A stretch of DNA of 64,000 nt from Candidatus Poribacteria bacterium. Lineage in GTDB: Bacteria > Poribacteria > WGA-4E > WGA-3G. A program made the translations under genes and the position numbers. The stretch is taken from assembly GCA_965198235.1 (NCBI GenBank), contig OZ240248.1:4352001-4416000 (forward strand), in the 5' to 3' direction. Each line of letters starts with the position of its first letter. The first letter of the stretch is position 1. Below are positions 1 through 64,000 of the stretch, piece by piece. The notes beneath the pieces are model-generated. The model was not told the origin of the DNA. It did not search any database and worked only from the letters and a program-made list of their open reading frames with translations.

Positions 1-378
1 TACCAGAAAATCATTCCTGAAGCTGCGGAAGGCAGAGTGGTAGTCTCTAAAGAACAGATCCTGCACGCGACACGGCGCGTTGCGTTGCTATCGAATCCGA
101 AGAACTATGCGATTGCTTTGGAAATCAATACTGAGCAGGTCCAGATTTCGGCGAAGACCCCGGAATTAGGAGAGGCATACGAGCCCATTCCAGTAGAGTC
201 TGGTACTGGACGCATACGGATTGGAATCGATGCACGCTTGTTGATAGGGACTTTGGGACACATCGAGGCGGAATCAATCGCAATAGAATTTAAAAGTGAA
301 GTGGAGCCTGTAGTCTTTAAACCGATCGGTGAGGAAAATCACATCTGTCTTGTGATGCCGATGCGTCTGGAATCCTAA
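1..378 (+). CDS. dnaN: DNA polymerase III beta clamp, C-terminal part (5' end outside the window)
   Basis: Frame is open from base 1 (YQKIIP...RRVALLS...ELGEAYE...LVMPMRL), matching the beta-clamp C-terminal domain. Confidence 0.9.
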   Translation, partial: YQKIIPEAAEGRVVVSKEQILHATRRVALLSNPKNYAIALEINTEQVQISAKTPELGEAYEPIPVESGTGRIRIGIDARLLIGTLGHIEAESIAIEFKSEVEPVVFKPIGEENHICLVMPMRLES

Positions 379-405
379 AGACGAATTTTGCAGTCACGAG
401 GTCCG

Positions 406-460
406 AAGACATCACCCTCCCACTGTAGGGATAGAGACATCACCCTACAGTAGGGATAGA
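406..460. repeat. Tandem pair of short palindromic REP-like units (GACATCACCCT...GTAGGGATAGA)
   Basis: Two near-identical ~26-bp units, one containing the CCCTACAGTAGGG hairpin. Confidence 0.6.
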
Positions 461-527
461 TGCTGTTTCGTGCCTTCGCTTTCGCGCGCAGATGTCCGGA
501 AAAAAGCGATCTTTTTTTCCAAAAAAC

Positions 528-556
528 TTGACATCCCCTCCGTTTTATGGTATTAT
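528..556 (+). promoter_or_regulatory. sigma70 promoter for the tRNA pair
   Basis: TTGACA(528-533)-17 bp-TATTAT(551-556) with an extended TG, 12 nt upstream of tRNA-Phe. Confidence 0.85.
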
Positions 557-568
557 TATATATTTGAT

Positions 569-641
<73 letters not shown>

Positions 642-670
642 CTTCCTTTCTAACCATAATAATTTGCTAA

Positions 671-742
671 GCCGGTGTAGCTCAGTGGAAGAGCAACTGA
701 TTCGTAATCAGTAGGTCGGAGGTTCAAATCCTCTCATCGGCT
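671..742 (+). tRNA. tRNA-Thr(CGT)
   Basis: GCCGGTG/CATCGGC acceptor stem, anticodon arm CTGAT-TCGTA-ATCAG, T-loop GTTCAAATC. Confidence 0.95.
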
Positions 743-880
743 TTCTGTTTTTGAAGGACCGTTTTCGGTTCCATCGCCACCTTTCCCACCACAACGCATT
801 TGCAATCAGTAAGATGCCGATCCTTTCATCAGTCTACTTTCTATTTCCAATGCAGTAGCCTGAAAGTCAAGGAGCTAACC

Positions 881-1339
881 ATGATGATTAGTGTCGGAGC
901 ATTACAAAAAGCGTTGAAAGCAATAATCCCTCGTTTGCCCATGAGAGTTCAAAAATTGATGCCAGGGCTATTACCCTTCCTGCCATTAGCGTTTGAAATC
1001 GCTAAACTCTTATACACACATCGTGAAAAAATTAGGGATATTATCGGTAATCTGACGAAACAGACTCCAAACGCTGTTAAAAAGGAGGCTAATGGAATAG
1101 CAGAGACTGTTCCTCGTCTACCTAAGAAGATGGGGCGAAAGTTGCGTCGTTGGTTGGAGTATTTACCATTTGCTCTTGAGATTGCTAAGGCATCTTACGA
1201 AAAGAATAGTGGAAAAGTTCGTAGTTTAACAGCACCATTCCCAAGCAAGGTTAAAAAGAGAATTGGTAGAATATTAAAACGGCATCATTACCGGTCGCGT
1301 TGGAACTTTCTCCGTAGATTCCAACGTCGGAAGGACTGA
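881..1339 (+). CDS. Hypothetical basic protein with an internal duplication
   Basis: AAGGAG RBS before ATG 881; two similar segments PRLP..K...L.FLPLAFEIAK..Y and PRLP..M...LEYLPFALEIAK..Y. Confidence 0.65.
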   Translation: MMISVGALQKALKAIIPRLPMRVQKLMPGLLPFLPLAFEIAKLLYTHREKIRDIIGNLTKQTPNAVKKEANGIAETVPRLPKKMGRKLRRWLEYLPFALEIAKASYEKNSGKVRSLTAPFPSKVKKRIGRILKRHHYRSRWNFLRRFQRRKD

Positions 1340-1426
1340 ACTGTGGCAATCGTTTTTGTAGCAGCAGAATGAAGAGAGATTGTTCTCCCTTAATATTATG
1401 GGGTTATCCGTAAGAGCCGTTTCTTA

Positions 1427-2536
1427 TTACTCTTCGGATTCCATCTCGGCAGCAATATCTTCCTCAAGCGACTTGACATTTGCTAAGACAGTCGGGTGCG
1501 GCTCAATTTCATACACCTTGCGGTACACGTTCAGCGCAGCTTCCTTATCACCAAGGAAACTCGCATAAATTTCACCCATCCGTTCCCACGCACGAACTTC
1601 CTCCGGATCAAGTTCCACAATCCGTTCATAGACTTGCAACGCATCCACGTACTGACGCGTTTCGATATCCTGTCGCTCAAGCGCAGATGCCCGCACAAAG
1701 AGCAGTCGGATGAGATCATCAACAACTTCGTTCATTTCAGGCATCTTTTCATGTGCCTGCCCCAAGAAGAGAATCGACTCCGACTCAAGTCGTGTAACCT
1801 CAGCCAAATCCTCTTGGGTGAATTCCCTATCAAGAAACTGATAACCCTGAAGCATTTTGGTATATGTTCTCGACAGTTGAAGGCGAGCAAGGATACCGAT
1901 AGGTGCTTTTTCAGACGGGATGTTTAAGAACTCTGGATCGTTTTCAATTGCTTTTGCATAGTGCTTGGAGGCTAGCTCAAACTGCTTACTTCCCTGATAA
2001 AGAACACCGAGGAGATAGTGTGCTTCAGCATTGTTTGGAGCATTCTTGAGCACAGCGAGGAATTCTTCGGTGGCTTCCGCGAGCAACCCGTCATCACGAA
2101 ACAGTTTGCCGCGTAAGAGGCGGACTCCCGTATGTTCAGGCTGAATGCGCGCCGCATATTCCAAACGCGCCTGTGCATCTCTCAACCAATTACTTTGTAA
2201 ATAGATCTCTGCAATGCGGAGATTGGCGTGCAAACGAACTTCCGCACTCGTCTGTGAGGTGCCGTTTATCGAGATCCCTTGGATTTCATCCTCCGTTTCC
2301 AACGCTTGTAATGCCTGCCAATAGTAGAGGGCAGCATCGACAAGGTCCTGTTTCTTAAAGAGAGCATCTGCCTTCTCAATGAAAGCACTCACCTGCGATA
2401 GTGATGGCGATTCGGGTTCGGCAGTACCACGTTGAATATAGAAAAACGCAAGCACGACAAAACCGATTACTGCAACCACTTCTGCATAAAAAAGCCAACT
2501 CCGCAAGGAAACCAAGGATTTTGCATTAAACGGCAT
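1427..2536 (-). CDS. Membrane-anchored tetratricopeptide-repeat protein
   Basis: N-terminal TM helix and multiple TPR motifs (AEAHYLLGVLY, AWERMGEIY); AAAGGAG before ATG 2536. Confidence 0.85.
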   Translation of the reverse strand: MPFNAKSLVSLRSWLFYAEVVAVIGFVVLAFFYIQRGTAEPESPSLSQVSAFIEKADALFKKQDLVDAALYYWQALQALETEDEIQGISINGTSQTSAEVRLHANLRIAEIYLQSNWLRDAQARLEYAARIQPEHTGVRLLRGKLFRDDGLLAEATEEFLAVLKNAPNNAEAHYLLGVLYQGSKQFELASKHYAKAIENDPEFLNIPSEKAPIGILARLQLSRTYTKMLQGYQFLDREFTQEDLAEVTRLESESILFLGQAHEKMPEMNEVVDDLIRLLFVRASALERQDIETRQYVDALQVYERIVELDPEEVRAWERMGEIYASFLGDKEAALNVYRKVYEIEPHPTVLANVKSLEEDIAAEMESEE

Positions 2537-2609
2537 ATTTACTCCTTTGTCTCGACCTGAAGCATAAGGTAATAGAAGGGTTGCTTCGGCGGACACTCAA
2601 AACGACGCG

Positions 2610-4583
2610 CTACTGTGGACGTTTTTCAATGTCGTCAAGAATGCCAAGCATCTTCTCCGCACCAACAAATCCGGTGAATCGCTTGAGAACAGTGCCATCA
2701 GCATCCATAAAAATGACGACCGGTAATCCGGGAATCTGATATTTCTCGGTTAACGCCTCAGTCGTTTCGGAGCTGCGGGTGAAATCGAGTTTAACATTCA
2801 CATAATCATCGAGTTTCGCAGCGACCGCGGGATCCGCATAAGTTTTATGATCAAGTTCTTTACACGCAGCACACCAAGAGGCATAAAAATCAAGCATTAC
2901 GAGTTTGTCTTCCCGCTTCGCAATTTCAAATCCTTCGACCTCGTCGTAAATCCAATCCAAGTGGGGTCCGGCAGGCTGTTGGATACCTCCAACAAACATA
3001 TAGGCACCCAGTACTGCCAGCAAAAGTCCGCACGCCTTTTGGAATCGCATCCGTGGAGAGATGCCGCTGAAACGTTGTGTCAACTTACCGAGCCACACCC
3101 CAATGAGCACTAAACCCCCCGCAATCGCAAAAAACGGCAGCGAGTTCTGTAGGAAATCCTGCAACGGTGGAAACACATCTTTAAGAAAGTAGAGTGCCAT
3201 CGTAATAATGGCAATGCCGAAGACGTTTTCCAAAACATACATCCATCCACCTGAACGTGGTAGCGCGGAGAGCAACCCAGAGAACGTGCCAATGCCGATA
3301 AAGAGGAGTCCCATTCCGAGGGCGTAAGTGAACATGAGCCAGAATCCGAGGAAGAGACTTCCCGTCGTCGCGATATAAGTTAGCACGACTGCCAATGCAG
3401 GTCCCGTGCAAGGTGCGGCGATCACCCCTGCGACTGTCCCCATAGCGAAGGCACCTGCGAATCCGGTACCGCCAACGGTGTTCAGACGGTTCTGCACCGC
3501 ATACGGCAACCGAATCTCAAAAACACCGAACATAGACAGTCCCAAGGTCACAAGAATTAGACTGATGAAACCGACGACCCACGGGTTTGCCATTATCTGA
3601 CCGAAGACCGCCCCGGTCGAGGCAACCGCCACGCCTAAAATCGAATAGGTCATAACGATCCCGAGCACATACACAACAGAAAGTAGGAAAGACTTGAGAA
3701 AACCAGCAGACTCATTGGCACCGAAGACAGAAACGGTGATCGGTATGAGTGGGTAAACACACGGAGTCAAACTCGTCAAGATGCCCCCTGCAAACACAAG
3801 TAGGAATGCGAGCCAAACTTGCCCACCGGAGAGCGCCCGCGCGAGGCTACCTTCGTCGGCGCCGCTACTCGGCGGTGCACCGAATTGGACATTGGCGAAA
3901 ACCGCTTCATTAATCCGCTGAATGGTGTCCTCAATACCAACAATTTCAATAGGGACCGCAAAAGCAAGAACTTCGGGTAATAGACACTGCTCATCGTTAC
4001 ACGCCTGATATCTCAGTTCCAAATCCAGCATCATAGGGTCGAGCGGAGCAGTTTGACCTAAATCGGCTTGGACCCCGATAGTAATGGTATCGTGATAGAC
4101 TGGAGCTTCTCCAATTGAACCGAGTGCCAATACTTCACCCTTGGGATATACGACTTCACCGAAAGTAAGATGCGGCGTATCGGGTAAAATGACCTCGGTC
4201 GCGATTAATCCTTGATTCGCTGGATTGGCGTTGACGTGCCACCCTTCGGCAATCTCAACGACAACTGCAATTTGGAATTGGCTACCAGGTTGCACCTTGT
4301 CAATCGAGAGGTACCCCTTTGCCGAGAGTTTTTCAACAGGTAGTTTTTCACCAAATCCGAAATCCGTGAACTGCGCCTGTACATAAGCAGGAGCAATCAT
4401 TGTGATAAGCACTAACAGCCCACAGAATAGATTTTTAACTATGGGATCCTGGGCATCGTTCCAAATGTAAAGCCAAGACAAATTATGCCATTTAAGGAAA
4501 CCTAATTTCGTTTCACGAGGGTGTTTGGTGAATCGCGACTGGGTTAAAGGTATGTACGGTTTTAAGATCGTTCTCTCTGCCAT
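2610..4583 (-). CDS. dsbD: Thiol:disulfide interchange protein DsbD (N-domain, TM domain, thioredoxin)
   Basis: YQACNDEQCLLP, TSLTPCVYP, APCTGP, DFYASWCAACK. The N-terminus contains a repeat-derived insert. Confidence 0.92.
   Translation of the reverse strand: MAERTILKPYIPLTQSRFTKHPRETKLGFLKWHNLSWLYIWNDAQDPIVKNLFCGLLVLITMIAPAYVQAQFTDFGFGEKLPVEKLSAKGYLSIDKVQPGSQFQIAVVVEIAEGWHVNANPANQGLIATEVILPDTPHLTFGEVVYPKGEVLALGSIGEAPVYHDTITIGVQADLGQTAPLDPMMLDLELRYQACNDEQCLLPEVLAFAVPIEIVGIEDTIQRINEAVFANVQFGAPPSSGADEGSLARALSGGQVWLAFLLVFAGGILTSLTPCVYPLIPITVSVFGANESAGFLKSFLLSVVYVLGIVMTYSILGVAVASTGAVFGQIMANPWVVGFISLILVTLGLSMFGVFEIRLPYAVQNRLNTVGGTGFAGAFAMGTVAGVIAAPCTGPALAVVLTYIATTGSLFLGFWLMFTYALGMGLLFIGIGTFSGLLSALPRSGGWMYVLENVFGIAIITMALYFLKDVFPPLQDFLQNSLPFFAIAGGLVLIGVWLGKLTQRFSGISPRMRFQKACGLLLAVLGAYMFVGGIQQPAGPHLDWIYDEVEGFEIAKREDKLVMLDFYASWCAACKELDHKTYADPAVAAKLDDYVNVKLDFTRSSETTEALTEKYQIPGLPVVIFMDADGTVLKRFTGFVGAEKMLGILDDIEKRPQ
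4432..4533 (-). repeat. Palindromic element (PE) copy 1, right module, in frame inside dsbD
   Basis: Shares TTTTAACTATGGG.A.CTGGGCATCGTTCCA and TTCGTTTCACGAGGGTGT.TGGT with 6953-7013; the reverse complement resembles 22208-22267 and 52251-52309. Confidence 0.85.
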
Positions 4584-4600
4584 GGGTTAATTCTCCTCAA

Positions 4601-6256
4601 TTACCTCGGTTCAAGCACAACGCAAGGCAGAATCATCTCCTCAAGTGAAACACCACCGTGTTGGAAACTGCCCTGAAATATCTCTTTATAGACATCGAAT
4701 TGTCTTTCATAAACAAAGTAGTAGTCCTCTTTTGCGAGAACATAACTTCTTCGTGCTTCTTCACCCGGTAAGCGATACGCGCCTGGTTCCTTTATGACCC
4801 ACCCGGCTTCAGGTGAACACGAGATGTTTTTTCCTTCTTTAAACCGAAGCCCAGTCGTGAGTTCCGCTTGACTTGAAACTTTCGCTGCATTTTGGCAAAG
4901 GAGCGAACCGTGGTCAGACGTTAAGACGACCGTCATACCGCGTTCAGCCGCAATCCTGAATATTCTATAAAGATGCGAATGCTGAAACCACGCCTGGGCG
5001 AGCGTCCGAAATGCTGCTTCATCTGGAACGAGTTGCTGTAGTAAATCCATCTCATGCCGCGTATGGGTCATCATATCAAGGAAATCGACAACAAGTGCCG
5101 TCAAACTAATCCTGTCCGTAACGTTTAGCCAGTGTAAATATTGAATTTCGCCGCGTGTATCAAAAATTTTGAAGTAATGGAGAGGCGGCTTGAGAAGTAT
5201 GCCGTGCCGCTCAAGTTGTAAGCGCATGAGATCCTTCTCATAGCGATTGATACTCGTGTGCGCTTTATCGGGTTCTGCGTATAGGTCCGGGTGCCTTTCA
5301 GCAAATTCAAGCGGAAACAACCCGCTAAAAATAGCGTTTCGTGCATAACGGGTGGCTGTTGGCAGAATGGAATAATAGTAATCTGTGGTTATATGAAACA
5401 GCGGATACAGCAAGGGTTCAATTTTCAACCAGTGGTCCAACCGCATACAATCCATAACAACAAATAGGACCTGCTTCCCTGCCTGAACTTCAGGAATGAC
5501 ATATTTGTAAACGACATCCACAGATAAAGTAGGTGACGCTTCACTCGCAAACCAATTGTGATAGTTGGCTTGAATATAGTCAGCGAACGCAGCATTTGCC
5601 TCTCGTTTCTCTATTTCATGGATGGATTTAAGTTCATCGACGTTATGAAGGGTATCAAGTCGCAAATCCCATTCAACGAGGCGAACATAAGTATCAATCC
5701 ATGTCTGCCAATCGTCAGCGGAACTGTGTCCCTGCGTAGCACCACCTGATATTTGTGCCTTGTTAAAGTTCTGAGCGTAAGCCTGTGGTGTATATGCTTC
5801 CCGTCTCGTCTGTTTTTCAAGTATAAAAGCAAGCGATGTCTCCAACTGTCGAGACGAAGTTTCGTCCTGATCATTTGCTGTCCGTATGAAAACACTGTCA
5901 ACATCGTAAAGGCTTGCTTGCTGCAGCACTTCCTGTCCACCCTCGTGTGTTAGGAGAATAATAGGAATATGCGCATCCACACTCCGAATATACGAAAGCA
6001 GATTCTCCTCTCGCGTCGCTCCGTCATAATTCAATAGGACAGCATGATATTCTTCATCTTGGAGTAACGTAATACCTTCAGTAATAGTGTTTGTTAAAGA
6101 AATGTCGTATCCTTGATATTCCAGAAAGCGGATGTAGGGGTTGGATGTTATATTGGTCTGCTCCTCATGACCTCGCCCCTTAAGTTGCGCGCCAGATTGC
6201 TCTACATCAGATATCTGGTTATCAATCCACAGAATCCTCCATCTTTTTTCCTGCAT
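4601..6256 (-). CDS. PorX-like protein: receiver-like domain plus PglZ alkaline-phosphatase domain
   Basis: RILWID receiver start; MDCMRLD, ILPTATRYARNAIFSG, TSDHG and FQHGGVSLEEM PglZ motifs. Confidence 0.85.
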   Translation of the reverse strand: MQEKRWRILWIDNQISDVEQSGAQLKGRGHEEQTNITSNPYIRFLEYQGYDISLTNTITEGITLLQDEEYHAVLLNYDGATREENLLSYIRSVDAHIPIILLTHEGGQEVLQQASLYDVDSVFIRTANDQDETSSRQLETSLAFILEKQTRREAYTPQAYAQNFNKAQISGGATQGHSSADDWQTWIDTYVRLVEWDLRLDTLHNVDELKSIHEIEKREANAAFADYIQANYHNWFASEASPTLSVDVVYKYVIPEVQAGKQVLFVVMDCMRLDHWLKIEPLLYPLFHITTDYYYSILPTATRYARNAIFSGLFPLEFAERHPDLYAEPDKAHTSINRYEKDLMRLQLERHGILLKPPLHYFKIFDTRGEIQYLHWLNVTDRISLTALVVDFLDMMTHTRHEMDLLQQLVPDEAAFRTLAQAWFQHSHLYRIFRIAAERGMTVVLTSDHGSLLCQNAAKVSSQAELTTGLRFKEGKNISCSPEAGWVIKEPGAYRLPGEEARRSYVLAKEDYYFVYERQFDVYKEIFQGSFQHGGVSLEEMILPCVVLEPR

Positions 6257-6415
6257 ATTATGCCCCCTTTGTGGAATGTAGGTTTGCCAAAGCACCCTAC
6301 ATCTTGATAAACGGGCAACCTATTACGTGCCCGATGTCTTCGGGGTGAGCAGTCGTGAATCCTCCGATAAAAAGCAGAAAAGCATGTGGTGCTATCCTAC
6401 TGAAGCAAACAAAAA

Positions 6416-7831
6416 CTAAATACTCGAAACAAACCGACCCGGATTCAACAAACCAGTCGGATCGAATTTCGCTTTAAGCTGTTTCATTAAATTGAGTGTT
6501 CCTTCGACGGAACCCCAAACGTCAATGTGTCGTTTGAGTTCAGGTGGTGCAACTTCTATGATGAGATTTCCCTGCCTCGACATTGCAGTTTGACGCAGTT
6601 GCGCTAGCGCATTCGCAAGCGATTGGTAATCCGTGTCGGATGCCACAGGAATAGTGACATACAACACACCACTTCCGAGCAACGCCATCATCTGGGCATC
6701 ACGAGCCCAATTCGCCTCCACAATTTGCGCAGTAAATTCTGCGAGATCGGTGCGCTTCAGGTTCAATTTGGCAACCACTATTTCGGTATTTTTGTTATTT
6801 GCTGAGAATTCCTGAACAGCCTCCTGAAGGTGCTGTAACGATTCGTTTTCTATAATTGTGACACCTATCGCACCGTTTTGTTCCATAATTCCTTGGCACT
6901 GCGTCAATTGCCACGCCACAGTTTCGGGATCCCCACCGAACCCAACCACCACTTTTTTAACTATGGGCACCTGGGCATCGTTCCACTTCGTTTCACGAGG
7001 GTGTCTGGTTAATTCCGGCTGAGTTGGGGATTTGTCCGCTCTTAATTGGGTGCTTTCTGCATTGATGAATAGATTTACAAACATCGGCAGTGTTTGTGAA
7101 CTGACAATACCTAAACCCGTGTTAGCTGCGTCTTGAACGTTCTGAAAGTCTGCTGTAAGTATCGCTTGCCGTACGGGTATGGGTGACAACTTGAGGGTTA
7201 CCTCGGTAATGATACCGAGTGTCCCAAACGCACCAATATAGAGTTTGTTAAGATCGTAGCCAGCGACATTTTTCACCACTTTGCCACCACTTTTGACAAC
7301 GGTGCCGTCTGCCCGAACAACCCGCAATCCCAAGACCTGATTTCGGGCGGTCCCATGCCGTAAACGGAAAGAGCCACTCGCGTTTGTTGCTACAATCCCA
7401 CCGATGGTACATCGGTCTGCATACGGTGGATTCAACACCAGATACTGACGATGCTCCGCCAATTCAGTCTGGAGGTCCCTCAAGCGGATACCCGCTTCCA
7501 CGGTTACAGTTAAATCCGCCGGTTCATACTCAACAATACTATTCAGGGACGTTGTCGCCAGTACCACATCTACTTTCTGTGGCAGATTTCCAATACCAAG
7601 TTTCGTACCTGCACCCGCAGGCATAACCGACACACCTTGTTTTACCGAAAATTGGAGGACCTCTTGCATCTCTTGGACAGATGTCGGTAAAACGACTGCC
7701 TTCGGCACGTATCCATCAAAAGTGTAGGCTGCGACCTGTTCCTCCGGAAGGATGCCGGATTCGCCGACAATACCTTTAAGTTCATCGTGCAGTGCACGTG
7801 AATTTTCCATACACTTCTCTTTCTCGGTCAT
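6416..7831 (-). CDS. glcE: FAD-binding oxidoreductase, glycolate oxidase GlcE-like
   Basis: EYEPADLTVTVEAG, GGKVVKNVAGYDLNKL, FDPTGLLNPGRF; lies downstream of glcD. Confidence 0.85.
   Translation of the reverse strand: MTEKEKCMENSRALHDELKGIVGESGILPEEQVAAYTFDGYVPKAVVLPTSVQEMQEVLQFSVKQGVSVMPAGAGTKLGIGNLPQKVDVVLATTSLNSIVEYEPADLTVTVEAGIRLRDLQTELAEHRQYLVLNPPYADRCTIGGIVATNASGSFRLRHGTARNQVLGLRVVRADGTVVKSGGKVVKNVAGYDLNKLYIGAFGTLGIITEVTLKLSPIPVRQAILTADFQNVQDAANTGLGIVSSQTLPMFVNLFINAESTQLRADKSPTQPELTRHPRETKWNDAQVPIVKKVVVGFGGDPETVAWQLTQCQGIMEQNGAIGVTIIENESLQHLQEAVQEFSANNKNTEIVVAKLNLKRTDLAEFTAQIVEANWARDAQMMALLGSGVLYVTIPVASDTDYQSLANALAQLRQTAMSRQGNLIIEVAPPELKRHIDVWGSVEGTLNLMKQLKAKFDPTGLLNPGRFVSSI
6953..7013 (-). 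repeat. PE copy 2, right module, in frame inside glcE
   Basis: Encodes TRHPRETKWNDAQVPIVK, the same frame and peptide as the dsbD insert. Confidence 0.85.
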
Positions 7832-7925
7832 TATTGTAAAATGATTCTCTGTGGAAATACTTTAAAAGGGTGCCCAGAAACTCTGAGTAAGCGGTATTGT
7901 CCACTGTTAGATATGTCTTGAAGGT

Positions 7926-8171
7926 TTATGCATCAGGATTCTTAGTGAGGATTCTTATCTCAAACCCTTCTATTTTTTCTGTTTGATCTGTTTTAACGGG
8001 GGTTTGGTAAATGGAAAAATCTTCCAAATGTTTCACGCTCCGTTCAAGCAAAGATAGCCGCGCGTTCACTTTACCAAATTCTCGGACAATCCAGATGATA
8101 CCGCCCACGATACCAAGTAATACAGGTACCCCGGCTGCAAGTAAAGCAACTATGACCCTTGTCTCTATCAC
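7926..8171 (-). CDS. Small hypothetical membrane protein
   Basis: 81-aa ORF with one hydrophobic helix followed by a coiled-coil-like segment; tightly spaced after the upstream ORF. Confidence 0.55.
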   Translation of the reverse strand: MIETRVIVALLAAGVPVLLGIVGGIIWIVREFGKVNARLSLLERSVKHLEDFSIYQTPVKTDQTEKIEGFEIRILTKNPDA

Positions 8172-8175
8172 TCAC

Positions 8176-8502
8176 CTATCCCGCTACATTAATCTGGTCA
8201 AGACTGAAGTGAATCTGTCTCATCCAGTACTCCCCTGCCCTACTATCAAGGTATTCCATCTTGTCACCAGTGCTTGACATGCTCCCCTCAGAATCAAATT
8301 TATGTCCTAAAGCGGAAGCAAAAGTGTCAATGAACCGCTCGTAACTTCGGGTAGGGATAACAGGTATCTTATCTGCTTCAGTAATAATAATGCGGACCGC
8401 AAATTCATTACCTCCCAGATGTTCAATAGATTCGACTTCCGTAATGTTTTGAAGCATATCTCGGATAGTACTGATAACATCATCTTTGGAATAGGTTTTC
8501 AT
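8176..8502 (-). CDS. Hypothetical protein
   Basis: 108-aa ORF whose ATG directly abuts the glcD stop codon (TAAATG). Confidence 0.6.
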   Translation of the reverse strand: MKTYSKDDVISTIRDMLQNITEVESIEHLGGNEFAVRIIITEADKIPVIPTRSYERFIDTFASALGHKFDSEGSMSSTGDKMEYLDSRAGEYWMRQIHFSLDQINVAG

Positions 8503-9936
8503 TTAGAAGTTCCTCACTGGATCGGGTTGCAAACCCAATTTCGCATAAGATTCGGCTGTTGGGAAAATTTTTCCGGGGTTGCAGAGACCCGTAGGGTCAA
8601 AAACTTCTTTGACAGTCGCCATTACTTGCAAATCGGCAGGACTGAAGATGAGGGGCATATAATCCATCTTCTCAACACCGATGCCGTGCTCCCCTGTGAT
8701 TGTGCCCCCGACCTCAGCGCACACAGACAGAATTTCCATATTGACATGCTCCACGCGTTCACACTGGTCAGCGTCTCGCTCATTAAAGAGGACAATAGGA
8801 TGAATGTTGCCGTCACCTGCGTGGAACACATTCGCGATGGGAATCTGATACTTCTCAGAGATCTCAGAGATCCGCCGCAGCACCTTCGGCAGCGTCGTCC
8901 GTGGCACGACACCGTCCTGAGTAATGTAGTTCGGAGCAAGTCGCCCGAATGAACCAAACGCGCTTTTTCGCGCCTTCCAAAGTTGCTGCCGCTCCGTCTC
9001 ATCTTTGGCGTAATCCACCTTCCGTGCGTTGTGCTGTGTGAATATCTCCAAGATCTGATCGGTCTGGTTCTTCATTCCTGCCTCAATACCATCAAGTTCC
9101 ACAATCAGAATCGCTTCGGCATCAAGGGGGAAACCGAACTGGAAGGCTTCTTCTAAAGCACGAATGACGAGAGTGTCCATCATTTCAAGGGCAGCCGGAA
9201 TAATACCTTCACCGATAATCGTTGAAACAGCATTAGAAGCATCGTCCATTGTCTCAAAGACAGCGAGCGCGGTTTGGTACGCCTGCGGATTCCGGGTAAG
9301 TCGGACGATTGCTTTCGTTACGATTCCAAATGTGCCTTCGGAGCCGACCATCACACCGCGGAGGTCGTAGCCGAGCGTTTCCTCAACAGCACCCCCCAAT
9401 TCAATAATTTCACCATCCGGCAAAACAACTTCCAACCCAAGCACATGGTCGGATGTAACGCCATATTTCAAGGTATGGGGTCCACCGGAATTTTCGGCGA
9501 TATTCCCGCCTATCGTGCATGCCTTCTGACTTGATGGATCCGGCGCGTAGTGATAGCCTCGGTTCTGCACCGCCTGTGTCAACAAGAGATTAACCACACC
9601 GGGTTCAATCACCGCTCGTTCGTTCTCAAGATCCACCTCTAAGATGCGGTCCATCCGGTTGAGGGCAATGATAATCCCGCCTTGGACAGAGAGCATACCA
9701 CCACTCAAGCCGGTGCCGCCGCCACGAGCGATAAACGGAGTGTCATATTTATTCGCCAACTTTACGATATCCGATACCTGCTGTGCCGTATCCGCAAAGA
9801 CAACAACGTCCGGCATCGCCTTAAAAGACGGAGCCGCATCGCATTCGTATACCGAAAGTGCGGTTGCATCCGTTAAGACATTCTTAGACCCAAGGCGTGT
9901 AGAGAGGTCAGCAATGAGTTGTTCTTTCTGGTCCAT
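8503..9936 (-). CDS. glcD: Glycolate oxidase subunit GlcD (FAD-linked oxidase)
   Basis: ARGGGTGLSGG, PDPSSQ..CTIGGN, HAGDGNIHP, GEHGIG. Confidence 0.92.
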   Translation of the reverse strand: MDQKEQLIADLSTRLGSKNVLTDATALSVYECDAAPSFKAMPDVVVFADTAQQVSDIVKLANKYDTPFIARGGGTGLSGGMLSVQGGIIIALNRMDRILEVDLENERAVIEPGVVNLLLTQAVQNRGYHYAPDPSSQKACTIGGNIAENSGGPHTLKYGVTSDHVLGLEVVLPDGEIIELGGAVEETLGYDLRGVMVGSEGTFGIVTKAIVRLTRNPQAYQTALAVFETMDDASNAVSTIIGEGIIPAALEMMDTLVIRALEEAFQFGFPLDAEAILIVELDGIEAGMKNQTDQILEIFTQHNARKVDYAKDETERQQLWKARKSAFGSFGRLAPNYITQDGVVPRTTLPKVLRRISEISEKYQIPIANVFHAGDGNIHPIVLFNERDADQCERVEHVNMEILSVCAEVGGTITGEHGIGVEKMDYMPLIFSPADLQVMATVKEVFDPTGLCNPGKIFPTAESYAKLGLQPDPVRNF

Positions 9937-10248
9937 AGTCTATTCCTTCTGCATGGCAATTTCTGATTATTCTTGTACTTAGTGTATCACAATTTTGGTT
10001 GAATGTCCAATTAGAAATTTAGCGAATGTTTCCAGATTTTTTTCTTTGTGATAGCCGCGTGCAGCGTGTTGCAATTATGAGACTGAATACAACCCACCAA
10101 AGTTTGATTATCAAGGCACTTTTCCGAGATACAATGAGTGCAGGAAACAAAAATGCGAAAACAGATTATAAATCCAGTTTCTGCCAAAATTTTCCTTGCG
10201 ATGCTGGCTCACAGCATGCTATAATGTAGACTTAAAGGAGGATGAACT

Positions 10249-10989
10249 ATGAAAACATTTATGATTCTCGTATGCGGAATCTTGTTGTGCAGCATCGTCG
10301 GAGTAGGCTCCGCCGGTGTATGGACGGACCCCTTTGACGGCGACGAACTCGTTGAAGGGTGGGAATTCCGCGACCATCGCGACAAAGTTACAACGTTTGA
10401 AGTCAAAGACGGTTTTCTACAGATGACCAATCCAAAGGGTGGATGGGGGCATACCACTCCTGATAAACCGATGCTTGAACGGGAAATCCCGAAAAGTGCC
10501 GCGAAAAACATAATAGTGAGTGGGATTTTTTCCACCGAACCGGATAAACCCGCAGACTCATGGATCGGTATTTTCCTTTACAGCGACGAAGACCTGAACT
10601 ACGCTTGTCTGCTATTTGGTGGCGAAGCCAATCAGCCACAAAAAACCCTCATTGGCAGCATGGTCCAAGGAGGTTGGCAAGACAAAGGACACTTTCAAAC
10701 AGGCTTCGATGTCCCGCTTCACCTCAAGATCGTCAAAGAGGGCGATGTCTTCTCCGGCTATTATCGAGAGAACGAGAAGGATGAATGGAAACTCTCTGGG
10801 GACAAAACGTGGAACCACAAGTTTGATGTAGAACGCGTCGGTGTCGGCTTCATGAACAGTTGGGGCGGTCAAACTGTTACCTTTCTTGTCGATACACTCT
10901 CCATTGAAGGCGAAGGGATTGAACCCTTGGAAGTTGCGCCAAACGGGAAACTGACGACAACATGGGGAACCCTCAAAGCGAGTCAATAA
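10249..10989 (+). CDS. Secreted concanavalin/LamG-like protein with a Poribacteria-type C-terminal tail
   Basis: Signal peptide, beta-rich body, C-terminal EVAPNGKLTTTWGTLK; AAAGGAGG RBS. Confidence 0.75.
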   Translation: MKTFMILVCGILLCSIVGVGSAGVWTDPFDGDELVEGWEFRDHRDKVTTFEVKDGFLQMTNPKGGWGHTTPDKPMLEREIPKSAAKNIIVSGIFSTEPDKPADSWIGIFLYSDEDLNYACLLFGGEANQPQKTLIGSMVQGGWQDKGHFQTGFDVPLHLKIVKEGDVFSGYYRENEKDEWKLSGDKTWNHKFDVERVGVGFMNSWGGQTVTFLVDTLSIEGEGIEPLEVAPNGKLTTTWGTLKASQ

Positions 10990-11178
10990 TCTTCGGTGGA
11001 ATGTGTTTGCCTATAGAAAGAAAAGCAAATCCGTCCAGCACGCCAGTAGATTTAAAATGGGGTGGTGCAAGCACTGCCCCCATAATACTTCTTGAGCAAA
11101 TCGAATAGCATCAAAAGACAAACGCTTAAAGCCACTTAGGTGACAAAAGATTAAGAGCTAAGGAGAAATGTTACCACC

Positions 11179-14100
11179 ATGTCCATTCCCAAAATGTCCG
11201 TGAACAACCCGGTCTTAGCGAATATGCTAATGATTGTAATTATTGCTTTCGGGTTGTACGCATGGATAAACCTACCACGAGAACTCACACCAGAAATTGC
11301 CCTACAGAGCGCGACTGTGACGACCCTGTATCCGGGTGCTTCTCCGGAAGAAGTTGAAAAGCTCGTATCCGCCCCTATTGAAGACGCAATTGAAGAAAAC
11401 GTCAATAAAATCAATCTACTGCTCTCTAATTCTTCAGAGGGACGCTCGATTGTCTCCGTTGATTTTGAAGAGATGAGCAACCGTGATTTCGACAAGGAAC
11501 TTGAGAACCTCCGCACTGCTGTAGAACAGGTAAATGAATTGCCAGCAGAAATTTTGGACGATCCGAAGGTTGAAGAATTGGATGTCTCCTCTGGCTTTCC
11601 TATGTTGACGATTGTTGTGGGCGGCACCATTTCGGAAGCGCAGATGCGGGATATTGCCGAAAATCTCAAGGACGAAATCTTAGACATCAAAAACATTGCG
11701 TCCGTCCGAATAGCAGGTCTCCGTGAGAGGGAAATTTGGATTGAGGTGAACCCGGATCGGTTGAAGGCGTATCAGATTCCGATTGCATCTATCATCACCG
11801 CACTCGGTGCCAGTAATTTGAATCTCCCGGCTGGCACGATGGAACTTGGGAGCACGGAGTTTATGGTGCGGACAATGGGCGAATTTGCGAATCCAGACAC
11901 GATCGGTGAAACCATCATCGCTGTTCAACCGACAGGCACGCCACTCCGTCTGAAAGATGTCGCAACGGTTTCGGACACCTATGAGAAAGCACGAACGCTA
12001 TCACGGATCAGTGGGAAACCTTCTATTAGCCTAAGCGTGCAAAAGAAGACTGAGGGCAACACAATCACATTAGTTGCCGAACTTCGAGAATTGGTTGAAA
12101 AACGGCAAGGAGATCTCCCTGAAGGTGCCGAATTAACGCCAGTTAACGACTATTCGGTTATACTCAAAGAACGGTTGGGGATTCTTGAAACAAATGCATT
12201 TTTTGGTTTGATCCTTGTTGTGTTGATGCTTCTCCTCTTTATTGGATGGCGGAACGCGATATTCGCGGCACTCGGAATACCAGTTGCGTTCATGGCAACC
12301 TTCTGGTTCATGTCTATGACAGGTTACACACTCAGTGGTGTTTCTCTGTTCGGACTCATCTTAGTCGTTGGAATTGTTGTAGACGATGCTATCGTCGTGA
12401 TAGAAAATATTTATCGACACATTGAGAGAGGTGAACCCCCGAAAGTTGCCGCCATTCGTGGCGCACAAGAAGTCGGCTGGCCCGTCGTAGCTGCCAGCTT
12501 AACGACAATCTGCGCATTTGGTCCCCTGATGTTTATGTCTGGCGTTTCCGGACAGTTCATGCGGGTCGTGCCAGTCATGGCGATTCTCGTCTTGTTGGCT
12601 TCTCTCTTTGAGGTATTCGTCATTTTACCAGCACACGTCGCCGAGTGGGGGAAACCGAGGAGCCAAACGGGGCACAGTAGGCTTGATCGAATTCGGACTC
12701 GATCTCAGGGGGCTTTCACCGCGAGTGTACGCATCGTTGGTTTTTTGGTGTGGTTCAGCACGGTTTTTGACTTAATCCGGAACCGGTATGTTAGAATCCT
12801 GAAGGTAACGATTCGGCGGCGGTACGTCTTCGTCGGATTTGTTCTTTTCATGGGTTTGATTGCATGTGTCAGTGCGTTTTTGGTGCTTGACAAGGAGCTC
12901 TTTCCTGGGGAGGACTTTCCTCAATTTTATGTCAAAGCCGAAATGCCGCCTTCCTATGGACTACAAGAAACAACAGCAGTTATGGCGCAGGTCGAAGAAG
13001 CCGCCAAAACACTTCCATCATCTGAAATCGCCGCAATCGTTAGCAACATCGGTATACATACTCCGACTTCAGGATTGATGGAAGGCGTTACCTATGGATC
13101 AAATTTTGGGGAAGTTATCATTGAACTCACACCAAAACAGGAACGCACTCGAGGTGTAGATGAAATCATCGCAGAACTGCGTACAAAAACAGCAACAATT
13201 AGCGGAATCGAGCAGCTGAATTTCATCACACAGGAAGGCGGTCCACCCTCAGGGTCGGATGTTGAAGTCAAGGTAAAGGGACCGCGATTTGACCAACTTA
13301 CGGAACTCACCGATGTCCTTAAGACATCACTTATGCAGATGGATGGTGTTTACGATATTCGGGATGACTTTCGGATTGGTAAATCCGAAGTCCGTATCTA
13401 TCTGAAACCGGAGAAGGCACATCAATTCGGGTTAACTACATTCCAAATCGCACAAACAGTGCGTACCGCTATTGAAGGTGCTAAAGCAACAACCTATCGT
13501 GAAGGAGACGAAGCGATTGATGTCGTTGTCAAATATAAAGAAGACACCCTCACGAACCTTGTAGAACTTAATAACCTCTTAATTGCAACACCCACGGGTG
13601 CAATTGTCCCGCTCAAGGATGTCGCCAATATCGCAGAAGATAAAGGATATTCCGATATCCGTCGATTCGACGGTGAACGGGCAATTACGGTTTATGCATC
13701 GGTAGATACTGAGAAAACCACAGCGTTCAAAGTAAATCAGGCGCTCATCAGTGCTTTTGATGACGTGGAATCGCTGTATCCGGGATACAAGCTTGACTTT
13801 CGAGGGCTTTTCGATGAAATTCTGGATTCCTTCTCCGAATTGTGGAAATTGTTTATTGTCGGGCTGTTGTTAATCTATGTGGTATTAGGTGCTCAATTCA
13901 AATCGTTTATACAACCGATTATTATCATGTTTGCTGTTCCTTTTGGGATGATAGGTGCGATGGTTGGACTCCTCCTCTCCAATGCGACACTGAGTATTGT
14001 TGCGATGTTCGGTATCGTTGCACTCTCTGGAATTGTCGTGAACGATTCGATTGTCCTTATCGACTTCATTAACAAATATCGAGAACGCGGTTACAATAAG

Positions 14101-14406
14101 TGGTATGCAATCCTAAAAGGTGGCAGTGTCCGATTACGTCCCATTGTTCTTACCTCACTGACAACAATTATCGGACTCATTCCGATGGCTGTCGGTCTTG
14201 GTGGTAAATCACCGATCTGGATGCCGATGGCGTATACTATCATCTTCGGGCTCGCCTTCGCAACCACAATGACGCTATTTGTGATGCCTGCGCTTTATGC
14301 CATCACAACCGACTTACGAGGTCTCTTCCTGAGAAATCCAGAGGAACGCTTCCGAACCGTTTCAGAGGAAGAACTGTTGGGTGTTGCGGTCCCAGCTGAT
14401 GATTAA
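11179..14406 (+). CDS. RND efflux transporter permease (AcrB/AcrD/AcrF family)
   Basis: 1075 aa; YPGASPEEVE, GIVVDDAIVVIENI, RLRPIVLTSLTT. Confidence 0.95.
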   Translation: MSIPKMSVNNPVLANMLMIVIIAFGLYAWINLPRELTPEIALQSATVTTLYPGASPEEVEKLVSAPIEDAIEENVNKINLLLSNSSEGRSIVSVDFEEMSNRDFDKELENLRTAVEQVNELPAEILDDPKVEELDVSSGFPMLTIVVGGTISEAQMRDIAENLKDEILDIKNIASVRIAGLREREIWIEVNPDRLKAYQIPIASIITALGASNLNLPAGTMELGSTEFMVRTMGEFANPDTIGETIIAVQPTGTPLRLKDVATVSDTYEKARTLSRISGKPSISLSVQKKTEGNTITLVAELRELVEKRQGDLPEGAELTPVNDYSVILKERLGILETNAFFGLILVVLMLLLFIGWRNAIFAALGIPVAFMATFWFMSMTGYTLSGVSLFGLILVVGIVVDDAIVVIENIYRHIERGEPPKVAAIRGAQEVGWPVVAASLTTICAFGPLMFMSGVSGQFMRVVPVMAILVLLASLFEVFVILPAHVAEWGKPRSQTGHSRLDRIRTRSQGAFTASVRIVGFLVWFSTVFDLIRNRYVRILKVTIRRRYVFVGFVLFMGLIACVSAFLVLDKELFPGEDFPQFYVKAEMPPSYGLQETTAVMAQVEEAAKTLPSSEIAAIVSNIGIHTPTSGLMEGVTYGSNFGEVIIELTPKQERTRGVDEIIAELRTKTATISGIEQLNFITQEGGPPSGSDVEVKVKGPRFDQLTELTDVLKTSLMQMDGVYDIRDDFRIGKSEVRIYLKPEKAHQFGLTTFQIAQTVRTAIEGAKATTYREGDEAIDVVVKYKEDTLTNLVELNNLLIATPTGAIVPLKDVANIAEDKGYSDIRRFDGERAITVYASVDTEKTTAFKVNQALISAFDDVESLYPGYKLDFRGLFDEILDSFSELWKLFIVGLLLIYVVLGAQFKSFIQPIIIMFAVPFGMIGAMVGLLLSNATLSIVAMFGIVALSGIVVNDSIVLIDFINKYRERGYNKWYAILKGGSVRLRPIVLTSLTTIIGLIPMAVGLGGKSPIWMPMAYTIIFGLAFATTMTLFVMPALYAITTDLRGLFLRNPEERFRTVSEEELLGVAVPADD

Positions 14407-14467
14407 CCAGAAGTGTAGAGCGAAATTTCCGACCCTCGCCTTTTAGAAAAAAGATTGGAAAATTGAT

Positions 14468-15427
14468 ATGAAAATTACCTTTATCGGTGTCGGTGGCATC
14501 ACCAGAAGTTATCGCCAAAGCCTCAAACAACTCGAACGTCCCATTGCAGCGGTCTGTGATATAAATGCCGAACGCGTCGCCTCTATCGCCGCCGAAGAGA
14601 GTGCGACAGCATACACTGACCACAACGAGATGCTACAGAAAGAGAAACCTGATGTCGTATTCACCTGCATACCACCCGGAGCACATACGACACAGGTTGC
14701 TGACGCAGCGGTGTCTGGGGCCGCGGTCTTCGTCGCAAAACCAGTCGCACAGGATTTGGACACCGCTCAACACGCCCGCGATGCGATTGCCACTGCCGAC
14801 GTTATCAACCAAGTCGGCTATATGGCGCGCTACAGCGACATCACAGCGAAAGCGAAAGCGTTAGTCGGAGATCGGAAACTTACAATGGGGATTGGACGGT
14901 TTCTCACGAGGATGGGTGCTAACCACCCGTGGTGGGGAAAATACGAGGTATCCCGTGGACAGATGGTCGAGCAGACAACCCACGTCTTTGACCTCATCCG
15001 CTACTTCCTCGGTGATGTCGCAAGCGTTCATGCGTCCGGTATCAAGGGGGTGTCCGACGGTATAACTGACTTTGAGGAGTGCACTGTCTGCAATATGCAG
15101 TTTGAAAGCGGAGCAGTAGGGAATATCACCAGTACCTGTGTCGCACGAGCGCACGACCATTTCGCAACGGAATTGGTCGGCGATGACATCTACCTCAAAC
15201 TTACGCTCGATCTCGGATTACGCGGACAAATCAGCGGTGAGGCGATCGACTACACCGGCACGGAAGCGGGTTACTTCCGACAGGTTGAGCAGTTCATCAA
15301 TGCGGTCGAAGCAAACGATCAGGAATTGGTTATTTCACCCTACGCCGATGCCGTCAAATCCCTTGCCGTCACACTTGCTGCGAATCGTTCCTTGGAAACA
15401 GGACAGGTTGAACGGGTTGAGGGATAA
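14468..15427 (+). CDS. Gfo/Idh/MocA oxidoreductase
   Basis: IGVGGI Rossmann start; (A)KP motif; EQTTH. Confidence 0.85.
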   Translation: MKITFIGVGGITRSYRQSLKQLERPIAAVCDINAERVASIAAEESATAYTDHNEMLQKEKPDVVFTCIPPGAHTTQVADAAVSGAAVFVAKPVAQDLDTAQHARDAIATADVINQVGYMARYSDITAKAKALVGDRKLTMGIGRFLTRMGANHPWWGKYEVSRGQMVEQTTHVFDLIRYFLGDVASVHASGIKGVSDGITDFEECTVCNMQFESGAVGNITSTCVARAHDHFATELVGDDIYLKLTLDLGLRGQISGEAIDYTGTEAGYFRQVEQFINAVEANDQELVISPYADAVKSLAVTLAANRSLETGQVERVEG

Positions 15428-15493
15428 CCGAAAGAAACGGATATACTTAGCAATAGGCATTGACCGAACTTACAAATCGAGGGATGTGCAAAG

Positions 15494-15964
15494 TTAACGT
15501 TTCGTTGACTTTGCCAAAGCCTGTGCTAAGTTTCCTTGGTGACCGCATCGCGCAGTATTAATCGGAAATTCTGCACCTCGGAATCTGATTCTGGCAGTTC
15601 TAAGTCGGTTTCTCTGACTTCTGTGTATGCTACCTCCATGGACCAGGACAAGAACAAGGTTCATCTCAACGTCATTTGGAGTGCACCTGTCAACAATACG
15701 CGCTCCGTCTTGCAACTGTGCAACCGCTTCTGATGCATCAACATCGCCTCGCTTAAGTTCCATTGGAACTGCGACGAGACCGTTCTGGACATCGTCAATG
15801 TGGAAAAGGATCAGGTCACATTGATTTGTATCCGCTTGGTCTGTTGGAAATGCAAGATCTACATCCAATACAACGCGATTTGCTGGTTTAGATTGTAGAT
15901 TAGCCATAGAGACGCGACACCCTTCTTTGGTATAGGGGATGTCGCCTTTCTGTTTCCTACCCAC
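15494..15964 (-). CDS. Hypothetical protein, putative PD-(D/E)xK-like nuclease
   Basis: CDLILF...VPMELK...AVAQL pattern; directly downstream of the ATPase. Confidence 0.55.
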   Translation of the reverse strand: MGRKQKGDIPYTKEGCRVSMANLQSKPANRVVLDVDLAFPTDQADTNQCDLILFHIDDVQNGLVAVPMELKRGDVDASEAVAQLQDGARIVDRCTPNDVEMNLVLVLVHGGSIHRSQRNRLRTARIRFRGAEFPINTARCGHQGNLAQALAKSTKR

Positions 15965-15985
15965 TGGCGAATCTCCTTAAGAGCT

Positions 15986-17440
15986 TCATGCAGATTCACG
16001 TCCGCTGTTACCTTCCTGTTTCTCTAATTTCTGTTGGAGATTCACCGATCGATTGTAAAGCCCTTCCGCAACCTCCTCATAATCTTCTGGAGAGATGCCT
16101 TCTCCGGGTTTAAAAGGCATTTCCTTCACAGGTTTGTCCTTTTGGAAATGCCAAACACCAACTTCTTCTGGCAGCAGCCAACTCACAGGTTCATTAGTTT
16201 CTTTAGCCAGCAGTCCCTCAAGCGTTAGGTTGCTTATTTCCTGAAGCAGCCAATCACTATGCGTTGTTATAATTACTCTTACCCCTGCCCGAACCAAACG
16301 AGCGAGGATAACTGCCATGTCCGCCTGCGCTCCAGGATGCAGGTGCGCTTCCGGTTCCTCAATGATGAGCGTATCACCGGGCTTAAGGTCACTACGAAGA
16401 AACAACACCAACGGAGCGAGTTCCGATACCATTGAAGAGGCTTGACTCACAAGAATATCTTCCTCCATTCCCTGTGGACGGTAGAGAAACTCTGAGTGCC
16501 CACTTGGAGAAGATTTTGCGATTATGTCACCGGCGAGTACATCAGTCTCTAATGATTTGGCAATTGCAAACAATTTATCATTAGGTGTATCAGGTTCTTC
16601 GTAGAGTATCAGCAGCCGTAGGAAGTCTGCAAGCCCTCCTGATAACGTCGCAATATCTGAGGAATCTTCCATGAATGGGTAACTAATATGTGCTACAGAT
16701 GAACTCGCGATTATTTTGTGATTTTGCATTATGCCGCTTCGAGAAGATGGCAGATAATACCTTCGCAAATGCCTGATAGAGGGACGCGAACCTTCCAAAA
16801 TAGATACGGCATAAGAAACATGTGGTCTGATTAATTCAACGGGATTAACCACCATGTTCTCGTTAACTCGATCATTTATTACGATGCTATCACCAGAACC
16901 TTTCATCTCAACTGCCCAGAGCTCTTGACTTGCTTCACTAACCGATAAAGAAACATCCATTCTATGGTGCCGTCCATTGTCCAACCGAGGTAATTTGGAA
17001 ATCGAATTAAGATTAAAACAGCGTTTAAGTTCTTCCTCAAAAACCTTTAGATTCTTGAGCCCAGATTTTATTTCCTCACGGATGTCCTGAGGAAGTTCTG
17101 ACAACTTGACCTGCTTGTCAATTATTTTTATTTTTTCAACCAATTGATAAAATTTATTTATTTCATCTATTACCTCAATTACATCATCGAAAGAGTCTGA
17201 CTCAAATGTGGCTTTCGGTAAGGATAATATAGCGTGGTTCAACAAAGGATATCGCGGGAACCCCTCAAGGATACCATGCAGCGCATACACCAGCGTGGCA
17301 AAATAGGTTTTTCCCGTGTTGCTCGGACCAACAAATACCGTCAGCGGACGCAAATCAATGTTCGCCTCCGCAATGGGACCGAAATTTTTAACAACAATTT
17401 CGACGTTCGGATGCTGATGCGTTTCTTTGGCTTCGTTCAT
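15986..17440 (-). CDS. ABC-type/AAA ATPase (AAA_15/AAA_21, AbiEii/OLD-like)
   Basis: KNFGPI, Walker A GPSNTGKT, signature ASS, Walker B IIEEPEAHLHP, TTHSD. Confidence 0.88.
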   Translation of the reverse strand: MNEAKETHQHPNVEIVVKNFGPIAEANIDLRPLTVFVGPSNTGKTYFATLVYALHGILEGFPRYPLLNHAILSLPKATFESDSFDDVIEVIDEINKFYQLVEKIKIIDKQVKLSELPQDIREEIKSGLKNLKVFEEELKRCFNLNSISKLPRLDNGRHHRMDVSLSVSEASQELWAVEMKGSGDSIVINDRVNENMVVNPVELIRPHVSYAVSILEGSRPSIRHLRRYYLPSSRSGIMQNHKIIASSSVAHISYPFMEDSSDIATLSGGLADFLRLLILYEEPDTPNDKLFAIAKSLETDVLAGDIIAKSSPSGHSEFLYRPQGMEEDILVSQASSMVSELAPLVLFLRSDLKPGDTLIIEEPEAHLHPGAQADMAVILARLVRAGVRVIITTHSDWLLQEISNLTLEGLLAKETNEPVSWLLPEEVGVWHFQKDKPVKEMPFKPGEGISPEDYEEVAEGLYNRSVNLQQKLEKQEGNSGRESA

Positions 17441-17490
17441 TGTTATTTCTCCTAATCCGGTTTACATTGTAACGCAAGTTGCCACCTTTT

Positions 17491-17565
17491 TATAAACATA
17501 GCACTCCGCTGGAGTGCGGTGCCTTGACGATACGATTTTCTATAGACATATCACCCCTACGGGGT
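17491..17565. repeat. REP-like pair (TATA[A/G]ACAT..C.CC.C..GG.G family)
   Basis: Hairpins GCACTCCGCTGGAGTGC and ACCCCTACGGGGT after TATARACATA; related copies at 31228, 34261-34370 and 48087-48160. Confidence 0.7.
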
Positions 17566-17671
17566 ATGAACATCAGCTTTTTGGGTGAAAAACTTATGTT
17601 CAAATGTATAGGACATCTTGGGTAGCAACTTGGATTACATTGTAGGCGCGCTTGCAATGCGGTCTGAAAGA

Positions 17672-19045
17672 TTAAAAAAACGTCAGATACAGTTTTCCAA
17701 CAATCTCCCGCCATAACAGGACTGCGAGTTCGCGGGCGTGATAATCGCCCCACATCGAAGCCTCTCCACACGGAATCTTCCTGCCTTCCGGCACATAATC
17801 CCACCCATTCGGACGGTGATATATCGAATGCAACAGCAGCCCTTGATGCGTATCGGATTCAGAGAGATAGGGTTCAGCGAAGAGCGTCTTCGCGACTGTT
17901 AAGCCCGCTTGGTAATAGGAATCTCCTGCATCTGGTTCACCGTGTTTTCTGAGATAGTTGCCCAGCCGAATCAATCCTTGCGCCGCAATCGCGGCGGCGG
18001 AACTATCTACCGGTTCAAGATCGTTGAACGGATCCGCGGGGACTGCCAAATAATCGTTGATATATTCGGCTAAACCGGGCGCGCCTGTATCCCAATATGG
18101 GATTCCGTCCTGTGCCGTGTTTTCAATATAGAAATCAGCGGTGGCTTCTGCCGCTTTGCGCATGTGTGCCGTTGCCAGTTCATATCCACCGTAAGGTTCA
18201 AGCATATCTGCTGGTAGCGTGTCAAAAAATTCAAGTTGCTCGGCGTAACCCGTAATAATCCATGCGAGTCCGCGCGTCCACGTCGTAAACGGTGAATACC
18301 CCTGCTGCGTACTCGGACAGCGGTAGTTCCCATCGTTCGTATTGAAGATAGATTCATGTACCACCCGTCCACGCAGGTCGAATGCATCACGACCTTCGCC
18401 ATAGTAGACGTTATAGGTTGCCGTCGTCTGCGAATGCTGGAGCAAGCGTTCCAGTAGACTAACAGCGACATCGCCCTCATCCATAAGCACTGCGCCAAGG
18501 GTATGTCCAAGTCCCAAAACCCGTAGAGAACGAATAGTGTCTGAGAAAAGCGAATGCGGTCCATTGAAAGAGGCGATATATCCCGTGCCATCTTTAATAC
18601 GGGTCCAGCGACTCGCTTGCACGGCAGCGGAGGCTTTCAGTGCGAGTTCATAGAAATCCATCTCGCCATCGTTCAAGGGAATCACACCCTCCCGCATCAA
18701 ACGTCGGAGGTTGCCGTAAGTAGAGACATTATTGAAACCGTGATCATGGACACCAATGTGGGTCACATGGGGTGCCATCTTTTCAATCGTATTCCGTCTA
18801 CCGATCTCAAGGAACTGCTCATCGCCAGTGGCATCAAATTGGAGAATAGCGGAGCCGAATTGGAACCCTTGCGTCCACTCAGTCCAGCCGCGTGTCGTGT
18901 AGGTGCCAGCGACCGTAAAAACAGGTGTCCCTTTTTCGGGGGGCCATGTGTCTTCTATTGCTAAAATTTTTTGACCTGAACATTCAAAAAGCCTCTGAAT
19001 CTGAGGCTTCAGATCGGCGGGATGCAATGAATCGTTTATCTGCAT
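17672..19045 (-). CDS. Glycoside hydrolase family 88-like (unsaturated glucuronyl hydrolase-like)
   Basis: WTEWTQGF, HDHGF, TWTRGLAW, DSSAAAIAA, WGDY. Confidence 0.8.
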   Translation of the reverse strand: MQINDSLHPADLKPQIQRLFECSGQKILAIEDTWPPEKGTPVFTVAGTYTTRGWTEWTQGFQFGSAILQFDATGDEQFLEIGRRNTIEKMAPHVTHIGVHDHGFNNVSTYGNLRRLMREGVIPLNDGEMDFYELALKASAAVQASRWTRIKDGTGYIASFNGPHSLFSDTIRSLRVLGLGHTLGAVLMDEGDVAVSLLERLLQHSQTTATYNVYYGEGRDAFDLRGRVVHESIFNTNDGNYRCPSTQQGYSPFTTWTRGLAWIITGYAEQLEFFDTLPADMLEPYGGYELATAHMRKAAEATADFYIENTAQDGIPYWDTGAPGLAEYINDYLAVPADPFNDLEPVDSSAAAIAAQGLIRLGNYLRKHGEPDAGDSYYQAGLTVAKTLFAEPYLSESDTHQGLLLHSIYHRPNGWDYVPEGRKIPCGEASMWGDYHARELAVLLWREIVGKLYLTFF

Positions 19046-19226
19046 TTTTTAAATTTTCCTTGCGGTTCGGTGAGGTGCATTGGATGAACAACGATCCCCT
19101 CCGTAGATCCGCCTGCGCCGTTGTTGCAGGCTACAGTTTTGGTTTAACATTCCATTCTTAACCAGAAACCCGCATTCTCACTGCGAAGCAAATGGACACA
19201 GCGGGCCAGAAGCAATAAGTTAAAAA
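19046..19226 (+). repeat. PE copy 3 (full length), abutting the GH88 start codon
   Basis: TTTTTAAATTTTCCTTGCGGTTCGGTGAGGTG...GCTACAGTTTTGGTTTAACATT...ACCAGAAACCC...AGTTAAAAA. Confidence 0.85.
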
Positions 19227-19238
19227 TCTAAAACTGCC

Positions 19239-19745
19239 TTACGGTGTGTCTGCGGCATCAGCATCTTTATACCGTTCACATATCACTTGGATGAGATTGG
19301 TTGTGGACTTACCCGGGACGTTCAAACCGACGATAACCTCACCACCGTTTGCCTCAACGATATCCCTTTCAATGAGTTGTTCCAGTTGATAGTCGCCACC
19401 TTTAACGTGGATATTCGGTTTGAGATCGGCAAGCAAAGAAATTGGCGTTAGTTCTGGAAAGATAACGACGTAATCGACGCATTCCAACCCAGCGAGCATC
19501 TCTGCGCGCTCATCTTCAGGAACGAGTGGACGATTTTCACCCTTGAGTTCCCGGACTGAACCATCACTGTTAACCGCCACCACGAGCAGATCCCCAAGCT
19601 GACGCGCCGCCTGAAGATAACGGAGATGGCCCAAGTGTAGTACATCAAAACAACCGTTGGTGGTGACAACAACGTCTCCGCCTGCTCTCGCTTGCTGAAG
19701 AAGGGATGCAAGTTCGTTGCGATGATAGATTTTTTGGCTTGACAT
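19239..19745 (-). CDS. rfaE2: D-glycero-beta-D-manno-heptose 1-phosphate adenylyltransferase (RfaE domain II)
   Basis: TNGCFDVLHLGH, NSDGSVRELKG..RP, KGGDY, STT. Confidence 0.9.
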   Translation of the reverse strand: MSSQKIYHRNELASLLQQARAGGDVVVTTNGCFDVLHLGHLRYLQAARQLGDLLVVAVNSDGSVRELKGENRPLVPEDERAEMLAGLECVDYVVIFPELTPISLLADLKPNIHVKGGDYQLEQLIERDIVEANGGEVIVGLNVPGKSTTNLIQVICERYKDADAADTP

Positions 19746-19890
19746 TTTTCTATTTCTAAACTTTAGTTTAGTATAGTTTAGCACGCATTAGACCGTTTGG
19801 CAAGTTTTTCCTTTATTGCCCAATTCATGATTCTGTGCTACAATGAAGTGGAAATTGTAGTAAAAAATTATGCCGATCAGGAGAAAAGAG

Positions 19891-21057
19891 ATGACACAGC
19901 AAAAAGAACACACGCATCGCAGGTTACCTATTTGCACGCTCGGCGCACCCGGACACGGCAAAACAACATTGACGGCGGCGATAGCAAAGGTCGTCGCGAG
20001 AATCGGTGCGATCCACACGAACGGAGATAGCGACTTTGAAATCCAAACCCCAATCAGCCACCCAATCCGAGAAGGGGTCGGCATCACCTACCGTGCAATA
20101 GCGTATGAAACCAGCGGTAAACTTTACAGACAAATCGATTGCGAGACACACATCGATGCTGTCAAAATGCTCGTCAGTGGGTCTCCAGCAATCCAAGGGG
20201 CAATTTGGATAGTAAATGCAGTCGAAGGGATAACACCCGACTCCGAGGCACATCTCCGCCTTGCCAGCCAGATGCAATTCCCGACAGTGTTATCCTTTCT
20301 TAACACAGGTGGTACTCCAAAGGACGATGAACTCATAGACATTTGCCAACAGGAAATGGAAGAACTGCTGAACGAGTGTGGATGGGATGAAGAAACCGCT
20401 CCAATAATCGTTGGCGACGTGCGCAAGGCATTAGACTACAGGGGAGACAGTATCACCTCCACACAGTGGCAACCGATCGTTGACCTTATCTTCGCAATGA
20501 ATCGGGCAATGCCTGCCCCCGTGGACACGGCACGCTTACCGCTTATTATGCCTATTCATGAAATCACTGAGGAAACGAAGGAGAGTGTATCCGTCCGCGG
20601 CGATATTGTGCAGGGACAACTCGCTGTCGGACAAGCCGTAGATATCGTGGGCAAAGGGGACAGAATTAAGACGCGGGTTCTCAGTATAAAGGAGGATGAA
20701 GTGTGCGTCGAATCTGAACCCGACTGGTTGTCTCTTGGACAGGTACTTTGTACACCGAAGACAGTCAAATCACATTCCGAATTTACGGCACTCATCTATC
20801 TGCTGACACACGAAGAGAGCGGCACACATATCCCCCTGATCGAAAACGACAGACCTGACATCTATCTATGGGGGACTGACATACCAGCGCATCTAAAACT
20901 CCCGCCAAGTCTCTCCCTTATTACACCGGGGGCTTATGCCCACGTCTCCGTTACACTCGACTTACCGCTGGTGATGGAGATCGGCACCCGATTTGAAGTA
21001 AAAAAGATGGATGTGCGAATCGGGTTCGGTGTTGTGACTGGCGTAGGTGATCTCTGA
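19891..21057 (+). CDS. Highly divergent EF-Tu paralogue with degenerate G motifs
   Basis: Colinear with EF-Tu over all three domains: GHGKTTLTAAI, GIT, YET...IDC..H, LPLIMPI, GQVLCTP, F.A.IY.L..EE.G.H.P, RIGFGVV. Confidence 0.85.
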   Translation: MTQQKEHTHRRLPICTLGAPGHGKTTLTAAIAKVVARIGAIHTNGDSDFEIQTPISHPIREGVGITYRAIAYETSGKLYRQIDCETHIDAVKMLVSGSPAIQGAIWIVNAVEGITPDSEAHLRLASQMQFPTVLSFLNTGGTPKDDELIDICQQEMEELLNECGWDEETAPIIVGDVRKALDYRGDSITSTQWQPIVDLIFAMNRAMPAPVDTARLPLIMPIHEITEETKESVSVRGDIVQGQLAVGQAVDIVGKGDRIKTRVLSIKEDEVCVESEPDWLSLGQVLCTPKTVKSHSEFTALIYLLTHEESGTHIPLIENDRPDIYLWGTDIPAHLKLPPSLSLITPGAYAHVSVTLDLPLVMEIGTRFEVKKMDVRIGFGVVTGVGDL

Positions 21058-21189
21058 TCCAAAACCTGAGCCCGTAAGCGTAGCGGAGGGGTGTTTTTGC
21101 TTGGGTATTTCTTCGGATTTCTTCAGATATACGTCAAAGAACGTTATTCACCCGTTGACTTCACCGAACCGCAAGGTATAATTAAAAAA
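21058..21189 (-). repeat. PE copy 4 (left and central modules); its TTAA supplies the hisA stop codon
   Basis: CTTCACCGAACCGCAAGGTATAATTAAAAA and GAGCCCGTAAGCGTAGCGGAGG (reverse complement of the PE core). Confidence 0.8.
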
Positions 21190-21895
21190 TATGTGCGGTA
21201 GCAATTGCGTCACGCAGCGCGAGGTCACCGGTATACAAAGCACGCCCTATTATCGCGCCGCTGGCACCGATCTGCTTCAAAGCGGCTACGTCAGCAAGCG
21301 ACGTGACCCCACCCGAAGCAATCACATCCGCAGATACGGCATCAACAACATCGGCAGTTGCGTCAACATTGGGACCCTTGAGCATGCCATCGCTTTTGAT
21401 GTCAGTGTAGATAAGCGTTTGGACCTCCGATATCTCCACGGCAAATTCGACAGCAGATTTTTGAGAGACCTCTAACCATCCGTCCGTGGCGACCCTTCCA
21501 TCTTTCGCGTCGATGCCGACAGCGACGCGCACACCGTGTTCGGCACACGCCTGCTTCACCAAACTCGGTTGTTTGAGCGCAACCGTGCCTAAAATGGCGC
21601 GATCCACACCTAACGCCAAAACCGCTTCTAATTGCTCCATGCTGCGGATGCCACCGCCAAGCTGGACAGGAATATCAAGCTCACATACGATTTCGCTAAC
21701 GATATGGAGGTTCGCCGATTCACCCTGAAACGCGCCGTCCAGATCCACGAGGTGCAAGTATTCTGCTCCCTCGGCTTGCCACCGCAATGCCATTTCCACA
21801 GGCGCGTCCGAGAAAATTGTCTCCTGCGACGCGATACCCTGCACTAAATTTACACACTTTCCACCGCGAAGATCAATTGCGGGTAGTATTTGCAT
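21182..21895 (-). CDS. hisA: ProFAR isomerase HisA
   Basis: ILPAIDLRGGKCV, HLVDLDGA, QLGGGIRS, TDIKSDGMLKGPN, ASGGV, IIGRALY. Confidence 0.95.
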   Translation of the reverse strand: MQILPAIDLRGGKCVNLVQGIASQETIFSDAPVEMALRWQAEGAEYLHLVDLDGAFQGESANLHIVSEIVCELDIPVQLGGGIRSMEQLEAVLALGVDRAILGTVALKQPSLVKQACAEHGVRVAVGIDAKDGRVATDGWLEVSQKSAVEFAVEISEVQTLIYTDIKSDGMLKGPNVDATADVVDAVSADVIASGGVTSLADVAALKQIGASGAIIGRALYTGDLALRDAIATAHIF

Positions 21896-22267
21896 TTTTA
21901 ATTTTCCTTGCGGTATTTTAATTTTACCTTGCGGTTCGGTGAGGTGGGTTGGGGTACTGAAAGTTCCTCTCCGTATACCCGCTCTCCATTACATTACGAG
22001 CTACGTGCCTTGTTTATTGTTTTCACTAAAACCCTCAAACTCAGTTGCACATTTAATTTTCCTTGCGGTATTTTAATTTTACCTTGCGGTTCGGTGAGGT
22101 GGGTTGGAGTACTGAAAGTTCCTCTCTGTATACCCGATCTCCATTACATTACGAGCTACGCGCCTTAGTTTATTTCTTCCACCAAAACCCTCAAACATAG
22201 TTGAGACTTAATCAGAAACCTGCGCGTAATGGAATGGAGCGCAGCCAAGGCGTACATAGTTAAAAAA
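21896..22267 (+). repeat. PE copy 5: tandem duplication of a ~155-bp left/central module plus one right module
   Basis: 21896-22050 and 22051-22205 are near-identical; ends ...CGTAATGGAATGGAGCG...CATAGTTAAAAA. Confidence 0.9.
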
Positions 22268-22275
22268 CCTTTCCG

Positions 22276-23199
22276 CTATTCATCTCGGAAAATACCGAGC
22301 AACTTCAATTGGACGATTGAGATAACCGCAATAATGAAAAATAGCACCCAGCCGATTGTCGCCGCATAGCCGAGCCGCATGAATTGAAATCCGTTTTTGT
22401 AGAGATACATGACGATAGTCGACCCCGCATCCGCAGGTTCACCGCCGTTTGTTAAAATGAATGGAAGGTCAAAGAGTTGGAGCGAGCCTATCATCGAGAC
22501 AACGAAAACGAAGGCTATCACGGGGCGCAAGGAAGGGAGCGTGACATGGATGAACGCCTGCCACCAGTTCGCGCCATCGACCGCTGCCGCTTCATACAAC
22601 TCCTGCCGAATCCCTTGCAACCCAGCCAAAAAATAGATCATATTGAACCCTGCCCACTGCCAAACCCCTGTTAGGATGACCGCTGGCATCACATATTTCT
22701 CCTCGTTTAACCAACCGATCTCTTTGCCAAAAAGAACAAATTCCTGATTTATCAAGCCTGCCCGCTGGTCGTAGACGAGGTTAAAGATAATCGCGACGAA
22801 GACACCGGCGACGAGGACTGGTGCGAAAAAGGCGAGACGCAGGAAATTCTTCCCTTTGACGAATTTGGAATTGAGGAGAATCGCCAATAGCAAGGCAATC
22901 GGCAATTGGAGGGTGAGGGTGCCCGCGGCGAAATAGGCAGTGTTCCGTAGCGATTTCCAAAAAATTGGGTCACGAAACAGATCCGTGAAGTTACCGATGC
23001 CAACAAATATTCGGCTCTGGAACCCACGCATTTCATACAAACTCATAACGAGCGACGAAATGAGCGGATACCCCATAAAAATGACGAACAGCAGATAAAA
23101 CGGAGCGATAAAAAGATAGGGAGCGATTTTCTGTTGTTGATTCCAAAACCGGTTTTTAATTATTCCTTGCGGTTCGGTGAGGTTGGTTGGGGTTTTCAC
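22276..23199 (-). CDS. Carbohydrate ABC transporter permease with a repeat-derived N-terminus
   Basis: EAA motif ELYEAAAVDGA and GYAATIG; GGAGG + GTG start (23199) lies inside PE copy 6. Confidence 0.9.
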   Translation of the reverse strand: MKTPTNLTEPQGIIKNRFWNQQQKIAPYLFIAPFYLLFVIFMGYPLISSLVMSLYEMRGFQSRIFVGIGNFTDLFRDPIFWKSLRNTAYFAAGTLTLQLPIALLLAILLNSKFVKGKNFLRLAFFAPVLVAGVFVAIIFNLVYDQRAGLINQEFVLFGKEIGWLNEEKYVMPAVILTGVWQWAGFNMIYFLAGLQGIRQELYEAAAVDGANWWQAFIHVTLPSLRPVIAFVFVVSMIGSLQLFDLPFILTNGGEPADAGSTIVMYLYKNGFQFMRLGYAATIGWVLFFIIAVISIVQLKLLGIFRDE

Positions 23200-23252
23200 G
23201 TGTACCTCCGTAGAGTCAAGAAACACCCTTCCACTTCGTTTCAGGCTACGTT
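23153..23252 (+). repeat. PE copy 6 (left and central modules)
   Basis: TTTTTAATTATTCCTTGCGGTTCGGTGAGG...CCTCCGTAGA...TTCCACTTCGTTTCAGGCTACG. Confidence 0.85.
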
Positions 23253-23336
23253 TTCTCGACGATTTTTCAATTATTCCGTTGTCGCAATGCTAACGACTTT
23301 GGTCAAAGTTTTTTCAGTCAATGCTGTTTGAGAAAA

Positions 23337-24695
23337 CTACATGTCTCCCCATCTGCCTCTGTCTTTGGCAATAAGTGCTCGTACCTTCTCTGCCAAATCG
23401 GTTAAAGCCTCTCTCGGTGTCTGTTTCTCAGTGACAGCCGCGAAAATCGCATCGTTGAGCAGATCCGCCCCTTCCGACCAGTAGGGATTCTGATAGCGCG
23501 CTGGCAAATTGGGTGCCAATTCGATAAACAGTTCCCCAAGCGGTTGTCCCCCCAAGTAGACATCAGGTTCTTTAAAGATGGGTGCATCCCACGCCGATTT
23601 GAGAGGGGGAATAATTCGTGTCGTCTCGTATCGGTTGACAAGACCGGGTCTGTCAAAATAGGTAAACTTGAGTACTTCCCACGCGAGATCTGGGTTTTCG
23701 CACTGTTTCGTAATCCCGATCATCGTTCCACCGCGCGTCGTGGTCCGCCTGCCGCCGGGGTACCACGCAGGCATGCCAACCGCCTTCCATTTACCGGACA
23801 TCTGCGGCACCTGACTTTTGAGAATGCCGACGTACCAATCCGGTGCAAGGATAGAGAGAATCTTGCCGTCTTGCATCGCGGCGAAATTACTCGGATCGCC
23901 GTGCCATGTGCCGTATACTGGCGTAGCAATTTTATGTTCATTGAACAATGCCGTGAAAAATTCCAGTGTTTCAATCGCGAGTTCACTGTCGATAATGACG
24001 TTGCCCTCTTCGTCGAAAAATCCTCCGCCCTGTTGGAGGAGTAAACTGAAATAGTCGCTCTCTGTGCGCCGATCCAACACGATTGCGTACTGGTCAATCT
24101 TACCATCGCCGTCAAGATCGCGTGTCGCTTGCTTTCCGGCAACGATGAAGTCGTCCCACGTTTCAATTTCTGTCATCTCAACGCCAGCGGCTTTAAAGAG
24201 GTCATCTCGGTAGAGCAATACGACAGGATGCAAGTCGTGTGGGATGCCGAAAATCCGACCTCGGTAGGACCACGGCGTGAACCGACTCACGACTAATTTC
24301 TCCATCCAGCCTTCGCTCTCTAAACGCGGACGGAGATCAACAAAGCCGACTTCGTCAATTGCTCCTTTGAGAAACCGACCGATGGATGTAATCTCAACCT
24401 CAACGAGATCCGGCGCACCGAAATTGGACAACATCGCAGCGAGGAGTTTATCGTGCATTGTGCCACCGAAATTGATGAGTTGGACGTTGAGCCCTGGGTT
24501 CTCCGCTTCAAAGATAGGCACGCGTGCTTGGTATTCCTCGTAGTGGGTGTTCGCGAAAATCCAGAATTCGAGATTCTCACCCTCCTCCTCGGAACGCCCG
24601 AAGATGAAAAGTGCAGAGACAAGAAACAGAATTAACATTACCATCGGTCCCTTGCCGAGCGGAAAACTCTCAGAATCAATAGGAAGACGAAACAT
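23337..24695 (-). CDS. Carbohydrate ABC transporter substrate-binding protein
   Basis: APDLVEVE, GIPHDLHPVVLLYRDDLF, TWDDF; SBP family 1 layout; upstream of the permease. Confidence 0.88.
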   Translation of the reverse strand: MFRLPIDSESFPLGKGPMVMLILFLVSALFIFGRSEEEGENLEFWIFANTHYEEYQARVPIFEAENPGLNVQLINFGGTMHDKLLAAMLSNFGAPDLVEVEITSIGRFLKGAIDEVGFVDLRPRLESEGWMEKLVVSRFTPWSYRGRIFGIPHDLHPVVLLYRDDLFKAAGVEMTEIETWDDFIVAGKQATRDLDGDGKIDQYAIVLDRRTESDYFSLLLQQGGGFFDEEGNVIIDSELAIETLEFFTALFNEHKIATPVYGTWHGDPSNFAAMQDGKILSILAPDWYVGILKSQVPQMSGKWKAVGMPAWYPGGRRTTTRGGTMIGITKQCENPDLAWEVLKFTYFDRPGLVNRYETTRIIPPLKSAWDAPIFKEPDVYLGGQPLGELFIELAPNLPARYQNPYWSEGADLLNDAIFAAVTEKQTPREALTDLAEKVRALIAKDRGRWGDM

Positions 24696-24943
24696 AAAAA
24701 ACTCCGATTACACAGAAGTACTCAGTTGTCAGCAATTAGTAAAGTAGCCATACACGGTAGGTGCAGTCACAAAACCCAATAGCAAAGAGGGGAACAAAGC
24801 AAAATGGAAAACCAAATGGCTTTGCGAATTACAAAAATTACTTGACTTTTGCACGCGTAACGATTAAAATTTATCAGAATACGTTCTTTTTATCAACAAA
24901 CTTTTTATTGTGACAGAGCATAGCGAATCAGAAATCGCAAGGA

Positions 24944-24967
24944 GTCGCGAGCACAACTCGCTCCTAC
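24944..24967. repeat. GTAG-type REP (GTCGCGA-N-TCGCTCCTAC)
   Basis: Hairpin followed by CCTAC; related copies at 26348, 37032, 37117, 47029, 52215, 58631, 58765, 58798 and 59592. Confidence 0.7.
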
Positions 24968-25012
24968 AAGGAACTCTGTCTGCCAATACATCAAAATGGA
25001 GGAGAAGTCTAT

Positions 25013-25324
25013 ATGCCTACATACGAGTATAAATGTCTTGCATGCGACAACCGATTCGAGCGGTTTCAGGGCATAACCGCCCCCGCAATCGAGGAATGTC
25101 CAGAGTGCAGTGGCAAAGTGAAGCGACTCATCGGAGCAGGTGCCGGATTAATTTTCAAAGGCTCTGGATTCTACATTACAGATTACCGAAGTGACGGCTA
25201 CAAAGAATCAGCGAAGAAGGATAAAAACGAGCCATCAGATAAAAGCACTTCATCGGACAAGGGCGAGAAAAAAGAAAAGAAAACCGATACGAGTAGCGAG
25301 TCAAAGAGCAAATCCACCGATTAG
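25013..25324 (+). CDS. FmdB-family zinc-ribbon protein
   Basis: MPTYEYKCLAC...CPEC...FKGSGFYITDY. Confidence 0.92.
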   Translation: MPTYEYKCLACDNRFERFQGITAPAIEECPECSGKVKRLIGAGAGLIFKGSGFYITDYRSDGYKESAKKDKNEPSDKSTSSDKGEKKEKKTDTSSESKSKSTD

Positions 25325-25348
25325 AAGCAAACGAACCTGCATTATAGG

Positions 25349-26332
25349 GTGAGGTCTCTACGCCTCAGTTCCGTTACCGCTAAGGGAGACGCTGTGCACA
25401 ATCACAGTCACGACCATCACGGCGATGGGCACGAGCATAGCCATCAAACGCATCTTCAGAAGAAATTCAAGTTTGCTGTAGCTGTCACATTTTGCGTTTT
25501 CCTCGGCGAACTCATCGGAGGTATCTGGTCAGGCAGCCTCGCACTCCTAAGCGATGCGGTACATGTAATGTCGGATGTCTTCTCGCTGCTGATTAGTTGG
25601 TTGGCAATTTATCTCTCGACACGCCCCGCGACCTCTTCTCGGACTTATGGGTATCATCGCGCAGAGGTCTTTGCTGCTTTTGTCAATGGGGTGTCGCTCA
25701 TCGGGATCTCCGGCTGGATTTTCTATGAAGCATACCAACGGTACATGTCGCCGACAGAAATAAAAGTGACGGGGATGTTTGTTGTCGCATGCCTCGGCTT
25801 CTTGGGGAACCTGCTCATCTTATGGCAGCTGCACGGTGAGAGTCATGGAAACCTCAACGTCCGGAGCGCTATGCTCCACGTCATTGGGGATACCCTCTCC
25901 TCGGTTGCTGTTGTTGTCGGAGGCGCGATCATCTTCTGGACAGGATGGTACCCGATTGACGCGTTACTGAGTTTCCTTATCGGTGGGATTATTCTTTTCG
26001 GCGCGGTGAATGTCACGAGAGAAGCGGTGCATATCTTGCTCGAAAACTCGCCGCGAAACGCAGACGCACACACCGTCGCGACGCATCTTCGCGGCTTAGA
26101 CGCAGTTAGAGATGTCCATGACATGCACATCTGGTCGCTGTGTTCTAACTACTGTGCACTAAGTGCGCATGTTGTGGTTGACGAAAACACAACTTTAGCC
26201 CCCGATCGGATTCTCGAACAAATCAACGCAGAACTGAAAACCCACTTCGGTATCAACCACACCACTTTACAGTTAGAACAGGTCGCGTGTGCACAAGCAG
26301 GAAATCTCCTGTGCAACGCGCAACACTCGTAG
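25349..26332 (+). CDS. Cation diffusion facilitator (CzcD/ZitB-like)
   Basis: His-rich N-terminus, SLALLSDAVH, NVRSAMLHVIGD, HDMHIW, HTTLQLE; the start may be GTG 25394. Confidence 0.93.
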   Translation: MRSLRLSSVTAKGDAVHNHSHDHHGDGHEHSHQTHLQKKFKFAVAVTFCVFLGELIGGIWSGSLALLSDAVHVMSDVFSLLISWLAIYLSTRPATSSRTYGYHRAEVFAAFVNGVSLIGISGWIFYEAYQRYMSPTEIKVTGMFVVACLGFLGNLLILWQLHGESHGNLNVRSAMLHVIGDTLSSVAVVVGGAIIFWTGWYPIDALLSFLIGGIILFGAVNVTREAVHILLENSPRNADAHTVATHLRGLDAVRDVHDMHIWSLCSNYCALSAHVVVDENTTLAPDRILEQINAELKTHFGINHTTLQLEQVACAQAGNLLCNAQHS

Positions 26333-26373
26333 TGCCTATCCATAGCATCGAGGTTACAAACCTCTCCCACAGT

Positions 26374-26916
26374 TTAACTGTGTTCCGCTTTTAGACGATG
26401 CGCTTTCCGAATCAGGTCGGCATCTTTCGCAAACCTCTGTGTCGCCTTGACCAACCCATCTACGTGTGACACCATGTCCTTCTCCACCTGCACAATCCGG
26501 TCCATCAAATACGGCTGATCGCTTCGCTCGATGGCTTTTCTCATGATAGAGAGAAGATACATATAGATAGCATCCGCTTCGCTTCCCTCAATTGCGATCG
26601 CAATCGCGAAGGCTTCATCGAGCGAAATTTCCCTACTACTGACCTTCTGCTCGTGTGCATCCAGCGCGTCCGTAATCTGCTGAACTGGGACATCCGATAA
26701 CTCCGTTACAGGCGAATCAATCCCGAAGGCATCAACGCATAAAGACCGCCCGAAATCCACGAGAATGTAGTGCTGCCATTCTTCCGTGCTCATCTGCTCC
26801 CAAAATCGTGCGATCCGTTCGTCAACGCTCCCCAACCGTAAAGAGAGGGAGGCATAGAGTTTCGCCTGACGCAGTTCAATGTCTTGACAAAGATCAAAGA
26901 GCTCACCGAGTGTCAA
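26374..26916 (-). CDS. Ferritin/rubrerythrin-like protein
   Basis: ExxxxxxY and EEWQH diiron-type helices, AIAIE.SE. Confidence 0.65.
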   Translation of the reverse strand: MTLGELFDLCQDIELRQAKLYASLSLRLGSVDERIARFWEQMSTEEWQHYILVDFGRSLCVDAFGIDSPVTELSDVPVQQITDALDAHEQKVSSREISLDEAFAIAIAIEGSEADAIYMYLLSIMRKAIERSDQPYLMDRIVQVEKDMVSHVDGLVKATQRFAKDADLIRKAHRLKAEHS

Positions 26917-26967
26917 ACGTCTCTCCTTTCAAGGTAGTAGGCATACTCCGCTGTGCTGCAACCCGTT

Positions 26968-28005
26968 CTAAATATGAAGCGGCAAAGTAATTGCGTTCCC
27001 CGATTGCATACTCAGTGTGACCGCCTCCGTAAACTCCATGTACTTTACACCGGTGTCAAAATCGGTGTGCGTGATAACCTCTTCGCCGCGGATCGCGTTC
27101 GCAAATTCTTCTTCGACGCGCCACGCACCAGCCTCTGACTCAGGAATATCAATCTCGGTGAGTTCAGTGTCACCTTTTTGCCCACCGTAGAGCCGATTTC
27201 CTGAGAAGCGTAAAGTCCCGTCACTGCCGAAGACATAAACCTCTGGTGAACCCGCCAACCCCGCAACGTTAGAAACCTGTATATGGACTTGCGCACCACA
27301 CGCGAGATCCCCGACAACATCAATATGTTCTGGAATCCGTACAGAACGCATCACGCCGTCAGCATCCGGGCGCATTTTGACGAAGGTTTTGCCCATTGCC
27401 ATAATCTGCGTCGCTTCTCCGACCCAACGTATCAACGCCTCATACCAGATCCCCATACTCATGATGTTAAGCCCACTGAGGTCAAAATCCTGTCGCCATT
27501 GGAGCGGTGCTTCGCTGTCCAGAAACGCGCCACCTGCGCGTGCTTCCACGGCAAGTACATCCCCGATATATCCATCGGCGATGAGACGTTTTATGGTGTT
27601 ATCTGCTCTCAGCGTCATCGGCGAAGGGACAATCTGCGCGATGAGATGTGTTTTCTGACGCGATACCTCCCGCATCTTATGCGCTTCTCTGGCGTTCATC
27701 GCCATCCGCGCCTCACACATTACGTGCTTATCCGCCTCAAGTGCCGCTATTGTAGCACGGCAGTGCATATAGGGCCATGTCCCAATGACAATCGCATTGG
27801 TATCCGCATCGGCGATCGCGTCCTGCCAATTGCCGTAGGTTTTCGGGATGCCGAACTGGTCCGCCACCCGCTGTGAAGATTCCAGACTCCGATTGCAGAC
27901 CCCGACGATCTCAACACCTTCGATGGCTTGGAGTCCGGGAATATGCCGTGATGTCGTGTTGCCACCCGCACCGATAACACCGACTCGAATTGTATCTTGT
28001 GCCAT
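26968..28005 (-). CDS. Gfo/Idh/MocA oxidoreductase
   Basis: VGVIGAGG, HVMCEARMA. Confidence 0.88.
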   Translation of the reverse strand: MAQDTIRVGVIGAGGNTTSRHIPGLQAIEGVEIVGVCNRSLESSQRVADQFGIPKTYGNWQDAIADADTNAIVIGTWPYMHCRATIAALEADKHVMCEARMAMNAREAHKMREVSRQKTHLIAQIVPSPMTLRADNTIKRLIADGYIGDVLAVEARAGGAFLDSEAPLQWRQDFDLSGLNIMSMGIWYEALIRWVGEATQIMAMGKTFVKMRPDADGVMRSVRIPEHIDVVGDLACGAQVHIQVSNVAGLAGSPEVYVFGSDGTLRFSGNRLYGGQKGDTELTEIDIPESEAGAWRVEEEFANAIRGEEVITHTDFDTGVKYMEFTEAVTLSMQSGNAITLPLHI

Positions 28006-28128
28006 TCATTTTGCTCCTTCCATTTTTTATGTATCACATTCCCTACTTTAGCAGAAATTTGGGAAGGATGTCAAGGAATTTTCAGTTTTCCTTTCACTTT
28101 TTCACCTTTTCACCTTTTCACTCCTCAT

Positions 28129-28157
28129 TTGACATTCATAGAGAAGTGTAGTATAAT
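28129..28157 (+). promoter_or_regulatory. Perfect-consensus sigma70 promoter pointing into the IS right end
   Basis: TTGACA(28129-28134)-17 bp-TATAAT(28152-28157). Confidence 0.8.
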
Positions 28158-28242
28158 AGGAATATCCATTGATGCGCTCTGACATACTCCCAACCCTAAA
28201 GGATTGGGGTTCTTTTGTTCCTTTTAGAAACATTCCTTGGGT

Positions 28243-29475
28243 TTAAGCCAAGGCAACAGGGACTTTCAAACGAAAGCCCAAGGGCGGTGTCATTTTCATG
28301 GGTGTGCCCATGTCCGCCACTACAGGGTCGCCGAGGTGACCGAGATACTTTTGTCTTATATTTATAGCACCTACGCCGTCGCGATGATACTGAAAACCGC
28401 AGTTGCAGGTATAGTTTCGGTTGTTTGGTTTCTTTCGGTTGCCACACTTCGGGCAGGTTTGAGAGGTATACGCCTCATCTATGACCTCTACCTTGATACC
28501 GAGGGATACCTTTGCCTTGTAGGTAATCAAGTCCGTGATTTTACCGAAAGCCCACTGGTGGAGTTTTTGGTTCGTGCGTTTACCGTAGTCAATGTTTTCT
28601 CGGATACCCGTAAGGTCTCCAAGAATGATTCTGCCGATACCTATAGTTTGGCAATACTTCAGAAACTTTGTGGTATGCTTATGGAGTGCGTCTTTGATTT
28701 GGTCGTCAATCTTTTTGATACGCTTCCACTTTCTACGTGTGAGTTTCCACCAGCGTTTAGAATGGCGTTTACACCTACTGATAGCATGACTGAATTCAGC
28801 AAGCACTTTATTCCGCAGTCGGTATAGCGAGCGGATATACCGTCCATTGAAAATACGTGTATCTGCTCCGTCATGACTGACAATCGGGTGGATTTCGCCA
28901 ATATCAACGCCTATGATACCGCCACCTGTTTCAGTGGGTTTGGTTTCATATCTATAGGAGAAATGGAGCGTCCATTGACCGTGGTTATAGCATAAATCAA
29001 TCGTTGCGATATGTTCTGCTTTAGACATATCAAAGTTTTTCGGCAAAGGGATCCGTAGTTTCGGTCTACCTTTTCCCATGGAAAGTTCAACACACTTTTC
29101 TGCAAAGGTAATAGCAGATTTTAGCCAGCGTGTCGTCATGTAGTTTTTTTGCTTGTTTGGAGGTTTCGGATTCCGAATGCCACCCCTCTTTTTCAACGCA
29201 GAATAGGATGCCCAAGATTTGAAGTAGTGTTTCCGAATCGCTTGAATACTTTGCGAATGGAGCGGTTGTTTTTTACTCAGCTGTTTATCCACCCACCCCT
29301 CACAATCACCCCCGAAATAGAAGTGGTCGTGAGCATGTGGATAGCCACGATGCCATTGAAACATAGTCATTTGATACTTACACTCATTCCAAACGGAGGC
29401 AGACGCAGCGTTGATTTCAGAGTATATCGGTTGTGGCACTATTTTGAGTATCTCGGTTCTGTGAAACTTTGGCAT
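28243..29475 (-). CDS. tnpB: TnpB RNA-guided endonuclease
   Basis: RuvC-I GVDIG, RuvC-II region ILGDL, DEAYTSQTCPKC...C.C zinc finger, RuvC-III HRD. Confidence 0.93.
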   Translation of the reverse strand: MPKFHRTEILKIVPQPIYSEINAASASVWNECKYQMTMFQWHRGYPHAHDHFYFGGDCEGWVDKQLSKKQPLHSQSIQAIRKHYFKSWASYSALKKRGGIRNPKPPNKQKNYMTTRWLKSAITFAEKCVELSMGKGRPKLRIPLPKNFDMSKAEHIATIDLCYNHGQWTLHFSYRYETKPTETGGGIIGVDIGEIHPIVSHDGADTRIFNGRYIRSLYRLRNKVLAEFSHAISRCKRHSKRWWKLTRRKWKRIKKIDDQIKDALHKHTTKFLKYCQTIGIGRIILGDLTGIRENIDYGKRTNQKLHQWAFGKITDLITYKAKVSLGIKVEVIDEAYTSQTCPKCGNRKKPNNRNYTCNCGFQYHRDGVGAINIRQKYLGHLGDPVVADMGTPMKMTPPLGFRLKVPVALA

Positions 29476-29889
29476 TTAGACACCTTTTTGGTTCTCAATA
29501 TACTGCTTTAGAACTTCAAGGGTAACATTTCCTGCACTCGCTACAAACTTTGAACGCGTCCACAGACAAGGTAAACGACGCTTAAGTATTGGAAACTCAT
29601 TGCGTAGTATTTTTGCTGTGTAACCTTTGATTTTTCCAATTACACTTGTAACTGAAATGTCGGGGGGAATACTCGCAAGCAAATGAATGTGATCAGGCAT
29701 ACTTTCAACTTCTCTGACAACATAGTGATATGCCTCTTGTTGTTCAAGAATTAATGCTTTGAGTCTTGCTTGGATTTCTGGTGATAGAACAGAACGACGA
29801 TACTTCGTGCACCAAATCATGTGATACTCACAAGCATATAGACTTGTTTCTGTGGAAATATATTTGTGGTCATTGTTAGTAATATTCAT
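29476..29889 (-). CDS. tnpA: Y1 HUH transposase TnpA
   Basis: YHMIWCTKYRR, DHIHLL (HUH), KGYTAK, YIENQ; the stop abuts the tnpB ATG. Confidence 0.95.
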   Translation of the reverse strand: MNITNNDHKYISTETSLYACEYHMIWCTKYRRSVLSPEIQARLKALILEQQEAYHYVVREVESMPDHIHLLASIPPDISVTSVIGKIKGYTAKILRNEFPILKRRLPCLWTRSKFVASAGNVTLEVLKQYIENQKGV

Positions 29890-29896
29890 ACTATTA

Positions 29897-29925
29897 ATTA
29901 TATCACAAAGATTAGTTGTTGTCAA
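29897..29925 (-). promoter_or_regulatory. Consensus sigma70 promoter of tnpA (leaderless layout)
   Basis: TTGACA-17-TATAAT with extended TG; ATG 7 nt downstream, no SD. Confidence 0.8.
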
Positions 29926-30133
29926 GTCAATTTGTAAAATATATTAGTTTTTGATATGTCAACCGATTAGCCGCTACTACATCCCAAACCTAAAGGATTG
30001 GGTTTTGTAGCGGAAGGTTTGATAATGATAAAACGCGCTACAGGAAGTGAAACCCAGAGCGCGTTTGAATTGAACCACTAATTCCAGATAATACCAATGA
30101 CAAGCGATTATTAGTACCTCTACTTGTAAGAAA

Positions 30134-30397
30134 CTATTTTCTTTTTTTCGGTACCGTGATAGTTTCAACGATGGCTGCTGACTTCCCGAGTTCAGCTTCT
30201 TTACGAGTTATAAATCTGCCTGTCCGAGCATCACGACCCACCTTAAAAGTAGTCCCCTGCTGCTTCCTCTTGTTTGAAGATGTTGCTTTTCTAGCACCTT
30301 CCTCACCGTAAACAACCTTTTCTACTATACGTTTAACTTGGCTTTTGGTGAGTTTCCCTCGTTTGGGAGTGTCCTTGACAATTCTTCCTCTTGCCAT
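30134..30397 (-). CDS. Small basic hypothetical protein (GRDAxTGxFI motif)
   Basis: AAGGAGG RBS; C-terminal VGRDARTGRFITRKEAE...VETI motif. Confidence 0.7.
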   Translation of the reverse strand: MARGRIVKDTPKRGKLTKSQVKRIVEKVVYGEEGARKATSSNKRKQQGTTFKVGRDARTGRFITRKEAELGKSAAIVETITVPKKRK

Positions 30398-30420
30398 TCT
30401 AAGTACCTCCTTGAACCATA

Positions 30421-31050
30421 TTACGATAATTGATCTGCCTTAGCTCTCAACCATTGCGTAACCATAGAAGTATAATCGTTGAATATCAACTCTTCAACTA
30501 TTAGTCGTCCCTCTCTCGCCATTTGAGGCAATTTTTCCATAAACTCTTGATAACGCTCCCAAATGATGCCCCCACTTGGAATTGTTTCACGTCTCGATGT
30601 GTTGCGGAGCCAATTTCGGACGTGCATTATAACTTCCCTAGAACTGTTGTTATGTGCTTGAATATCCTGACCGGCAATATCAGAAATAAATTGCTGATAC
30701 CGATACCGTTCGGTATCCAGTATCAGACACTTTTTCCTTTTTTGCTCTTCTATACCGAATTTCTTTGCGCCGAGAAAAATTCCCAATTCTAACGGCATAT
30801 TAAACCGAGGAAGATTCGAATCCCTGTCTAATTCCGTTCTGGATATATCATGAATTCCATAACGGCAGTTCGCAATTATGTTATAAATCTTATCAATCCG
30901 AACTTGACTTGCATCGTCCTCTTCAAGCGCACAACGCGGGATAAAACCGCAATCGTGTACTGCGAATATCATTGCATCAAATAATGGCTTGTAAGCTGAG
31001 TCAAATGGACAATTGATAAAAACATTGTCATTATAGTGAATTAATTGCAT
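30421..31050 (-). CDS. Hypothetical protein, putative TIR/nucleoside-deoxyribosyltransferase-like fold
   Basis: VFINCPF, I..I..C.YGIHDIS, NMPLELG, SDIAG pattern. Confidence 0.6.
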   Translation of the reverse strand: MQLIHYNDNVFINCPFDSAYKPLFDAMIFAVHDCGFIPRCALEEDDASQVRIDKIYNIIANCRYGIHDISRTELDRDSNLPRFNMPLELGIFLGAKKFGIEEQKRKKCLILDTERYRYQQFISDIAGQDIQAHNNSSREVIMHVRNWLRNTSRRETIPSGGIIWERYQEFMEKLPQMAREGRLIVEELIFNDYTSMVTQWLRAKADQLS

Positions 31051-31252
31051 TAACCCCTACACCGGTTTCACTTGTGCTACAGATCTTCCAGCCGAATGGA
31101 TCTTTTAGGTCAGTAGAACACACAAAAGAACTAACCTCTACTGTTAATTTTATAATTTCAGTATAACATACACATCATGAAGAATCCAATCTTTTTACAA
31201 GGCTTTGATTTAGAAGAAACCGTCGGGCTATAAACATAACGCTCCAACAGGA

Positions 31253-34213
31253 CTAAGAAATATCCAGCTTAACCTTCGACTTCTTTCCACCGTGAATACT
31301 CGGCTCCTGACATAGTATTTTGCGAAGCAGTGCCAGCCCTTCATGCACATCGGGACGTTCTGACTCCGTGATGTCAAGTACCTCCGATAACAACAATCGA
31401 TCGAGTTCATGACGGACCCGATCAGTGTCCATCTGATTAAATGGTAGCATCTTTTGATGTTTTAGCGAGTTGAAAATCCGCTCAGCATTGGCGAGTGCCT
31501 CATTAGAGAACTTACGTACATCCAATGTAGGCATCGCGTTAAAAGTGGCCCGACTTAAGACTCCTCTCCCTTGCTGCTGCTTCCCACTCTGATACCAATG
31601 ACAAAGCAAGCCAAACGTTGAATTGCACCACAACGTCCAGGCGTATTCGTGAATTTTGTTATCAAAGAAGACATTCGGAAGTTTATTTACGCCGATAGCA
31701 TCTTGCCCCGTAAACATTACCGTCAATGAATTCGCATTAAACTGCAATTCTACATTGTAATGTACCCGTCCGTTTAGCATCATGATTCTTTGAACTTTTT
31801 CAGTGGAATTCGGACGAGGGTGTGCGTGGGCATTTGGCGGAACAAGCATTGCCCGCTGAGTATCCGAATCCGAATCTAAATGCCAGAGGCAGGGATATAT
31901 TGCGGTGTCAGGGCATTTTTCTTCGACATCAAACGCGCCTCTGCCACCGCCACCTCTTATATCTTTGGTTCCAATTCCCAGCGTCACAATTTCTGAAACC
32001 GGACGCATAGGGAGTTGAATATCTTCGTTCTGTCTGGGGATGCGCATTACCCCATTCGCGAGATGGTGCACAGACTGAAGGACACTCATGTCTTTAACAC
32101 GGGACAAAGGCCATCCTGCATCGCTTTGAATAATAGGCGCGGAGATCAGATGTCCAATGACTTCATCCCCTATTTGGAGTCGCTCGCCACCGCTAAGCGT
32201 ATCATCATCCAACTGGCGAATATTTTTGAATCCGCGGAACTCTTTCGCGATTTCCAATGCCTCTAATTCTCCATGCGGACATCGCTTGAGGCAAACAAAC
32301 GTACCGTGTTCTGTATTTTTGCGTTTACCTTTTTTCGCAACAACGAGACACTCTGCCATGCCGGTATCTGCCGAGAAAGCACATTCTTCAATATCTTCAT
32401 GTGCGATAGTGATAACAAGGACATTGTGATATTCCTCTGCCCACATCCTTCGCACCTTTTGCCAGCTACTACCGGTAATTGCCGTGACAGGCAGGACGAA
32501 AGCCATTGTGCCGTTGCGTTTCAGCATCCTATCTGCGAGATCAACAAAGTCGGGACCCTCTCCAGGGTTATTGCCTGAAAGCCGACGCCCTTGCGCCTTT
32601 CGCGCTGCTCGCATTGCTGCGGCTTCCTTCTTGTCGGCGAAAATACTCTTGGGGACGTTTGAATTCCCATCAGCACCACTCCGCGTATAGGGTGGATTTT
32701 GGACAACGATGTCGAATTCGCCATGTCTGAACGCATCGCGGAGGCTGGTAGTTTCTGGACCTTGCCCAGTGGCAGTCTCCGTTGCGCCGAGGTCCAACGG
32801 GAGCGTCCCCGATGGATCGCTGAGTAGGTTGAGTGCTCCGATGGCGTAAAGTCCGTCAGCGCGCTGCGTGCCATAGGGCATTGTGTGGATACGTGTGCCA
32901 CCGATACGAACGTCAGGATATGTGCTTGCAATGATGGAGGCTGTCAGGTGTACCGCGTTCGGTAGGATGTCACACCCGATGAGATTATTCTCCATCATGT
33001 ACTGATGGATGGCTTCTCCCTTACCACCTGTCTGCTCGTAGAGCATGAGAAGCCGTTGGTAAACGCCGTTGAGGAGTGAGCCGGTGCCACAGGCAAAATC
33101 TGCTATTTTCAGTTTCTTTGGATCCCCGTTGAATTCCGGTAATGCGAGTGCACAGAGGAGTGCCGAGGATTCGGGACGGGTATAGTTCGCCTTGAGGATT
33201 TTCCGATTGTCGATGAGCTTCTGGAACACGATGCCCGCGAGCTCATGTTCTTGTGCAAGTCCCATTTTCTCCAATTCGCGGGCGGTATCGCGTAGTACAC
33301 TCAAAATCTCACCAACGAGTTTATCATCAGCGGCGAGCGTCTCGACGAGATTGTAGGCGACGTTGAAAATCGGGGCATAGTTAACCTTTTGGATTTCCCG
33401 CCATGCGCGGAGGACCTCGTCTGAATCGAGTTGCCCGTAATCGGCGGTGAATTCGCTGAGCGACGGGACGGCTTCCAAATCTGGCTTGCGGGCAAGGGAA
33501 CTTTGGAACACCAACGCGTTGCTGATAATCAGCATTGCCATCTGTGTCGTCTGTTCGCCGGGTTCCTGAACGAGGAGCTCGCCTATCCTTTTGCCGATAT
33601 GTGGTCGGTGTTGAATTGCGTTGTTCACAATAACAGCAGCGCGATGGATGCCGTTTTCCAATACCTCGGCGGCTCGCTCAATTTTGGTGATAGGGGTTGC
33701 CCCAATGCGGATAGCGGTTGCGATGTCGGCGATGCTGCCTTCAAGCCATCCTTTTTTGGGAAATCTGTGCGGTTCATCAATGTTGAGGAGGGCATACGCG
33801 AAATCATTTGATGCCTCTAAATTCTCGCGGATTTCGTCGCGAGACATCGTGCGGAATCTGTATGGAAGGCGGATTGCTATTGCACTGGCAATTGTTTCGC
33901 CTGTCGTGCGGAGGGTTTTTCCCAAGTAATGTTCGCGTGCCTGCTTTTCACCGGTTTCATTGGCACCCCGCTTGTAGTCGATCTTTACCTCAACCGCCAT
34001 CGGATACCGTTCAACTGTCCGGATAATTACATCAGGTTTTCTTTGATTTTCGACGAGTGGTTTCGTTGTTTGCTCGTCAATGTTCCATGTGGCACTCATC
34101 GGCATCAGGATTTCGACGAATAGGGTGGTGATGGTGTCTTCGCTGTTAGTGTGTTGTCGGTTCATGCAATTTCCTTGGCTTCGGTTAGGACATCGATTCT
34201 GGTTTATTATCAT
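31253..34213 (-). CDS. Type IIG restriction-modification fusion (nuclease + N6-adenine MTase + TRD)
   Basis: N-terminal KPDVII...VEVK (PD-(D/E)xK), motif I DFACGTG, motif IV NPPY; the real start may be ATG 34165. Confidence 0.85.
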   Translation of the reverse strand: MIINQNRCPNRSQGNCMNRQHTNSEDTITTLFVEILMPMSATWNIDEQTTKPLVENQRKPDVIIRTVERYPMAVEVKIDYKRGANETGEKQAREHYLGKTLRTTGETIASAIAIRLPYRFRTMSRDEIRENLEASNDFAYALLNIDEPHRFPKKGWLEGSIADIATAIRIGATPITKIERAAEVLENGIHRAAVIVNNAIQHRPHIGKRIGELLVQEPGEQTTQMAMLIISNALVFQSSLARKPDLEAVPSLSEFTADYGQLDSDEVLRAWREIQKVNYAPIFNVAYNLVETLAADDKLVGEILSVLRDTARELEKMGLAQEHELAGIVFQKLIDNRKILKANYTRPESSALLCALALPEFNGDPKKLKIADFACGTGSLLNGVYQRLLMLYEQTGGKGEAIHQYMMENNLIGCDILPNAVHLTASIIASTYPDVRIGGTRIHTMPYGTQRADGLYAIGALNLLSDPSGTLPLDLGATETATGQGPETTSLRDAFRHGEFDIVVQNPPYTRSGADGNSNVPKSIFADKKEAAAMRAARKAQGRRLSGNNPGEGPDFVDLADRMLKRNGTMAFVLPVTAITGSSWQKVRRMWAEEYHNVLVITIAHEDIEECAFSADTGMAECLVVAKKGKRKNTEHGTFVCLKRCPHGELEALEIAKEFRGFKNIRQLDDDTLSGGERLQIGDEVIGHLISAPIIQSDAGWPLSRVKDMSVLQSVHHLANGVMRIPRQNEDIQLPMRPVSEIVTLGIGTKDIRGGGGRGAFDVEEKCPDTAIYPCLWHLDSDSDTQRAMLVPPNAHAHPRPNSTEKVQRIMMLNGRVHYNVELQFNANSLTVMFTGQDAIGVNKLPNVFFDNKIHEYAWTLWCNSTFGLLCHWYQSGKQQQGRGVLSRATFNAMPTLDVRKFSNEALANAERIFNSLKHQKMLPFNQMDTDRVRHELDRLLLSEVLDITESERPDVHEGLALLRKILCQEPSIHGGKKSKVKLDIS

Positions 34214-34260
34214 TATAGCATGTTTAGTAAGCAGATGTCAATTGAATTGGTAGCGTCAAT

Positions 34261-34370
34261 GAACATGTCGCCCCGCTGGGGCTTTGAAGAGAGGGGATAA
34301 CGTTTTTCTACAGACATGTCGCCCCTACGGGGCTAAAGCGTGTGGAGGTGCGCGTTTCTATAAACATGCT
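34261..34370. repeat. REP-like cluster (ACATGTCGCCCC...GGGGC)
   Basis: Two full hairpin units plus a partial CTATAAACAT unit. Confidence 0.7.
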
Positions 34371-34565
34371 GAAGAAATATCCAAGCAAAATCCCTATAAG
34401 GCTAAAGAGGAGAGGAATACATTTCTGATTAGTATTGTGATAGTCAAATATACAAAGCAAAGACAAGACAAGTTCGGAAACCTCACCAGCGGCGGTGAGA
34501 TATCGTATCCTATTGTGTTCACATATTTTTCGGTTTACTATAACACTTGCATGCCGTAATTGAAT

Positions 34566-35821
34566 TCAAGCGGAAGGGGTTTCTTGTATTACAGGAATGA
34601 CATAACTCCGAATCTGCACACCATCCACGACTTCCGTCTGGATGTGCTGTTCTGGATTCCTGCGATGATCGAAGACGACGTAGTACCCCTCGCTGACCTC
34701 TTCCGTTTTGAGATAAGCAGCGAGTTGTTTCGTTCCAATCCGTTCACGGTTGGTGTGAACGCCTCCATGATACAATGCAGATAAATCGGGTTGATAATTT
34801 CACACGTTCCATCTATCCCTTTGACAATAACCCCATAAGTGGCAAGTTCGTTGATGAGCGGATCGCGTGGATTGAAGCGTACCCCTTCCTCATACGACAT
34901 GATGTCCATGAGGAGGGTTTCAAAGCGGCGATCCCTGCGGATATTTGTCACGAGGTGCGTCAGGTTGGTATTATCTTCGCCAAGCAGTTGTTCGTATGCT
35001 TTTGCAAAGTGCGCCATCGTAATTGTCTCAATTTTGGGAAGGTCCAGTTCCTCGGTGAGAATTTGCGCGGTGCGGTTGACAAGAAAGGGTTGCCCGGCGG
35101 TCTGTTTGTGTATAGACTTCACGACTTCCGGGACGAAGGCTTGTCCAACTTCTTCCGTATACTGTCCAAAGAGTTCGCTTACCTGCTTAAGTGTGAAATT
35201 GGGCAAGTGAAGCTCATCTTGGATGTTAAAGGGCGAGATGGATCGGTCATAGTCAAGCTGCGTTATGCTTTTGACCCCGACGATACCGACACTGTGCGGG
35301 CATAGCAACATATCAGACAGGTAGATATGGCGAAGTGCATACAGAAAATCGCTCACAAGGGCTTGCGGAATGCCATCAAACTCATCAATGAGGAGGACGA
35401 CCCGTTGAGCCCCAAGTAAATTCCCAAGTCGTTCAAAGAACGTTACCATTGAAAAAGCATCCGTCAGCTGTGTGCTCTCTAAAAATTGCGCTAACGCCGT
35501 AGAAGGAACCTCGCCGCGTTCTTGGAAAACAAACTGGATCTGCCAACACATCATTTGGTAAAGCCTTGCGTAAAAAGTGGCAGCAGAAGTGTTACGCTGT
35601 ATTTGAAAATCCAGTTGAATCGGAAAGTAGGTTGGATCTTCGGCTGTGAGCATAGCGAGTGCCCATCGAAAGAAGGTCGTCTTTCCAGTTTGGCGCGGCG
35701 CGAAAAGAACGATGTACCGTCCCTCTTTGATGCGGTTGATGAAATCTTTAACCTCTGCTGTGCGTGCGACAACATAGTGCTGGTCGGGTTGCACAGTGCC
35801 TCGGGTTCCAAATGTTCTCAT
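34566..35821 (-). pseudogene. AAA-like ATPase with a frameshifted/deleted C-terminal domain
   Basis: Walker A APRQTGKTT and Walker B LLIDEFD; after NGLE the protein-like tail (KQLAAYLKTEEVSEGYYVVFDHR) is in a different frame. Confidence 0.7.
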
Positions 35822-35980
35822 CTCTTTTTCCTTCCGGTTAAAGTGCTTGCCTGTTCATTGTCAGAATTTAAGTCCATAAGCACTCGACGGACGAAAAGCA
35901 TGTGTGGTTTTTCCAAAGAGCTCCCTACTTTTGCGCAAGTCTTAATTGATTGTGTCATATCTCCCCGAAATTATCCATAG

Positions 35981-36811
35981 TTACCACATCACCGTGCCAC
36001 CGGTGTTGATGTCTTGTCCCGTCATGTTCGCCGAGTCCTCTGACGCGAGGAAAACGGCTAACGCAGCAGCATCCTCAGATCCGGAGCCTTTATCGCTGTA
36101 GCCCTCATCCGAACACCACCTTCCGGCGATAACGCTTTTGGGGTTCGTCCGTCCGTAGCGTTCCCGTAATGCGTCTTCATCGAAGTCTTTGTTCATGTAT
36201 TCCGCTCTACCCCGTGCGAGCTCAAGACTTCTCTCCATGTGCCCACCCGGACAGATGGCGTTGACGTTGATATTGTAACGCCCGACATCTGCAGCGAGTG
36301 TGCGCGTGAAGCCGATGACCCCCATCTTCGAGGTCGCATAAGGTGCTCTGTGCGAAAGTGGCTGTTTACCCGTTCCGGAACTGAAGTTTATAATTTTTCC
36401 GTATTTCTTGCGAATCATCTCCGGTAAGACGGCTTTAGAACAGATAAACAACGAATCGAGGTTGACCTCAAGTGTGCGTCTCCATTCTTCCAAAGTCATG
36501 TCCCAGACATCCTTCGTGGGTCCCGCAATGCCGACGACGTTGGCGAGTATATCAACGGTGCCGAATTGTTCGATGGTCGCCGCGACCATCTCATCGACGG
36601 GTGCCTCTCGTGAAACATCGGTCTCAAAACAGATCACGTCTCCACCAGCGGCTCTAATTTCCGAACCCACCTTTGCTTCTAATTCTTCCACCGGGAGAAC
36701 ATCACAAATAGAGAGCGCGGCTCCCTCTTTGGCGAAACGTCTTGCGACTGCCTCGGCATGCCCTCTACCGGCACCCGTTACGATTGCGACTTTACCTTCT
36801 AATCTTCCCAT
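35981..36811 (-). CDS. SDR-family oxidoreductase
   Basis: TGAGRG, YATSK, NVNAICPG. Confidence 0.92.
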   Translation of the reverse strand: MGRLEGKVAIVTGAGRGHAEAVARRFAKEGAALSICDVLPVEELEAKVGSEIRAAGGDVICFETDVSREAPVDEMVAATIEQFGTVDILANVVGIAGPTKDVWDMTLEEWRRTLEVNLDSLFICSKAVLPEMIRKKYGKIINFSSGTGKQPLSHRAPYATSKMGVIGFTRTLAADVGRYNINVNAICPGGHMERSLELARGRAEYMNKDFDEDALRERYGRTNPKSVIAGRWCSDEGYSDKGSGSEDAAALAVFLASEDSANMTGQDINTGGTVMW

Positions 36812-36844
36812 GAAAAATCTTCCCTTTCCGAATGAAAATAGATT

Positions 36845-36966
36845 AGGACTTACGCAATGCGCAATGAATTGCGCTACTACGAACCATATCTCTTTTCAGA
36901 AAAAACGCCCTGGCAAGGTCCATCTGTTGGTAGTGAGGCGATTTATCGCCTCTGTGCGTAAGTCCT
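36845..36966. mobile_element. MITE-like element with 12-bp terminal inverted repeats
   Basis: AGGACTTACGCA (36845-36856) and TGCGTAAGTCCT (36955-36966), with internal hairpins; non-coding. Confidence 0.65.
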
Positions 36967-37031
36967 GTAGATGTAGTGGGTTAAGATCATAGCAGAAGAA
37001 GTTGTGGGTGTCAATCGAAATTAGATTGGGA

Positions 37032-37141
37032 GTCGCGACCAGGAGATCGCTCCTACAAGAATAGCGATTAGCGGTCAGTGGTCAGAAGAATAGCAGTCAG
37101 CAATCAGCAGTCAGCAGTCGGGATTCGGAGATCCCTCCTAC
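37032..37141. repeat. Two GTAG-type REPs flanking an AGC(A/G)(G/A)TC heptamer array
   Basis: GTCGCGACCAGGAGATCGCTCCTAC, then agcggtc/agtggtc/agcagtc/agcaatc units, then GTCGGGATTCGGAGATCCCTCCTAC. Confidence 0.75.
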
Positions 37142-37152
37142 AGAAGAGGAAA

Positions 37153-37181
37153 TTGACAAATTTTGGTGCGTGGTATACACT
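37153..37181 (+). promoter_or_regulatory. sigma70 promoter of coaE (leaderless layout)
   Basis: TTGACA-17-TACACT; ATG 7 nt downstream, no SD. Confidence 0.65.
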
Positions 37182-37188
37182 CAATAGT

Positions 37189-37839
37189 ATGGAAACAGCA
37201 ACAACACACCGCACACGCGGCACCATCGTCGGGATTACAGGCGGGATTGCTTGCGGAAAGACGACCGTCTCGGATCTGCTTGCAGAAAAAGGCGCGATTC
37301 CGATTAATGCCGACGAAATCGGACACCAACTTCTCAAGGCAAACAGCCCTGTCATTGACGAACTCATTGCTGCGTTTGGACAGGACATTCTCGAAGAATC
37401 TGGGGATGTCAGCAGGAAAAAATTGGGGGCAATTGTTTTCAACGACAAAACCGCTCGGGAACAATTGAACAGCATCCTGCATCCGTTGATTATCGAACGC
37501 TCACGGGGACACGCACGTCAACTCGTCATGGAAGACCCGACGTGCATCGTGCTACTCGACGCGCCGCTTCTCATCGAAGCGGGTGCTTATGACACCGTTG
37601 ATCTGATTGTTGTCGTGACGGCACCATCGGAAACGCAGTTGCGACGCACACTGGAACGCAGCGTAGCGCAGGGAAGACCGCTTACCGAAACCGAGGTCCG
37701 ATCGCGGATTGATGCACAGATGCCGGTTACGGAGAAAGTTAAGTATGCGGATGTTGTCATAGAAAACGACGGGACGCTTGAAGCACTTCACAAACAGGTG
37801 GATGAACTTTGGGAGAAACTTCAGAAGCGTGATGAGTAA
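37189..37839 (+). CDS. coaE: Dephospho-CoA kinase
   Basis: GITGGIACGKTT, DAPLLIE, RIDAQM, ADVVIEN. Confidence 0.95.
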   Translation: METATTHRTRGTIVGITGGIACGKTTVSDLLAEKGAIPINADEIGHQLLKANSPVIDELIAAFGQDILEESGDVSRKKLGAIVFNDKTAREQLNSILHPLIIERSRGHARQLVMEDPTCIVLLDAPLLIEAGAYDTVDLIVVVTAPSETQLRRTLERSVAQGRPLTETEVRSRIDAQMPVTEKVKYADVVIENDGTLEALHKQVDELWEKLQKRDE

Positions 37840-37862
37840 AGAGTCGCGATACAGACATCATC

Positions 37863-38022
37863 GTAGGTTGGGTTGAACGGGGACCCGTAAAGCCTTACAA
37901 ATCAAAGAAAGATGAAGTTTTTCCCATACCATTACACATCGAAAGACCCCAGTGAAACCCAACTCCCCTCCGCAGATTTCGCACTATGAAGTTGGGTTTC
38001 ACGGACGTTCAACCCAACCTAC
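37863..38022. repeat. Inverted REP doublet (GTAGGTTGGGTTGAAC...GTTCAACCCAACCTAC)
   Basis: Long outer inverted repeat plus inner GTGAAACCCAAC/GTTGGGTTTCAC, between convergent genes. Confidence 0.8.
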
Positions 38023-38065
38023 AAATACTTTTTAATCCTGTGAATCCTGATTCAGACAAAAGCAT

Positions 38066-39148
38066 CTAATCCCAGAGAAGATTGATGGCACTCGCTTTGA
38101 TGACACAGTAAACCTCTAATCCTTCTCTCAATTGCAGCTGCTCTCGCGCTTCGTGGGTGATTTTCACCGCAAGGTGATGCCATTCAACGAGAATAGATAC
38201 CCATGTGCGTTCGCTCTTGACATCAAGATACTGAATTTTTCCGGGTAATATATTGCGTGCACTCACCGAGAGATCCGGTTCAAGCGAGATAATAATATCC
38301 TCAGCACGGATAGCGACCGGAACTACCTCGCCGACTTCAATATCGGTATAAGGTATAACAAGAGATTGGCTCCCCATTTCCAGCGAAGTCAAACCGCGTG
38401 CTTTGTCTGAAACCGTCACAGGAAGGAATAGTATGTTTTCGACACCGGTCAATTGCGCGATAGGCATCGCGGAAGGAGCAGTTAACAACCGGTGGGGTTC
38501 ACCGCTCGCCATAATTTCGCCATCAGCGAGCAGGAAGGCTTCGTCAGCCAGTGCCATCGCCTCGGAAAAGGCGTGGGTAATATAAAGGATTGGTATTTCA
38601 AAGACTTCTTTAACGTGGTGCAGATACGGTATAATTCGATCTTTTAGGGCACTATCAAGTGCAGCAAGTGGCTCATCCATCAGGAGCATCCGTGGCTCCA
38701 TCGCGATTGCCCGCGCGATCGCAACCCGTTGACGTTGACCACCAGAGAGTTCTTTCGGATACCGCTGGAGCAGTTCGGAAATTTCAAGAACATCTATCGC
38801 ATCTGAAGATTTACGTGGATTCGGTTGTCCATATCGGATGTTCTGTGCAACCGTGAGATGCGGAAAAAGGTATCCCTCCTGAAAAACATAGCCGAACCTC
38901 CGCTTTTCAGGGGGCAGATTAATGCCAGAGGTAGACGCGTAAAGGACCTCGTCTCCAAAAGCGATCTCACCTTCATCAGGCGTCAGCGTGCCACTGATGC
39001 AATTGAGAAGCGTGCTTTTACCACTTCCAGACACGCCTAAAAATGCCGAAACTTTTGTTTCCAGCGTGCAATTGACTTCTAAAGTGAAACTCCCAAGGCG
39101 TTTGCGAAAATCGAGTCTGATTTTAGTACTACCTGTAATTTCGACCAC
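38066..39148 (-). CDS. modC: Molybdate ABC transporter ATP-binding protein
   Basis: GVSGSGKST, LSGGQRQR, MDEP, C-terminal TOBE (SARN); the start position is approximate. Confidence 0.92.
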   Translation of the reverse strand: MVEITGSTKIRLDFRKRLGSFTLEVNCTLETKVSAFLGVSGSGKSTLLNCISGTLTPDEGEIAFGDEVLYASTSGINLPPEKRRFGYVFQEGYLFPHLTVAQNIRYGQPNPRKSSDAIDVLEISELLQRYPKELSGGQRQRVAIARAIAMEPRMLLMDEPLAALDSALKDRIIPYLHHVKEVFEIPILYITHAFSEAMALADEAFLLADGEIMASGEPHRLLTAPSAMPIAQLTGVENILFLPVTVSDKARGLTSLEMGSQSLVIPYTDIEVGEVVPVAIRAEDIIISLEPDLSVSARNILPGKIQYLDVKSERTWVSILVEWHHLAVKITHEAREQLQLREGLEVYCVIKASAINLLWD

Positions 39149-39165
39149 CTCTACAAAAAATGCGC

Positions 39166-39831
39166 CTACCGGAGCGTAAAACGTTCCGTTAGCCAGAGTG
39201 CTATGAAAGCAACAAGGGTTGAAATAAACACTAATCGATAGACAGAGGCATCTTCTCCGAGATGTACAGCACTGAAAATCGCTAACGCCATCGTTTGAGT
39301 TTTGCCGGGAATGTTTCCTGCCACCATGATAGTGGCACCAAACTCGCCAAGACTTTTGGAGAAACCGAGGATCGTTCCACCGATAACTCCGCGATATGCA
39401 AGCGGGAGGGTTATCGTCCAAAACACCTTGATCGGTGAGGCACCAAGCGTGCGCGCTGCATTCTCAAGCTCCAGCGGTACGGACTCCATCCCTGTTACGA
39501 TACCACGCACTAACAGTGGAAATGAGATAATTGAGACTGCAATAATAACAGCTAACTGGGAAAAAACGATCTCTATACCGAAAGTTTGATAGATAAAACT
39601 ACCAATGACCCCGTGTTTGCCCAATAGGATCAGGAGTAAATATCCACTTACTATAGGCGGTAGCACCAGTGGACACATCACAAGCGTATTCAGGAACGTC
39701 TTTCCCGGAAATGTACGTTTTGCAAGTAGCCAACCGACCAATAGCCCTGGTGGGAACATTATAACAAGACTGAGCAATGCAACTTTTATAGATAAAGAGA
39801 GGGCGGCAACTTCGGCGGGGGTAATCCTCAT
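39166..39831 (-). CDS. modB: Molybdate ABC transporter permease
   Basis: PLVLPPIVSG, AARTLGAS, SLGEFGATIMVAGNIPG. Confidence 0.95.
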   Translation of the reverse strand: MRITPAEVAALSLSIKVALLSLVIMFPPGLLVGWLLAKRTFPGKTFLNTLVMCPLVLPPIVSGYLLLILLGKHGVIGSFIYQTFGIEIVFSQLAVIIAVSIISFPLLVRGIVTGMESVPLELENAARTLGASPIKVFWTITLPLAYRGVIGGTILGFSKSLGEFGATIMVAGNIPGKTQTMALAIFSAVHLGEDASVYRLVFISTLVAFIALWLTERFTLR

Positions 39832-40616
39832 TTTAGTACCAGAAAGGTAAATCCGTGCTTTTCAAAAATTTTACCGCTCTCCATAGAATGAAGATACGTA
39901 ATAAATCTACGCGCCAATTGCTTTCGCTGGCTCTCCTTCATAACGACAGCCGGATAGATGATCGGTGTATATGCTTCAGGCGGTAACTGATAAAGTACTT
40001 TTACGTATCGGGTTAGCGTTGTATCAGTTTTATACACAATCGCTACATCCGCATTTCCGGCGGTTACATACGCAAGCGTGGCACGTACATCCGTACCGAA
40101 GACGAATTTCGGATGTAGCGTCTCCCATAATCCAAAGTGAGTCAAGGCTTCTTTCGCATAAGTGCCAGCAGGTACTATATTTGGATGCCCAATAGCGATT
40201 CTCGAAATCTCAGGCACAGCAAGGTCAGCAAGCGTTTCCACAGAAATCCCAGCGGCTTCATCAGAGACAAGCACCAACCGATTGGTTAACAAATCTTGAC
40301 GACTTTCGGTTTCAAGCAGCCCATTCGTTTCCAAGGCAACAACTTGTCGCGGGCTCGCAGAGATGAAAACATCCGCTGTCGCTCCCTTTTCGAGTTGGCG
40401 TTGTAACGTCGTAGACGCGGCGAAATTGTAATAGACTTTAACCTGATTTTCGGCTGTAAACGCTGTCCCAATTTCAGTGAGCGCATCTGTCAAACTGATT
40501 GCAGCGAACACGTCCAACTCCGTCTGTTTCTGCCCCTCCTTTGTGCATCCTGGAAGCACCATAAACAGCACGAGCAAGCCGATCACGACACAAAATCTGA
40601 TGACTCCGACCATCAT
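39828..40616 (-). CDS. modA: Molybdate-binding lipoprotein
   Basis: FAAISL, ASTTL..Q...GA.ADVFISA, VPAGTYA, IVY.TD. Confidence 0.93.
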   Translation of the reverse strand: MMVGVIRFCVVIGLLVLFMVLPGCTKEGQKQTELDVFAAISLTDALTEIGTAFTAENQVKVYYNFAASTTLQRQLEKGATADVFISASPRQVVALETNGLLETESRQDLLTNRLVLVSDEAAGISVETLADLAVPEISRIAIGHPNIVPAGTYAKEALTHFGLWETLHPKFVFGTDVRATLAYVTAGNADVAIVYKTDTTLTRYVKVLYQLPPEAYTPIIYPAVVMKESQRKQLARRFITYLHSMESGKIFEKHGFTFLVLK

Positions 40617-40651
40617 TCTCCTTTACACACCCGTCAATCCACAAAAAACTC

Positions 40652-40686
40652 TTGACAAGGATAACACTTTTGCTAAACTATGTCAA
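40652..40686. promoter_or_regulatory. Overlapping divergent sigma70 promoters
   Basis: Plus strand TTGACA-16-TAAACT; minus strand TTGACA-17-TATCCT toward modA. Confidence 0.5.
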
Positions 40687-40920
40687 GTACCCTGAAACTA
40701 TTATCAGAAGTCGTCAGTTTTCAGTTATCAGTCGTCAGAATCAGGATTTACAGGCTTCTTCGATCTTTTCAGGAGAATAAATCGGGCTTACAAGGTTTCC
40801 CTCCCACAAAAGTGCTTCGCGAGAATTGAGTGCCTCTGTGACTATAGCGAACTTTTCTTGCAATCCGTTTAAACCTGTGGTATCCTAATTTGTACAGAAA
40901 TAGGTAATAGGGGAAAAACT

Positions 40921-41727
40921 ATGAAATTAGGTTTATGCACCATCGCCTTTCAGGAAAAACCGTTGGAAGAGGTCATTGATATAGCCGCGGATTATGGCTT
41001 TGATGGCATCGAAATTTGGGGAAAGCCACCGCATCTGCCAGCGGACTACGACGAAAATTACGTCAAAAACGTTAAGGACATGGCGCACCGGAAGGGATTA
41101 GCGATTTCAGCGTTCGGTTCATACGTGGACCCGCTGATGGATCTACACCAGAAGCATTTCGAGGAAGCCTTCAAAATCGCACATGAATTAGGCACAGATC
41201 TCGTCAGAATTTGGTCCGGTGGTGGTCCTTCTAAATCAATCGCTCCGTCGGATAAACGCCTGATTCTCTTTCGATTGGTGAGCCTTGCGCAGTGGGCAAA
41301 TTTCCGAAGTATTCGACTCGGACTGGAAATGCACAATAACCATCTCACCGACAGTGTCGCCAGTATCTTGGAAACGATTGAAGGTGTGAGAGTGCCTGCA
41401 CTGCGAACTTACTATCAACCCCTCGCACGTTCGGATGCCGACGAACCACACACAGCCGCTGAAAAACTCGCTGAACACATCGCAAACGTCCACGCTCAAA
41501 ATTTTGACGAAAACGGAAAAGGATGTCCTATCGCAGACGGCGTGGTAGATTACACCCGAATCGTTGAAACGCTAAGCGCAGCGGGATATAATGGATACTT
41601 AGAGATAGAGTTCGTCCATGGTGAAAACAAATTGGAGGCACTTCAACGCGACCGCGACTACCTTGCGAGTTTAATTAATGCCACAAATGGGGAGACACTG
41701 AAGGATCTCGACATCGCACCCGTCTAA
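40921..41727 (+). CDS. Sugar phosphate isomerase/epimerase (xylose isomerase-like TIM barrel)
   Basis: GFDGIEIWG, LEMH, GYNGYLEIEF. Confidence 0.85.
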   Translation: MKLGLCTIAFQEKPLEEVIDIAADYGFDGIEIWGKPPHLPADYDENYVKNVKDMAHRKGLAISAFGSYVDPLMDLHQKHFEEAFKIAHELGTDLVRIWSGGGPSKSIAPSDKRLILFRLVSLAQWANFRSIRLGLEMHNNHLTDSVASILETIEGVRVPALRTYYQPLARSDADEPHTAAEKLAEHIANVHAQNFDENGKGCPIADGVVDYTRIVETLSAAGYNGYLEIEFVHGENKLEALQRDRDYLASLINATNGETLKDLDIAPV

Positions 41728-41738
41728 AATTACATAAA

Positions 41739-42398
41739 TTGTTCTCAACGAAGGTCTGTCGGTCTTCAATACACAGAAAAACTTTGGGGATCTTCATGCG
41801 GTTAGAGGTTGGTATCATCGCACTGGTAGAAGAGGTCTTCGGAATAACCGCAGAACGTCGCACCCACTTTGACTGGCTGCGTAATAAACCACGACCCGAA
41901 GACTTCGGTGAGCATTACGATGTCGTGATGGCACTCTATGCTGAATTAGAAGGCGACTGGCAAAGCACAATAGCGAAAACTGACGGTTATCTGATCCCCG
42001 ATGCCTATTTTCCGGAACCGTATCACTTTATTTTTGAATTTGACGAACTTCAACATTTTACACAATATCGAGAGCAGACCTTCCGGTTTTACCCAGCGAA
42101 CATTCCGCTCGCTTATGAACCACAGAAATACTGTCAGTTTTGTCGACAACACCACGTGGCAGCACTCGCAAAAGGACCGGATCGGTTTCGACGGCACACA
42201 GCGGACTTTCCATATCCGAATGGTCGCGCCGCGCAACGCGCTTTCTTCGATACGTTTCGGGACTGGCTACCCCCGCTGCACGGTCTCAATCCAACCGTGA
42301 GGTTAGCCGAATTTGAAGTGATCACCTATTCTCAATGGACAATTAACAGGAAATGCCGCGAAGGCTTATATGGAAGGCTTATTGTGCGAACGACTTAA
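41739..42398 (+). CDS. Hypothetical protein, possible PD-(D/E)xK-like; C-terminus possibly frameshifted
   Basis: PDAYF...FEFDELQHF...QRAFFD..RD; the likely start is ATG 41796. Confidence 0.55.
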   Translation: MFSTKVCRSSIHRKTLGIFMRLEVGIIALVEEVFGITAERRTHFDWLRNKPRPEDFGEHYDVVMALYAELEGDWQSTIAKTDGYLIPDAYFPEPYHFIFEFDELQHFTQYREQTFRFYPANIPLAYEPQKYCQFCRQHHVAALAKGPDRFRRHTADFPYPNGRAAQRAFFDTFRDWLPPLHGLNPTVRLAEFEVITYSQWTINRKCREGLYGRLIVRTT

Positions 42399-42448
42399 AA
42401 TAGCTTCAACCGCCACAAAAAACAAAAAGGTAGGATAAACAGCACTAC

Positions 42449-43378
42449 ATGAGCAAGCGAAAGCCTGAAAAGGTGAATCTTTCAGAGTATCCACTGCTTC
42501 AGATAATAGGACAGACACCGCTCGCCAAAATAGATCTTTTTTCAAACGAGTTGCCGAACGTTGACATCTACGCGAAGATGGAAACCTACAACCCCGGAGG
42601 CTCGATCAAAGACCGACCGGTCTTAAGGATGCTCACCGAGGCAATCGCATCGGGAGAACTGACACGAGAAAAGGTTATCCTCGACTCCAGCTCCGGCAAC
42701 GCGGGGATCGCCTACGCGATGATAGGCGCAGCACTCGGCTATAAAGTTGAACTCGTGATCCCAGACAACGCCAGCGAAGAACGAAAAAAACGTATCCACT
42801 CACACGGGGCAGACATCATCTATACCGATGCTATCCTCGGTTACGATGAGGCGTTACGAGAAGTCGATCGGCGTTATGAAGCCGATCCTGAGCGGTATTT
42901 CTTCAAATCGCAATACGAAAATGAAAACAACTGGCGCGCCCACTTTGAAACAACGGGTGTCGAAATCTGGAACCAAACAGGTGGGAAAGTTACGCACTTT
43001 GTTGCAGGTGTAGGGACTGGTGGCACTATCACTGGTGTCGGCAGGCGGCTTAAAAACTATAACCCAGACATCCAAGTCTGTTCCATTTCACCAGAGGCGT
43101 TCCCCGGTATTGAGGGGCTCAAACCGCTTGGGCATCCGGACGACATCGTTCCAGAAATTTTGGATGAATCCGTGATTGATTGCCGGATTCCTGCGACGAT
43201 TGAAAAGGCACACGAAATGTGTAGCCGTCTTGCACAACGGGGGTGGTTCGTCGGACAATCTTCCGGTGGCTATCTCTATGGCGCATATCAAGTCGCCCAA
43301 CAAATTCAGGAAGGCGTTATCGTCACAGTCTTCAACGACCTCGGCGAACGCTATTTCAGCACAAGATTATGGGATTAA
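42449..43378 (+). CDS. PLP-dependent cysteine synthase (CysK/CysM family)
   Basis: IGQTPL, NPGGSIKDR, SSGNAG, GVGTGGT, ERYFS. Confidence 0.92.
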   Translation: MSKRKPEKVNLSEYPLLQIIGQTPLAKIDLFSNELPNVDIYAKMETYNPGGSIKDRPVLRMLTEAIASGELTREKVILDSSSGNAGIAYAMIGAALGYKVELVIPDNASEERKKRIHSHGADIIYTDAILGYDEALREVDRRYEADPERYFFKSQYENENNWRAHFETTGVEIWNQTGGKVTHFVAGVGTGGTITGVGRRLKNYNPDIQVCSISPEAFPGIEGLKPLGHPDDIVPEILDESVIDCRIPATIEKAHEMCSRLAQRGWFVGQSSGGYLYGAYQVAQQIQEGVIVTVFNDLGERYFSTRLWD

Positions 43379-43391
43379 CCCAGGGAGCTCC

Positions 43392-44687
43392 ATGGAAACA
43401 ACAGTTATTCCGTTTCGAGGCTTACGCTACAATACGACCAAGGTGGACGGAATTGAGAACGTTATTGCACCGCCGTACGATGTCATCAAACCTGAAGAAC
43501 GGATCGCTTTAGAGGCACGCCACCGCGCCAACATCATCCGCTTAATTTTAAGTCAACCGGAAGATAATGACACTGACGGTAAGAACCAGTACACACGCGC
43601 CGCTGCACGCATGAACCAGTGGACTTCAGAGGGCACCCTCATCAGGGACACAACACCCCGTTATTACATCTATGACCAATCCTTTAATGCCCCTGACGGG
43701 AAAAATTATACGCGCCGTGCCTTAATAGCACTCGTAAAACTGGAACCTTTTGAAAATCGGGTGATCCTACCGCACGAAAAAACACACGCGGGACCGAAGG
43801 CGGATCGACTCAATCTCATGCGGGAATGCCACGCAAATCTTAGCCCCATCTTCCTCCTCTATGCCGATCCCGCCGGGGATATCGAACGGATAATGGATAG
43901 TTTCACCGATAAAAATCAACCCCAGATCGACTGTGCCGAAACGTTTGGAAGCACACACCAACTATGGTGCTTAGACGACACAGAACGCAACCGTGAGATT
44001 CAAGCCATCTTTTCAACAACACCGCTCCTAATCGCCGATGGACATCATCGTTATGAAACTGCCCTCGCCTTTCGAGACGAAATGGTTCAGAAGACATCAA
44101 ATGGCGCGTCCTCCGGTTACGACTACATGATGGTGAACCTCGTCAGGATGGAATCACCCGGTTTGGCGGTTTTAGCGATTCATCGACTCCTGTCTAACCT
44201 CAACGCAGATCGGATCGCACACGCTATCACTAAACTGCCAGAGGTGTTTGAGGTGCATGAAATTGAGACACAAGCGAGCCTCATGGCAAAATTAGATAGA
44301 CTAAAAGGGAAATCTTCCGGAGTTGGCATGTACACAGCAGACGATACCTACCGCCTGCTGATTCCGTATTCAACCACACCGAAGCAATTGGATGTAACGC
44401 TTGTTCAAGAAACCCTCATCAAAAATCTATTTCAGATTGAAACACTGGCGGAACACATCAGTTACACCGCCTATGCAGATGATGCCGTTACACACGTGAA
44501 AGAAGGAGCAGCCCGCGTCGCACTCCTGATGAATCCGACACCCGTTGAACAGGTCTTAGATGTGGCTATGGCAGGATCAACCATGCCACAGAAATCCACC
44601 TATTTCTATCCGAAGATGGCAACCGGATTCGTCTTAAATCTGTTGAACGAGTCGTATCACAAACGTCCGAGACGGAATAACTTTTGA
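43392..44687 (+). CDS. DUF1015 family protein
   Basis: PFRGLRY, APPYDVI, PHEKT, IADGHHRYETA, MPQKSTYFYPK. Confidence 0.9.
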   Translation: METTVIPFRGLRYNTTKVDGIENVIAPPYDVIKPEERIALEARHRANIIRLILSQPEDNDTDGKNQYTRAAARMNQWTSEGTLIRDTTPRYYIYDQSFNAPDGKNYTRRALIALVKLEPFENRVILPHEKTHAGPKADRLNLMRECHANLSPIFLLYADPAGDIERIMDSFTDKNQPQIDCAETFGSTHQLWCLDDTERNREIQAIFSTTPLLIADGHHRYETALAFRDEMVQKTSNGASSGYDYMMVNLVRMESPGLAVLAIHRLLSNLNADRIAHAITKLPEVFEVHEIETQASLMAKLDRLKGKSSGVGMYTADDTYRLLIPYSTTPKQLDVTLVQETLIKNLFQIETLAEHISYTAYADDAVTHVKEGAARVALLMNPTPVEQVLDVAMAGSTMPQKSTYFYPKMATGFVLNLLNESYHKRPRRNNF

Positions 44688-44697
44688 AGGTGAAACG

Positions 44698-45738
44698 ATG
44701 TACCACGAACACGAACGAGATACCTTAGCATTTTCGCATCAATTATATGCAGAGACACCTCGTCAACTCGCATTTCAGGCGACGAGTATTGCAGGAGCAG
44801 AAGTCTGGCAGCGCGAACTGCGGGCAAAACTTATCGAATTAGTTGGTGGTTTTCCGCAGGAAGCATGCGATCTACAACCGCAAGTTCTGGACGCTTGCGA
44901 ATTTCCTACTTATTTCCGCGAGACAGTGCAGTTTCAGAGTCGTCCACACGCTGCTATTTTCGGGTACTTCCTTTCTCCGAAGCCGCTCGATAGTTCAACC
45001 CCGAAGCCAGCGATTCTCTGTTTAGCGGGCCACGGGCGCGGTGTAGATGACATCGTCGGGATTGAGGAAGATGGCACCATGCGATCAGAATATGGCGGCT
45101 ATCAGAACGACTTCGCACTCCAATGTGTGGCAAACGGGTACACCGTGCTTGCCATTGAACAGTTCGGGTTTGGTCACCGACGGGATCCCATCGCTCATCA
45201 AAAGGGTGGCGGGAGTTCCTCGTGTCAACCGAGTGCGGGTGCTGCCCTACTCTTAGGTCACACGATGGTAGGTTGGCGGGTTTACGATGCGATGCGCGCC
45301 TTTGACTATCTGGCGACTCGTCCAGAGGTCGATATGAATCGTCTCGGCGTGATGGGCATCTCTGGCGGCGGCACAACAACCTTCTTCACTGCTGCAATTG
45401 ATGAACGTGTCAAGGCGGCTATTGTGAGCGGTTACTTCAACACCTTTCGGGATAGCATCCTGAGCCTCAGCCATTGTATAGACAACTACATACCGAATGT
45501 GCTACAATATGCTGAGATGTATGACATCGCGGGGTTGATCGCACCGCGCGCCCTGTTTGTTGAATCCGGAACGGAAGACACGATTTTTCCGATTGAAGCC
45601 ACCCGCTTCGCGGTTAATGAAGCAAAATCAATTTACAAATGCTTCGATGCCGAAGACAAGATAGGACTTGAAGTATTCGAAGCGGGGCATAGTTTCCACG
45701 GTGTCGGTGCATTCGAGTTTCTCAAAGGGGTCCTATAA
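44698..45738 (+). CDS. Alpha/beta hydrolase (dienelactone hydrolase/acetylxylan esterase-like)
   Basis: GISGGG nucleophile elbow, LIAPR, catalytic D and GH. Confidence 0.85.
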   Translation: MYHEHERDTLAFSHQLYAETPRQLAFQATSIAGAEVWQRELRAKLIELVGGFPQEACDLQPQVLDACEFPTYFRETVQFQSRPHAAIFGYFLSPKPLDSSTPKPAILCLAGHGRGVDDIVGIEEDGTMRSEYGGYQNDFALQCVANGYTVLAIEQFGFGHRRDPIAHQKGGGSSSCQPSAGAALLLGHTMVGWRVYDAMRAFDYLATRPEVDMNRLGVMGISGGGTTTFFTAAIDERVKAAIVSGYFNTFRDSILSLSHCIDNYIPNVLQYAEMYDIAGLIAPRALFVESGTEDTIFPIEATRFAVNEAKSIYKCFDAEDKIGLEVFEAGHSFHGVGAFEFLKGVL

Positions 45739-45752
45739 ATAAGGAGAGTAGA

Positions 45753-46544
45753 GTGGCAATTGAACTGTTTTCGATCGGCACAGAATTAGTTCTTGGACAG
45801 ATTCAGGACACCAACGCGCACTGGATTGCACAGCAAATCCTCCAGATTGGTGGAGAACTACGGCGAGTCACCATGCTACGCGACAACCGAGATGAGATGT
45901 CCGAGGCATTGGATTCGGCAATAGAACGGGAAACATTGCTTATTCTCACAACAGGTGGACTCGGACCCACACCCGACGATATGACCGTTGAGGTGGTCGC
46001 TTCACTCATCGGCACGAAATCCGTAGTGAACGAAGAAACTATCGCTGAGTATCGGAAACGCCGCGAGATGTCAGAGAACGATGTCCTGAACGAAGCACTC
46101 ACAAAAATGGCAACTGTGCCGGAAACGGCTGTCGTTTTGCAGAACCCCGCAGGATGGGCACCCTGCATCAGCGTGGCACACAAGTCTTCCACAATCATGA
46201 TGATGCCTGGTCCACCCCGCGAAATGAAGGCAGTTTTTGAAACGCATATTCAACCCTTGATCACAGAACGTTACCGCGCAGAAATTACCACGGCGCGGGT
46301 TCACGTCAATATGTTTGAAGCCGCAGTTTCACCACTGATGCAGAAGGTGATGGAACGCTACCCAGATGTTTATTTAAAGGCGTATGTTGCCCTCCGCAAA
46401 GCGGATGGAGATACTATGCCGGTCGATCTTGTTTCAACGAGTACGGACAAAGCGGATGCCGAAACGCAATTGCAACTCGCTACGTATTATTTCCGAGAGC
46501 TTGTTGTTGAAGCAGGAAAACGTTTTAGTTTTGAAGATGAATAA
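45753..46544 (+). CDS. CinA N-terminal-like molybdopterin-binding domain protein
   Basis: IGTELVLGQIQDTNA, TGGLGPTPDDMT, PGPPREM; no C-terminal deamidase domain. Confidence 0.85.
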   Translation: MAIELFSIGTELVLGQIQDTNAHWIAQQILQIGGELRRVTMLRDNRDEMSEALDSAIERETLLILTTGGLGPTPDDMTVEVVASLIGTKSVVNEETIAEYRKRREMSENDVLNEALTKMATVPETAVVLQNPAGWAPCISVAHKSSTIMMMPGPPREMKAVFETHIQPLITERYRAEITTARVHVNMFEAAVSPLMQKVMERYPDVYLKAYVALRKADGDTMPVDLVSTSTDKADAETQLQLATYYFRELVVEAGKRFSFEDE

Positions 46545-46653
46545 CAGACGGACGCTGGAAGTCCGTCAATCTGTGGATGTTTTACTGTGTATCGCAGTGT
46601 GAAGTATCCATACTTCGCACCGTTTACCGTACCCCAAAAAGGAGATTTATACC

Positions 46654-47013
46654 GTGAATCGCAGACCTTCAGGAAATACAAGGAGACCGCAAACGCGGCG
46701 GCCTAACCCGAAACGGAAGCCAAAACCTAAGAAACGACGAGATGCTGATGTCAACTTGGATACGGAACCCCAAGCCGAAGGCGAAGAGCAAACTCCCTCT
46801 AAAAAGGATAAAATAGAGGTGGAAGGCACCGTCGTGGAACCCTTACCCAACGCGATGTTCCGTGTGGAATTGGAAAATAAGCACCAGATTCTGGCACATA
46901 TCTCCGGCAGAATGCGAAAATTCTTCATCAAAATTTTGCCGGGCGATAAGGTGACTGTGGAACTCTCCCCTTACGATCTCACAAGGGGACGTATTACCTA
47001 TCGGAAAAAGTAG
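46654..47013 (+). CDS. infA: Translation initiation factor IF-1 with an N-terminal extension
   Basis: [25 protein letters not shown]...LAHISGRMR...[21 protein letters not shown]; AAAGGAG before GTG 46654. Confidence 0.95.
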
Positions 47014-47141
47014 TTTCCGAAAAGACTTGTAGGCGCGGTTTCCCGCCGCGCAACGGTCCTTGATTTTCGTAAGTCCGAACACCTTCAAAGCACATCCTGT
47101 TTACAAAGCCGCTTTACCCCCTTATACTACAGGAAATTCCG

Positions 47142-47957
47142 ATGAAACCTGCCGCATTAATCCACGTCAATACCGCCGATGAAAAGGAAGCAACCCGACT
47201 CCTGGAGGCTATTGAAGCGAAGCACAGGCAGGTAGAAGAACTCACAATAGCAATCGAGACGCTCAAGTCAGAAGTCGACGTATTTGAGCGACGCTACAAC
47301 GCACATATCAGCCGATACTACCTCGAACTTGATAAAGTTGAACTCGAAATGAAGGAGTATCGTCTCCGCCTACAACTGCGCCGCGAAAGCGTGAGTGAAG
47401 AAGAGATAGAAGCGCGGGTGGAATCGTGTTTCAGGGCGAGTCGCGCGCGTGTTGACGCATACGAGGAGGTAAATGAATCAGAACCAACGCCTCAAGAGGA
47501 TAAACTTCCTGACACCAAAGCGAAGCACCTACAAAACCTCTACCGCAAACTCGCTAAACGGTATCATCCGGACAAGGCTATGGACACCGAGGAGGAGGAA
47601 CGCCGAGAACAATTAATGCCGCTCATTAACCGAGCCTATAACGAACAAGACATTGAGACCTTAGAGCGGTTAAGCCTCGGCGAAACAGAACTACATGTCC
47701 CTGAAGAAGCGGCTCCTGAGAAACGAAGAGCACTACATACGGAATTGCGAAGGCTTAACCGAGCCGCGAGCCAATTGCGATTTGAGATAAACCGACTCAA
47801 GACGGGGCGCACCTATCAACTGAAACAACAGATAGAAAGTGCCAAAAAAACGGGTACAGATCTGCTTACGACTCTCGCCAAGGACTTAGAGCGAAAAATC
47901 AAGGCAAGCCGAGGCCAACTCGCACGCCTCATTAATATGTGGCACCGTGCACAATGA
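47142..47957 (+). CDS. Coiled-coil protein with a central J-domain
   Basis: LYRKLAKRYHPDK...INRAY. Confidence 0.8.
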   Translation: MKPAALIHVNTADEKEATRLLEAIEAKHRQVEELTIAIETLKSEVDVFERRYNAHISRYYLELDKVELEMKEYRLRLQLRRESVSEEEIEARVESCFRASRARVDAYEEVNESEPTPQEDKLPDTKAKHLQNLYRKLAKRYHPDKAMDTEEEERREQLMPLINRAYNEQDIETLERLSLGETELHVPEEAAPEKRRALHTELRRLNRAASQLRFEINRLKTGRTYQLKQQIESAKKTGTDLLTTLAKDLERKIKASRGQLARLINMWHRAQ

Positions 47958-48172
47958 CCTTGCAATGTCCAAAATAATTTATAGGCGCGTTTTTCGGAGT
48001 CTAATTTTTTTCGATCAGACGGCACAAGTTCCTCCCTACAAATGCCCCGTTTTGGTCGTGTCTATAGTTTTCATCACATTATATTTAGTCCCAGCGGGAC
48101 GACAGGTGTATAGAAACGCCGTCACCCCGAAGAATAAAGCCCCAGCGGGGCAACAGGCGTAAGGAATCAATC

Positions 48173-48907
48173 ATGCAACTCAAAGACAAAGTCGCTATCA
48201 TCACCGGTGGAGGGCGCGGCATCGGCAGAGCCATCGCTATCGCCTACGCCGCTGAAGGCGCACGGATTGTCATCGCCGCGCGAAGCACCGAACAACTCGA
48301 TGAAGTCGCTGCAGAGATAACCGAGCAGGGCGAGGAAATCCTCACCGTGCCAACCGACTTGCGAATCCCTGCGGAAGTGGAAAACCTCGTTCAGAAAACC
48401 GTAGATCGGTTCGGACGGATAGATATCCTCGTCAACAACGCCGGTATCAATCCAAGGGGTCTATTTTTGGATAGCACCGATGAAGAATGGGAACAAGGCT
48501 GGCAGATTAATGTCATGGGTGTTGTGCGTTGCTGTCGCGCCGTGTTGCCAATCATGAAACAGCAGGGAAACGGAAACATCATTAACGTCGGCTCCGGCAT
48601 GGGACAGGTTGGACATGCGAACCTCAGCGTCTATTGTGCATCGAAAGCGGCGTTGCACGGGTTGACCCAAGCGATCGCTGAAGAGGTCTGGGAGGATGGC
48701 ATCATCGCGAACGTGCTTATCCCCGGTCCAGTGAGAACCGAACTCTCAAAACCAGCATGGGAAAACGCGGGAACTTTCAGAGCGCAAAGCGATCCGTGGA
48801 AAGAGCCGGAGCAGGTTGTGGCATCGGCACTGTTCCTCGCGGCGCAGCCGCCTGCGAGCGGCATGACAGGTCAGATTCTCAGCATCATGCGTCGCAACAG
48901 TCCGTAA
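48173..48907 (+). CDS. SDR-family oxidoreductase
   Basis: TGGGRGIG, NNAG, YCASK. Confidence 0.93.
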   Translation: MQLKDKVAIITGGGRGIGRAIAIAYAAEGARIVIAARSTEQLDEVAAEITEQGEEILTVPTDLRIPAEVENLVQKTVDRFGRIDILVNNAGINPRGLFLDSTDEEWEQGWQINVMGVVRCCRAVLPIMKQQGNGNIINVGSGMGQVGHANLSVYCASKAALHGLTQAIAEEVWEDGIIANVLIPGPVRTELSKPAWENAGTFRAQSDPWKEPEQVVASALFLAAQPPASGMTGQILSIMRRNSP

Positions 48908-48932
48908 GGCATAGGCACTAAACGCCACGCTG

Positions 48933-49677
48933 TTACAACGGGAACGTAACGCGCCGTCCCTCCTGGGCAGAACGATATGCTCCTAAAACCATCTCTACTG
49001 AAACCCGTCCATCCTCCACTGTGACATCGGGTTCTGTCCCGTTCTTCAGGCAGTCAATAAATGGTCGAGGCACACCGCCAATCCGTTCCCCGTGACCCTC
49101 CGGAATTGGGATACCCAAGTCCTTCCATGAGGGTTCGTCTCGCGTATACAATTTGAGAGCGACAGCATCTGCGGATCGAGGGATATTGCACGAAGGTGCA
49201 TCGCCATAGTTCTGAATTACCACGCCTTCATCGCCATAGATCTCGGTCGTATTCTCACCAGCGAGTGTTACAAATGAGTTCTTTCATTGCGATGTTTGCT
49301 GGATCTCGCCGCATCTGATAACCCATCATAAATTTCACACCCGTTTTCTCGACGACCTCGGCAATACGATCGCAATCTTCCAACGTAAGTGCCATCGGTT
49401 TTTGGCAGAGGATATCCTTTCCTTCCGACGCGGTTGCCACCACCATCTCCGCGTGCCGATTCGTCTCACACGTCACGATAACAGCGTGAATCTCCGGATG
49501 GTTGATAACATCTTCAAGATGGGGAGAGTAACGCATGCCGTATTGTGTTGCCGCGGCTTCTCCACGTTCAACGTTATCGTCCCAACACGCAACGAGTTCA
49601 ACATCGTCAAACGCCTGCATCTGGTTGCAGTAAGCGTTGGTGTGTCCATGTGCAAAACTGATTATGCCGATACCAAC
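48933..49677 (-). pseudogene. Gfo/Idh/MocA oxidoreductase remnant (no start codon, internal deletion)
   Basis: The VGIGIISFAHGH...CQKPMA fragment has TGA immediately upstream; near 49260 it jumps out of frame to the C-terminal ENTTEIYG...AYRSA segment. Confidence 0.8.
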
Positions 49678-50003
49678 GCATCAACGCTGTTAAGCGAATG
49701 AGTCTCAATCAAACGCATTGAGTCCCAGACAAGTGGATCCGGAACCGGAATCGTTTTGAAATCTGATTGATTGTCAATTACTTCATAATTAAAGTTAATC
49801 CCTGCCTGAGAAAAATCGAGATTCGTGATTCGCCCATCATTTTTCTTCCTCACGCAAATCCAAAACAGTTCAATGATACCTAAAATCAAGCACATCATGC
49901 GGTTCAATGGAACATTATTGAATAGGAAATTGACCTTATCACTACCGATCTCTTGGGTATACCTCTTCACAAGGGCACTGGCATCAAAATAGAAATAGTA
50001 CAT
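49662..50003 (-). pseudogene. PIN-domain (VapC-like) toxin, 3'-truncated
   Basis: YFDASALVKRY..E.GS; ends just after L.S.DA and runs into the Gfo remnant. Confidence 0.7.
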
Positions 50004-50005
50004 AC

Positions 50006-50332
50006 CTACTTCTCGCGTTCTGCAATAATTGCGCGGCTAAACTCGTTATCTTCAGCACGAATACCGTGCTGCGCCATGCGCGCTTGCAGTTCTTCGGCAG
50101 GAATTGGTTCACCGGAAATTTCCATTTTCTCAAACATTTTATGGACAATTTTGGCATTTTGCTTCTTGTTTCGTCCGTAATACGCCATTACCTCTTCACC
50201 TGTTTTGTAATCCTTCGGAGGGTTCGGCACTAACGCATCAACAAGTCCGGAAAGCTGGAGATTCACTTCTGCAACTGCCTGCTCCAACCGATCCAAACGC
50301 TGGGTAATAGTTTCGAGCGTCTCTTTTGCCAT
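50006..50332 (-). CDS. Putative antitoxin partner of the PIN toxin
   Basis: Stop is 2 bp before the PIN start; C-terminal SRAIIAERE motif. Confidence 0.6.
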   Translation of the reverse strand: MAKETLETITQRLDRLEQAVAEVNLQLSGLVDALVPNPPKDYKTGEEVMAYYGRNKKQNAKIVHKMFEKMEISGEPIPAEELQARMAQHGIRAEDNEFSRAIIAEREK

Positions 50333-50481
50333 CGTAAAACTCCTCTATCTTTCCCGAAATGGCACAAACTAACAGTTTATGCTACAACGAATCTACTTTT
50401 CTAATGCTTGCTTTTATCTTTACACGGAACTCATGTTATTAGGATACCACATAAATCAGCGGATGTCCCATCAACACACCC

Positions 50482-52134
50482 TTACTTCTCCAAAACGATC
50501 CGAATCTCCGAGTCTATACCGTGTCCACCAAAACCCACTTTAGCAGAAATCGGACCGAGAGACTCCAGTGGAAAGAGATTTTCTGTGATACGTTGTGTCA
50601 CTGCTGCATCCAATTTCTGTCCTGAAAGAGAACCAAGCACCGTTATGATCGGAAGGAAACGCTTCAATTCCGGCACAAACAACTCCGGTTGAATAAACGC
50701 CTGAACACCATCTGCACCTGCGGAGAACGCTATATCCTCCAAAACAGGAGCGTTACCTGTGGTCGTATCAATCACAGACTTCAAGCCCGCCAGTGTTGTA
50801 CCCAAAACGAAATAGTCGTTAATGATTGCATATCCGCCCGTAACCGCTAATAGAAAATTGAGACGGAGCTGCACGGGCTGCAGTGTGATACCTTTGTAAT
50901 CCTGCGGTTCAAGGAATTCGAGTGGTTTGCCGGCAATTAAGGGCTTTCCCTCCTTCACGATTCCCAAAACTGCGTTTAATACATCCGGAGCCTTCGCATG
51001 AGCCAGCAAAACCAATGAAGGCACGACCGATACTTCACCCGGATCGGGAGCAACTAATAAGACAGTTAAGTCCGAGCCCAAAACTTCGGAGAGATCTATA
51101 TTGCCGAAGAGTTCTCGCATCTGATTCGGAATGGTCAGTGAAGCAACAAAGGCAGTACGTTCGGGAAAAGCAAGGAACGGTTTCGAGTCATCCGCAGTTG
51201 GAAGATTAGAACGGCTGGTGTCAATACTGCTTCGGAACCGATGTCGTGACACAATCACGCCTTCTTCATATCGGTTGCTAAACGCCCACGATCCTGAATC
51301 CCCAAACAACCCCAAAATTTGTTTAGCAAGCACATCGGAACTCATAGTATCCAATAAAGGAGCAAATTGCTGCAAATCTACATACCCAATGCTTTTGTCC
51401 TGATGATAATCGTCCTGTATCTCCACCGCCATCGGATGCTCAGCGAGAAATCCTTGCTTTTTCGGGTCAGTTTTTGTGCCAGAAAGCCCCGTATAGAGGT
51501 CAAGCGTCTCAACTAATAACAACGGGTCGAGGCTTAAGATGCCTATTTTTCCGATGAAGGTATAACTAAAATTGCGTGGATACCCTATAATGGTATTAAT
51601 CGTGAACTCGCCGTAATCGGATTGGAGACGCTCGTATTTTGGGTTGATCGCATCCGTTGCTGTAATCGCTTCAATGCTCAGTTTCTCCTGCGCTCCCACC
51701 GCAGTGATGAGCAGAAACGAGAGTTCTCCTTCACGTCGATAAAGCGTAAGGATGGCTTCCTCCCCAAAATAGCCGGTGATCGTCTTCAGGTCAAGTTTCC
51801 CACCCATCTCGAATTCCCATAGCTGCTTCTGATAGACGAGTTGTTTCCACCATCGCTGCTTTCTAATCTCAGTGAGAAGCGGCATTTTAGCAGTCTGCTT
51901 TCCCAACTCACTACGATTGAAGGTTTCTACCAAGCCTTTCAACTCCTTGAGCGTCAAATAACAAATTGGAGATTTCGGGAGAAGCGTGATAAGATGCTGT
52001 TCCGGTTCCCACAACGCGGTCCGGTGATAGATAATGGATAGCAAAATGATAACCCCAATAAGAACGATTAGGCTGATGAAAATGATTCTTTTAATTATTC
52101 CTTGCGGTTCGGTCAGGTGGGTTAAAACATTCAC
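50482..52134 (-). CDS. Hypothetical membrane-anchored protein (DUF3352-like) with a repeat-derived N-terminus
   Basis: 550-aa ORF with an N-terminal TM helix; GGAGGAG + GTG start lies inside PE copy 7. Confidence 0.7.
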   Translation of the reverse strand: MNVLTHLTEPQGIIKRIIFISLIVLIGVIILLSIIYHRTALWEPEQHLITLLPKSPICYLTLKELKGLVETFNRSELGKQTAKMPLLTEIRKQRWWKQLVYQKQLWEFEMGGKLDLKTITGYFGEEAILTLYRREGELSFLLITAVGAQEKLSIEAITATDAINPKYERLQSDYGEFTINTIIGYPRNFSYTFIGKIGILSLDPLLLVETLDLYTGLSGTKTDPKKQGFLAEHPMAVEIQDDYHQDKSIGYVDLQQFAPLLDTMSSDVLAKQILGLFGDSGSWAFSNRYEEGVIVSRHRFRSSIDTSRSNLPTADDSKPFLAFPERTAFVASLTIPNQMRELFGNIDLSEVLGSDLTVLLVAPDPGEVSVVPSLVLLAHAKAPDVLNAVLGIVKEGKPLIAGKPLEFLEPQDYKGITLQPVQLRLNFLLAVTGGYAIINDYFVLGTTLAGLKSVIDTTTGNAPVLEDIAFSAGADGVQAFIQPELFVPELKRFLPIITVLGSLSGQKLDAAVTQRITENLFPLESLGPISAKVGFGGHGIDSEIRIVLEK

Positions 52135-52309
52135 GTTCTCCTCCGTCCATCCGCCCTCCGCTACGCTTACGGGCTACGGTTTTGGTTTAACATTTCCAAG
52201 ATAAAAGAAACGTTGTAGGAGCGAGTTTTATTCGCGATTTCCCTGGGGCTTCACCAGAAACCCACTCGTAATGGAATAGAGAGCACCCCAGGTGCCCATA
52301 ATTTAAAAA
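52089..52309 (+). repeat. PE copy 7 (full length, with a nested GTAG REP)
   Basis: TTTTAATTATTCCTTGCGGTTCGGTCAGG...CCGCTACGCTTACGGGCTACGG...ACCAGAAACCCACTCGTAATGGAAT...CATAATTTAAAAA. Confidence 0.88.
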
Positions 52310-52472
52310 TTGTCATTTGATTATATCACACCTCGTTTCGGTAGACAATCAAATTGATGAGAGATTCGGTATGCTTCTGAAGCGCGATCGCAGTCTGTCC
52401 AGCCGCAGCCGTAAAAAACTTGCCTGAAGCGAAAAAATGATGTAAAATATTAAAGTTATTTCTTGAAAGAGG

Positions 52473-54359
52473 GTGAACAACGTTCCGACCAAAGATCTCA
52501 GAATTCGGCCATTCACTATTTTCCTCATCTGCGTGTTAGTCCCTGCCAACTGTTGGTGGGTGTCCGCCTCCATTATCCGTGGCGGTGGAAGTCCCACGCA
52601 GGTTTCGCTTTTCTACAACGCCGTTATCACCATTTTAATCCTATTGGGCATCGGACTCCTTTTGCGCAGATTGCATCACGCGCTCGTGCTCAATCGCGCT
52701 GAATTGCTCGTCATCTACACTTGCATTTCAGTAGGGGCAGGACTTGCAGGTGTAGACCGATTCCTTGTCCTCATGCCGATTATCGGGCATGCACACTGGT
52801 TCGCAACACCGGAAAACGATTGGGCGAACCTGTTCCATCTGCACGTCCCACAATGGTTGGCTGTCAGCGATAAACGCGTGCTTGAGGGATATTACCACGG
52901 ATTTGCGAGTATCTATGAACCGCGCTACTTGACAGCATGGCTACCCGCCATCTTGTGGTGGACACTTTTCTTGGTTGCTATCCACCTCGTCATGCTCTGC
53001 CTCAGTCTGATCTTTCGGAAACAGTGGGTCGAATCAGAGAGACTCAGTTATCCCATCATCCAATTGCCTTTCGAGATGACGACACGCACCCGTAGATTCT
53101 TCAGTTCGCCGTGGATGTGGCTTGGACTTTCGATCGGTGTCTCAATCGACATTATCAACGGGTTAAACTTCCTGTTCCCTGCTGTTCCGAGTCTCGGCGG
53201 GAAATTATACGATCTGCGGAAGATTTTCACAGAACGTCCCTGGAGCGGTATCGGTTGGAGTCCGATTGGTATCTTTCCATTCGGTGTCGGGCTTTCATTC
53301 TTTATACCGTTGGATCTCTCCTTCTCCTGTTGGGCATTCTGGTTAATCTGGCGAGCGGAACGGTTGTTAGGGGTTATCGCGGGGTGGCGGGGACTGCCAC
53401 GTTTCCCTTACGAAGCCGAGCAATCACACGGCGCATATCTGGGACTGTGTGTTGTGGCTATCTGGATGAGCCGACGCTATTTGAAGGGGGTTTTACACCA
53501 ACTCGTGTCCCCAAAGACAGACGAACCAATTTCATATCGTCTGATTATCATCGGATTTCTCGGCGCATCGGCGTTCATCGTCGGATTCTGCCTCAAGATG
53601 GGTATGAGTTTTTGGATAATCATCGTCTACTTCGCCATCTGGTTCGCAATTGCAATGGCGATCACACGTTTGCGTGCGGAACTCGGTTCACCAGTGCACG
53701 ACTTACACTTTATTGGACCTGATGAAATGCTGCCCCGGTTATTAGGCATACGCCGATTGGGAGCCGTGAATTTAACGGGGTTCGCCTACCTCTATGGTCT
53801 AAACCGCGCACACCGTTCACATGCCATGCCGCATCAACTTGAAGGCTTCAAATTGGCTGAGGGTGCCAACATTCCACTGCGCCGGTTTTCGCTTCTTATG
53901 ATGTTGGCTTCTGCGTTAGGCGCGCTCGGTTCATTCTGGGCATATCTGTCCATGTATTACTCGGAAGGCGGTTTCTCAAGTTTTGGCAGAGAATCCTTTA
54001 ATCGGTTAGAGACATGGCTGACCTACGCCGCACCGCCGGATGTGCCTGCGATCAGTTTTGCCTCATTTGGATTCGTCCTGACGTTACTCCTTGCCGCAAT
54101 GCGGATGCGATTCATCTGGTGGAACTTACACCCTGTCGGTTATGCGATCTCCGGGAGCTGGGCAATTAACCCGATGGTAGGTTCAATTTTCGTCGGATGG
54201 CTGCTCAAATGGCTCGTGCTGAAATACGGTGGACTCCACTTGCATCGGAAAGCGGTTCCGTTTTTCCTCGGCATTGTGCTCGGTGAGTTCGTGATCGGCT
54301 CGTTCTGGAGTCTCCTCGCTGTTACACTCGATAAACCGATGTATCGCTTCCTCTTTTAG
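52473..54359 (+). CDS. Polytopic membrane protein, DUF6785/DUF6784-type (putative peptide transporter-like)
   Basis: ATPENDW, RKQWVESERLSYPIIQLP, LHPVGY, KYGG...PFFLGIVLGE. Confidence 0.75.
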   Translation: MNNVPTKDLRIRPFTIFLICVLVPANCWWVSASIIRGGGSPTQVSLFYNAVITILILLGIGLLLRRLHHALVLNRAELLVIYTCISVGAGLAGVDRFLVLMPIIGHAHWFATPENDWANLFHLHVPQWLAVSDKRVLEGYYHGFASIYEPRYLTAWLPAILWWTLFLVAIHLVMLCLSLIFRKQWVESERLSYPIIQLPFEMTTRTRRFFSSPWMWLGLSIGVSIDIINGLNFLFPAVPSLGGKLYDLRKIFTERPWSGIGWSPIGIFPFGVGLSFFIPLDLSFSCWAFWLIWRAERLLGVIAGWRGLPRFPYEAEQSHGAYLGLCVVAIWMSRRYLKGVLHQLVSPKTDEPISYRLIIIGFLGASAFIVGFCLKMGMSFWIIIVYFAIWFAIAMAITRLRAELGSPVHDLHFIGPDEMLPRLLGIRRLGAVNLTGFAYLYGLNRAHRSHAMPHQLEGFKLAEGANIPLRRFSLLMMLASALGALGSFWAYLSMYYSEGGFSSFGRESFNRLETWLTYAAPPDVPAISFASFGFVLTLLLAAMRMRFIWWNLHPVGYAISGSWAINPMVGSIFVGWLLKWLVLKYGGLHLHRKAVPFFLGIVLGEFVIGSFWSLLAVTLDKPMYRFLF

Positions 54360-54445
54360 AGACAGAATAAGACGCGTAAAAAGGCGTTGCTATTTTTCCT
54401 ATTTGTGGTATACTGTTAAAAACCCAACGCCTTGGAAGAAAATAA

Positions 54446-55114
54446 TTGGAATTACAGCAGAAAGTGGAAATTATATCAGAAGCACTGGAAGATTTATTCG
54501 GTGTACCGACCCGCGAAGGTGCAGGAGACGTGTTAGAATGCCTTATCCTAACGATCTTGTCGCAAAATACGACAGATGTTAGCCGCGATAAGGGGTATGC
54601 CGTGCTGAAAGATCGCTTCCCAACGTGGGAGGATGCGCTGCACGCCGATGCCAAATCGATAGAGGCAGCGATAAGGATTGTTGGACTCGGAGAACAGAAA
54701 AGCCTTACTATCAAAAACTTCCTCACTTGGCTCAAAGCCGAACATGGTGAACTCTCACTGGAATTCATTCATGACATGGAAACGGAAGAAGCATTAGAAT
54801 TCCTATGTCAACACAAAGGTATCGGTATCAAAACCGCATCCGTTACACTCTCCTTCGCATGCGGTCGGGAGGTCTTCCCAGTTGATACACACATCCTGCG
54901 AATTTCCAAGCGCCTCGGACTGATTCCACCGAATTGCAGCGCCGAAAAGGCACATCAACTGTTACCACCAATTGTGCCGGAGAATAAGGCGTATCCATTC
55001 CACATGAACTTGATTTACTTCGGTAGAAAAATCTGTGATGCCCGAAAGCCGTTATGTGAACGGTGTCCGTTGACGCAGCATTGCCTCTACTTCAGAGAGA
55101 GCTTACAAGCTTAG
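54446..55114 (+). CDS. nth: Endonuclease III-like DNA glycosylase (HhH-GPD, 4Fe-4S)
   Basis: ILSQNTTD, KGIGIKTA, FPVDTH, C.ARKP.C..CP....C. Confidence 0.88.
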   Translation: MELQQKVEIISEALEDLFGVPTREGAGDVLECLILTILSQNTTDVSRDKGYAVLKDRFPTWEDALHADAKSIEAAIRIVGLGEQKSLTIKNFLTWLKAEHGELSLEFIHDMETEEALEFLCQHKGIGIKTASVTLSFACGREVFPVDTHILRISKRLGLIPPNCSAEKAHQLLPPIVPENKAYPFHMNLIYFGRKICDARKPLCERCPLTQHCLYFRESLQA

Positions 55115-55143
55115 ACAGTGCTTCCCTGTATCGGAGGGAAAAT

Positions 55144-57237
55144 ATGTTTAATTGGAGAAATTTGTCGTGGAAACATCTATTTGTGGTGTTGTTGATATTA
55201 CATATCCTACCGCTCTGGATCTTTGCCTACTTTCCCTCGCAAGACGGTGCAAGTCATATTTACAACGGTTTGGTGCTAAAGGAATATGGGAAACACGAAA
55301 ACTATCAGATGCGGAACGCATGGGAACCGAATATAACGATCTTCCCGAACTGGCTGTCACACATTTTTTTGTTAGCATTCCTCTACGTGTTCCCACCTGT
55401 CATCTCGGAGAAGGTACTTCTTACAATCGCGATAGGCATGGTCCCGATCGCTTTCTTCTATTTCTTTAACGCTGTCCACAAAGGTGAGAAAGGGCAGTAT
55501 GTGTACGCCTGGCTCGGTTTCCCTTTCGCCTACAACTACCTCCTCTACATGGGATTCTACAACTTCCAGCTGAGCATTTCGTTCTTCTTCTTTAGTTTCG
55601 GGTTCTGGTGGAAGCATAAAGACGACATGCAGGTAAAACATTTGGCATGCCTCTATGTGTTGTTACTGCTGACCTATCTGTCGCATATCGCCTCTTATGG
55701 TCTCGTGGTGTTGGGTATCTCTGTCGCAGGAGGCTGTTTGTGGGGTGCCCCAGCGATAACCGCAGCGTGGCGAACGCGTGATGAAGGATTCACGGCACTG
55801 TTGCAAAAATTTGTTGCCAGCCTGAAGTCCGTCTTTCGCCTTTTCCTCTACATGGTGCCGATGTATTTTGTGCTGATAGACTACTACCTACAGAGTGTAA
55901 AACAACATCAACAAGGTAACCATCGCGGTATGGAATGGGTTTGGGAATATTTCTGGGGTGTTAAATCGATCGTCTACTTTAGCCACTCGTATGTTACGGC
56001 CAACTATTTTCTTCTCGCGGTGTTAGGAATAGCAGTTATCATCTCCATCGGTTATCGAATTCACCGGAAGGAGTGGGTGAAACGAACGGATGCTTTTCTG
56101 CTAATTGCGTTCTTGTTTACTTACATGTTCGTTAGGGCACCGTGGAGCTATGGACCGGGAGGATGGATTAACGATAGGATTCATCTCTATATTCTGCCGA
56201 TGTTAGCGGCATGGCTAATTCCGAATATGGGTAAATTCCCTCGCTACGCTGTCGCAGCGTGCCTTGTCTTTTTTAGTTTATTCCACTTTGGCAGGACCGC
56301 GCATGATCATGCACGGATTGCGCCAGAGATTGCGGAATTGGTATCGGGCACACATCTTATCGAACCTCATACAACATACCAGATGCGAAGTGAGGACTGG
56401 CACAAATCTGATGCTTTAGGAAAGATTGAATACGTCACACCCTTTGTCCACCACATGGCACTCTATGGCGTATATACAAATGATGTGGCACATTTGTCAA
56501 ACTACGAAGCCGCCTTCAATTACTTCCCGATAAATCGCAACGATGAGAACGCTCCTGACGATTATCTCGATCTGTGGTACCACAAAGCACCTGTAGACTA
56601 TGTGGTGGCGTGGTATCCGCCTGATACGCCTGAATTTCGGGCGTATACCGCCGATCACGAAATCATCCACGAAACGAAACACCTCCAACTTTATCGGAAA
56701 AAGCGAGCAGCTGGACCGATACTTGAATTGTGGAACAAGACGGAAGAAGACAATTTGATAATTCGTTTCGATATGCAACCCAACGGTAGCGAAACCGCTC
56801 CCGACCATCACGCTATTGGACCGAATACAGAATATGAGAGCGGTAAATTCGGATGGCATACACGCTCACCCCACGAAGCCTATCGAGGCGACAGAAGTAT
56901 GACGGAACTCGCGCAGGATGGTGTTTGGGGTCAGAGAGATGCCGCCTTTAAACTCGATCTGCCTAACGGAAACTATCGGGTAACCAATACTTTCTGCCCA
57001 GCAGAAGATAAAACGCATACAATTAATTTGTTAGCAAATGGGGAGCAAATTCTTAAAGACTTTATCGTAGAAGATGATAACAAAGCACTCGAACACACCT
57101 ATACGATCAAAGTCACAGACGGCTCCCTCACTCAAGTCATTTTTACCCCCAAAGACCGGGTGCGTCATGAAGATGAATGGAACAAAAAGAATCATTTTTG
57201 GATTTGGAACGGCTGTACAGTCGAACAGATTTTTTAA
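55144..57237 (+). CDS. Multi-pass membrane protein (GT-C-like) with a C-terminal beta-rich domain
   Basis: PSQDGASH, MGFYNF, about 10 TM helices, C-terminal FKLDLPNGNYRV domain. Confidence 0.65.
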   Translation: MFNWRNLSWKHLFVVLLILHILPLWIFAYFPSQDGASHIYNGLVLKEYGKHENYQMRNAWEPNITIFPNWLSHIFLLAFLYVFPPVISEKVLLTIAIGMVPIAFFYFFNAVHKGEKGQYVYAWLGFPFAYNYLLYMGFYNFQLSISFFFFSFGFWWKHKDDMQVKHLACLYVLLLLTYLSHIASYGLVVLGISVAGGCLWGAPAITAAWRTRDEGFTALLQKFVASLKSVFRLFLYMVPMYFVLIDYYLQSVKQHQQGNHRGMEWVWEYFWGVKSIVYFSHSYVTANYFLLAVLGIAVIISIGYRIHRKEWVKRTDAFLLIAFLFTYMFVRAPWSYGPGGWINDRIHLYILPMLAAWLIPNMGKFPRYAVAACLVFFSLFHFGRTAHDHARIAPEIAELVSGTHLIEPHTTYQMRSEDWHKSDALGKIEYVTPFVHHMALYGVYTNDVAHLSNYEAAFNYFPINRNDENAPDDYLDLWYHKAPVDYVVAWYPPDTPEFRAYTADHEIIHETKHLQLYRKKRAAGPILELWNKTEEDNLIIRFDMQPNGSETAPDHHAIGPNTEYESGKFGWHTRSPHEAYRGDRSMTELAQDGVWGQRDAAFKLDLPNGNYRVTNTFCPAEDKTHTINLLANGEQILKDFIVEDDNKALEHTYTIKVTDGSLTQVIFTPKDRVRHEDEWNKKNHFWIWNGCTVEQIF

Positions 57238-57420
57238 ACTATTAAGGTCGCTCGGTTTTGTCCTGCTTCGCAGTGAGAACCAAAACCGAATCCCTGCCAA
57301 GATCAACAACTTATTGTGCAACAGCACGATTAATCACACTTTTAATCGAGAAACTCCCAATTGATAAACCTTTCATTTTTCAACAACGGAGAAAAATGAG
57401 CAAGGAGATGTTAGAAAAAA

Positions 57421-58617
57421 ATGATTAAACCACATGGAGCCGAAACCTTAACCCCGCTTTACGTTTCGGATGATGCAGAACGCGCTGAACTGACAAAGGA
57501 AGCGGAGCAACTTCCGTCCGTCCTGCTCTCTTCAGGTGCCGCTGCATCAGCCGTTATGCTCGCGTCAGGGTACTTTACACCACTCACGGGCTATATGAAC
57601 ATCGCCGCAGCAACAAGCGTCGCCGCAGATATGAAACTGCCGAACGGACTCTTCTGGCCCGCCCCTGTGATGAACATCGTCCCATCGGAACAGCTCACGG
57701 ATGCAGTAAAGAACGCCGATAGAATCGCCCTACGCGATCCGAACGTTGAAGGCAATCCACCGCTCGCTGTTATGAAGGCTTCGGCAATCGAGACCCTTTC
57801 AACAGAACAGAAGCAACTTCTTATTGAAAAGACCTTTGGAACCACCGATCCTGAGCATCCGGGTGTCCCCGCTTTCGCCAGCGTCGGGGACAACGTCCTC
57901 TCTGGTCCCATTGAAGTCCTGAACTATTCCTATTTCCGCGAGGATTTTCCGGACACATTCCGCACCGCTGTTGAGATTCGCGAAGACATCGCAGCGCGTG
58001 GATGGGATACAGTCGTCGCTTTTCAGACGCGGAACCCGATGCACCGCGCCCACGAGGAACTCTGTAAGATCGCACAAAAAGAAGTCAACGCCGACGGTAT
58101 CCTGATTCACATGCTCCTCGGCAAGTTAAAGCCGGGCGACATCCCCGCCGCCGTTCGCGATGCCTCTATCCGTGCGATGGTGCAACATTATTTCCCCGAA
58201 AACACCGTCTCTATCACCGGTTACGGATTCGATATGCTCTACGCAGGACCGCGAGAAGCACTCCTCCACGCCGTTTTCCGTCAGAACTGCGGTGCATCAC
58301 ACTTCATCGTCGGACGGGATCATGCTGGTGCAGGTGATTATTACGGCGCGTTCGAGGCACAAGAGATCTTCGACACAATTCCCGAGAACGCCTTAGAAAT
58401 CGGTATCTTCCGCGGCGACTTCACAGTCTGGTGCAAAAAGTGCAATGAGATCGTGATGATGCGTGACTGCCCTCACGGTGGCGATGATTATTTCAACGTC
58501 TCTGGCACAAAACAGCGCGAGATTCTCGCCGCTGGTGAGCCGCTGCCACCGGAAATTGCGCGCCCTGAAGTCGCCGAGATCCTGATGGAGTACTACCAGT
58601 CCGAGGCAAACGCCTAA
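57421..58617 (+). CDS. sat: Sulfate adenylyltransferase
   Basis: AFQTRNPMHRAHE, MLYAGPREALLHA..RQN.G.SHFIVGRDHAG. Confidence 0.97.
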   Translation: MIKPHGAETLTPLYVSDDAERAELTKEAEQLPSVLLSSGAAASAVMLASGYFTPLTGYMNIAAATSVAADMKLPNGLFWPAPVMNIVPSEQLTDAVKNADRIALRDPNVEGNPPLAVMKASAIETLSTEQKQLLIEKTFGTTDPEHPGVPAFASVGDNVLSGPIEVLNYSYFREDFPDTFRTAVEIREDIAARGWDTVVAFQTRNPMHRAHEELCKIAQKEVNADGILIHMLLGKLKPGDIPAAVRDASIRAMVQHYFPENTVSITGYGFDMLYAGPREALLHAVFRQNCGASHFIVGRDHAGAGDYYGAFEAQEIFDTIPENALEIGIFRGDFTVWCKKCNEIVMMRDCPHGGDDYFNVSGTKQREILAAGEPLPPEIARPEVAEILMEYYQSEANA

Positions 58618-58630
58618 GTAATTCATTTGA

Positions 58631-58866
58631 AGGCGGGATCTCTGGTCCCGCCTACGGTATTCGGGCATTGTTTTAAGCCCCTTTACTTGTCCTTTCAGTG
58701 TTGTCAATTGAAAATGGAATCAAAGTCATTTAGTTTTCGTAATTTTGGTTGATTTGCGGAGGAAGTCGCGAGCTGGAGCTCGCTCCTACAAGGATAAGTC
58801 AGGAATCGGAGTTCCCTCCTACGGAACAGCGGTCAGCGGTCAGCGTGCTTCGCAGTGAGAACAGTC
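58631..58866. repeat. Cluster of GTAG-type REPs plus AGCGGTC heptamers
   Basis: Three hairpin+CCTAC units (58631, 58765, 58798) followed by cagcggt repeats. Confidence 0.7.
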
Positions 58867-58982
58867 AGAAAGAGCACCTCTTTGCTGATGGTTTCCGATA
58901 ATGGCAATTAAGAATTTCTCAAACATAACGGAGTTTTGGAAAATTTGCGTAACAAAGCGGAGTCCTCTTTGGAAATAACATA

Positions 58983-60224
58983 GTGGAAGCCATCCAGTAC
59001 ACAAAAAGCATCCCACGTTACTTGGCGATGCGCTATCTTGGGAAACGGTGGCGAGGCCTTTATACGTCTCCATTCTCCTGCACGCGTCTCGTTGACATTC
59101 CGGAGCCACAACTGCCAACGCCTGAATGGGTCAAAGTCAGAACTCGACTCAGCGGTATCTGTGGCTCCGATTTAGCGACAATCACTGCGAAAGGAAGTCC
59201 CTACTTTTCGCCGTTCACGTCAACACCTTTTGTATTAGGACATGAAATCGTCGGTGAAATTGCGGAGACAGGTGATGCGGTCGAGGGTTTCCCTGTCGGT
59301 GCACGAGTGGTGATCGAACCCGTCCTGTCGTGTCCTGTGAGGGGGGTTTCGCCGCCGTGTCATCAATGCCGAAACCAACGTTTCGCCAACTGTGAAAACA
59401 TCACAAAAGGAGACATCTCCGCAGGCGTTCAAACAGGTTATTGCCGCGATACAGGTGGCGGATGGAGCCAGTTCTTTCTCGCACACCAATTACAGCTTCA
59501 TCTCGTTCCTGACGATATTGCGGACGAAACGGCTGTTCTCCTCGAACCCTTTGCATGCGCACTACACGGCGTTCTGAAAGCACAACACCCGGTAGGAGGG
59601 ATTTGTAATCCCGACTCTTCAATCTGTGTCATCGGCGGTGGCACTATCGGACTGCTCACCGTTGCGGCACTTCGGGTCCTCGGACACCGCAACCGAATTC
59701 TCATCTTCGCCAAATATCCGCACCAACAGCAATTGGCGCGCGAACTCGGTGCGGATGATGTACTATTGCCGAATAGCGGTCGATATGCCGCGTTCTGTGA
59801 ACTCACAGGAGCAACGTCGCATCAGCCGGAGTTGGGACAACAAGTATTGATTGGCGGTGTGGACGTTACTTTCGACTGTATTGGCTCCAGCGTCACAATA
59901 GACGACGCGTTCCGTTTTACCCGCGCAGGAGGAGAGGTCATTTTAGTCGGTATGCCGGGAATCCCCAAAAACGTTGACTGGACTTCGATCTGGTATAAAC
60001 AATTGAACGTAACGGGTGCCTATACGTATGGACTCGAAACCCACAATGACGAACAGATCCATACCTTCACACTCGGTATGCGTCTCCTCCAAAAGATGGA
60101 AGCCCATTTACGTCCACTGGTAAGCACGCTCTTTCCACTGCGAGATTATAAACGTGCTCTCCAGACTGCTCTGAACACAGGGAAAACAGCGACCGTGAAA
60201 ACCGCTTTTGACCTACGGAACTAA
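58983..60224 (+). CDS. Zinc-dependent alcohol dehydrogenase family protein
   Basis: GICGSD, GHE, C..C..C...C, LEP.AC..H, GGGTIG. Confidence 0.9.
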   Translation: MEAIQYTKSIPRYLAMRYLGKRWRGLYTSPFSCTRLVDIPEPQLPTPEWVKVRTRLSGICGSDLATITAKGSPYFSPFTSTPFVLGHEIVGEIAETGDAVEGFPVGARVVIEPVLSCPVRGVSPPCHQCRNQRFANCENITKGDISAGVQTGYCRDTGGGWSQFFLAHQLQLHLVPDDIADETAVLLEPFACALHGVLKAQHPVGGICNPDSSICVIGGGTIGLLTVAALRVLGHRNRILIFAKYPHQQQLARELGADDVLLPNSGRYAAFCELTGATSHQPELGQQVLIGGVDVTFDCIGSSVTIDDAFRFTRAGGEVILVGMPGIPKNVDWTSIWYKQLNVTGAYTYGLETHNDEQIHTFTLGMRLLQKMEAHLRPLVSTLFPLRDYKRALQTALNTGKTATVKTAFDLRN

Positions 60225-60260
60225 TTTCAATAAAAGCAACACGCAAGGAAAGAGAAACGT

Positions 60261-60500
60261 ATGAAGAAAGATAAGACAACAATTCAAGATGAACTTCGCC
60301 CAGAGTACGATTTGAAAAGTTTGCAAGTAAGAAAAATGGGACCCGAACGGAAGCACTTTGGTAGGTCTGTTGTCCAACTGGAACCTGATGTTGCTGAAGC
60401 ATTTCCAGACGCCGCCTCTGTGAACGAGGCACTACGGTTCCTCATGCGGCTTACCAAAGAAAGTAAGGAAGTCTGCCCTCGCATTGATTCCGATGCCTAA
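60261..60500 (+). CDS. Small BrnA-like antitoxin-type protein (orphan)
   Basis: DELRPEYD...V.LEPDVAEAFPDA.SVNEALR. Confidence 0.6.
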   Translation: MKKDKTTIQDELRPEYDLKSLQVRKMGPERKHFGRSVVQLEPDVAEAFPDAASVNEALRFLMRLTKESKEVCPRIDSDA

Positions 60501-60577
60501 GACCAGTGTGAATTAGAGGAAGCCCAGACTTCTTTACAGACTTCGCTTATCAAGCAACCGACTGACACGCGCCTCCT

Positions 60578-62554
60578 ATGACACCTCCCACCACATCTCA
60601 CTCTCAGAACTTTCCGCAAACCACCCACCTTGCTCATACTGGACTCACACTGCGGAGTGTCCTCATCGGTATGGCGGGAGTGATATGTCAATGCTTCGCC
60701 ACTCCTTACAATGACTTCCACGTCGGTGGCACCTACCTTGCGGGAAACCATCTTCCGATCGCTGTCGTCTTCGTAATGCTGATTTTCGTCCTTAGTGCCA
60801 ATGTGCTCCTTAAGAAACTGAAACCCGGCATCGAATTGCAAGGCGGTGAACTCCTCATCATCTGGGGGATGATGGTGGTCGCATCGGGTATCCCTTCCTC
60901 AGGACTGATGCGATACCTCGTTCCACTCGCTGTCAGTCCACACTACTTCGCAACCGCCGAAAACGAGTGGATTACCCTCTTTCATCAGCACCTTCCAGAT
61001 TGGATGGTTGTGAAAGATCCGAAAGCGGTTTTCTATTTCTATGAAAAATTACCAGATGGCGATTCGATCCCATGGCGTGCATGGTTGAAGCCTATTGTCG
61101 GATGGAGTGCGTTTGTCCTCATCTTCTATTTTGTCACCATCTGCTGGACCATCCTCCTCCGAAAACAGTGGGTAGAACACGAACGCTTCACGTTTCCGAT
61201 CGTTCAATTGCCACAGGAAATGTTTCAATCGCCTTCAGGGGGAGCACTGCTGAATCGGTTCTTCAAATCGCCGCTGATGTGGTGCGGTTTCGCGATGCCG
61301 ATCATATTGCACGGGTTGAGGGGACTACACCTCTACTTTCCAGCCATCCCGAAACCGCCTCTCGATTTTCCGATTGCCCAATTCTTCACCGAAAAACCGC
61401 TATCCGCGCTGGGGTGGTGGCCCACGGTGCATCTGTTTATCTATCCTTCGATCGTCGCCATTGTCTATCTGCTGACCCTTGAAATTTCGTTTAGTTTCTG
61501 GTTCTTCTTTATGCTCGGAAAGATGGAGACAGTGCTTATCTATGCAACAGGCTCAAAAGTGAATCAGTGGAACTTCCACCAGAATCAACAGATGGGTGCG
61601 CTGCTCGTTTTTATCGGATTTATCCTCTTCATCGGCAAACGGCACTTCGGACGAGCATTCGCTACCATTTTTGGGAAAGGGGCAAGCGATGACACCAACG
61701 AACCCCTGCCTTACGTTTGGGCGGTAGGAGGCTTAATCGTCGGCATCCTACTGCTTACCTTGATATGTAGCCTCGCGGGTATGAGTGTGTGGGTAGCACT
61801 CGTTATGCTCGGGATTTTCCTCGCCATAACAACGGTAGGCACGTGGATGGTCGCGAACGGCGGCTTACTGTTTATTATCTACTCGTTCCTGCCCGGTGAA
61901 TTCCTGATTACGTTGTTCGGTAGTGCCCGTGTGAACGCTCCGAGCTGGACCTTGGTCGCTTATGAACGGGTCTTGATGTTCGATATGCGGGAAATCCTCA
62001 TGCCGGGGGTCATGAACAACTTCAAACTCGCAGAACCGCTGCGTCTCAAACAACGTCCATTCCTACTCGCCATGGGCATCACAATCGTCTTGGCAATGGG
62101 TGTCTCTTACTACTCATCTCTCGACCTCGCCTACACGCACGGCGCAGTGAATTTGCAACATTGGACCTATATGATCTCCACAACCGTCCCATTTAACCGA
62201 CTCACCAGCATTCTGCAACACCCGACCGGAATCGAAGTAGATCGAATCGGTTCGTTCATCTTCGGCGGTGCCACGATGTTCGGCATGCTCTGGATGCGCC
62301 ACCACTATCTTTGGTGGAAACTGCATCCGATCGGGTCTCTCCTGATGACCAGTTATGCAACTTACTGTTTTTGGGGTTCATTCTTCATCGGTTGGTTTCT
62401 GAAATACACCGTCCTGAAGTTCGGTGGCGTTGCCCTCTACCGCAAACTCCGTCCATTTGTATTAGGGATTGTGTTAGGCGAATGTTTCATTGGCGGCATC
62501 TGGATCGTTGTCGGTCTCATGACCGGCATCGGCTATCGTCTGCTGCCGGGTTAA
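60578..62554 (+). CDS. DUF6785/DUF6784-type polytopic membrane protein (paralogue of 52473-54359)
   Basis: FATAENEW, RKQWVEHERFTFPIVQLP, LHPIG, KFGG...PFVLGIVLGE. Confidence 0.75.
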   Translation: MTPPTTSHSQNFPQTTHLAHTGLTLRSVLIGMAGVICQCFATPYNDFHVGGTYLAGNHLPIAVVFVMLIFVLSANVLLKKLKPGIELQGGELLIIWGMMVVASGIPSSGLMRYLVPLAVSPHYFATAENEWITLFHQHLPDWMVVKDPKAVFYFYEKLPDGDSIPWRAWLKPIVGWSAFVLIFYFVTICWTILLRKQWVEHERFTFPIVQLPQEMFQSPSGGALLNRFFKSPLMWCGFAMPIILHGLRGLHLYFPAIPKPPLDFPIAQFFTEKPLSALGWWPTVHLFIYPSIVAIVYLLTLEISFSFWFFFMLGKMETVLIYATGSKVNQWNFHQNQQMGALLVFIGFILFIGKRHFGRAFATIFGKGASDDTNEPLPYVWAVGGLIVGILLLTLICSLAGMSVWVALVMLGIFLAITTVGTWMVANGGLLFIIYSFLPGEFLITLFGSARVNAPSWTLVAYERVLMFDMREILMPGVMNNFKLAEPLRLKQRPFLLAMGITIVLAMGVSYYSSLDLAYTHGAVNLQHWTYMISTTVPFNRLTSILQHPTGIEVDRIGSFIFGGATMFGMLWMRHHYLWWKLHPIGSLLMTSYATYCFWGSFFIGWFLKYTVLKFGGVALYRKLRPFVLGIVLGECFIGGIWIVVGLMTGIGYRLLPG

Positions 62555-62684
62555 TACAGCGTTTGAATCACCAGAAAACCTTTGCCCCGCCTCCCGAAAT
62601 GCGCCATTTCGTGCAATGTAGCATCACACTTGCCCTATTTCGTACCATTTTCGTCAAGAACACCAGTAGAACGACTATTCAGAA

Positions 62685-62700
62685 CGGCATGGAACTTGCT
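62685..62700 (+). promoter_or_regulatory. Candidate sigma54 (-24/-12) promoter
   Basis: CGGCATGGAACTTGCT = GG-N10-GC, 160 bp upstream of the LarA-like gene. Confidence 0.45.
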
Positions 62701-62859
62701 TTAACAACTATCGTGTAAGAGAACCAGGCATACAATACTCTTGCAATCAACTCTGGATTTGCCACACTTTTTTTGACAAAAAGACTTGCAATGCTCCTAT
62801 AACTATGTTAATATAGATTAAAAACCAGAAAATCTACGGACATCAGTTGAAACCGTCGC

Positions 62860-64000
62860 ATGAAATACTTCACCTACTTCGGCAACCATCTCATCAACGC
62901 GAAACTCCCAGACAATTCAGAGGTCTACTACGCGAAGCCTCCCCTGCCGGGAATTAAGCGCGCCACACTGCCTGAACGGACGCAGCGTGCTTTTGAAAAC
63001 CCACTTGAAATGCCACCCCTGCGAGAACTCGTCAACGGCAATTCTAAAGTGCTCATCCTATTTGACGATAACTGCCAACCTTTCCCACCTACGAAAAAGC
63101 CGGATATGCGGCAGATCATGATCGAGACGCTCCTGAAGATGCTCTATAACTACGGCGTGGAGAAAAAGAACATCCAACTGATGTGCGCTGTCGCGTTGCA
63201 TCGAAAGATGAAGGAGCACGAACTCGCCTATATGCTCGGGAAAGACATCATGGACGAGTTCTATCCGCATCAACTCCGAAACTTCGATGCCGAAGATGCA
63301 GAACAAATTGTTCAGGTAGGACACACAGAAAAAGACGAAATCGTTGAGACAGATAAGGCAGCCCTCGAATCCGATTTGGTGATTTACGTTGACATGATAC
63401 AAATCCCGCTCAATGGTGGGCATAAGTCCGTCGCGGTGGGTCTCGGCACATATAACTCTATCGCACCGCACCACTCGCCGCACATGACATCAGAAAGTCC
63501 GCACGTCATGCAACCCGAAGGTTCGCACATGCACGCTTGCATCGAGCGGATGAGCCGTCTCATTCAGAAAGAGACACCCATTTTGGTGCTCGAAGCGGCG
63601 ATGAACAGTGCGATCTATCCATTTCATCTGCGCTACGTCGGGAAACCGAACCGTGACTGCAACATCGCAGAGAAGGTCCTGAAAACCTTCACACCGGCGA
63701 CGCTATCGCTTCTGCCTGAATCGTTACGTTACAAGATTCTCAAGAGCGTACAGACGGACTACGAACCGATACAAATCAACGCAGGGGACATTGATGCCGT
63801 TCACGCGAAAACCTTAGCGTCAATGAAGGACCAGTTGGCAATAGACATCCCACGACAGTTCAGCACATTGGTATTCGGGCTTCCCGATATGAGTCCCTAC
63901 GCCGTTGATGCGCGTATCAATCCTGTCTTGGTGGTGAGCGACATCTTAGGCTACGTCTTCAACTGGTTCTATAATAAACCCATCATCAAAAAGAACGGCG
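62860..64000 (+). CDS. Lactate racemase (LarA/DUF2088) domain protein, 3' end outside the window
   Basis: Open from ATG 62860: ENPLEMPPLRELV...ILFDD...AVALHRKM...GGHKS. Confidence 0.75.
   Translation, partial: MKYFTYFGNHLINAKLPDNSEVYYAKPPLPGIKRATLPERTQRAFENPLEMPPLRELVNGNSKVLILFDDNCQPFPPTKKPDMRQIMIETLLKMLYNYGVEKKNIQLMCAVALHRKMKEHELAYMLGKDIMDEFYPHQLRNFDAEDAEQIVQVGHTEKDEIVETDKAALESDLVIYVDMIQIPLNGGHKSVAVGLGTYNSIAPHHSPHMTSESPHVMQPEGSHMHACIERMSRLIQKETPILVLEAAMNSAIYPFHLRYVGKPNRDCNIAEKVLKTFTPATLSLLPESLRYKILKSVQTDYEPIQINAGDIDAVHAKTLASMKDQLAIDIPRQFSTLVFGLPDMSPYAVDARINPVLVVSDILGYVFNWFYNKPIIKKNG

Follow-up and report, generated by a model that had tools for sequence, protein, structure and literature searches.

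A genus-limited family of modular repeats adjoining gene starts and stops and read in frame within proteins of a Candidatus Poribacteria genome

Small modular repeats with no ORF of their own occur in hundreds of copies in the 5.17-Mb genome of a Candidatus Poribacteria bacterium, a member of an uncultivated sponge-associated phylum. The family comprises 239 D-type and 340 U-type units (nhmmer) and is limited to one genus; its units dock exactly on start and stop codons, and some form in-frame insertions in proteins that are polymorphic among congeners. It is probably a genus-specific, non-autonomous selfish repeat of the kind represented by MITEs, the Rickettsia palindromic elements (RPE) and Neisseria REP2, surviving through compatibility with translation. 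Should this reading hold, the family would be a second large independent case, after Rickettsia, of selfish DNA that lives in or against genes by its readability. The window analysed here is a stretch of 64,000 nucleotides of this genome, for which seven copies of a single ~180-220-bp element had been predicted; all seven are real.

Single units measure 70-110 nt and consist of a head (TTAA(A)CCAGAAACC), a GC hairpin and a conserved, outward-facing A/T-rich tail (..ATTAAAAA) that ends ..AWAAATTAAAAA; the D type has an additional body of ~45 nt, ending ACCGAACCGCAAGG. D units and reverse-complemented U units can be aligned in the head, the hairpin loop and the tail (alignment A2), and the two types are homologous. 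Units are found alone, as head-to-head inverted pairs and as head-to-tail tandems. The 180-220-bp element of the original prediction is a head-to-head pair, hence a composite of two homologous units rather than a unit in itself. Its described end sequences are present, and its imperfect terminal inverted repeats (10-nt arms at 52089/52298 and 19046/19217, with 90% complementarity) are the tails of the two inverted units. A central module that is the reverse complement of the right module, also predicted, exists as an 18-21-nt inverted repeat in the tandem copy at 21896 and more generally amounts to the homology between D and U. Each unit maintains one open hydrophilic reading frame (..LTEPQGxxK in D, ..HPRETKWNDAQxPIVKK in U), and many D units contain an internal GGAG-N5-GTG usable as a new start. 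Matches in the genome to nhmmer profiles, which were built from its copies and also run on the window, cover 45,608 of 5,121,291 bases (~0.9% of the genome DNA), and a regular expression for the tail finds 171 sites. Copies in the genome are at most 91% identical, with a median best match of 84%, and thus give no sign of very recent transposition.

In the window, a repeat search recovered a five-copy family with the predicted left end. D-type units were matched with E values of 1e-15 to 1e-24, on the minus strand at 19039-19140, 21914-22010, 22069-22166, 23144-23257 and 52080-52184 and on the plus strand at 21060-21194; U-type matches lie at 6953-7021, 22198-22267 and 52239-52309, with a partial match at 4432-4463. 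As had been claimed, all copies are in contact with a gene, and no host ORF is destroyed. The first (4432..4580) is a U-type unit with a nested extra mini-repeat (repeat D3, 4507-4580), oriented head to tail along the minus strand; its in-frame translation forms residues 2-50 of a DsbD-like ORF (2610-4583), where it takes the place of codons 2-10, and the DsbD domains (Pfam) lie downstream of it. A second U-type unit (6953..7062, minus strand, E 2.4e-16) is in frame within an FAD-linked oxidase ORF (6416-7831) and encodes the peptide ..STQLRADKSPTQPELTRHPRETKWNDAQVPIVKK; the Pfam FAD-oxidase_C match runs across the insertion. The copy at 19046 consists of a D-type unit (19046..19140, minus strand, E 1.1e-24), whose tail ..GGAAAATTTAAAAA adjoins the ATG (19043-19045) of ORF 17672-19045 in the ORF list, and a degenerate U-type unit with a nested mini-repeat (19158..19226, plus strand). 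The latter falls under the nhmmer threshold and was recognised from its sequence, the inverted repeat 19046-19055 / 19217-19226 and alignment A2. Its tail comes to within 13 nt of the stop codon (19239-19241) of ORF 19239-19784, and the whole copy occupies the spacer from this upstream stop to the ATG at 19045.

Both ends of hisA are occupied. Between two convergent genes, a D-type unit with a nested mini-repeat (21058..21194, plus strand, E 9.2e-16) provides with its tail the last two codons and the TAA stop (21182-21184) of hisA, which ends ..CAT ATT TTT TAA in the window and ..CAT TAG in the congener G018 and others. At the other end, an array (21896..22268, minus strand; repeat search, sequence and nhmmer) fills the spacer from the permease stop to the hisA ATG, which it adjoins. 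It comprises a partial tail followed by a D unit (21914-22010), a second partial tail followed by another D unit (22069-22166), and a U unit (22198-22268) that runs head to tail on the plus strand. The ABC permease ORF has a D-type unit (23153..23257, minus strand, E 5.7e-21) fused to its 5' end. Translation gives MKTPTNLTEPQGIIK in place of the native MRQKRTTNL, and the ORF probably starts at the GTG 23199-23197, with GGAGG before it. Similarly, the D-type unit at 52089..52184 (minus strand, E 8.5e-23) gives a membrane-protein ORF (50482-52134) its GGAGGAG, its GTG start (52134) and, by translation, 15 N-terminal codons (..LTEPQGIIK), an in-frame arrangement shared by G018; these two copies thus each contribute a Shine-Dalgarno (SD) motif, a GTG start and ~15 N-terminal codons. 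The second half of the 52089-52309 composite is a U-type unit (52239..52309, plus strand, E 2e-13, with the terminal inverted repeat), its tail oriented toward a promoter-like site upstream. A consensus scan predicts there, directly upstream of the whole composite, a sigma-70-like promoter with a TG-extended -10 (TTGTCT-17-TATAAT; 52320..52348, minus strand), whose sequence is conserved in G018. The predicted promoter would place the composite in the 5' leader of the membrane-protein gene.

Filled and empty alleles were compared at six loci, in up to 30 genomes each. The FAD oxidase insertion is present in three and absent from 12 of 15 aligned orthologues, 108 nt of unit standing in place of ~51 nt of a variable loop. 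DsbD is filled in two cases, including G018, and empty in four congeners, which begin MLETIRLRKH-LF.... At the permease, congeners are split between a native ATG start and fused alleles, and cysS has a full unit in 11 loci, a tail only in four and neither in 15. Among 30 genus loci the 5' region of hisA is filled in 17, always with tail and ATG, and empty in 13, always with ..GGAAGGGAAAGACT-TTG. NAD kinase carries full units in 17 loci, a partial tail in one and none in 12; there are at least five allele types at a single site, where insertion is recurrent, and units sit directly after existing tails. At this locus 102 nt are inserted cleanly, with no duplication, while at the other junctions host sequence was replaced. 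This comparison proves that the in-frame insertions in FAD oxidase, DsbD, NAD kinase and the permease N-terminus are polymorphic among congeners, and RPE-like residence in unrelated proteins, with termini and loops remodelled, is supported. Tail-only copies of 15-30 nt occur at cysS, NAD kinase and the permease. Some 'empty' alleles resemble deletion remnants (cysS, permease), and part of the polymorphism may come from loss or allele exchange instead of gain.

Of 56 congeners, 54 have an 18-nt tail motif, with per-genome counts ranging over 0-206; it was also found in one of 38 genomes of the sister genus, and a reversed-pattern control gave 0. The family is confined to one genus, with a mobile-like distribution. 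Together with the filled and empty alleles, this bears out the lineage-specific, multi-copy, MITE-like character that had been proposed.

The empty sites predicted at orthologous loci were thus found; target-site duplications were not. Among 59 two-ended copies, four were flanked by 2-nt repeats (3.2 expected) and none by repeats of 3 nt or more, in a test blind to any duplication inside T/A runs, and there is no evidence for the proposed TTAA-like target. Such a lack of duplication is atypical for MITEs. Small size, multiple copies, terminal inverted repeats, filled and empty sites and the lack of an own transposase gene are MITE features that the family does have; the target-site duplication and, in this genome, a related autonomous IS with the same ends are missing. 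The expected autonomous transposase did not emerge from the genome: 13 longer intervals between inward-facing units contain housekeeping genes only, and its Y1 and IS630-type (DDE_3) transposase genes have no flanking units. None of the six Y1 genes has a unit within 1.3 kb, and one has units 1.35-2.3 kb away; three are flanked by a different hairpin repeat. Five Y1 proteins tested by NCBIfam are all IS200/IS605, scoring under the REP_Tyr_transpos cut-off. IS630-like ends show no relation to the unit tails, and Y1 copy number does not track that of the element.

A SINE-like retro-element, with A-rich 3' tails and with 5' heads truncated to varying extents, copied from RNA by target-primed reverse transcription, would agree with the precise, conserved tails and variable heads, with the tail-only copies, with new units directly behind existing tails and with the lack of duplication outside A/T runs. 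We consider it extremely improbable, given that no RVT_1 reverse transcriptase is present in the 96% complete genome, that deletion remnants are equally able to give truncated copies and that inverted pairs are common.

The hairpins raise the further question of whether units act as RNA, in the form of a cis-regulatory leader, a processing site or a small RNA, with protein overlaps being incidental. The D hairpin stem is represented by 14 different complementary stem pairs (e.g. GCCC/GGGC, GCCTGC/GCAGGC and GCTC/GAGC), so that it co-varies, and such compensatory changes speak for structured RNA. Units also occur in contigs from RNA libraries, one of which (X1 record 7, 22217-24006) bridges the 23144-23257 unit, but these libraries may contain DNA. 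RNAalifold applied to 111 D copies in both orientations yielded no consensus structure, and in 82 of them the complement folds better than the gene-sense strand. No Rfam family matches at E below 1. The long hairpin expected of the whole element found no support in the 52089-52309 copy, whose folding is no stronger than that of shuffled sequences (z -0.10 as DNA, -1.17 and -0.05 as RNA). Since units also lie in both orientations and inside ORFs, a function as RNA is very unlikely.

Gene boundaries, not ORFs, are the main niche of the family. Only 36 of 572 unit matches have open frames of at least 40 codons on both sides, so that residence within ORFs is real but a minor mode. In FAD oxidase, DsbD, NAD kinase, GH2, YegS/DAGK, hydantoinase B and a TamB-like protein the insertion is in frame and the ORF is kept open, and in the last five of these Pfam domains flank the unit on both sides. 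In comparison, ~200 tails abut start codons. The start of an ORF of at least 80 aa lies within 40 nt after the tail in 147 of 232 D tails, at one offset in 84, and in 168 of 289 U tails, at offset 0 in 72; such a start was present within -3..+8 at 8.7% of 5000 random positions. ATGs adjacent to tails open at least 80 aa in 99 of 111 cases for D and in 90 of 113 for U, and are real starts. Genes that read into a tail can take their TAA stop from its complement, TTTTTAA: the U tail provides the TAA of an inbound ORF of at least 80 codons in 54 of 285 cases, where ~0.45 per offset would be expected. That the offset between tails and start codons is so exact is not accounted for by random insertion.

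This precision has two further readings. Conceivably, although we think it unlikely, the tail is recognised by an integration or copying machinery that docks units on translation starts and on existing tails without target duplication, so that the unit is a portable start-codon/5'-leader cassette. If so, ~200 genes would have been rewired (roughly 4% of the genome in a size-based estimate), one and the same loop in essential enzymes (e.g. NAD kinase) would have been hit repeatedly, and the combination of mobility and gene-boundary targeting would be a mode not described for bacterial MITEs. Alternatively, units would not be selfish but host regulatory cassettes, their tail being a portable promoter and/or ribosome-binding region maintained by selection at ~200 gene starts, possibly as a regulon. 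One version has the tail provide a -10 element (WAWAWT at -12..-7) for leaderless mRNAs, and in this hexamer, which occupies the canonical -12..-7 as counted from the A of ATG, A2 and T6 are indeed invariant. The exact offset for both tail types agrees with a cassette, as does the replacement of native SD and TTG by tail and ATG in all 17 filled hisA alleles; moreover, Neisseria REP2 and Borrelia IR are precedents of repeats with promoter, RBS and ATG, according to the excerpts of PMC3184786. A full sigma-70 consensus (TTGACT-16-TATAAT, 21155-21182) is found in one window D tail, that of 21058..21194, but the other five have no -35, and the 52089-52309 composite has a separate promoter-like site upstream. 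Tails are alike in conservation with or without a gene start behind them (78 vs 76 copies), which marks the tail as a feature of the element and not a host regulatory site. As congeners differ widely in copy number (0 to 206) and units also lie in ORFs, at stops and in tandem arrays, a regulatory cassette is decidedly unlikely.

On the favoured reading, that of a selfish repeat, units would have been moved or copied as DNA, through recombination or an enzyme acting in trans, and would have spread through one Poribacteria genus, often replacing a native 5' leader or loop instead of simply inserting. The host would then take the tail as a translation start region, and units would persist because they are compatible with translation, through tail-start docking, TAA stops, an open frame and an internal GTG start. 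A point against such use of the tail is that its SD-like motifs lie at 11 nt (AAGGA) and 14-15 nt (AGGAG), as against a usual spacing of 6-9 nt in this genome.

By analogy, the family appears akin in kind to RPE, REP2 and Correia elements, and it shares individual traits with other repeats. REP/REPIN sequences are short GC hairpins preceded by GTAG that occur as single copies, inverted doublets or clusters and do not duplicate their target; the D unit has such a hairpin preceded by GTAG, and units share these arrangements and the absence of duplication. They differ from REP/REPIN-RAYT systems in being longer, with A/T-rich tails, and in that Y1 genes are not flanked by units. Correia elements duplicate a TA target, whereas no duplication was found here. 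They resemble our family in being MITE-like and mostly gene-adjacent, with terminal inverted repeats, and able to alter neighbour expression; the excerpts of PMC10969869 also describe sigma-70-type promoters and IHF sites, as against the full promoter consensus in only one of six window D tails. RPE, as portrayed in parts of PMC10969869 and PMC3184786, are likewise small non-coding repeats (~100-150 bp), lineage-restricted, without a known transposase and in frame in many unrelated genes, to which they add a conserved, tolerated peptide. They belong to another phylum and are likened by behaviour only, with no membership claimed; the present units differ in lying mostly on gene starts and stops, with a small minority of candidates in ORFs, and in being modular (single, inverted pairs or tandems). 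REP2 and Borrelia IR similarly lie directly upstream of genes, with a ribosome-binding region, an ATG and internal stem-loops (PMC3184786, in excerpt), a position that our units share, as at hisA. REP2 has no terminal inverted repeats in that account and precedes 14 co-regulated genes in N. meningitidis Z2491; the Poribacteria family, by contrast, involves ~200 genes, has two outward-facing tail types from inverted pairs and some copies in ORFs, and its promoter is predicted only. Pneumococcal BOX elements are comparable in build, being modular short boxes in variable number that can extend neighbouring ORFs; in the same excerpts they are thought to be mobilised by a known IS, whereas no partner IS was found here.

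Alleles of this family constitute natural experiments, in which NAD kinase carries 0, 1 or 2 inserted peptides and a start codon, SD region or N-terminus is swapped for a repeat, and from the exact docking of two tail types on starts a novel targeting mechanism, or a compact and portable signal for starting translation, could emerge. In genomes of this genus, gene callers are liable to misplace starts, extend ORFs through repeats and split genes, and short-read assemblies are broken by units.

A repeat search of the window recovered copies of the family at 19047, 21916, 22071, 23154 and 52089, together with a second repeat pair at 4507/6987. The original prediction had described a 180-220-bp element with terminal inverted repeats, and the ends quoted for it were present when the window copies were read. 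Two repeat types are distinguished, here called D and U units. Aligned window copies of D and of U in reverse complement agree in head, hairpin loop (GTAAYGNAATGGA) and tail, D being longer by about 45 bases. Because the two types share these parts, the supposed element is in fact two homologous units placed head to head. That its central module is the reverse complement of its right module holds as a sequence relation, and U/D homology explains it. A D unit opens with the head TTAAACCAAAACC, after which come a GC hairpin led by GTAG, GGATMTACGGAGAGG, a small hairpin that varies and, last, the tail. Read toward the neighbouring gene, the D tail (the former 'left end') is ..CCAAACCCACCT[G/C]ACCGAACCGCAAGG-WAWAWT-WAAAAA, followed by the start codon; the U tail (the former 'right end'), read outward, is ..GAAGTGGAGCGCAGCCCAGGAGCCCATAAATTAAAAA, and here too the start codon comes next. 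Units also occur singly or in tandems (period 85-155 nt), and their loops may contain nested mini-repeats of other kinds. At least four such mini-repeats are found in U/D loops (window examples lie at 4464-4510 and 21084-21115), with 63, 178, 80 and 127 copies genome-wide at up to two mismatches, and the genome therefore contains a layered set of small repeats. The stem of the D hairpin co-varies when stems are checked copy by copy. RNAalifold found a consensus structure on neither strand for 111 unique full-length D copies, and the long hairpin that had been proposed was not borne out, whole copies being not significantly stable when folded.

The window corresponds to positions 4352001-4416000 of contig C1. 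In the genome under study (5.17 Mb in two contigs, 48% GC), nhmmer profiles matched 239 D and 340 U units, covering 0.89% of contig C1. Neighbouring matches with outward tails less than 400 nt apart form U/U, U/D and D/U pairs, all of them common. Among 80 outward pairs with both tails complete, gene starts adjoin both ends in 3, one end in 51 and neither in 26. The copies are old or fast-evolving: for 109 of them, the best identity to a non-neighbouring copy is 84.3% in the median and never exceeds 91%.

Tails are docked on gene boundaries with great precision. An ATG, GTG or TTG opening at least 80 codons in the same direction lies within 40 nt of 147 of 232 D tails, and 84 of these starts share one single offset, with 13 at +1 and 8 at +2. 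Such a start follows 168 of 289 U tails (72 at offset 0, 12 at -1), as compared with 5000 random positions, where it occurred within -3..+8 in 8.7% and within 40 nt in 24.8%. ATGs adjoining tails open at least 80 codons in 99/111 D and 90/113 U cases; they are real starts, not mere trinucleotides. One docked gene is rpmH, beginning MKRTYQP. Stops are supplied as well: 54 of 285 U tails contribute the TAA within TTTTTAA to an inbound ORF of at least 80 codons, where about 0.45 would be expected per offset, and the 3' end of hisA reads ..CAT ATT TTT TAA in the window as against ..CAT TAG in G018, a congener. Chance or an ORF-calling artefact is ruled out by the random-position, reversed-pattern, ORF-opening and stop-docking controls together with orthologue alignments. 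Shine-Dalgarno spacing in this genome is ordinary (AGGAG peaks at 6-9 nt), and the SD-like motifs of the tails lie farther off, at 11 nt for AAGGA and at 14-15 nt for AGGAG. In a consensus scan only one window unit held a complete sigma-70 promoter; a separate TG-extended promoter-like match lies just upstream of the whole composite at 52089-52309. The window is present in four metatranscriptome runs of one study, where the units are covered and one contig bridges a unit; these data are contigs, from which transcript starts, strand and levels are not readable and in which DNA may have been carried over. The high summed depth over units in these runs arises because the units are repeats.

Units are also found within genes. 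A frame open for at least 40 codons on each side spans 36 of 572 unit matches. Among 17 of the unit-spanning ORFs taken into a Pfam check, domains flank the unit on both sides in five (GH2, YegS/DAGK kinase, hydantoinase B, NAD kinase and a TamB-like protein of 2295 aa with three units) and on one side only in seven; the five ORFs with no domain may be spurious. The FAD oxidase of the window is one further case beyond these 17. In confirmed cases the frame ..L-T-E-P-Q-G-x-x-K runs in the direction of the D unit itself (NAD kinase, permease, the gene at 52134 and its G018 orthologue), and the frame of U, ..HPRETKWNDAQxPIVKK, runs toward the U tail. An AlphaFold2 model of NAD kinase with its insertion, computed from 24 aligned sequences of close relatives, reached a mean pLDDT of only 47, too poor to inform on the insert.

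Comparison within the genus showed filled and empty alleles at all six loci compared. In the FAD oxidase the unit is present in the window, L007 and L010 and absent from 12 other orthologues, about 51 nt of variable loop having been exchanged for 108 nt. At the 30 loci upstream of hisA, a unit or tail is present in 17 alleles, every one of which reads ..AATTAAAA(A)-ATG; the 13 others all read ..CGGAAGGGAAAGACT-TTG. The second codon (TAT vs CAA/CAG) varies inside both classes, so these states arose or were exchanged more than once. NAD kinase carries one or two full D units at 17 of 30 loci, a 30-nt tail only at one and none at 12; the units lie in frame between MMLEVVV and PFRAFALNDVV, in at least five filled allele types, among them a nested form and, in G018, two different subtypes in tandem. 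Relative to the L155 allele, the insert of the genome under study is exactly 102 nt, its flank not duplicated. The cysS 5' region (30 loci) holds a full U unit in 11 cases, just the terminal 22 nt or so of the tail in 4 and decayed-tail-like sequence in 15. DsbD begins MLETIRLRKH-LF.. in four congeners, and in the window and G018 a unit stands in place of codons 2-10, the native ATG being kept. The permease starts MRQKRTTN.. in most congeners, whether or not a D tail precedes the ATG. G000 (the genome under study), L059 and L073 have the tail fused into the gene itself, where the only possible starts are GTG or TTG inside the unit, after GGAG. Taken together, the alleles at these loci imply that most junctions are replacements, not simple insertions. 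In the hisA-locus spacer of alleles without the main element, one or two copies of a small hairpin unit (TAGTAGGCACACGCCGTTGTGCCGTCAAC) directly follow the permease stop; the unit is carried by congener loci L057-L063, L073, L076, L077 and L085, and has only 4 matches in the genome under study.

Outside A/T runs, no target-site duplication, of TTAA or of TA, was seen in 59 two-ended copies or at the NAD kinase insert, and the proposed targeting of TTAA-like sites is not supported. The 78 copies docked on an ATG and the 76 that lack a downstream gene conserve the tail equally, which makes it part of the biology of the element itself. A bolder alternative is that a targeted mechanism puts units on start codons; we prefer the view that units inserted and were trimmed, and that selection for a start region that works would then have made docking exact.

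The expected autonomous transposase with the same ends was likewise not found in this genome, whether among unit pairs, in the flanks of Y1 and IS630-type genes or among IS630-like ends. Transposases were absent between 13 longer unit pairs. IS200/IS605 Y1 transposases were not supported as partners, as no units flank the six genes and Y1 numbers do not track element numbers; nor do units flank the six IS630-type (DDE_3) genes, whose IS630-like ends are unlike the tails. At the level of domain matches (16), DDE_Tnp_1 gained no support, and a search of the genome found no reverse transcriptase. At L095/L195 (G000:C1:1959100-1960870) a U and a D unit with outward tails enclose a HigB-type toxin gene and the single DUF123 gene (PF01986) of the genome; the DUF123 gene is a weak lead to a partner enzyme. 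Three Y1 genes of 159-163 aa (MANTYTQLYVHIVFSVKGR..; L102, L103 and L104, around C1 positions 3853757, 606918 and 1898775) are bordered at each end by another hairpin repeat (..CTATAGACATAGCAC-YCC...GGR-GTGC..), copies of which are also nested in some U units. This looks like a RAYT/REP-type system, though NCBIfam scores the genes as IS200/IS605.

Close relatives, found with one window protein, are all titled Candidatus Poribacteria. BLAST detected the element in 24/24 congeners, and an 18-nt tail motif occurs in 54/56, at 0-206 copies per genome with numbers peaking in the closest relatives of the genome under study. High-copy genomes include G045, G018 and G006, and zero-copy ones are G052 and G129. 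Outside the genus the motif was found in 1/38 sister-genus genomes, and 4 genomes from two other genera had one match each; the reversed pattern gave 0 matches in every genome scanned. A distribution of this kind marks a proliferating element rather than a conserved regulatory site.

The family is best supported as a selfish, non-autonomous, modular repeat, which would persist at gene boundaries and tolerant protein sites because of its stop, start and open-frame features. Known precedents are in-frame insertion by Rickettsia RPEs, repeats bringing promoter, RBS and ATG in Neisseria (REP2) and Borrelia, and promoter-bearing MITEs, the Correia elements (PMC10969869, PMC3184786). The Poribacteria family unites these behaviours, does so at greater scale and has two tails that point outward. 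At the level of listings and abstracts, the literature on Poribacteria repeats or palindromes showed no account of the family.

Other features of the window include two adjoining tRNA genes (569-641 and 671-742), the only Rfam matches at gathering score; none below E = 1 fell within 18900-23500. An RNA motif called 'Poribacteria-1' may exist; a paper search turned up the term in no text. A minus-strand ORF of 564 aa with a PglZ domain (4601-6295; PF08665, E 5.7e-16), directly upstream of the DsbD-like gene, is possibly linked to phage-defence systems. Where GC is lower (0.42 for 28001-32000), an IS605-like pair occupies 28243-29925 on the minus strand and comprises a Y1 transposase ORF (29476-29925, minus; PF01797, 127 bits; NCBIfam IS200/IS605 family) and an adjoining 410-aa ORF, probably TnpB (28243-29475, minus); a near-identical copy lies at C1:4792784-4793137.

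Follow-up and report, generated by a model that had tools for sequence, protein, structure and literature searches.

Elongation factor EF-Tu is among the most conserved and most studied of all proteins, and its duplicates normally remain near-identical through gene conversion. The window analysed here, a 64,000-nucleotide stretch from the genome of a sponge-associated member of the Poribacteria, encodes a strongly diverged second EF-Tu-like protein (hereafter EFTuL), which raises the question of what an EF-Tu with degenerate GTPase motifs does in an organism that keeps a normal EF-Tu beside it. A first-pass annotation of the DNA had proposed that the protein is a pseudo-GTPase, or an EF-Tu derivative with altered nucleotide use, that has taken on a new role. 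That frame proved right, as the gene is conserved and selected and has lost the DxxG, NKxD and SAL motifs, whereas the particular roles suggested there (a decoy for toxins or antibiotics, a chaperone, an RNA-binding factor) gained no support. We consider it likely that EFTuL is a functional, vertically inherited, neo-functionalised pseudo-GTPase derived from EF-Tu that acts by binding.

The open frame on the + strand can start at an ATG at 19870 or at 19891 and is read without interruption to a TGA at 21055–21057. The second start is preferred because its Met is kept in 23 of 26 aligned paralogue rows (27 of 29 when canonical tuf rows are included) and because it follows an AGGAG sequence by 7 nt; no conservation of the upstream ATG was found in the aligned paralogue rows. 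The resulting protein has 388 residues (Table 1). The promoter-like site upstream, which is a pattern match only, agrees with the consensus at 9 of 12 positions. The gene is standalone, with a divergent HldE domain II adenylyltransferase gene upstream and a convergent hisA downstream, while the canonical tuf adjoins fusA elsewhere in the genome, so the annotated picture of an intact gene outside any str or tRNA-tuf operon holds. The only tRNA genes in the window lie at 569–743, no Rfam match was found in 18500–22500 at E ≤ 0.1, and PADLOC returned no matches for EFTuL or for four of its neighbours. The gene is covered by contigs from sponge metatranscriptomes (four libraries of one study), with X1 record 5 spanning 19880–20583 with 0 differences. 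These contigs indicate presence of the sequence rather than proven transcription, since such libraries can contain DNA, and carry no information on level, strand or transcript ends.

Table 1. Features of the EFTuL gene and protein, in window coordinates.
Feature	Position	Strand	Basis
Promoter-like site: TTGCCC, 17-nt spacer, TACAAT, TG ahead of second hexamer	19816..19844	+	Consensus scan
Shine-Dalgarno AGGAG, 7 nt 5' of ATG 19891	19879..19883	+	Sequence reading
EFTuL CDS, probable EF-Tu-derived pseudo-GTPase paralogue	19891..21057	+	Profile/homology searches, conserved Met, dN/dS
G-domain homologue, residues 1–208, omega 0.08–0.12	19891..20514	+	Pfam GTP_EFTU, per-domain dN/dS, AF2 model
P-loop GAPGHGKT, Walker A consensus kept	19942..19965	+	Sequence, family alignment
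G3/switch II DCETH, DxxG glycine replaced	20137..20151	+	Sequence, family alignment
G4 NTGG replacing NKxD, guanine-specificity Lys and Asp gone	20302..20313	+	Sequence, family alignment
G5 GDVR replacing GSAL	20413..20424	+	Sequence, family alignment
Reduced domain 2, residues 209–290	20515..20760	+	Alignment, AF2 models, no GTP_EFTU_D2 match
Site of 14-residue deletion (K267-E268) relative to tuf VEMFKK...GDNLG	20689..20694	+	Alignment to tuf
Domain 3, residues 291–388, colinear with EF-Tu domain 3	20761..21054	+	Pfam GTP_EFTU_D3, alignment, AF2
Terminator-like hairpin past the stop codon	21084..21115	+	Consensus scan, pattern match only

Profile and sequence searches support the annotation of EFTuL as a full-length EF-Tu homologue. 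Its likeness to EF-Tu is far above chance, with phmmer E-values of 1e-46 to 1e-58 against solved EF-Tu structures (best 2.6e-58). It scored 210.6 bits on the EF-Tu equivalog model NCBIfam TIGR00485 (curated cut-off 522.4), against 32 bits for SelB and 27.5 bits for EF-1alpha, and reached the curated cut-off of none of the NCBIfam translational-GTPase models, which places it outside the characterised subfamilies that these represent. Membership of SelB (TIGR00475, cut-off 242) fails both on score and on architecture, as the protein stops at the end of domain 3 and has no SelB C-terminal extension, as the annotation had noted. Pfam analysis identified GTP_EFTU (66 bits) and GTP_EFTU_D3 (50 bits), with no match to GTP_EFTU_D2. 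The canonical tuf of the same genome, for which the annotation had recommended a search, was found as a single copy scoring 724.3 bits on TIGR00485 and is 33% identical to EFTuL. EF-Ts is also encoded once, and no second EF-Ts or bL12 gene was found in the genome. A search of the ESM Atlas with EFTuL returned generic EF-Tu clusters only.

The motif strings GAPGHGKT, DCETH, NTGG and GDVR are exactly as first read, but two of the readings placed on the G motifs required correction. G1, described as broken, is altered yet fits the Walker A consensus GxxxxGK[ST], which is intact in 23 of 26 aligned family members; the P-loop segment, including GKT, is deleted in the other three (L023, L024 and L025). 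G2, described as a change from RGITI to VGITY, is indeed degenerate by either alignment and varies across the family, but the G2 Thr of tuf aligns gap-free with G64 and not with the T of 'GITY'. At G3, the DxxG glycine, which is the gamma-phosphate sensor, is absent from 25 of the 26 aligned rows, with L023 (DAHGY) as the exception, and the Asp is nearly invariant. G4 varies across the family, from NTxx in members of family f1 and NKxE in those of f3 to a whole NKAD in L020, where G5 reads GD. The order-level family has GD or GN at G5. Other features are retained relative to tuf, namely the Walker A loop, a YET...Y strand, helix D and the domain 3 core. Helix D, the docking site of EF-Tu for bL12 and EF-Ts, is the stretch of the G domain closest to tuf, with D145, E147 and E155 invariant, and the catalytic-position His is kept in the window protein and often in most lineages. 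Judged by its lost motifs, EFTuL is predicted to be without canonical GTP-switch function.

Domain 2 has lost a segment, as the annotation stated: a 14-column gap falls at K267/E268, where the genome's own tuf reads VEMFKKSLNEGQAGDNLG..., and a structural model of EFTuL has two beta strands fewer in this domain than a model of the canonical protein. Members of f3 feature variable low-complexity inserts at the same site. The colinearity reported for domain 3 is upheld by both Pfam and the alignment. We take H68, the E-D-x-F of 'PIEDIF' and the domain-2 hairpin of tuf to form the aminoacyl-tRNA pocket, following the EF-Tu ternary-complex literature. In EFTuL, the residue aligned with H68 is Ala, E-D-x-F is replaced by H-E-I-T, and a further pocket wall falls within the deleted hairpin. 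By these residue roles, a complete domain-2 barrel with an aminoacyl/A76 pocket is missing from EFTuL.

A search of the phylum (151 genomes, comprising 140 of the order and 11 of other orders or classes) showed that EFTuL is order-wide. It was found in 139 of the 140 order genomes, 138 of them with matches of at least 237 bits and G033 with a copy that diverges further (158 bits) and is placed within the clade by the trees; the sole genome without a copy, G003, is 86% complete. Five of five fetched matches that had been flagged as stop-bearing or split were intact ORFs. The 11 genomes from outside the order gave nothing above a tuf-level match, and the clade was found here only in Poribacterial genomes. 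Quick tree searches recovered the family as monophyletic (SH-aLRT 99–100), with inner branching that tracks the species families f1, f2+f3 and f4, and EFTuL is vertically inherited. These trees do not fix its branching point from the tuf tree, so we infer a tuf duplication in an ancestor within Poribacteria from the distribution rather than from the tree. An outside lineage (G157 and G158) has an intermediate form in which only the DxxG glycine is lost, with G1, G4 (NKID) and G5 (GSA) retained, and the P-loop-less form is found in G033, G036 and G039. In a separate observation on metagenome EF-Tu-like matches, 49 of the 64 best near-full-length representatives lacked at least one G motif, most commonly the DxxG glycine alone.

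Nei-Gojobori dN/dS values, which are pairwise, approximate and restricted to pairs with dS < 1, had a median of 0.091 for EFTuL (range 0.081–0.116; 25 of 55 pairs) and 0.041 for tuf (21 of 45 pairs, with the G000 tuf left out). Constraint holds in each of the three domains (dN/dS ∼0.09), and 32 columns are invariant over 26 sequences whose identity to the window protein falls as low as 32%. The P-loop-less members L024 and L025 are 63–72% identical per domain. In G046, EFTuL is 57% identical, compared with 73–84% for the flanking genes and 86% for tuf. Effective numbers of codons of 59 (EFTuL) and 55 (tuf) point to little bias in codon usage in this genome. EFTuL is under purifying selection, and its G3, G4 and G5 motifs are therefore gone from a constrained protein, contrary to what a neutrally evolving, unconserved duplicate would show.

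An AF2 model of EFTuL built from 26 sequences was confident (pLDDT 90.6, pTM 0.86) and is predicted to retain the G-domain fold. VIA-align matched it to EF-Tu-GDP structures (1tui, 1efc, 6mij and Balon-bound 8rdw) with Z 44–46 and an rmsd of ∼2.0 Å over ∼370 residues, and to chain 8rdw_H with Z 43.2 and 2.2 Å, whereas the first GTP-analogue EF-Tu in the list (2c78) gave Z 29.6 and 8.3 Å. Foldseek likewise pointed to the open, GDP-like form of EF-Tu. As a control, the genome's own tuf was modelled by the same method at the same depth (26 rows). Unlike EFTuL, it was predicted to be closed and GTP-like, with TM-scores of 0.90–0.92 to 1eft, 1exm and 1ttt and 0.55–0.58 to GDP forms. Switch I was helical in this model (block pLDDT 47–61) where that of EFTuL is modelled as a beta-hairpin (block pLDDT 74–93). 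Most likely, the three-domain scaffold of EFTuL is fixed in an open, GDP-like arrangement with an ordered hairpin in place of the mobile switch I, although the open model may reflect lost closed-state contacts and not a truly fixed state.

These results are consistent with a scheme in which tuf duplicated in a Poribacterial ancestor and the GTP switch of one copy was dismantled stepwise, with the DxxG glycine probably lost first, then G5, then G4 and, as a last step in one subclade only, the entire P-loop. The same copy would also have lost its domain-2 hairpin and its binding residues for the aminoacyl end of tRNA. A scaffold kept open-like would imply that EFTuL no longer brings aminoacyl-tRNA to the ribosome, as its motifs also indicate, and it would then bind a partner through the preserved three-domain scaffold. 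The intact Walker A loop and G3 Asp of most lineages suggest that phosphate or nucleotide is retained there as a structural ligand, putatively without base specificity, and the P-loop-less subclade implies that the protein would work at least in part without such a ligand. Because most lineages keep Walker A and the G3 Asp, and often also the catalytic-position His, EFTuL may alternatively be an NTPase that uses another nucleotide, or a slow switch. The second EF-Tu copy probably serves a new job. Gene neighbourhood was considered as a guide to a partner and rejected, as synteny holds only within each family: HldE-II and hisA flank the gene in f1, accA in f2, NamZ/DUF3500 in g4, and enolase-like and HAD genes in g7 and g8. 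No neighbour conserved across the four families was found, nor any consistently linked toxin, immunity, biosynthetic or defence gene, nor any linked tRNA gene, synthetase or RNA motif.

Three other explanations of the locus were weighed against this reading. Degenerate catalytic motifs, the domain 2 deletion and evolution faster than that of tuf are what a decaying tuf duplicate would display, whether a young or an old pseudogene still open by chance. Such decay is extremely improbable for a gene that was found intact in 139 of the 140 genomes sampled from the order, is constrained in each domain, retains 32 invariant columns and its own Shine-Dalgarno and promoter-like sites, and encodes a fold that is predicted with confidence. 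Gene conversion from tuf cannot account for the conservation, as identity to tuf is only 33%. A translation factor of altered specificity, carrying a special tRNA or tRNA-like ligand with ATP or any NTP, would make sense of the intact Walker A motif, the nearly invariant G3 Asp, the catalytic-position His of the window protein and the closeness of helix D to tuf. Some members also have N-x-x-E at G4, like the ATP-specific motif of YchF. However, we regard such a carrier as unlikely: the DxxG glycine is gone in all members but one, the free variation of G4 argues against a conserved base pocket, the aminoacyl pocket has been taken apart and in part removed by deletion, and three members have lost the P-loop while the remainder of the protein is conserved. 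In addition, the predicted open shape could not build the three-domain tRNA cleft, and no linked tRNA, synthetase or RNA motif was found.

It is similarly doubtful that EFTuL is a decoy or immunity protein, an EF-Tu-GDP mimic that soaks up EF-Tu-targeting toxins, phage proteins or antibiotics. Sponges house dense, competitive microbial communities, EFTuL evolves faster than both tuf and its neighbours (as seen in G046), and solved complexes with the effectors Tse6 (4zv4) and CdiA (7vmc) show the same open shape that is predicted for EFTuL. On the other hand, omega values of 0.08–0.12 do not suggest an arms race at the resolution of these data, the gene is inherited strictly vertically throughout the order among stable housekeeping neighbours, no linked toxin, immunity or defence gene was found (the PADLOC search was empty), and many surfaces of the host tuf lack a counterpart in a protein only 33% identical to it.

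We therefore favour the pseudo-GTPase that acts by binding. A more specific form of this reading, which is speculative and on balance improbable, is that EFTuL is a constitutive EF-Tu-GDP mimic that docks without a nucleotide cycle on EF-Ts, the bL12 stalk or the factor site of the ribosome, as a translation regulator or hibernation-type factor and maybe as one of a wider class of EF-Tu-derived pseudo-GTPases. That an entire bacterial order has kept EFTuL through the stepwise loss of its GTP switch points to a partner able to recognise EF-Tu in its open shape. Should the ribosome, the stalk or EF-Ts prove to be this partner, the finding would amount to a new mode of translational control in an uncultured symbiont lineage. 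The living intermediates (DxxG-only G157 and G158, NKAD-bearing L020 and P-loop-less G033, G036 and G039) make the series a natural test of which parts of a translational GTPase serve which purpose, while its practical value is modest until the partner is found.

Among known systems, canonical EF-Tu (TIGR00485; GDP forms 1tui and 1efc) shares with EFTuL the order of three domains, ∼30–33% identity and, in the predicted structure, the ∼2 Å superposition over ∼370 residues. EFTuL differs in its lost DxxG, NKxD and SAL motifs, deleted hairpin, altered pocket, location outside the str operon and modelled open form, the genome's canonical tuf being modelled closed. In the accessible text of a 2015 census of translational GTPases (Atkinson 2015, PMC4342817), actEF-Tu is the only distinct EF-Tu-like subfamily named; these proteins (actEF-Tu/EF-Tu3) are condition-specific, antibiotic-resistant translation factors of some Actinomycetales. 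Like EFTuL, actEF-Tu is a clade-restricted, diverged second EF-Tu that escaped gene conversion but, by the descriptions in that text, these are working GTPases, whereas EFTuL is without the switch motifs. Literature searches turned up no description of an EF-Tu pseudo-GTPase from Poribacteria or from other bacteria, although the supplementary subfamily lists of Atkinson 2015 might hold a related group. SelB and the SelB-like/EF-Tu-like archaeal protein MM1309 (PMC4329189) are specialised EF-Tu/EF1A-family paralogues that bind GTP and a specific aminoacyl-tRNA, whereas EFTuL has neither the extension nor the pocket and a SelB score of only 32 bits. EF-Tu(GDP) also sits on hibernating ribosomes with Balon (PMC10901736). 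This is the one known job of open GDP-form EF-Tu, and the EFTuL model superposes on the Balon-bound chain, but the Balon system as described there employs ordinary EF-Tu. Pfam Host_attach (PF10116), which we take to cover Balon homologues such as B. subtilis YocB, had no match in G000 (96% complete). Ski7 of eukaryotes, which is related to the translational GTPases Hbs1 and eRF3 but does not hydrolyse GTP, acts as an adaptor. By analogy, EFTuL may be a second case in which the scaffold of a translational GTPase lost its switch and was put to new use as a binding module, although Ski7 belongs to another branch of the family and another domain of life, and has a known set of partners.

The 388-residue product of the EF-Tu paralogue (EFTuL) matches the Pfam families GTP_EFTU and GTP_EFTU_D3, with no Pfam match to GTP_EFTU_D2, and solved EF-Tu chains are about 30% identical to it. 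It does not qualify as EF-Tu proper in membership tests: the EF-Tu equivalog model gives it 210.6 bits, short of the cut-off of 522.4, and its scores on the SelB, EF-1alpha, EF-G and other models lie far below its EF-Tu score. Re-reading of the sequence reproduced exactly the motif strings listed in the first-pass annotation, and the segment described there as missing from domain 2 corresponds to a 14-residue gap relative to the genome's own canonical EF-Tu (tuf), between K267 and E268. Two readings of those strings required correction: the G1 sequence GAPGHGKT, described as broken, still satisfies the Walker A consensus, and at G2 the tuf threonine pairs with G64 of EFTuL, not with the threonine of 'GITY'. 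The gene very likely starts at ATG 19891, because this Met is kept in 23 of 26 aligned paralogue rows, whereas an upstream ATG is not, and because AGGAG sits 7 nt ahead. The closest tRNA genes are 19 kb away, and near-identical public proteins, attributed to Candidatus Poribacteria bacterium, are named 'hypothetical protein', 'GTP-binding protein' or 'elongation factor Tu'.

Features around EFTuL and at related loci (window positions unless a locus is named)
Feature	Position	Strand	Remark
EFTuL open frame	19870/19891 to TGA 21055-21057	+	
Sigma-70-like site	19816-19844	+	pattern match only; 5' of EFTuL
Terminator-like hairpin	21084-21115	+	pattern match only; 3' of EFTuL
HldE domain II adenylyltransferase gene			EFTuL flank, divergent
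hisA			EFTuL flank, convergent
Domain-2 deletion site	20689-20694		equivalent to f3 insert site
Dispersed repeat copies	19047-19084; 21916-21953; 22071-22108; 23165-23184; 52100-52119		
Dispersed repeat copy	21157-21190	-	
Tandem 135-nt repeat units	21890-22024; 22045-22179		
AAA_15/AAA_21 ATPase gene and following ORF	15494-17440	-	484 and 156 aa
EF-Tu-family ORF L003	C1:3674110-3675180		same genome
EF-Tu-family ORF L004	C1:3677157-3677942		same genome
PhyH-type gene, L017	3926-4891		family f2
PhyH-type gene, L031	3096-3902		family f3
EFTuL-like copy of G157, L087	5001-6194		

The host genome (5.17 Mb, two contigs) holds one canonical tuf elsewhere; it scores 724 bits, adjoins fusA and lies about 212 kb upstream of EFTuL. 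EF-Ts and bL12 are each encoded by a single gene. Two more EF-Tu-family ORFs (L003 and L004), less than 4 kb apart, have open frames of 671 aa (114 bits with the EF-Tu model) and 606 aa (60 bits); one of them is possibly SelB.

In one sponge metatranscriptome study, contigs from four libraries cover EFTuL, which shows its presence in RNA libraries, a presence that is no proof of transcription, level or strand. Six copies of a dispersed intergenic repeat (core CCTTGCGGTTCGGTGAGGTG) occur in the window against zero expected, and the repeat flanks EFTuL, hisA and ABC-transporter genes. RNA-library contigs stack on this repeat to a summed depth of 400-900, where genes have about 10, and connect its different copies, so the repeat probably represents a REP/MITE-like element that is spread genome-wide and present in transcripts. 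Elsewhere in the window, an AAA_15/AAA_21 ATPase has defence protein PD-T4-4_A as its best match (E 1.8e-34) and is followed by a 156-aa ORF without a family. The ATPase gene has a GC content of 0.44, against 0.51-0.54 for its neighbours. The pair is absent at that place in four relatives (L026, L030, L033 and L034) and only 41% identical in L035; it is a variable, probably mobile defence cassette unconnected with EFTuL.

An alignment of 26 EFTuL family members features 32 invariant columns. Walker A is intact in 23 of them, while L023, L024 and L025 (genomes G036, G033 and G039) have lost GKT altogether by deletion and have an insertion in switch II. The DxxG glycine is gone from every member but L023. 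G4 forms a series from intact NKAD (L020) through NKxE (species family f3), NQxE (f2) and NTxx (f1, which includes the window's EFTuL) to DQxx in the P-loop-less group, and G5 is GD or GN across the family. At the equivalent of the domain-2 deletion site, f3 members (L019, L022, L031, L032 and L036) carry variable low-complexity inserts rich in Pro, Ser, Gly and Glu, reaching about 50 residues in L036. Judged from the alignment, the site of the f3 insert and f1 deletion behaves as a free loop.

A search of 1.84 billion cluster representatives yielded only two that exceed the general EF-Tu level, P0122 (431 bits) and P0123 (267 bits), with the next at 177 bits. P0123 is sister to the order-level EFTuL clade (SH-aLRT 100), and a copy 85% identical to it is encoded in the metagenome-assembled genome G157 alongside a canonical tuf (714 bits); a second such copy, 58% identical, is found in G158 (L096). 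G157 is related to the order but lies outside it, since poribacterial genomes already sampled, identified by their identical coordinates, appear among its relatives; its tuf is 71-77% identical to those of the order, which are themselves 79-96% identical to the tuf of the window's genome. In these intermediates G1, NKID, GSA and the pocket residues E-D-x-F are still present, whereas the DxxG glycine is already missing (DCVNH/DCVDH); they share with the family YETSGK, WxPI, PKS, ND(R/K) and FW/LW, among other signatures. Their form also has an acidic insert in domain 2. The simplest history would be a single tuf duplication followed by stepwise loss, in which G3 would have gone before G5, G4 and the domain-2 hairpin, and G1 last, in one lineage. 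Within the clade, the branching matches the species families and therefore indicates vertical descent.

An AlphaFold2 model of EFTuL built from the family alignment (pLDDT 90.6, pTM 0.86) has switch I as a beta-hairpin and an ordered switch II (block pLDDT 74-95 for the switches), and two strands fewer in domain 2 than a tuf control. It fits onto structures of open EF-Tu-GDP, with Z 44.6 on 1tui (374 residues, rmsd 2.0 A), Z 43.8 on 1efc and, for EF-Tu bound to Balon, Z 43.2 on 8rdw. EF-Tu:EF-Ts complexes reach about Z 35, and the first GTP-analogue form listed gave Z 29.6 and rmsd 8.3 A; Foldseek also matched the open form. The control, the genome's own tuf modelled by the same method at the same alignment depth (26 rows), was closed (TM 0.90-0.92 to 1eft, 1exm and 1ttt; 0.55-0.58 to GDP forms), with a helical, low-confidence switch I (block pLDDT 47-61). 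The predicted contrast between the open and the closed form therefore comes from the paralogue's sequences and not from the method.

Literature searches found no paper describing EFTuL, and excerpts of the 2015 translational-GTPase census name actEF-Tu as the only clearly distinct EF-Tu-like subfamily. Among the best representative matches from metagenomes (P0124-P0271), 49 of the 64 near-full-length ones (370-440 aa) are missing one or more of Walker A, DxxG, NKxD and SAx in the alignment, most commonly the DxxG glycine alone (21 of 49), a hint that such disabled copies of EF-Tu may be commoner than recorded.

EFTuL is found in 23 of 24 other genomes of the genus at 78-93% identity, the exception (G003) being 86% complete. 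Across a 151-genome phylum sample, 138 of the order's 140 genomes give a match of at least 237 bits, and the copy in G033, more divergent still (158 bits), nests within the EFTuL clade in trees; the 11 genomes of other orders or classes gave no match beyond tuf level, and three of these none whatever at E<=1e-30. Five fetched matches flagged as split or stop-containing all proved to be intact ORFs, the flags arising because a stop lies just 5' of the start or an insertion breaks the alignment. In pairwise Nei-Gojobori comparisons of 11 genomes, the median dN/dS of EFTuL was 0.091 (0.081-0.116; 25 of 55 pairs with dS<1), against 0.041 (0.020-0.055; 21 of 45 pairs) for tuf in the same genomes minus the window's own, and constraint extends over all three domains, including the G domain. 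That EFTuL is a decaying duplicate, for which loss in relatives and neutral evolution would have spoken, is contradicted by this order-wide conservation, the intact ORFs and the dN/dS, and is extremely improbable. Selection on three domains and order-wide retention instead argue that EFTuL does something.

In EF-Tu, the DxxG glycine senses the gamma-phosphate, and other residues serve guanine recognition and the aminoacyl-pocket wall. EFTuL is most unlikely to carry aminoacyl-tRNA, judging from motifs and model, because this glycine, guanine recognition and the second pocket wall are all gone and the modelled shape has no tRNA cleft. Since the Walker A loop and G3 Asp are kept in most lineages, a bound phosphate or nucleotide is suggested there as a structural ligand; the P-loop-less subclade shows that, within that subclade, even such a ligand can be dispensed with. 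We therefore consider EFTuL to be, quite probably, a pseudo-GTPase derived from EF-Tu and acting through binding. A translation factor with altered nucleotide use is an unlikely alternative reading of the same motifs, given that G4 varies freely, the pocket is lost and one lineage has deleted its P-loop. A decoy for EF-Tu-directed toxins would fit the open modelled shape and the faster evolution of EFTuL relative to its neighbours (57% identity in G046, against 73-84% for flanking genes), but omega is low and no toxin or immunity gene is linked, which leaves this proposal improbable as well.

As to a partner for the favoured binding role, gene neighbourhoods revealed no neighbour conserved across families, and neither a defence signature nor an RNA motif was found at EFTuL. 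A PhyH-type 2-oxoglutarate dioxygenase gene adjoins or lies near EFTuL in two families; EF-Tu is a substrate of a different enzyme, a prolyl hydroxylase (PDB 4iw3), and this closeness may well be chance. Excerpts of PMC10901736 describe open EF-Tu-GDP binding to hibernating ribosomes with Balon, bL12 and 16S helix h5. Although the window's genome has no match to PF10116 (Host_attach), a family covering Balon homologues, this hibernating-ribosome EF-Tu-GDP provides one precedent for a job for the open shape modelled for EFTuL.
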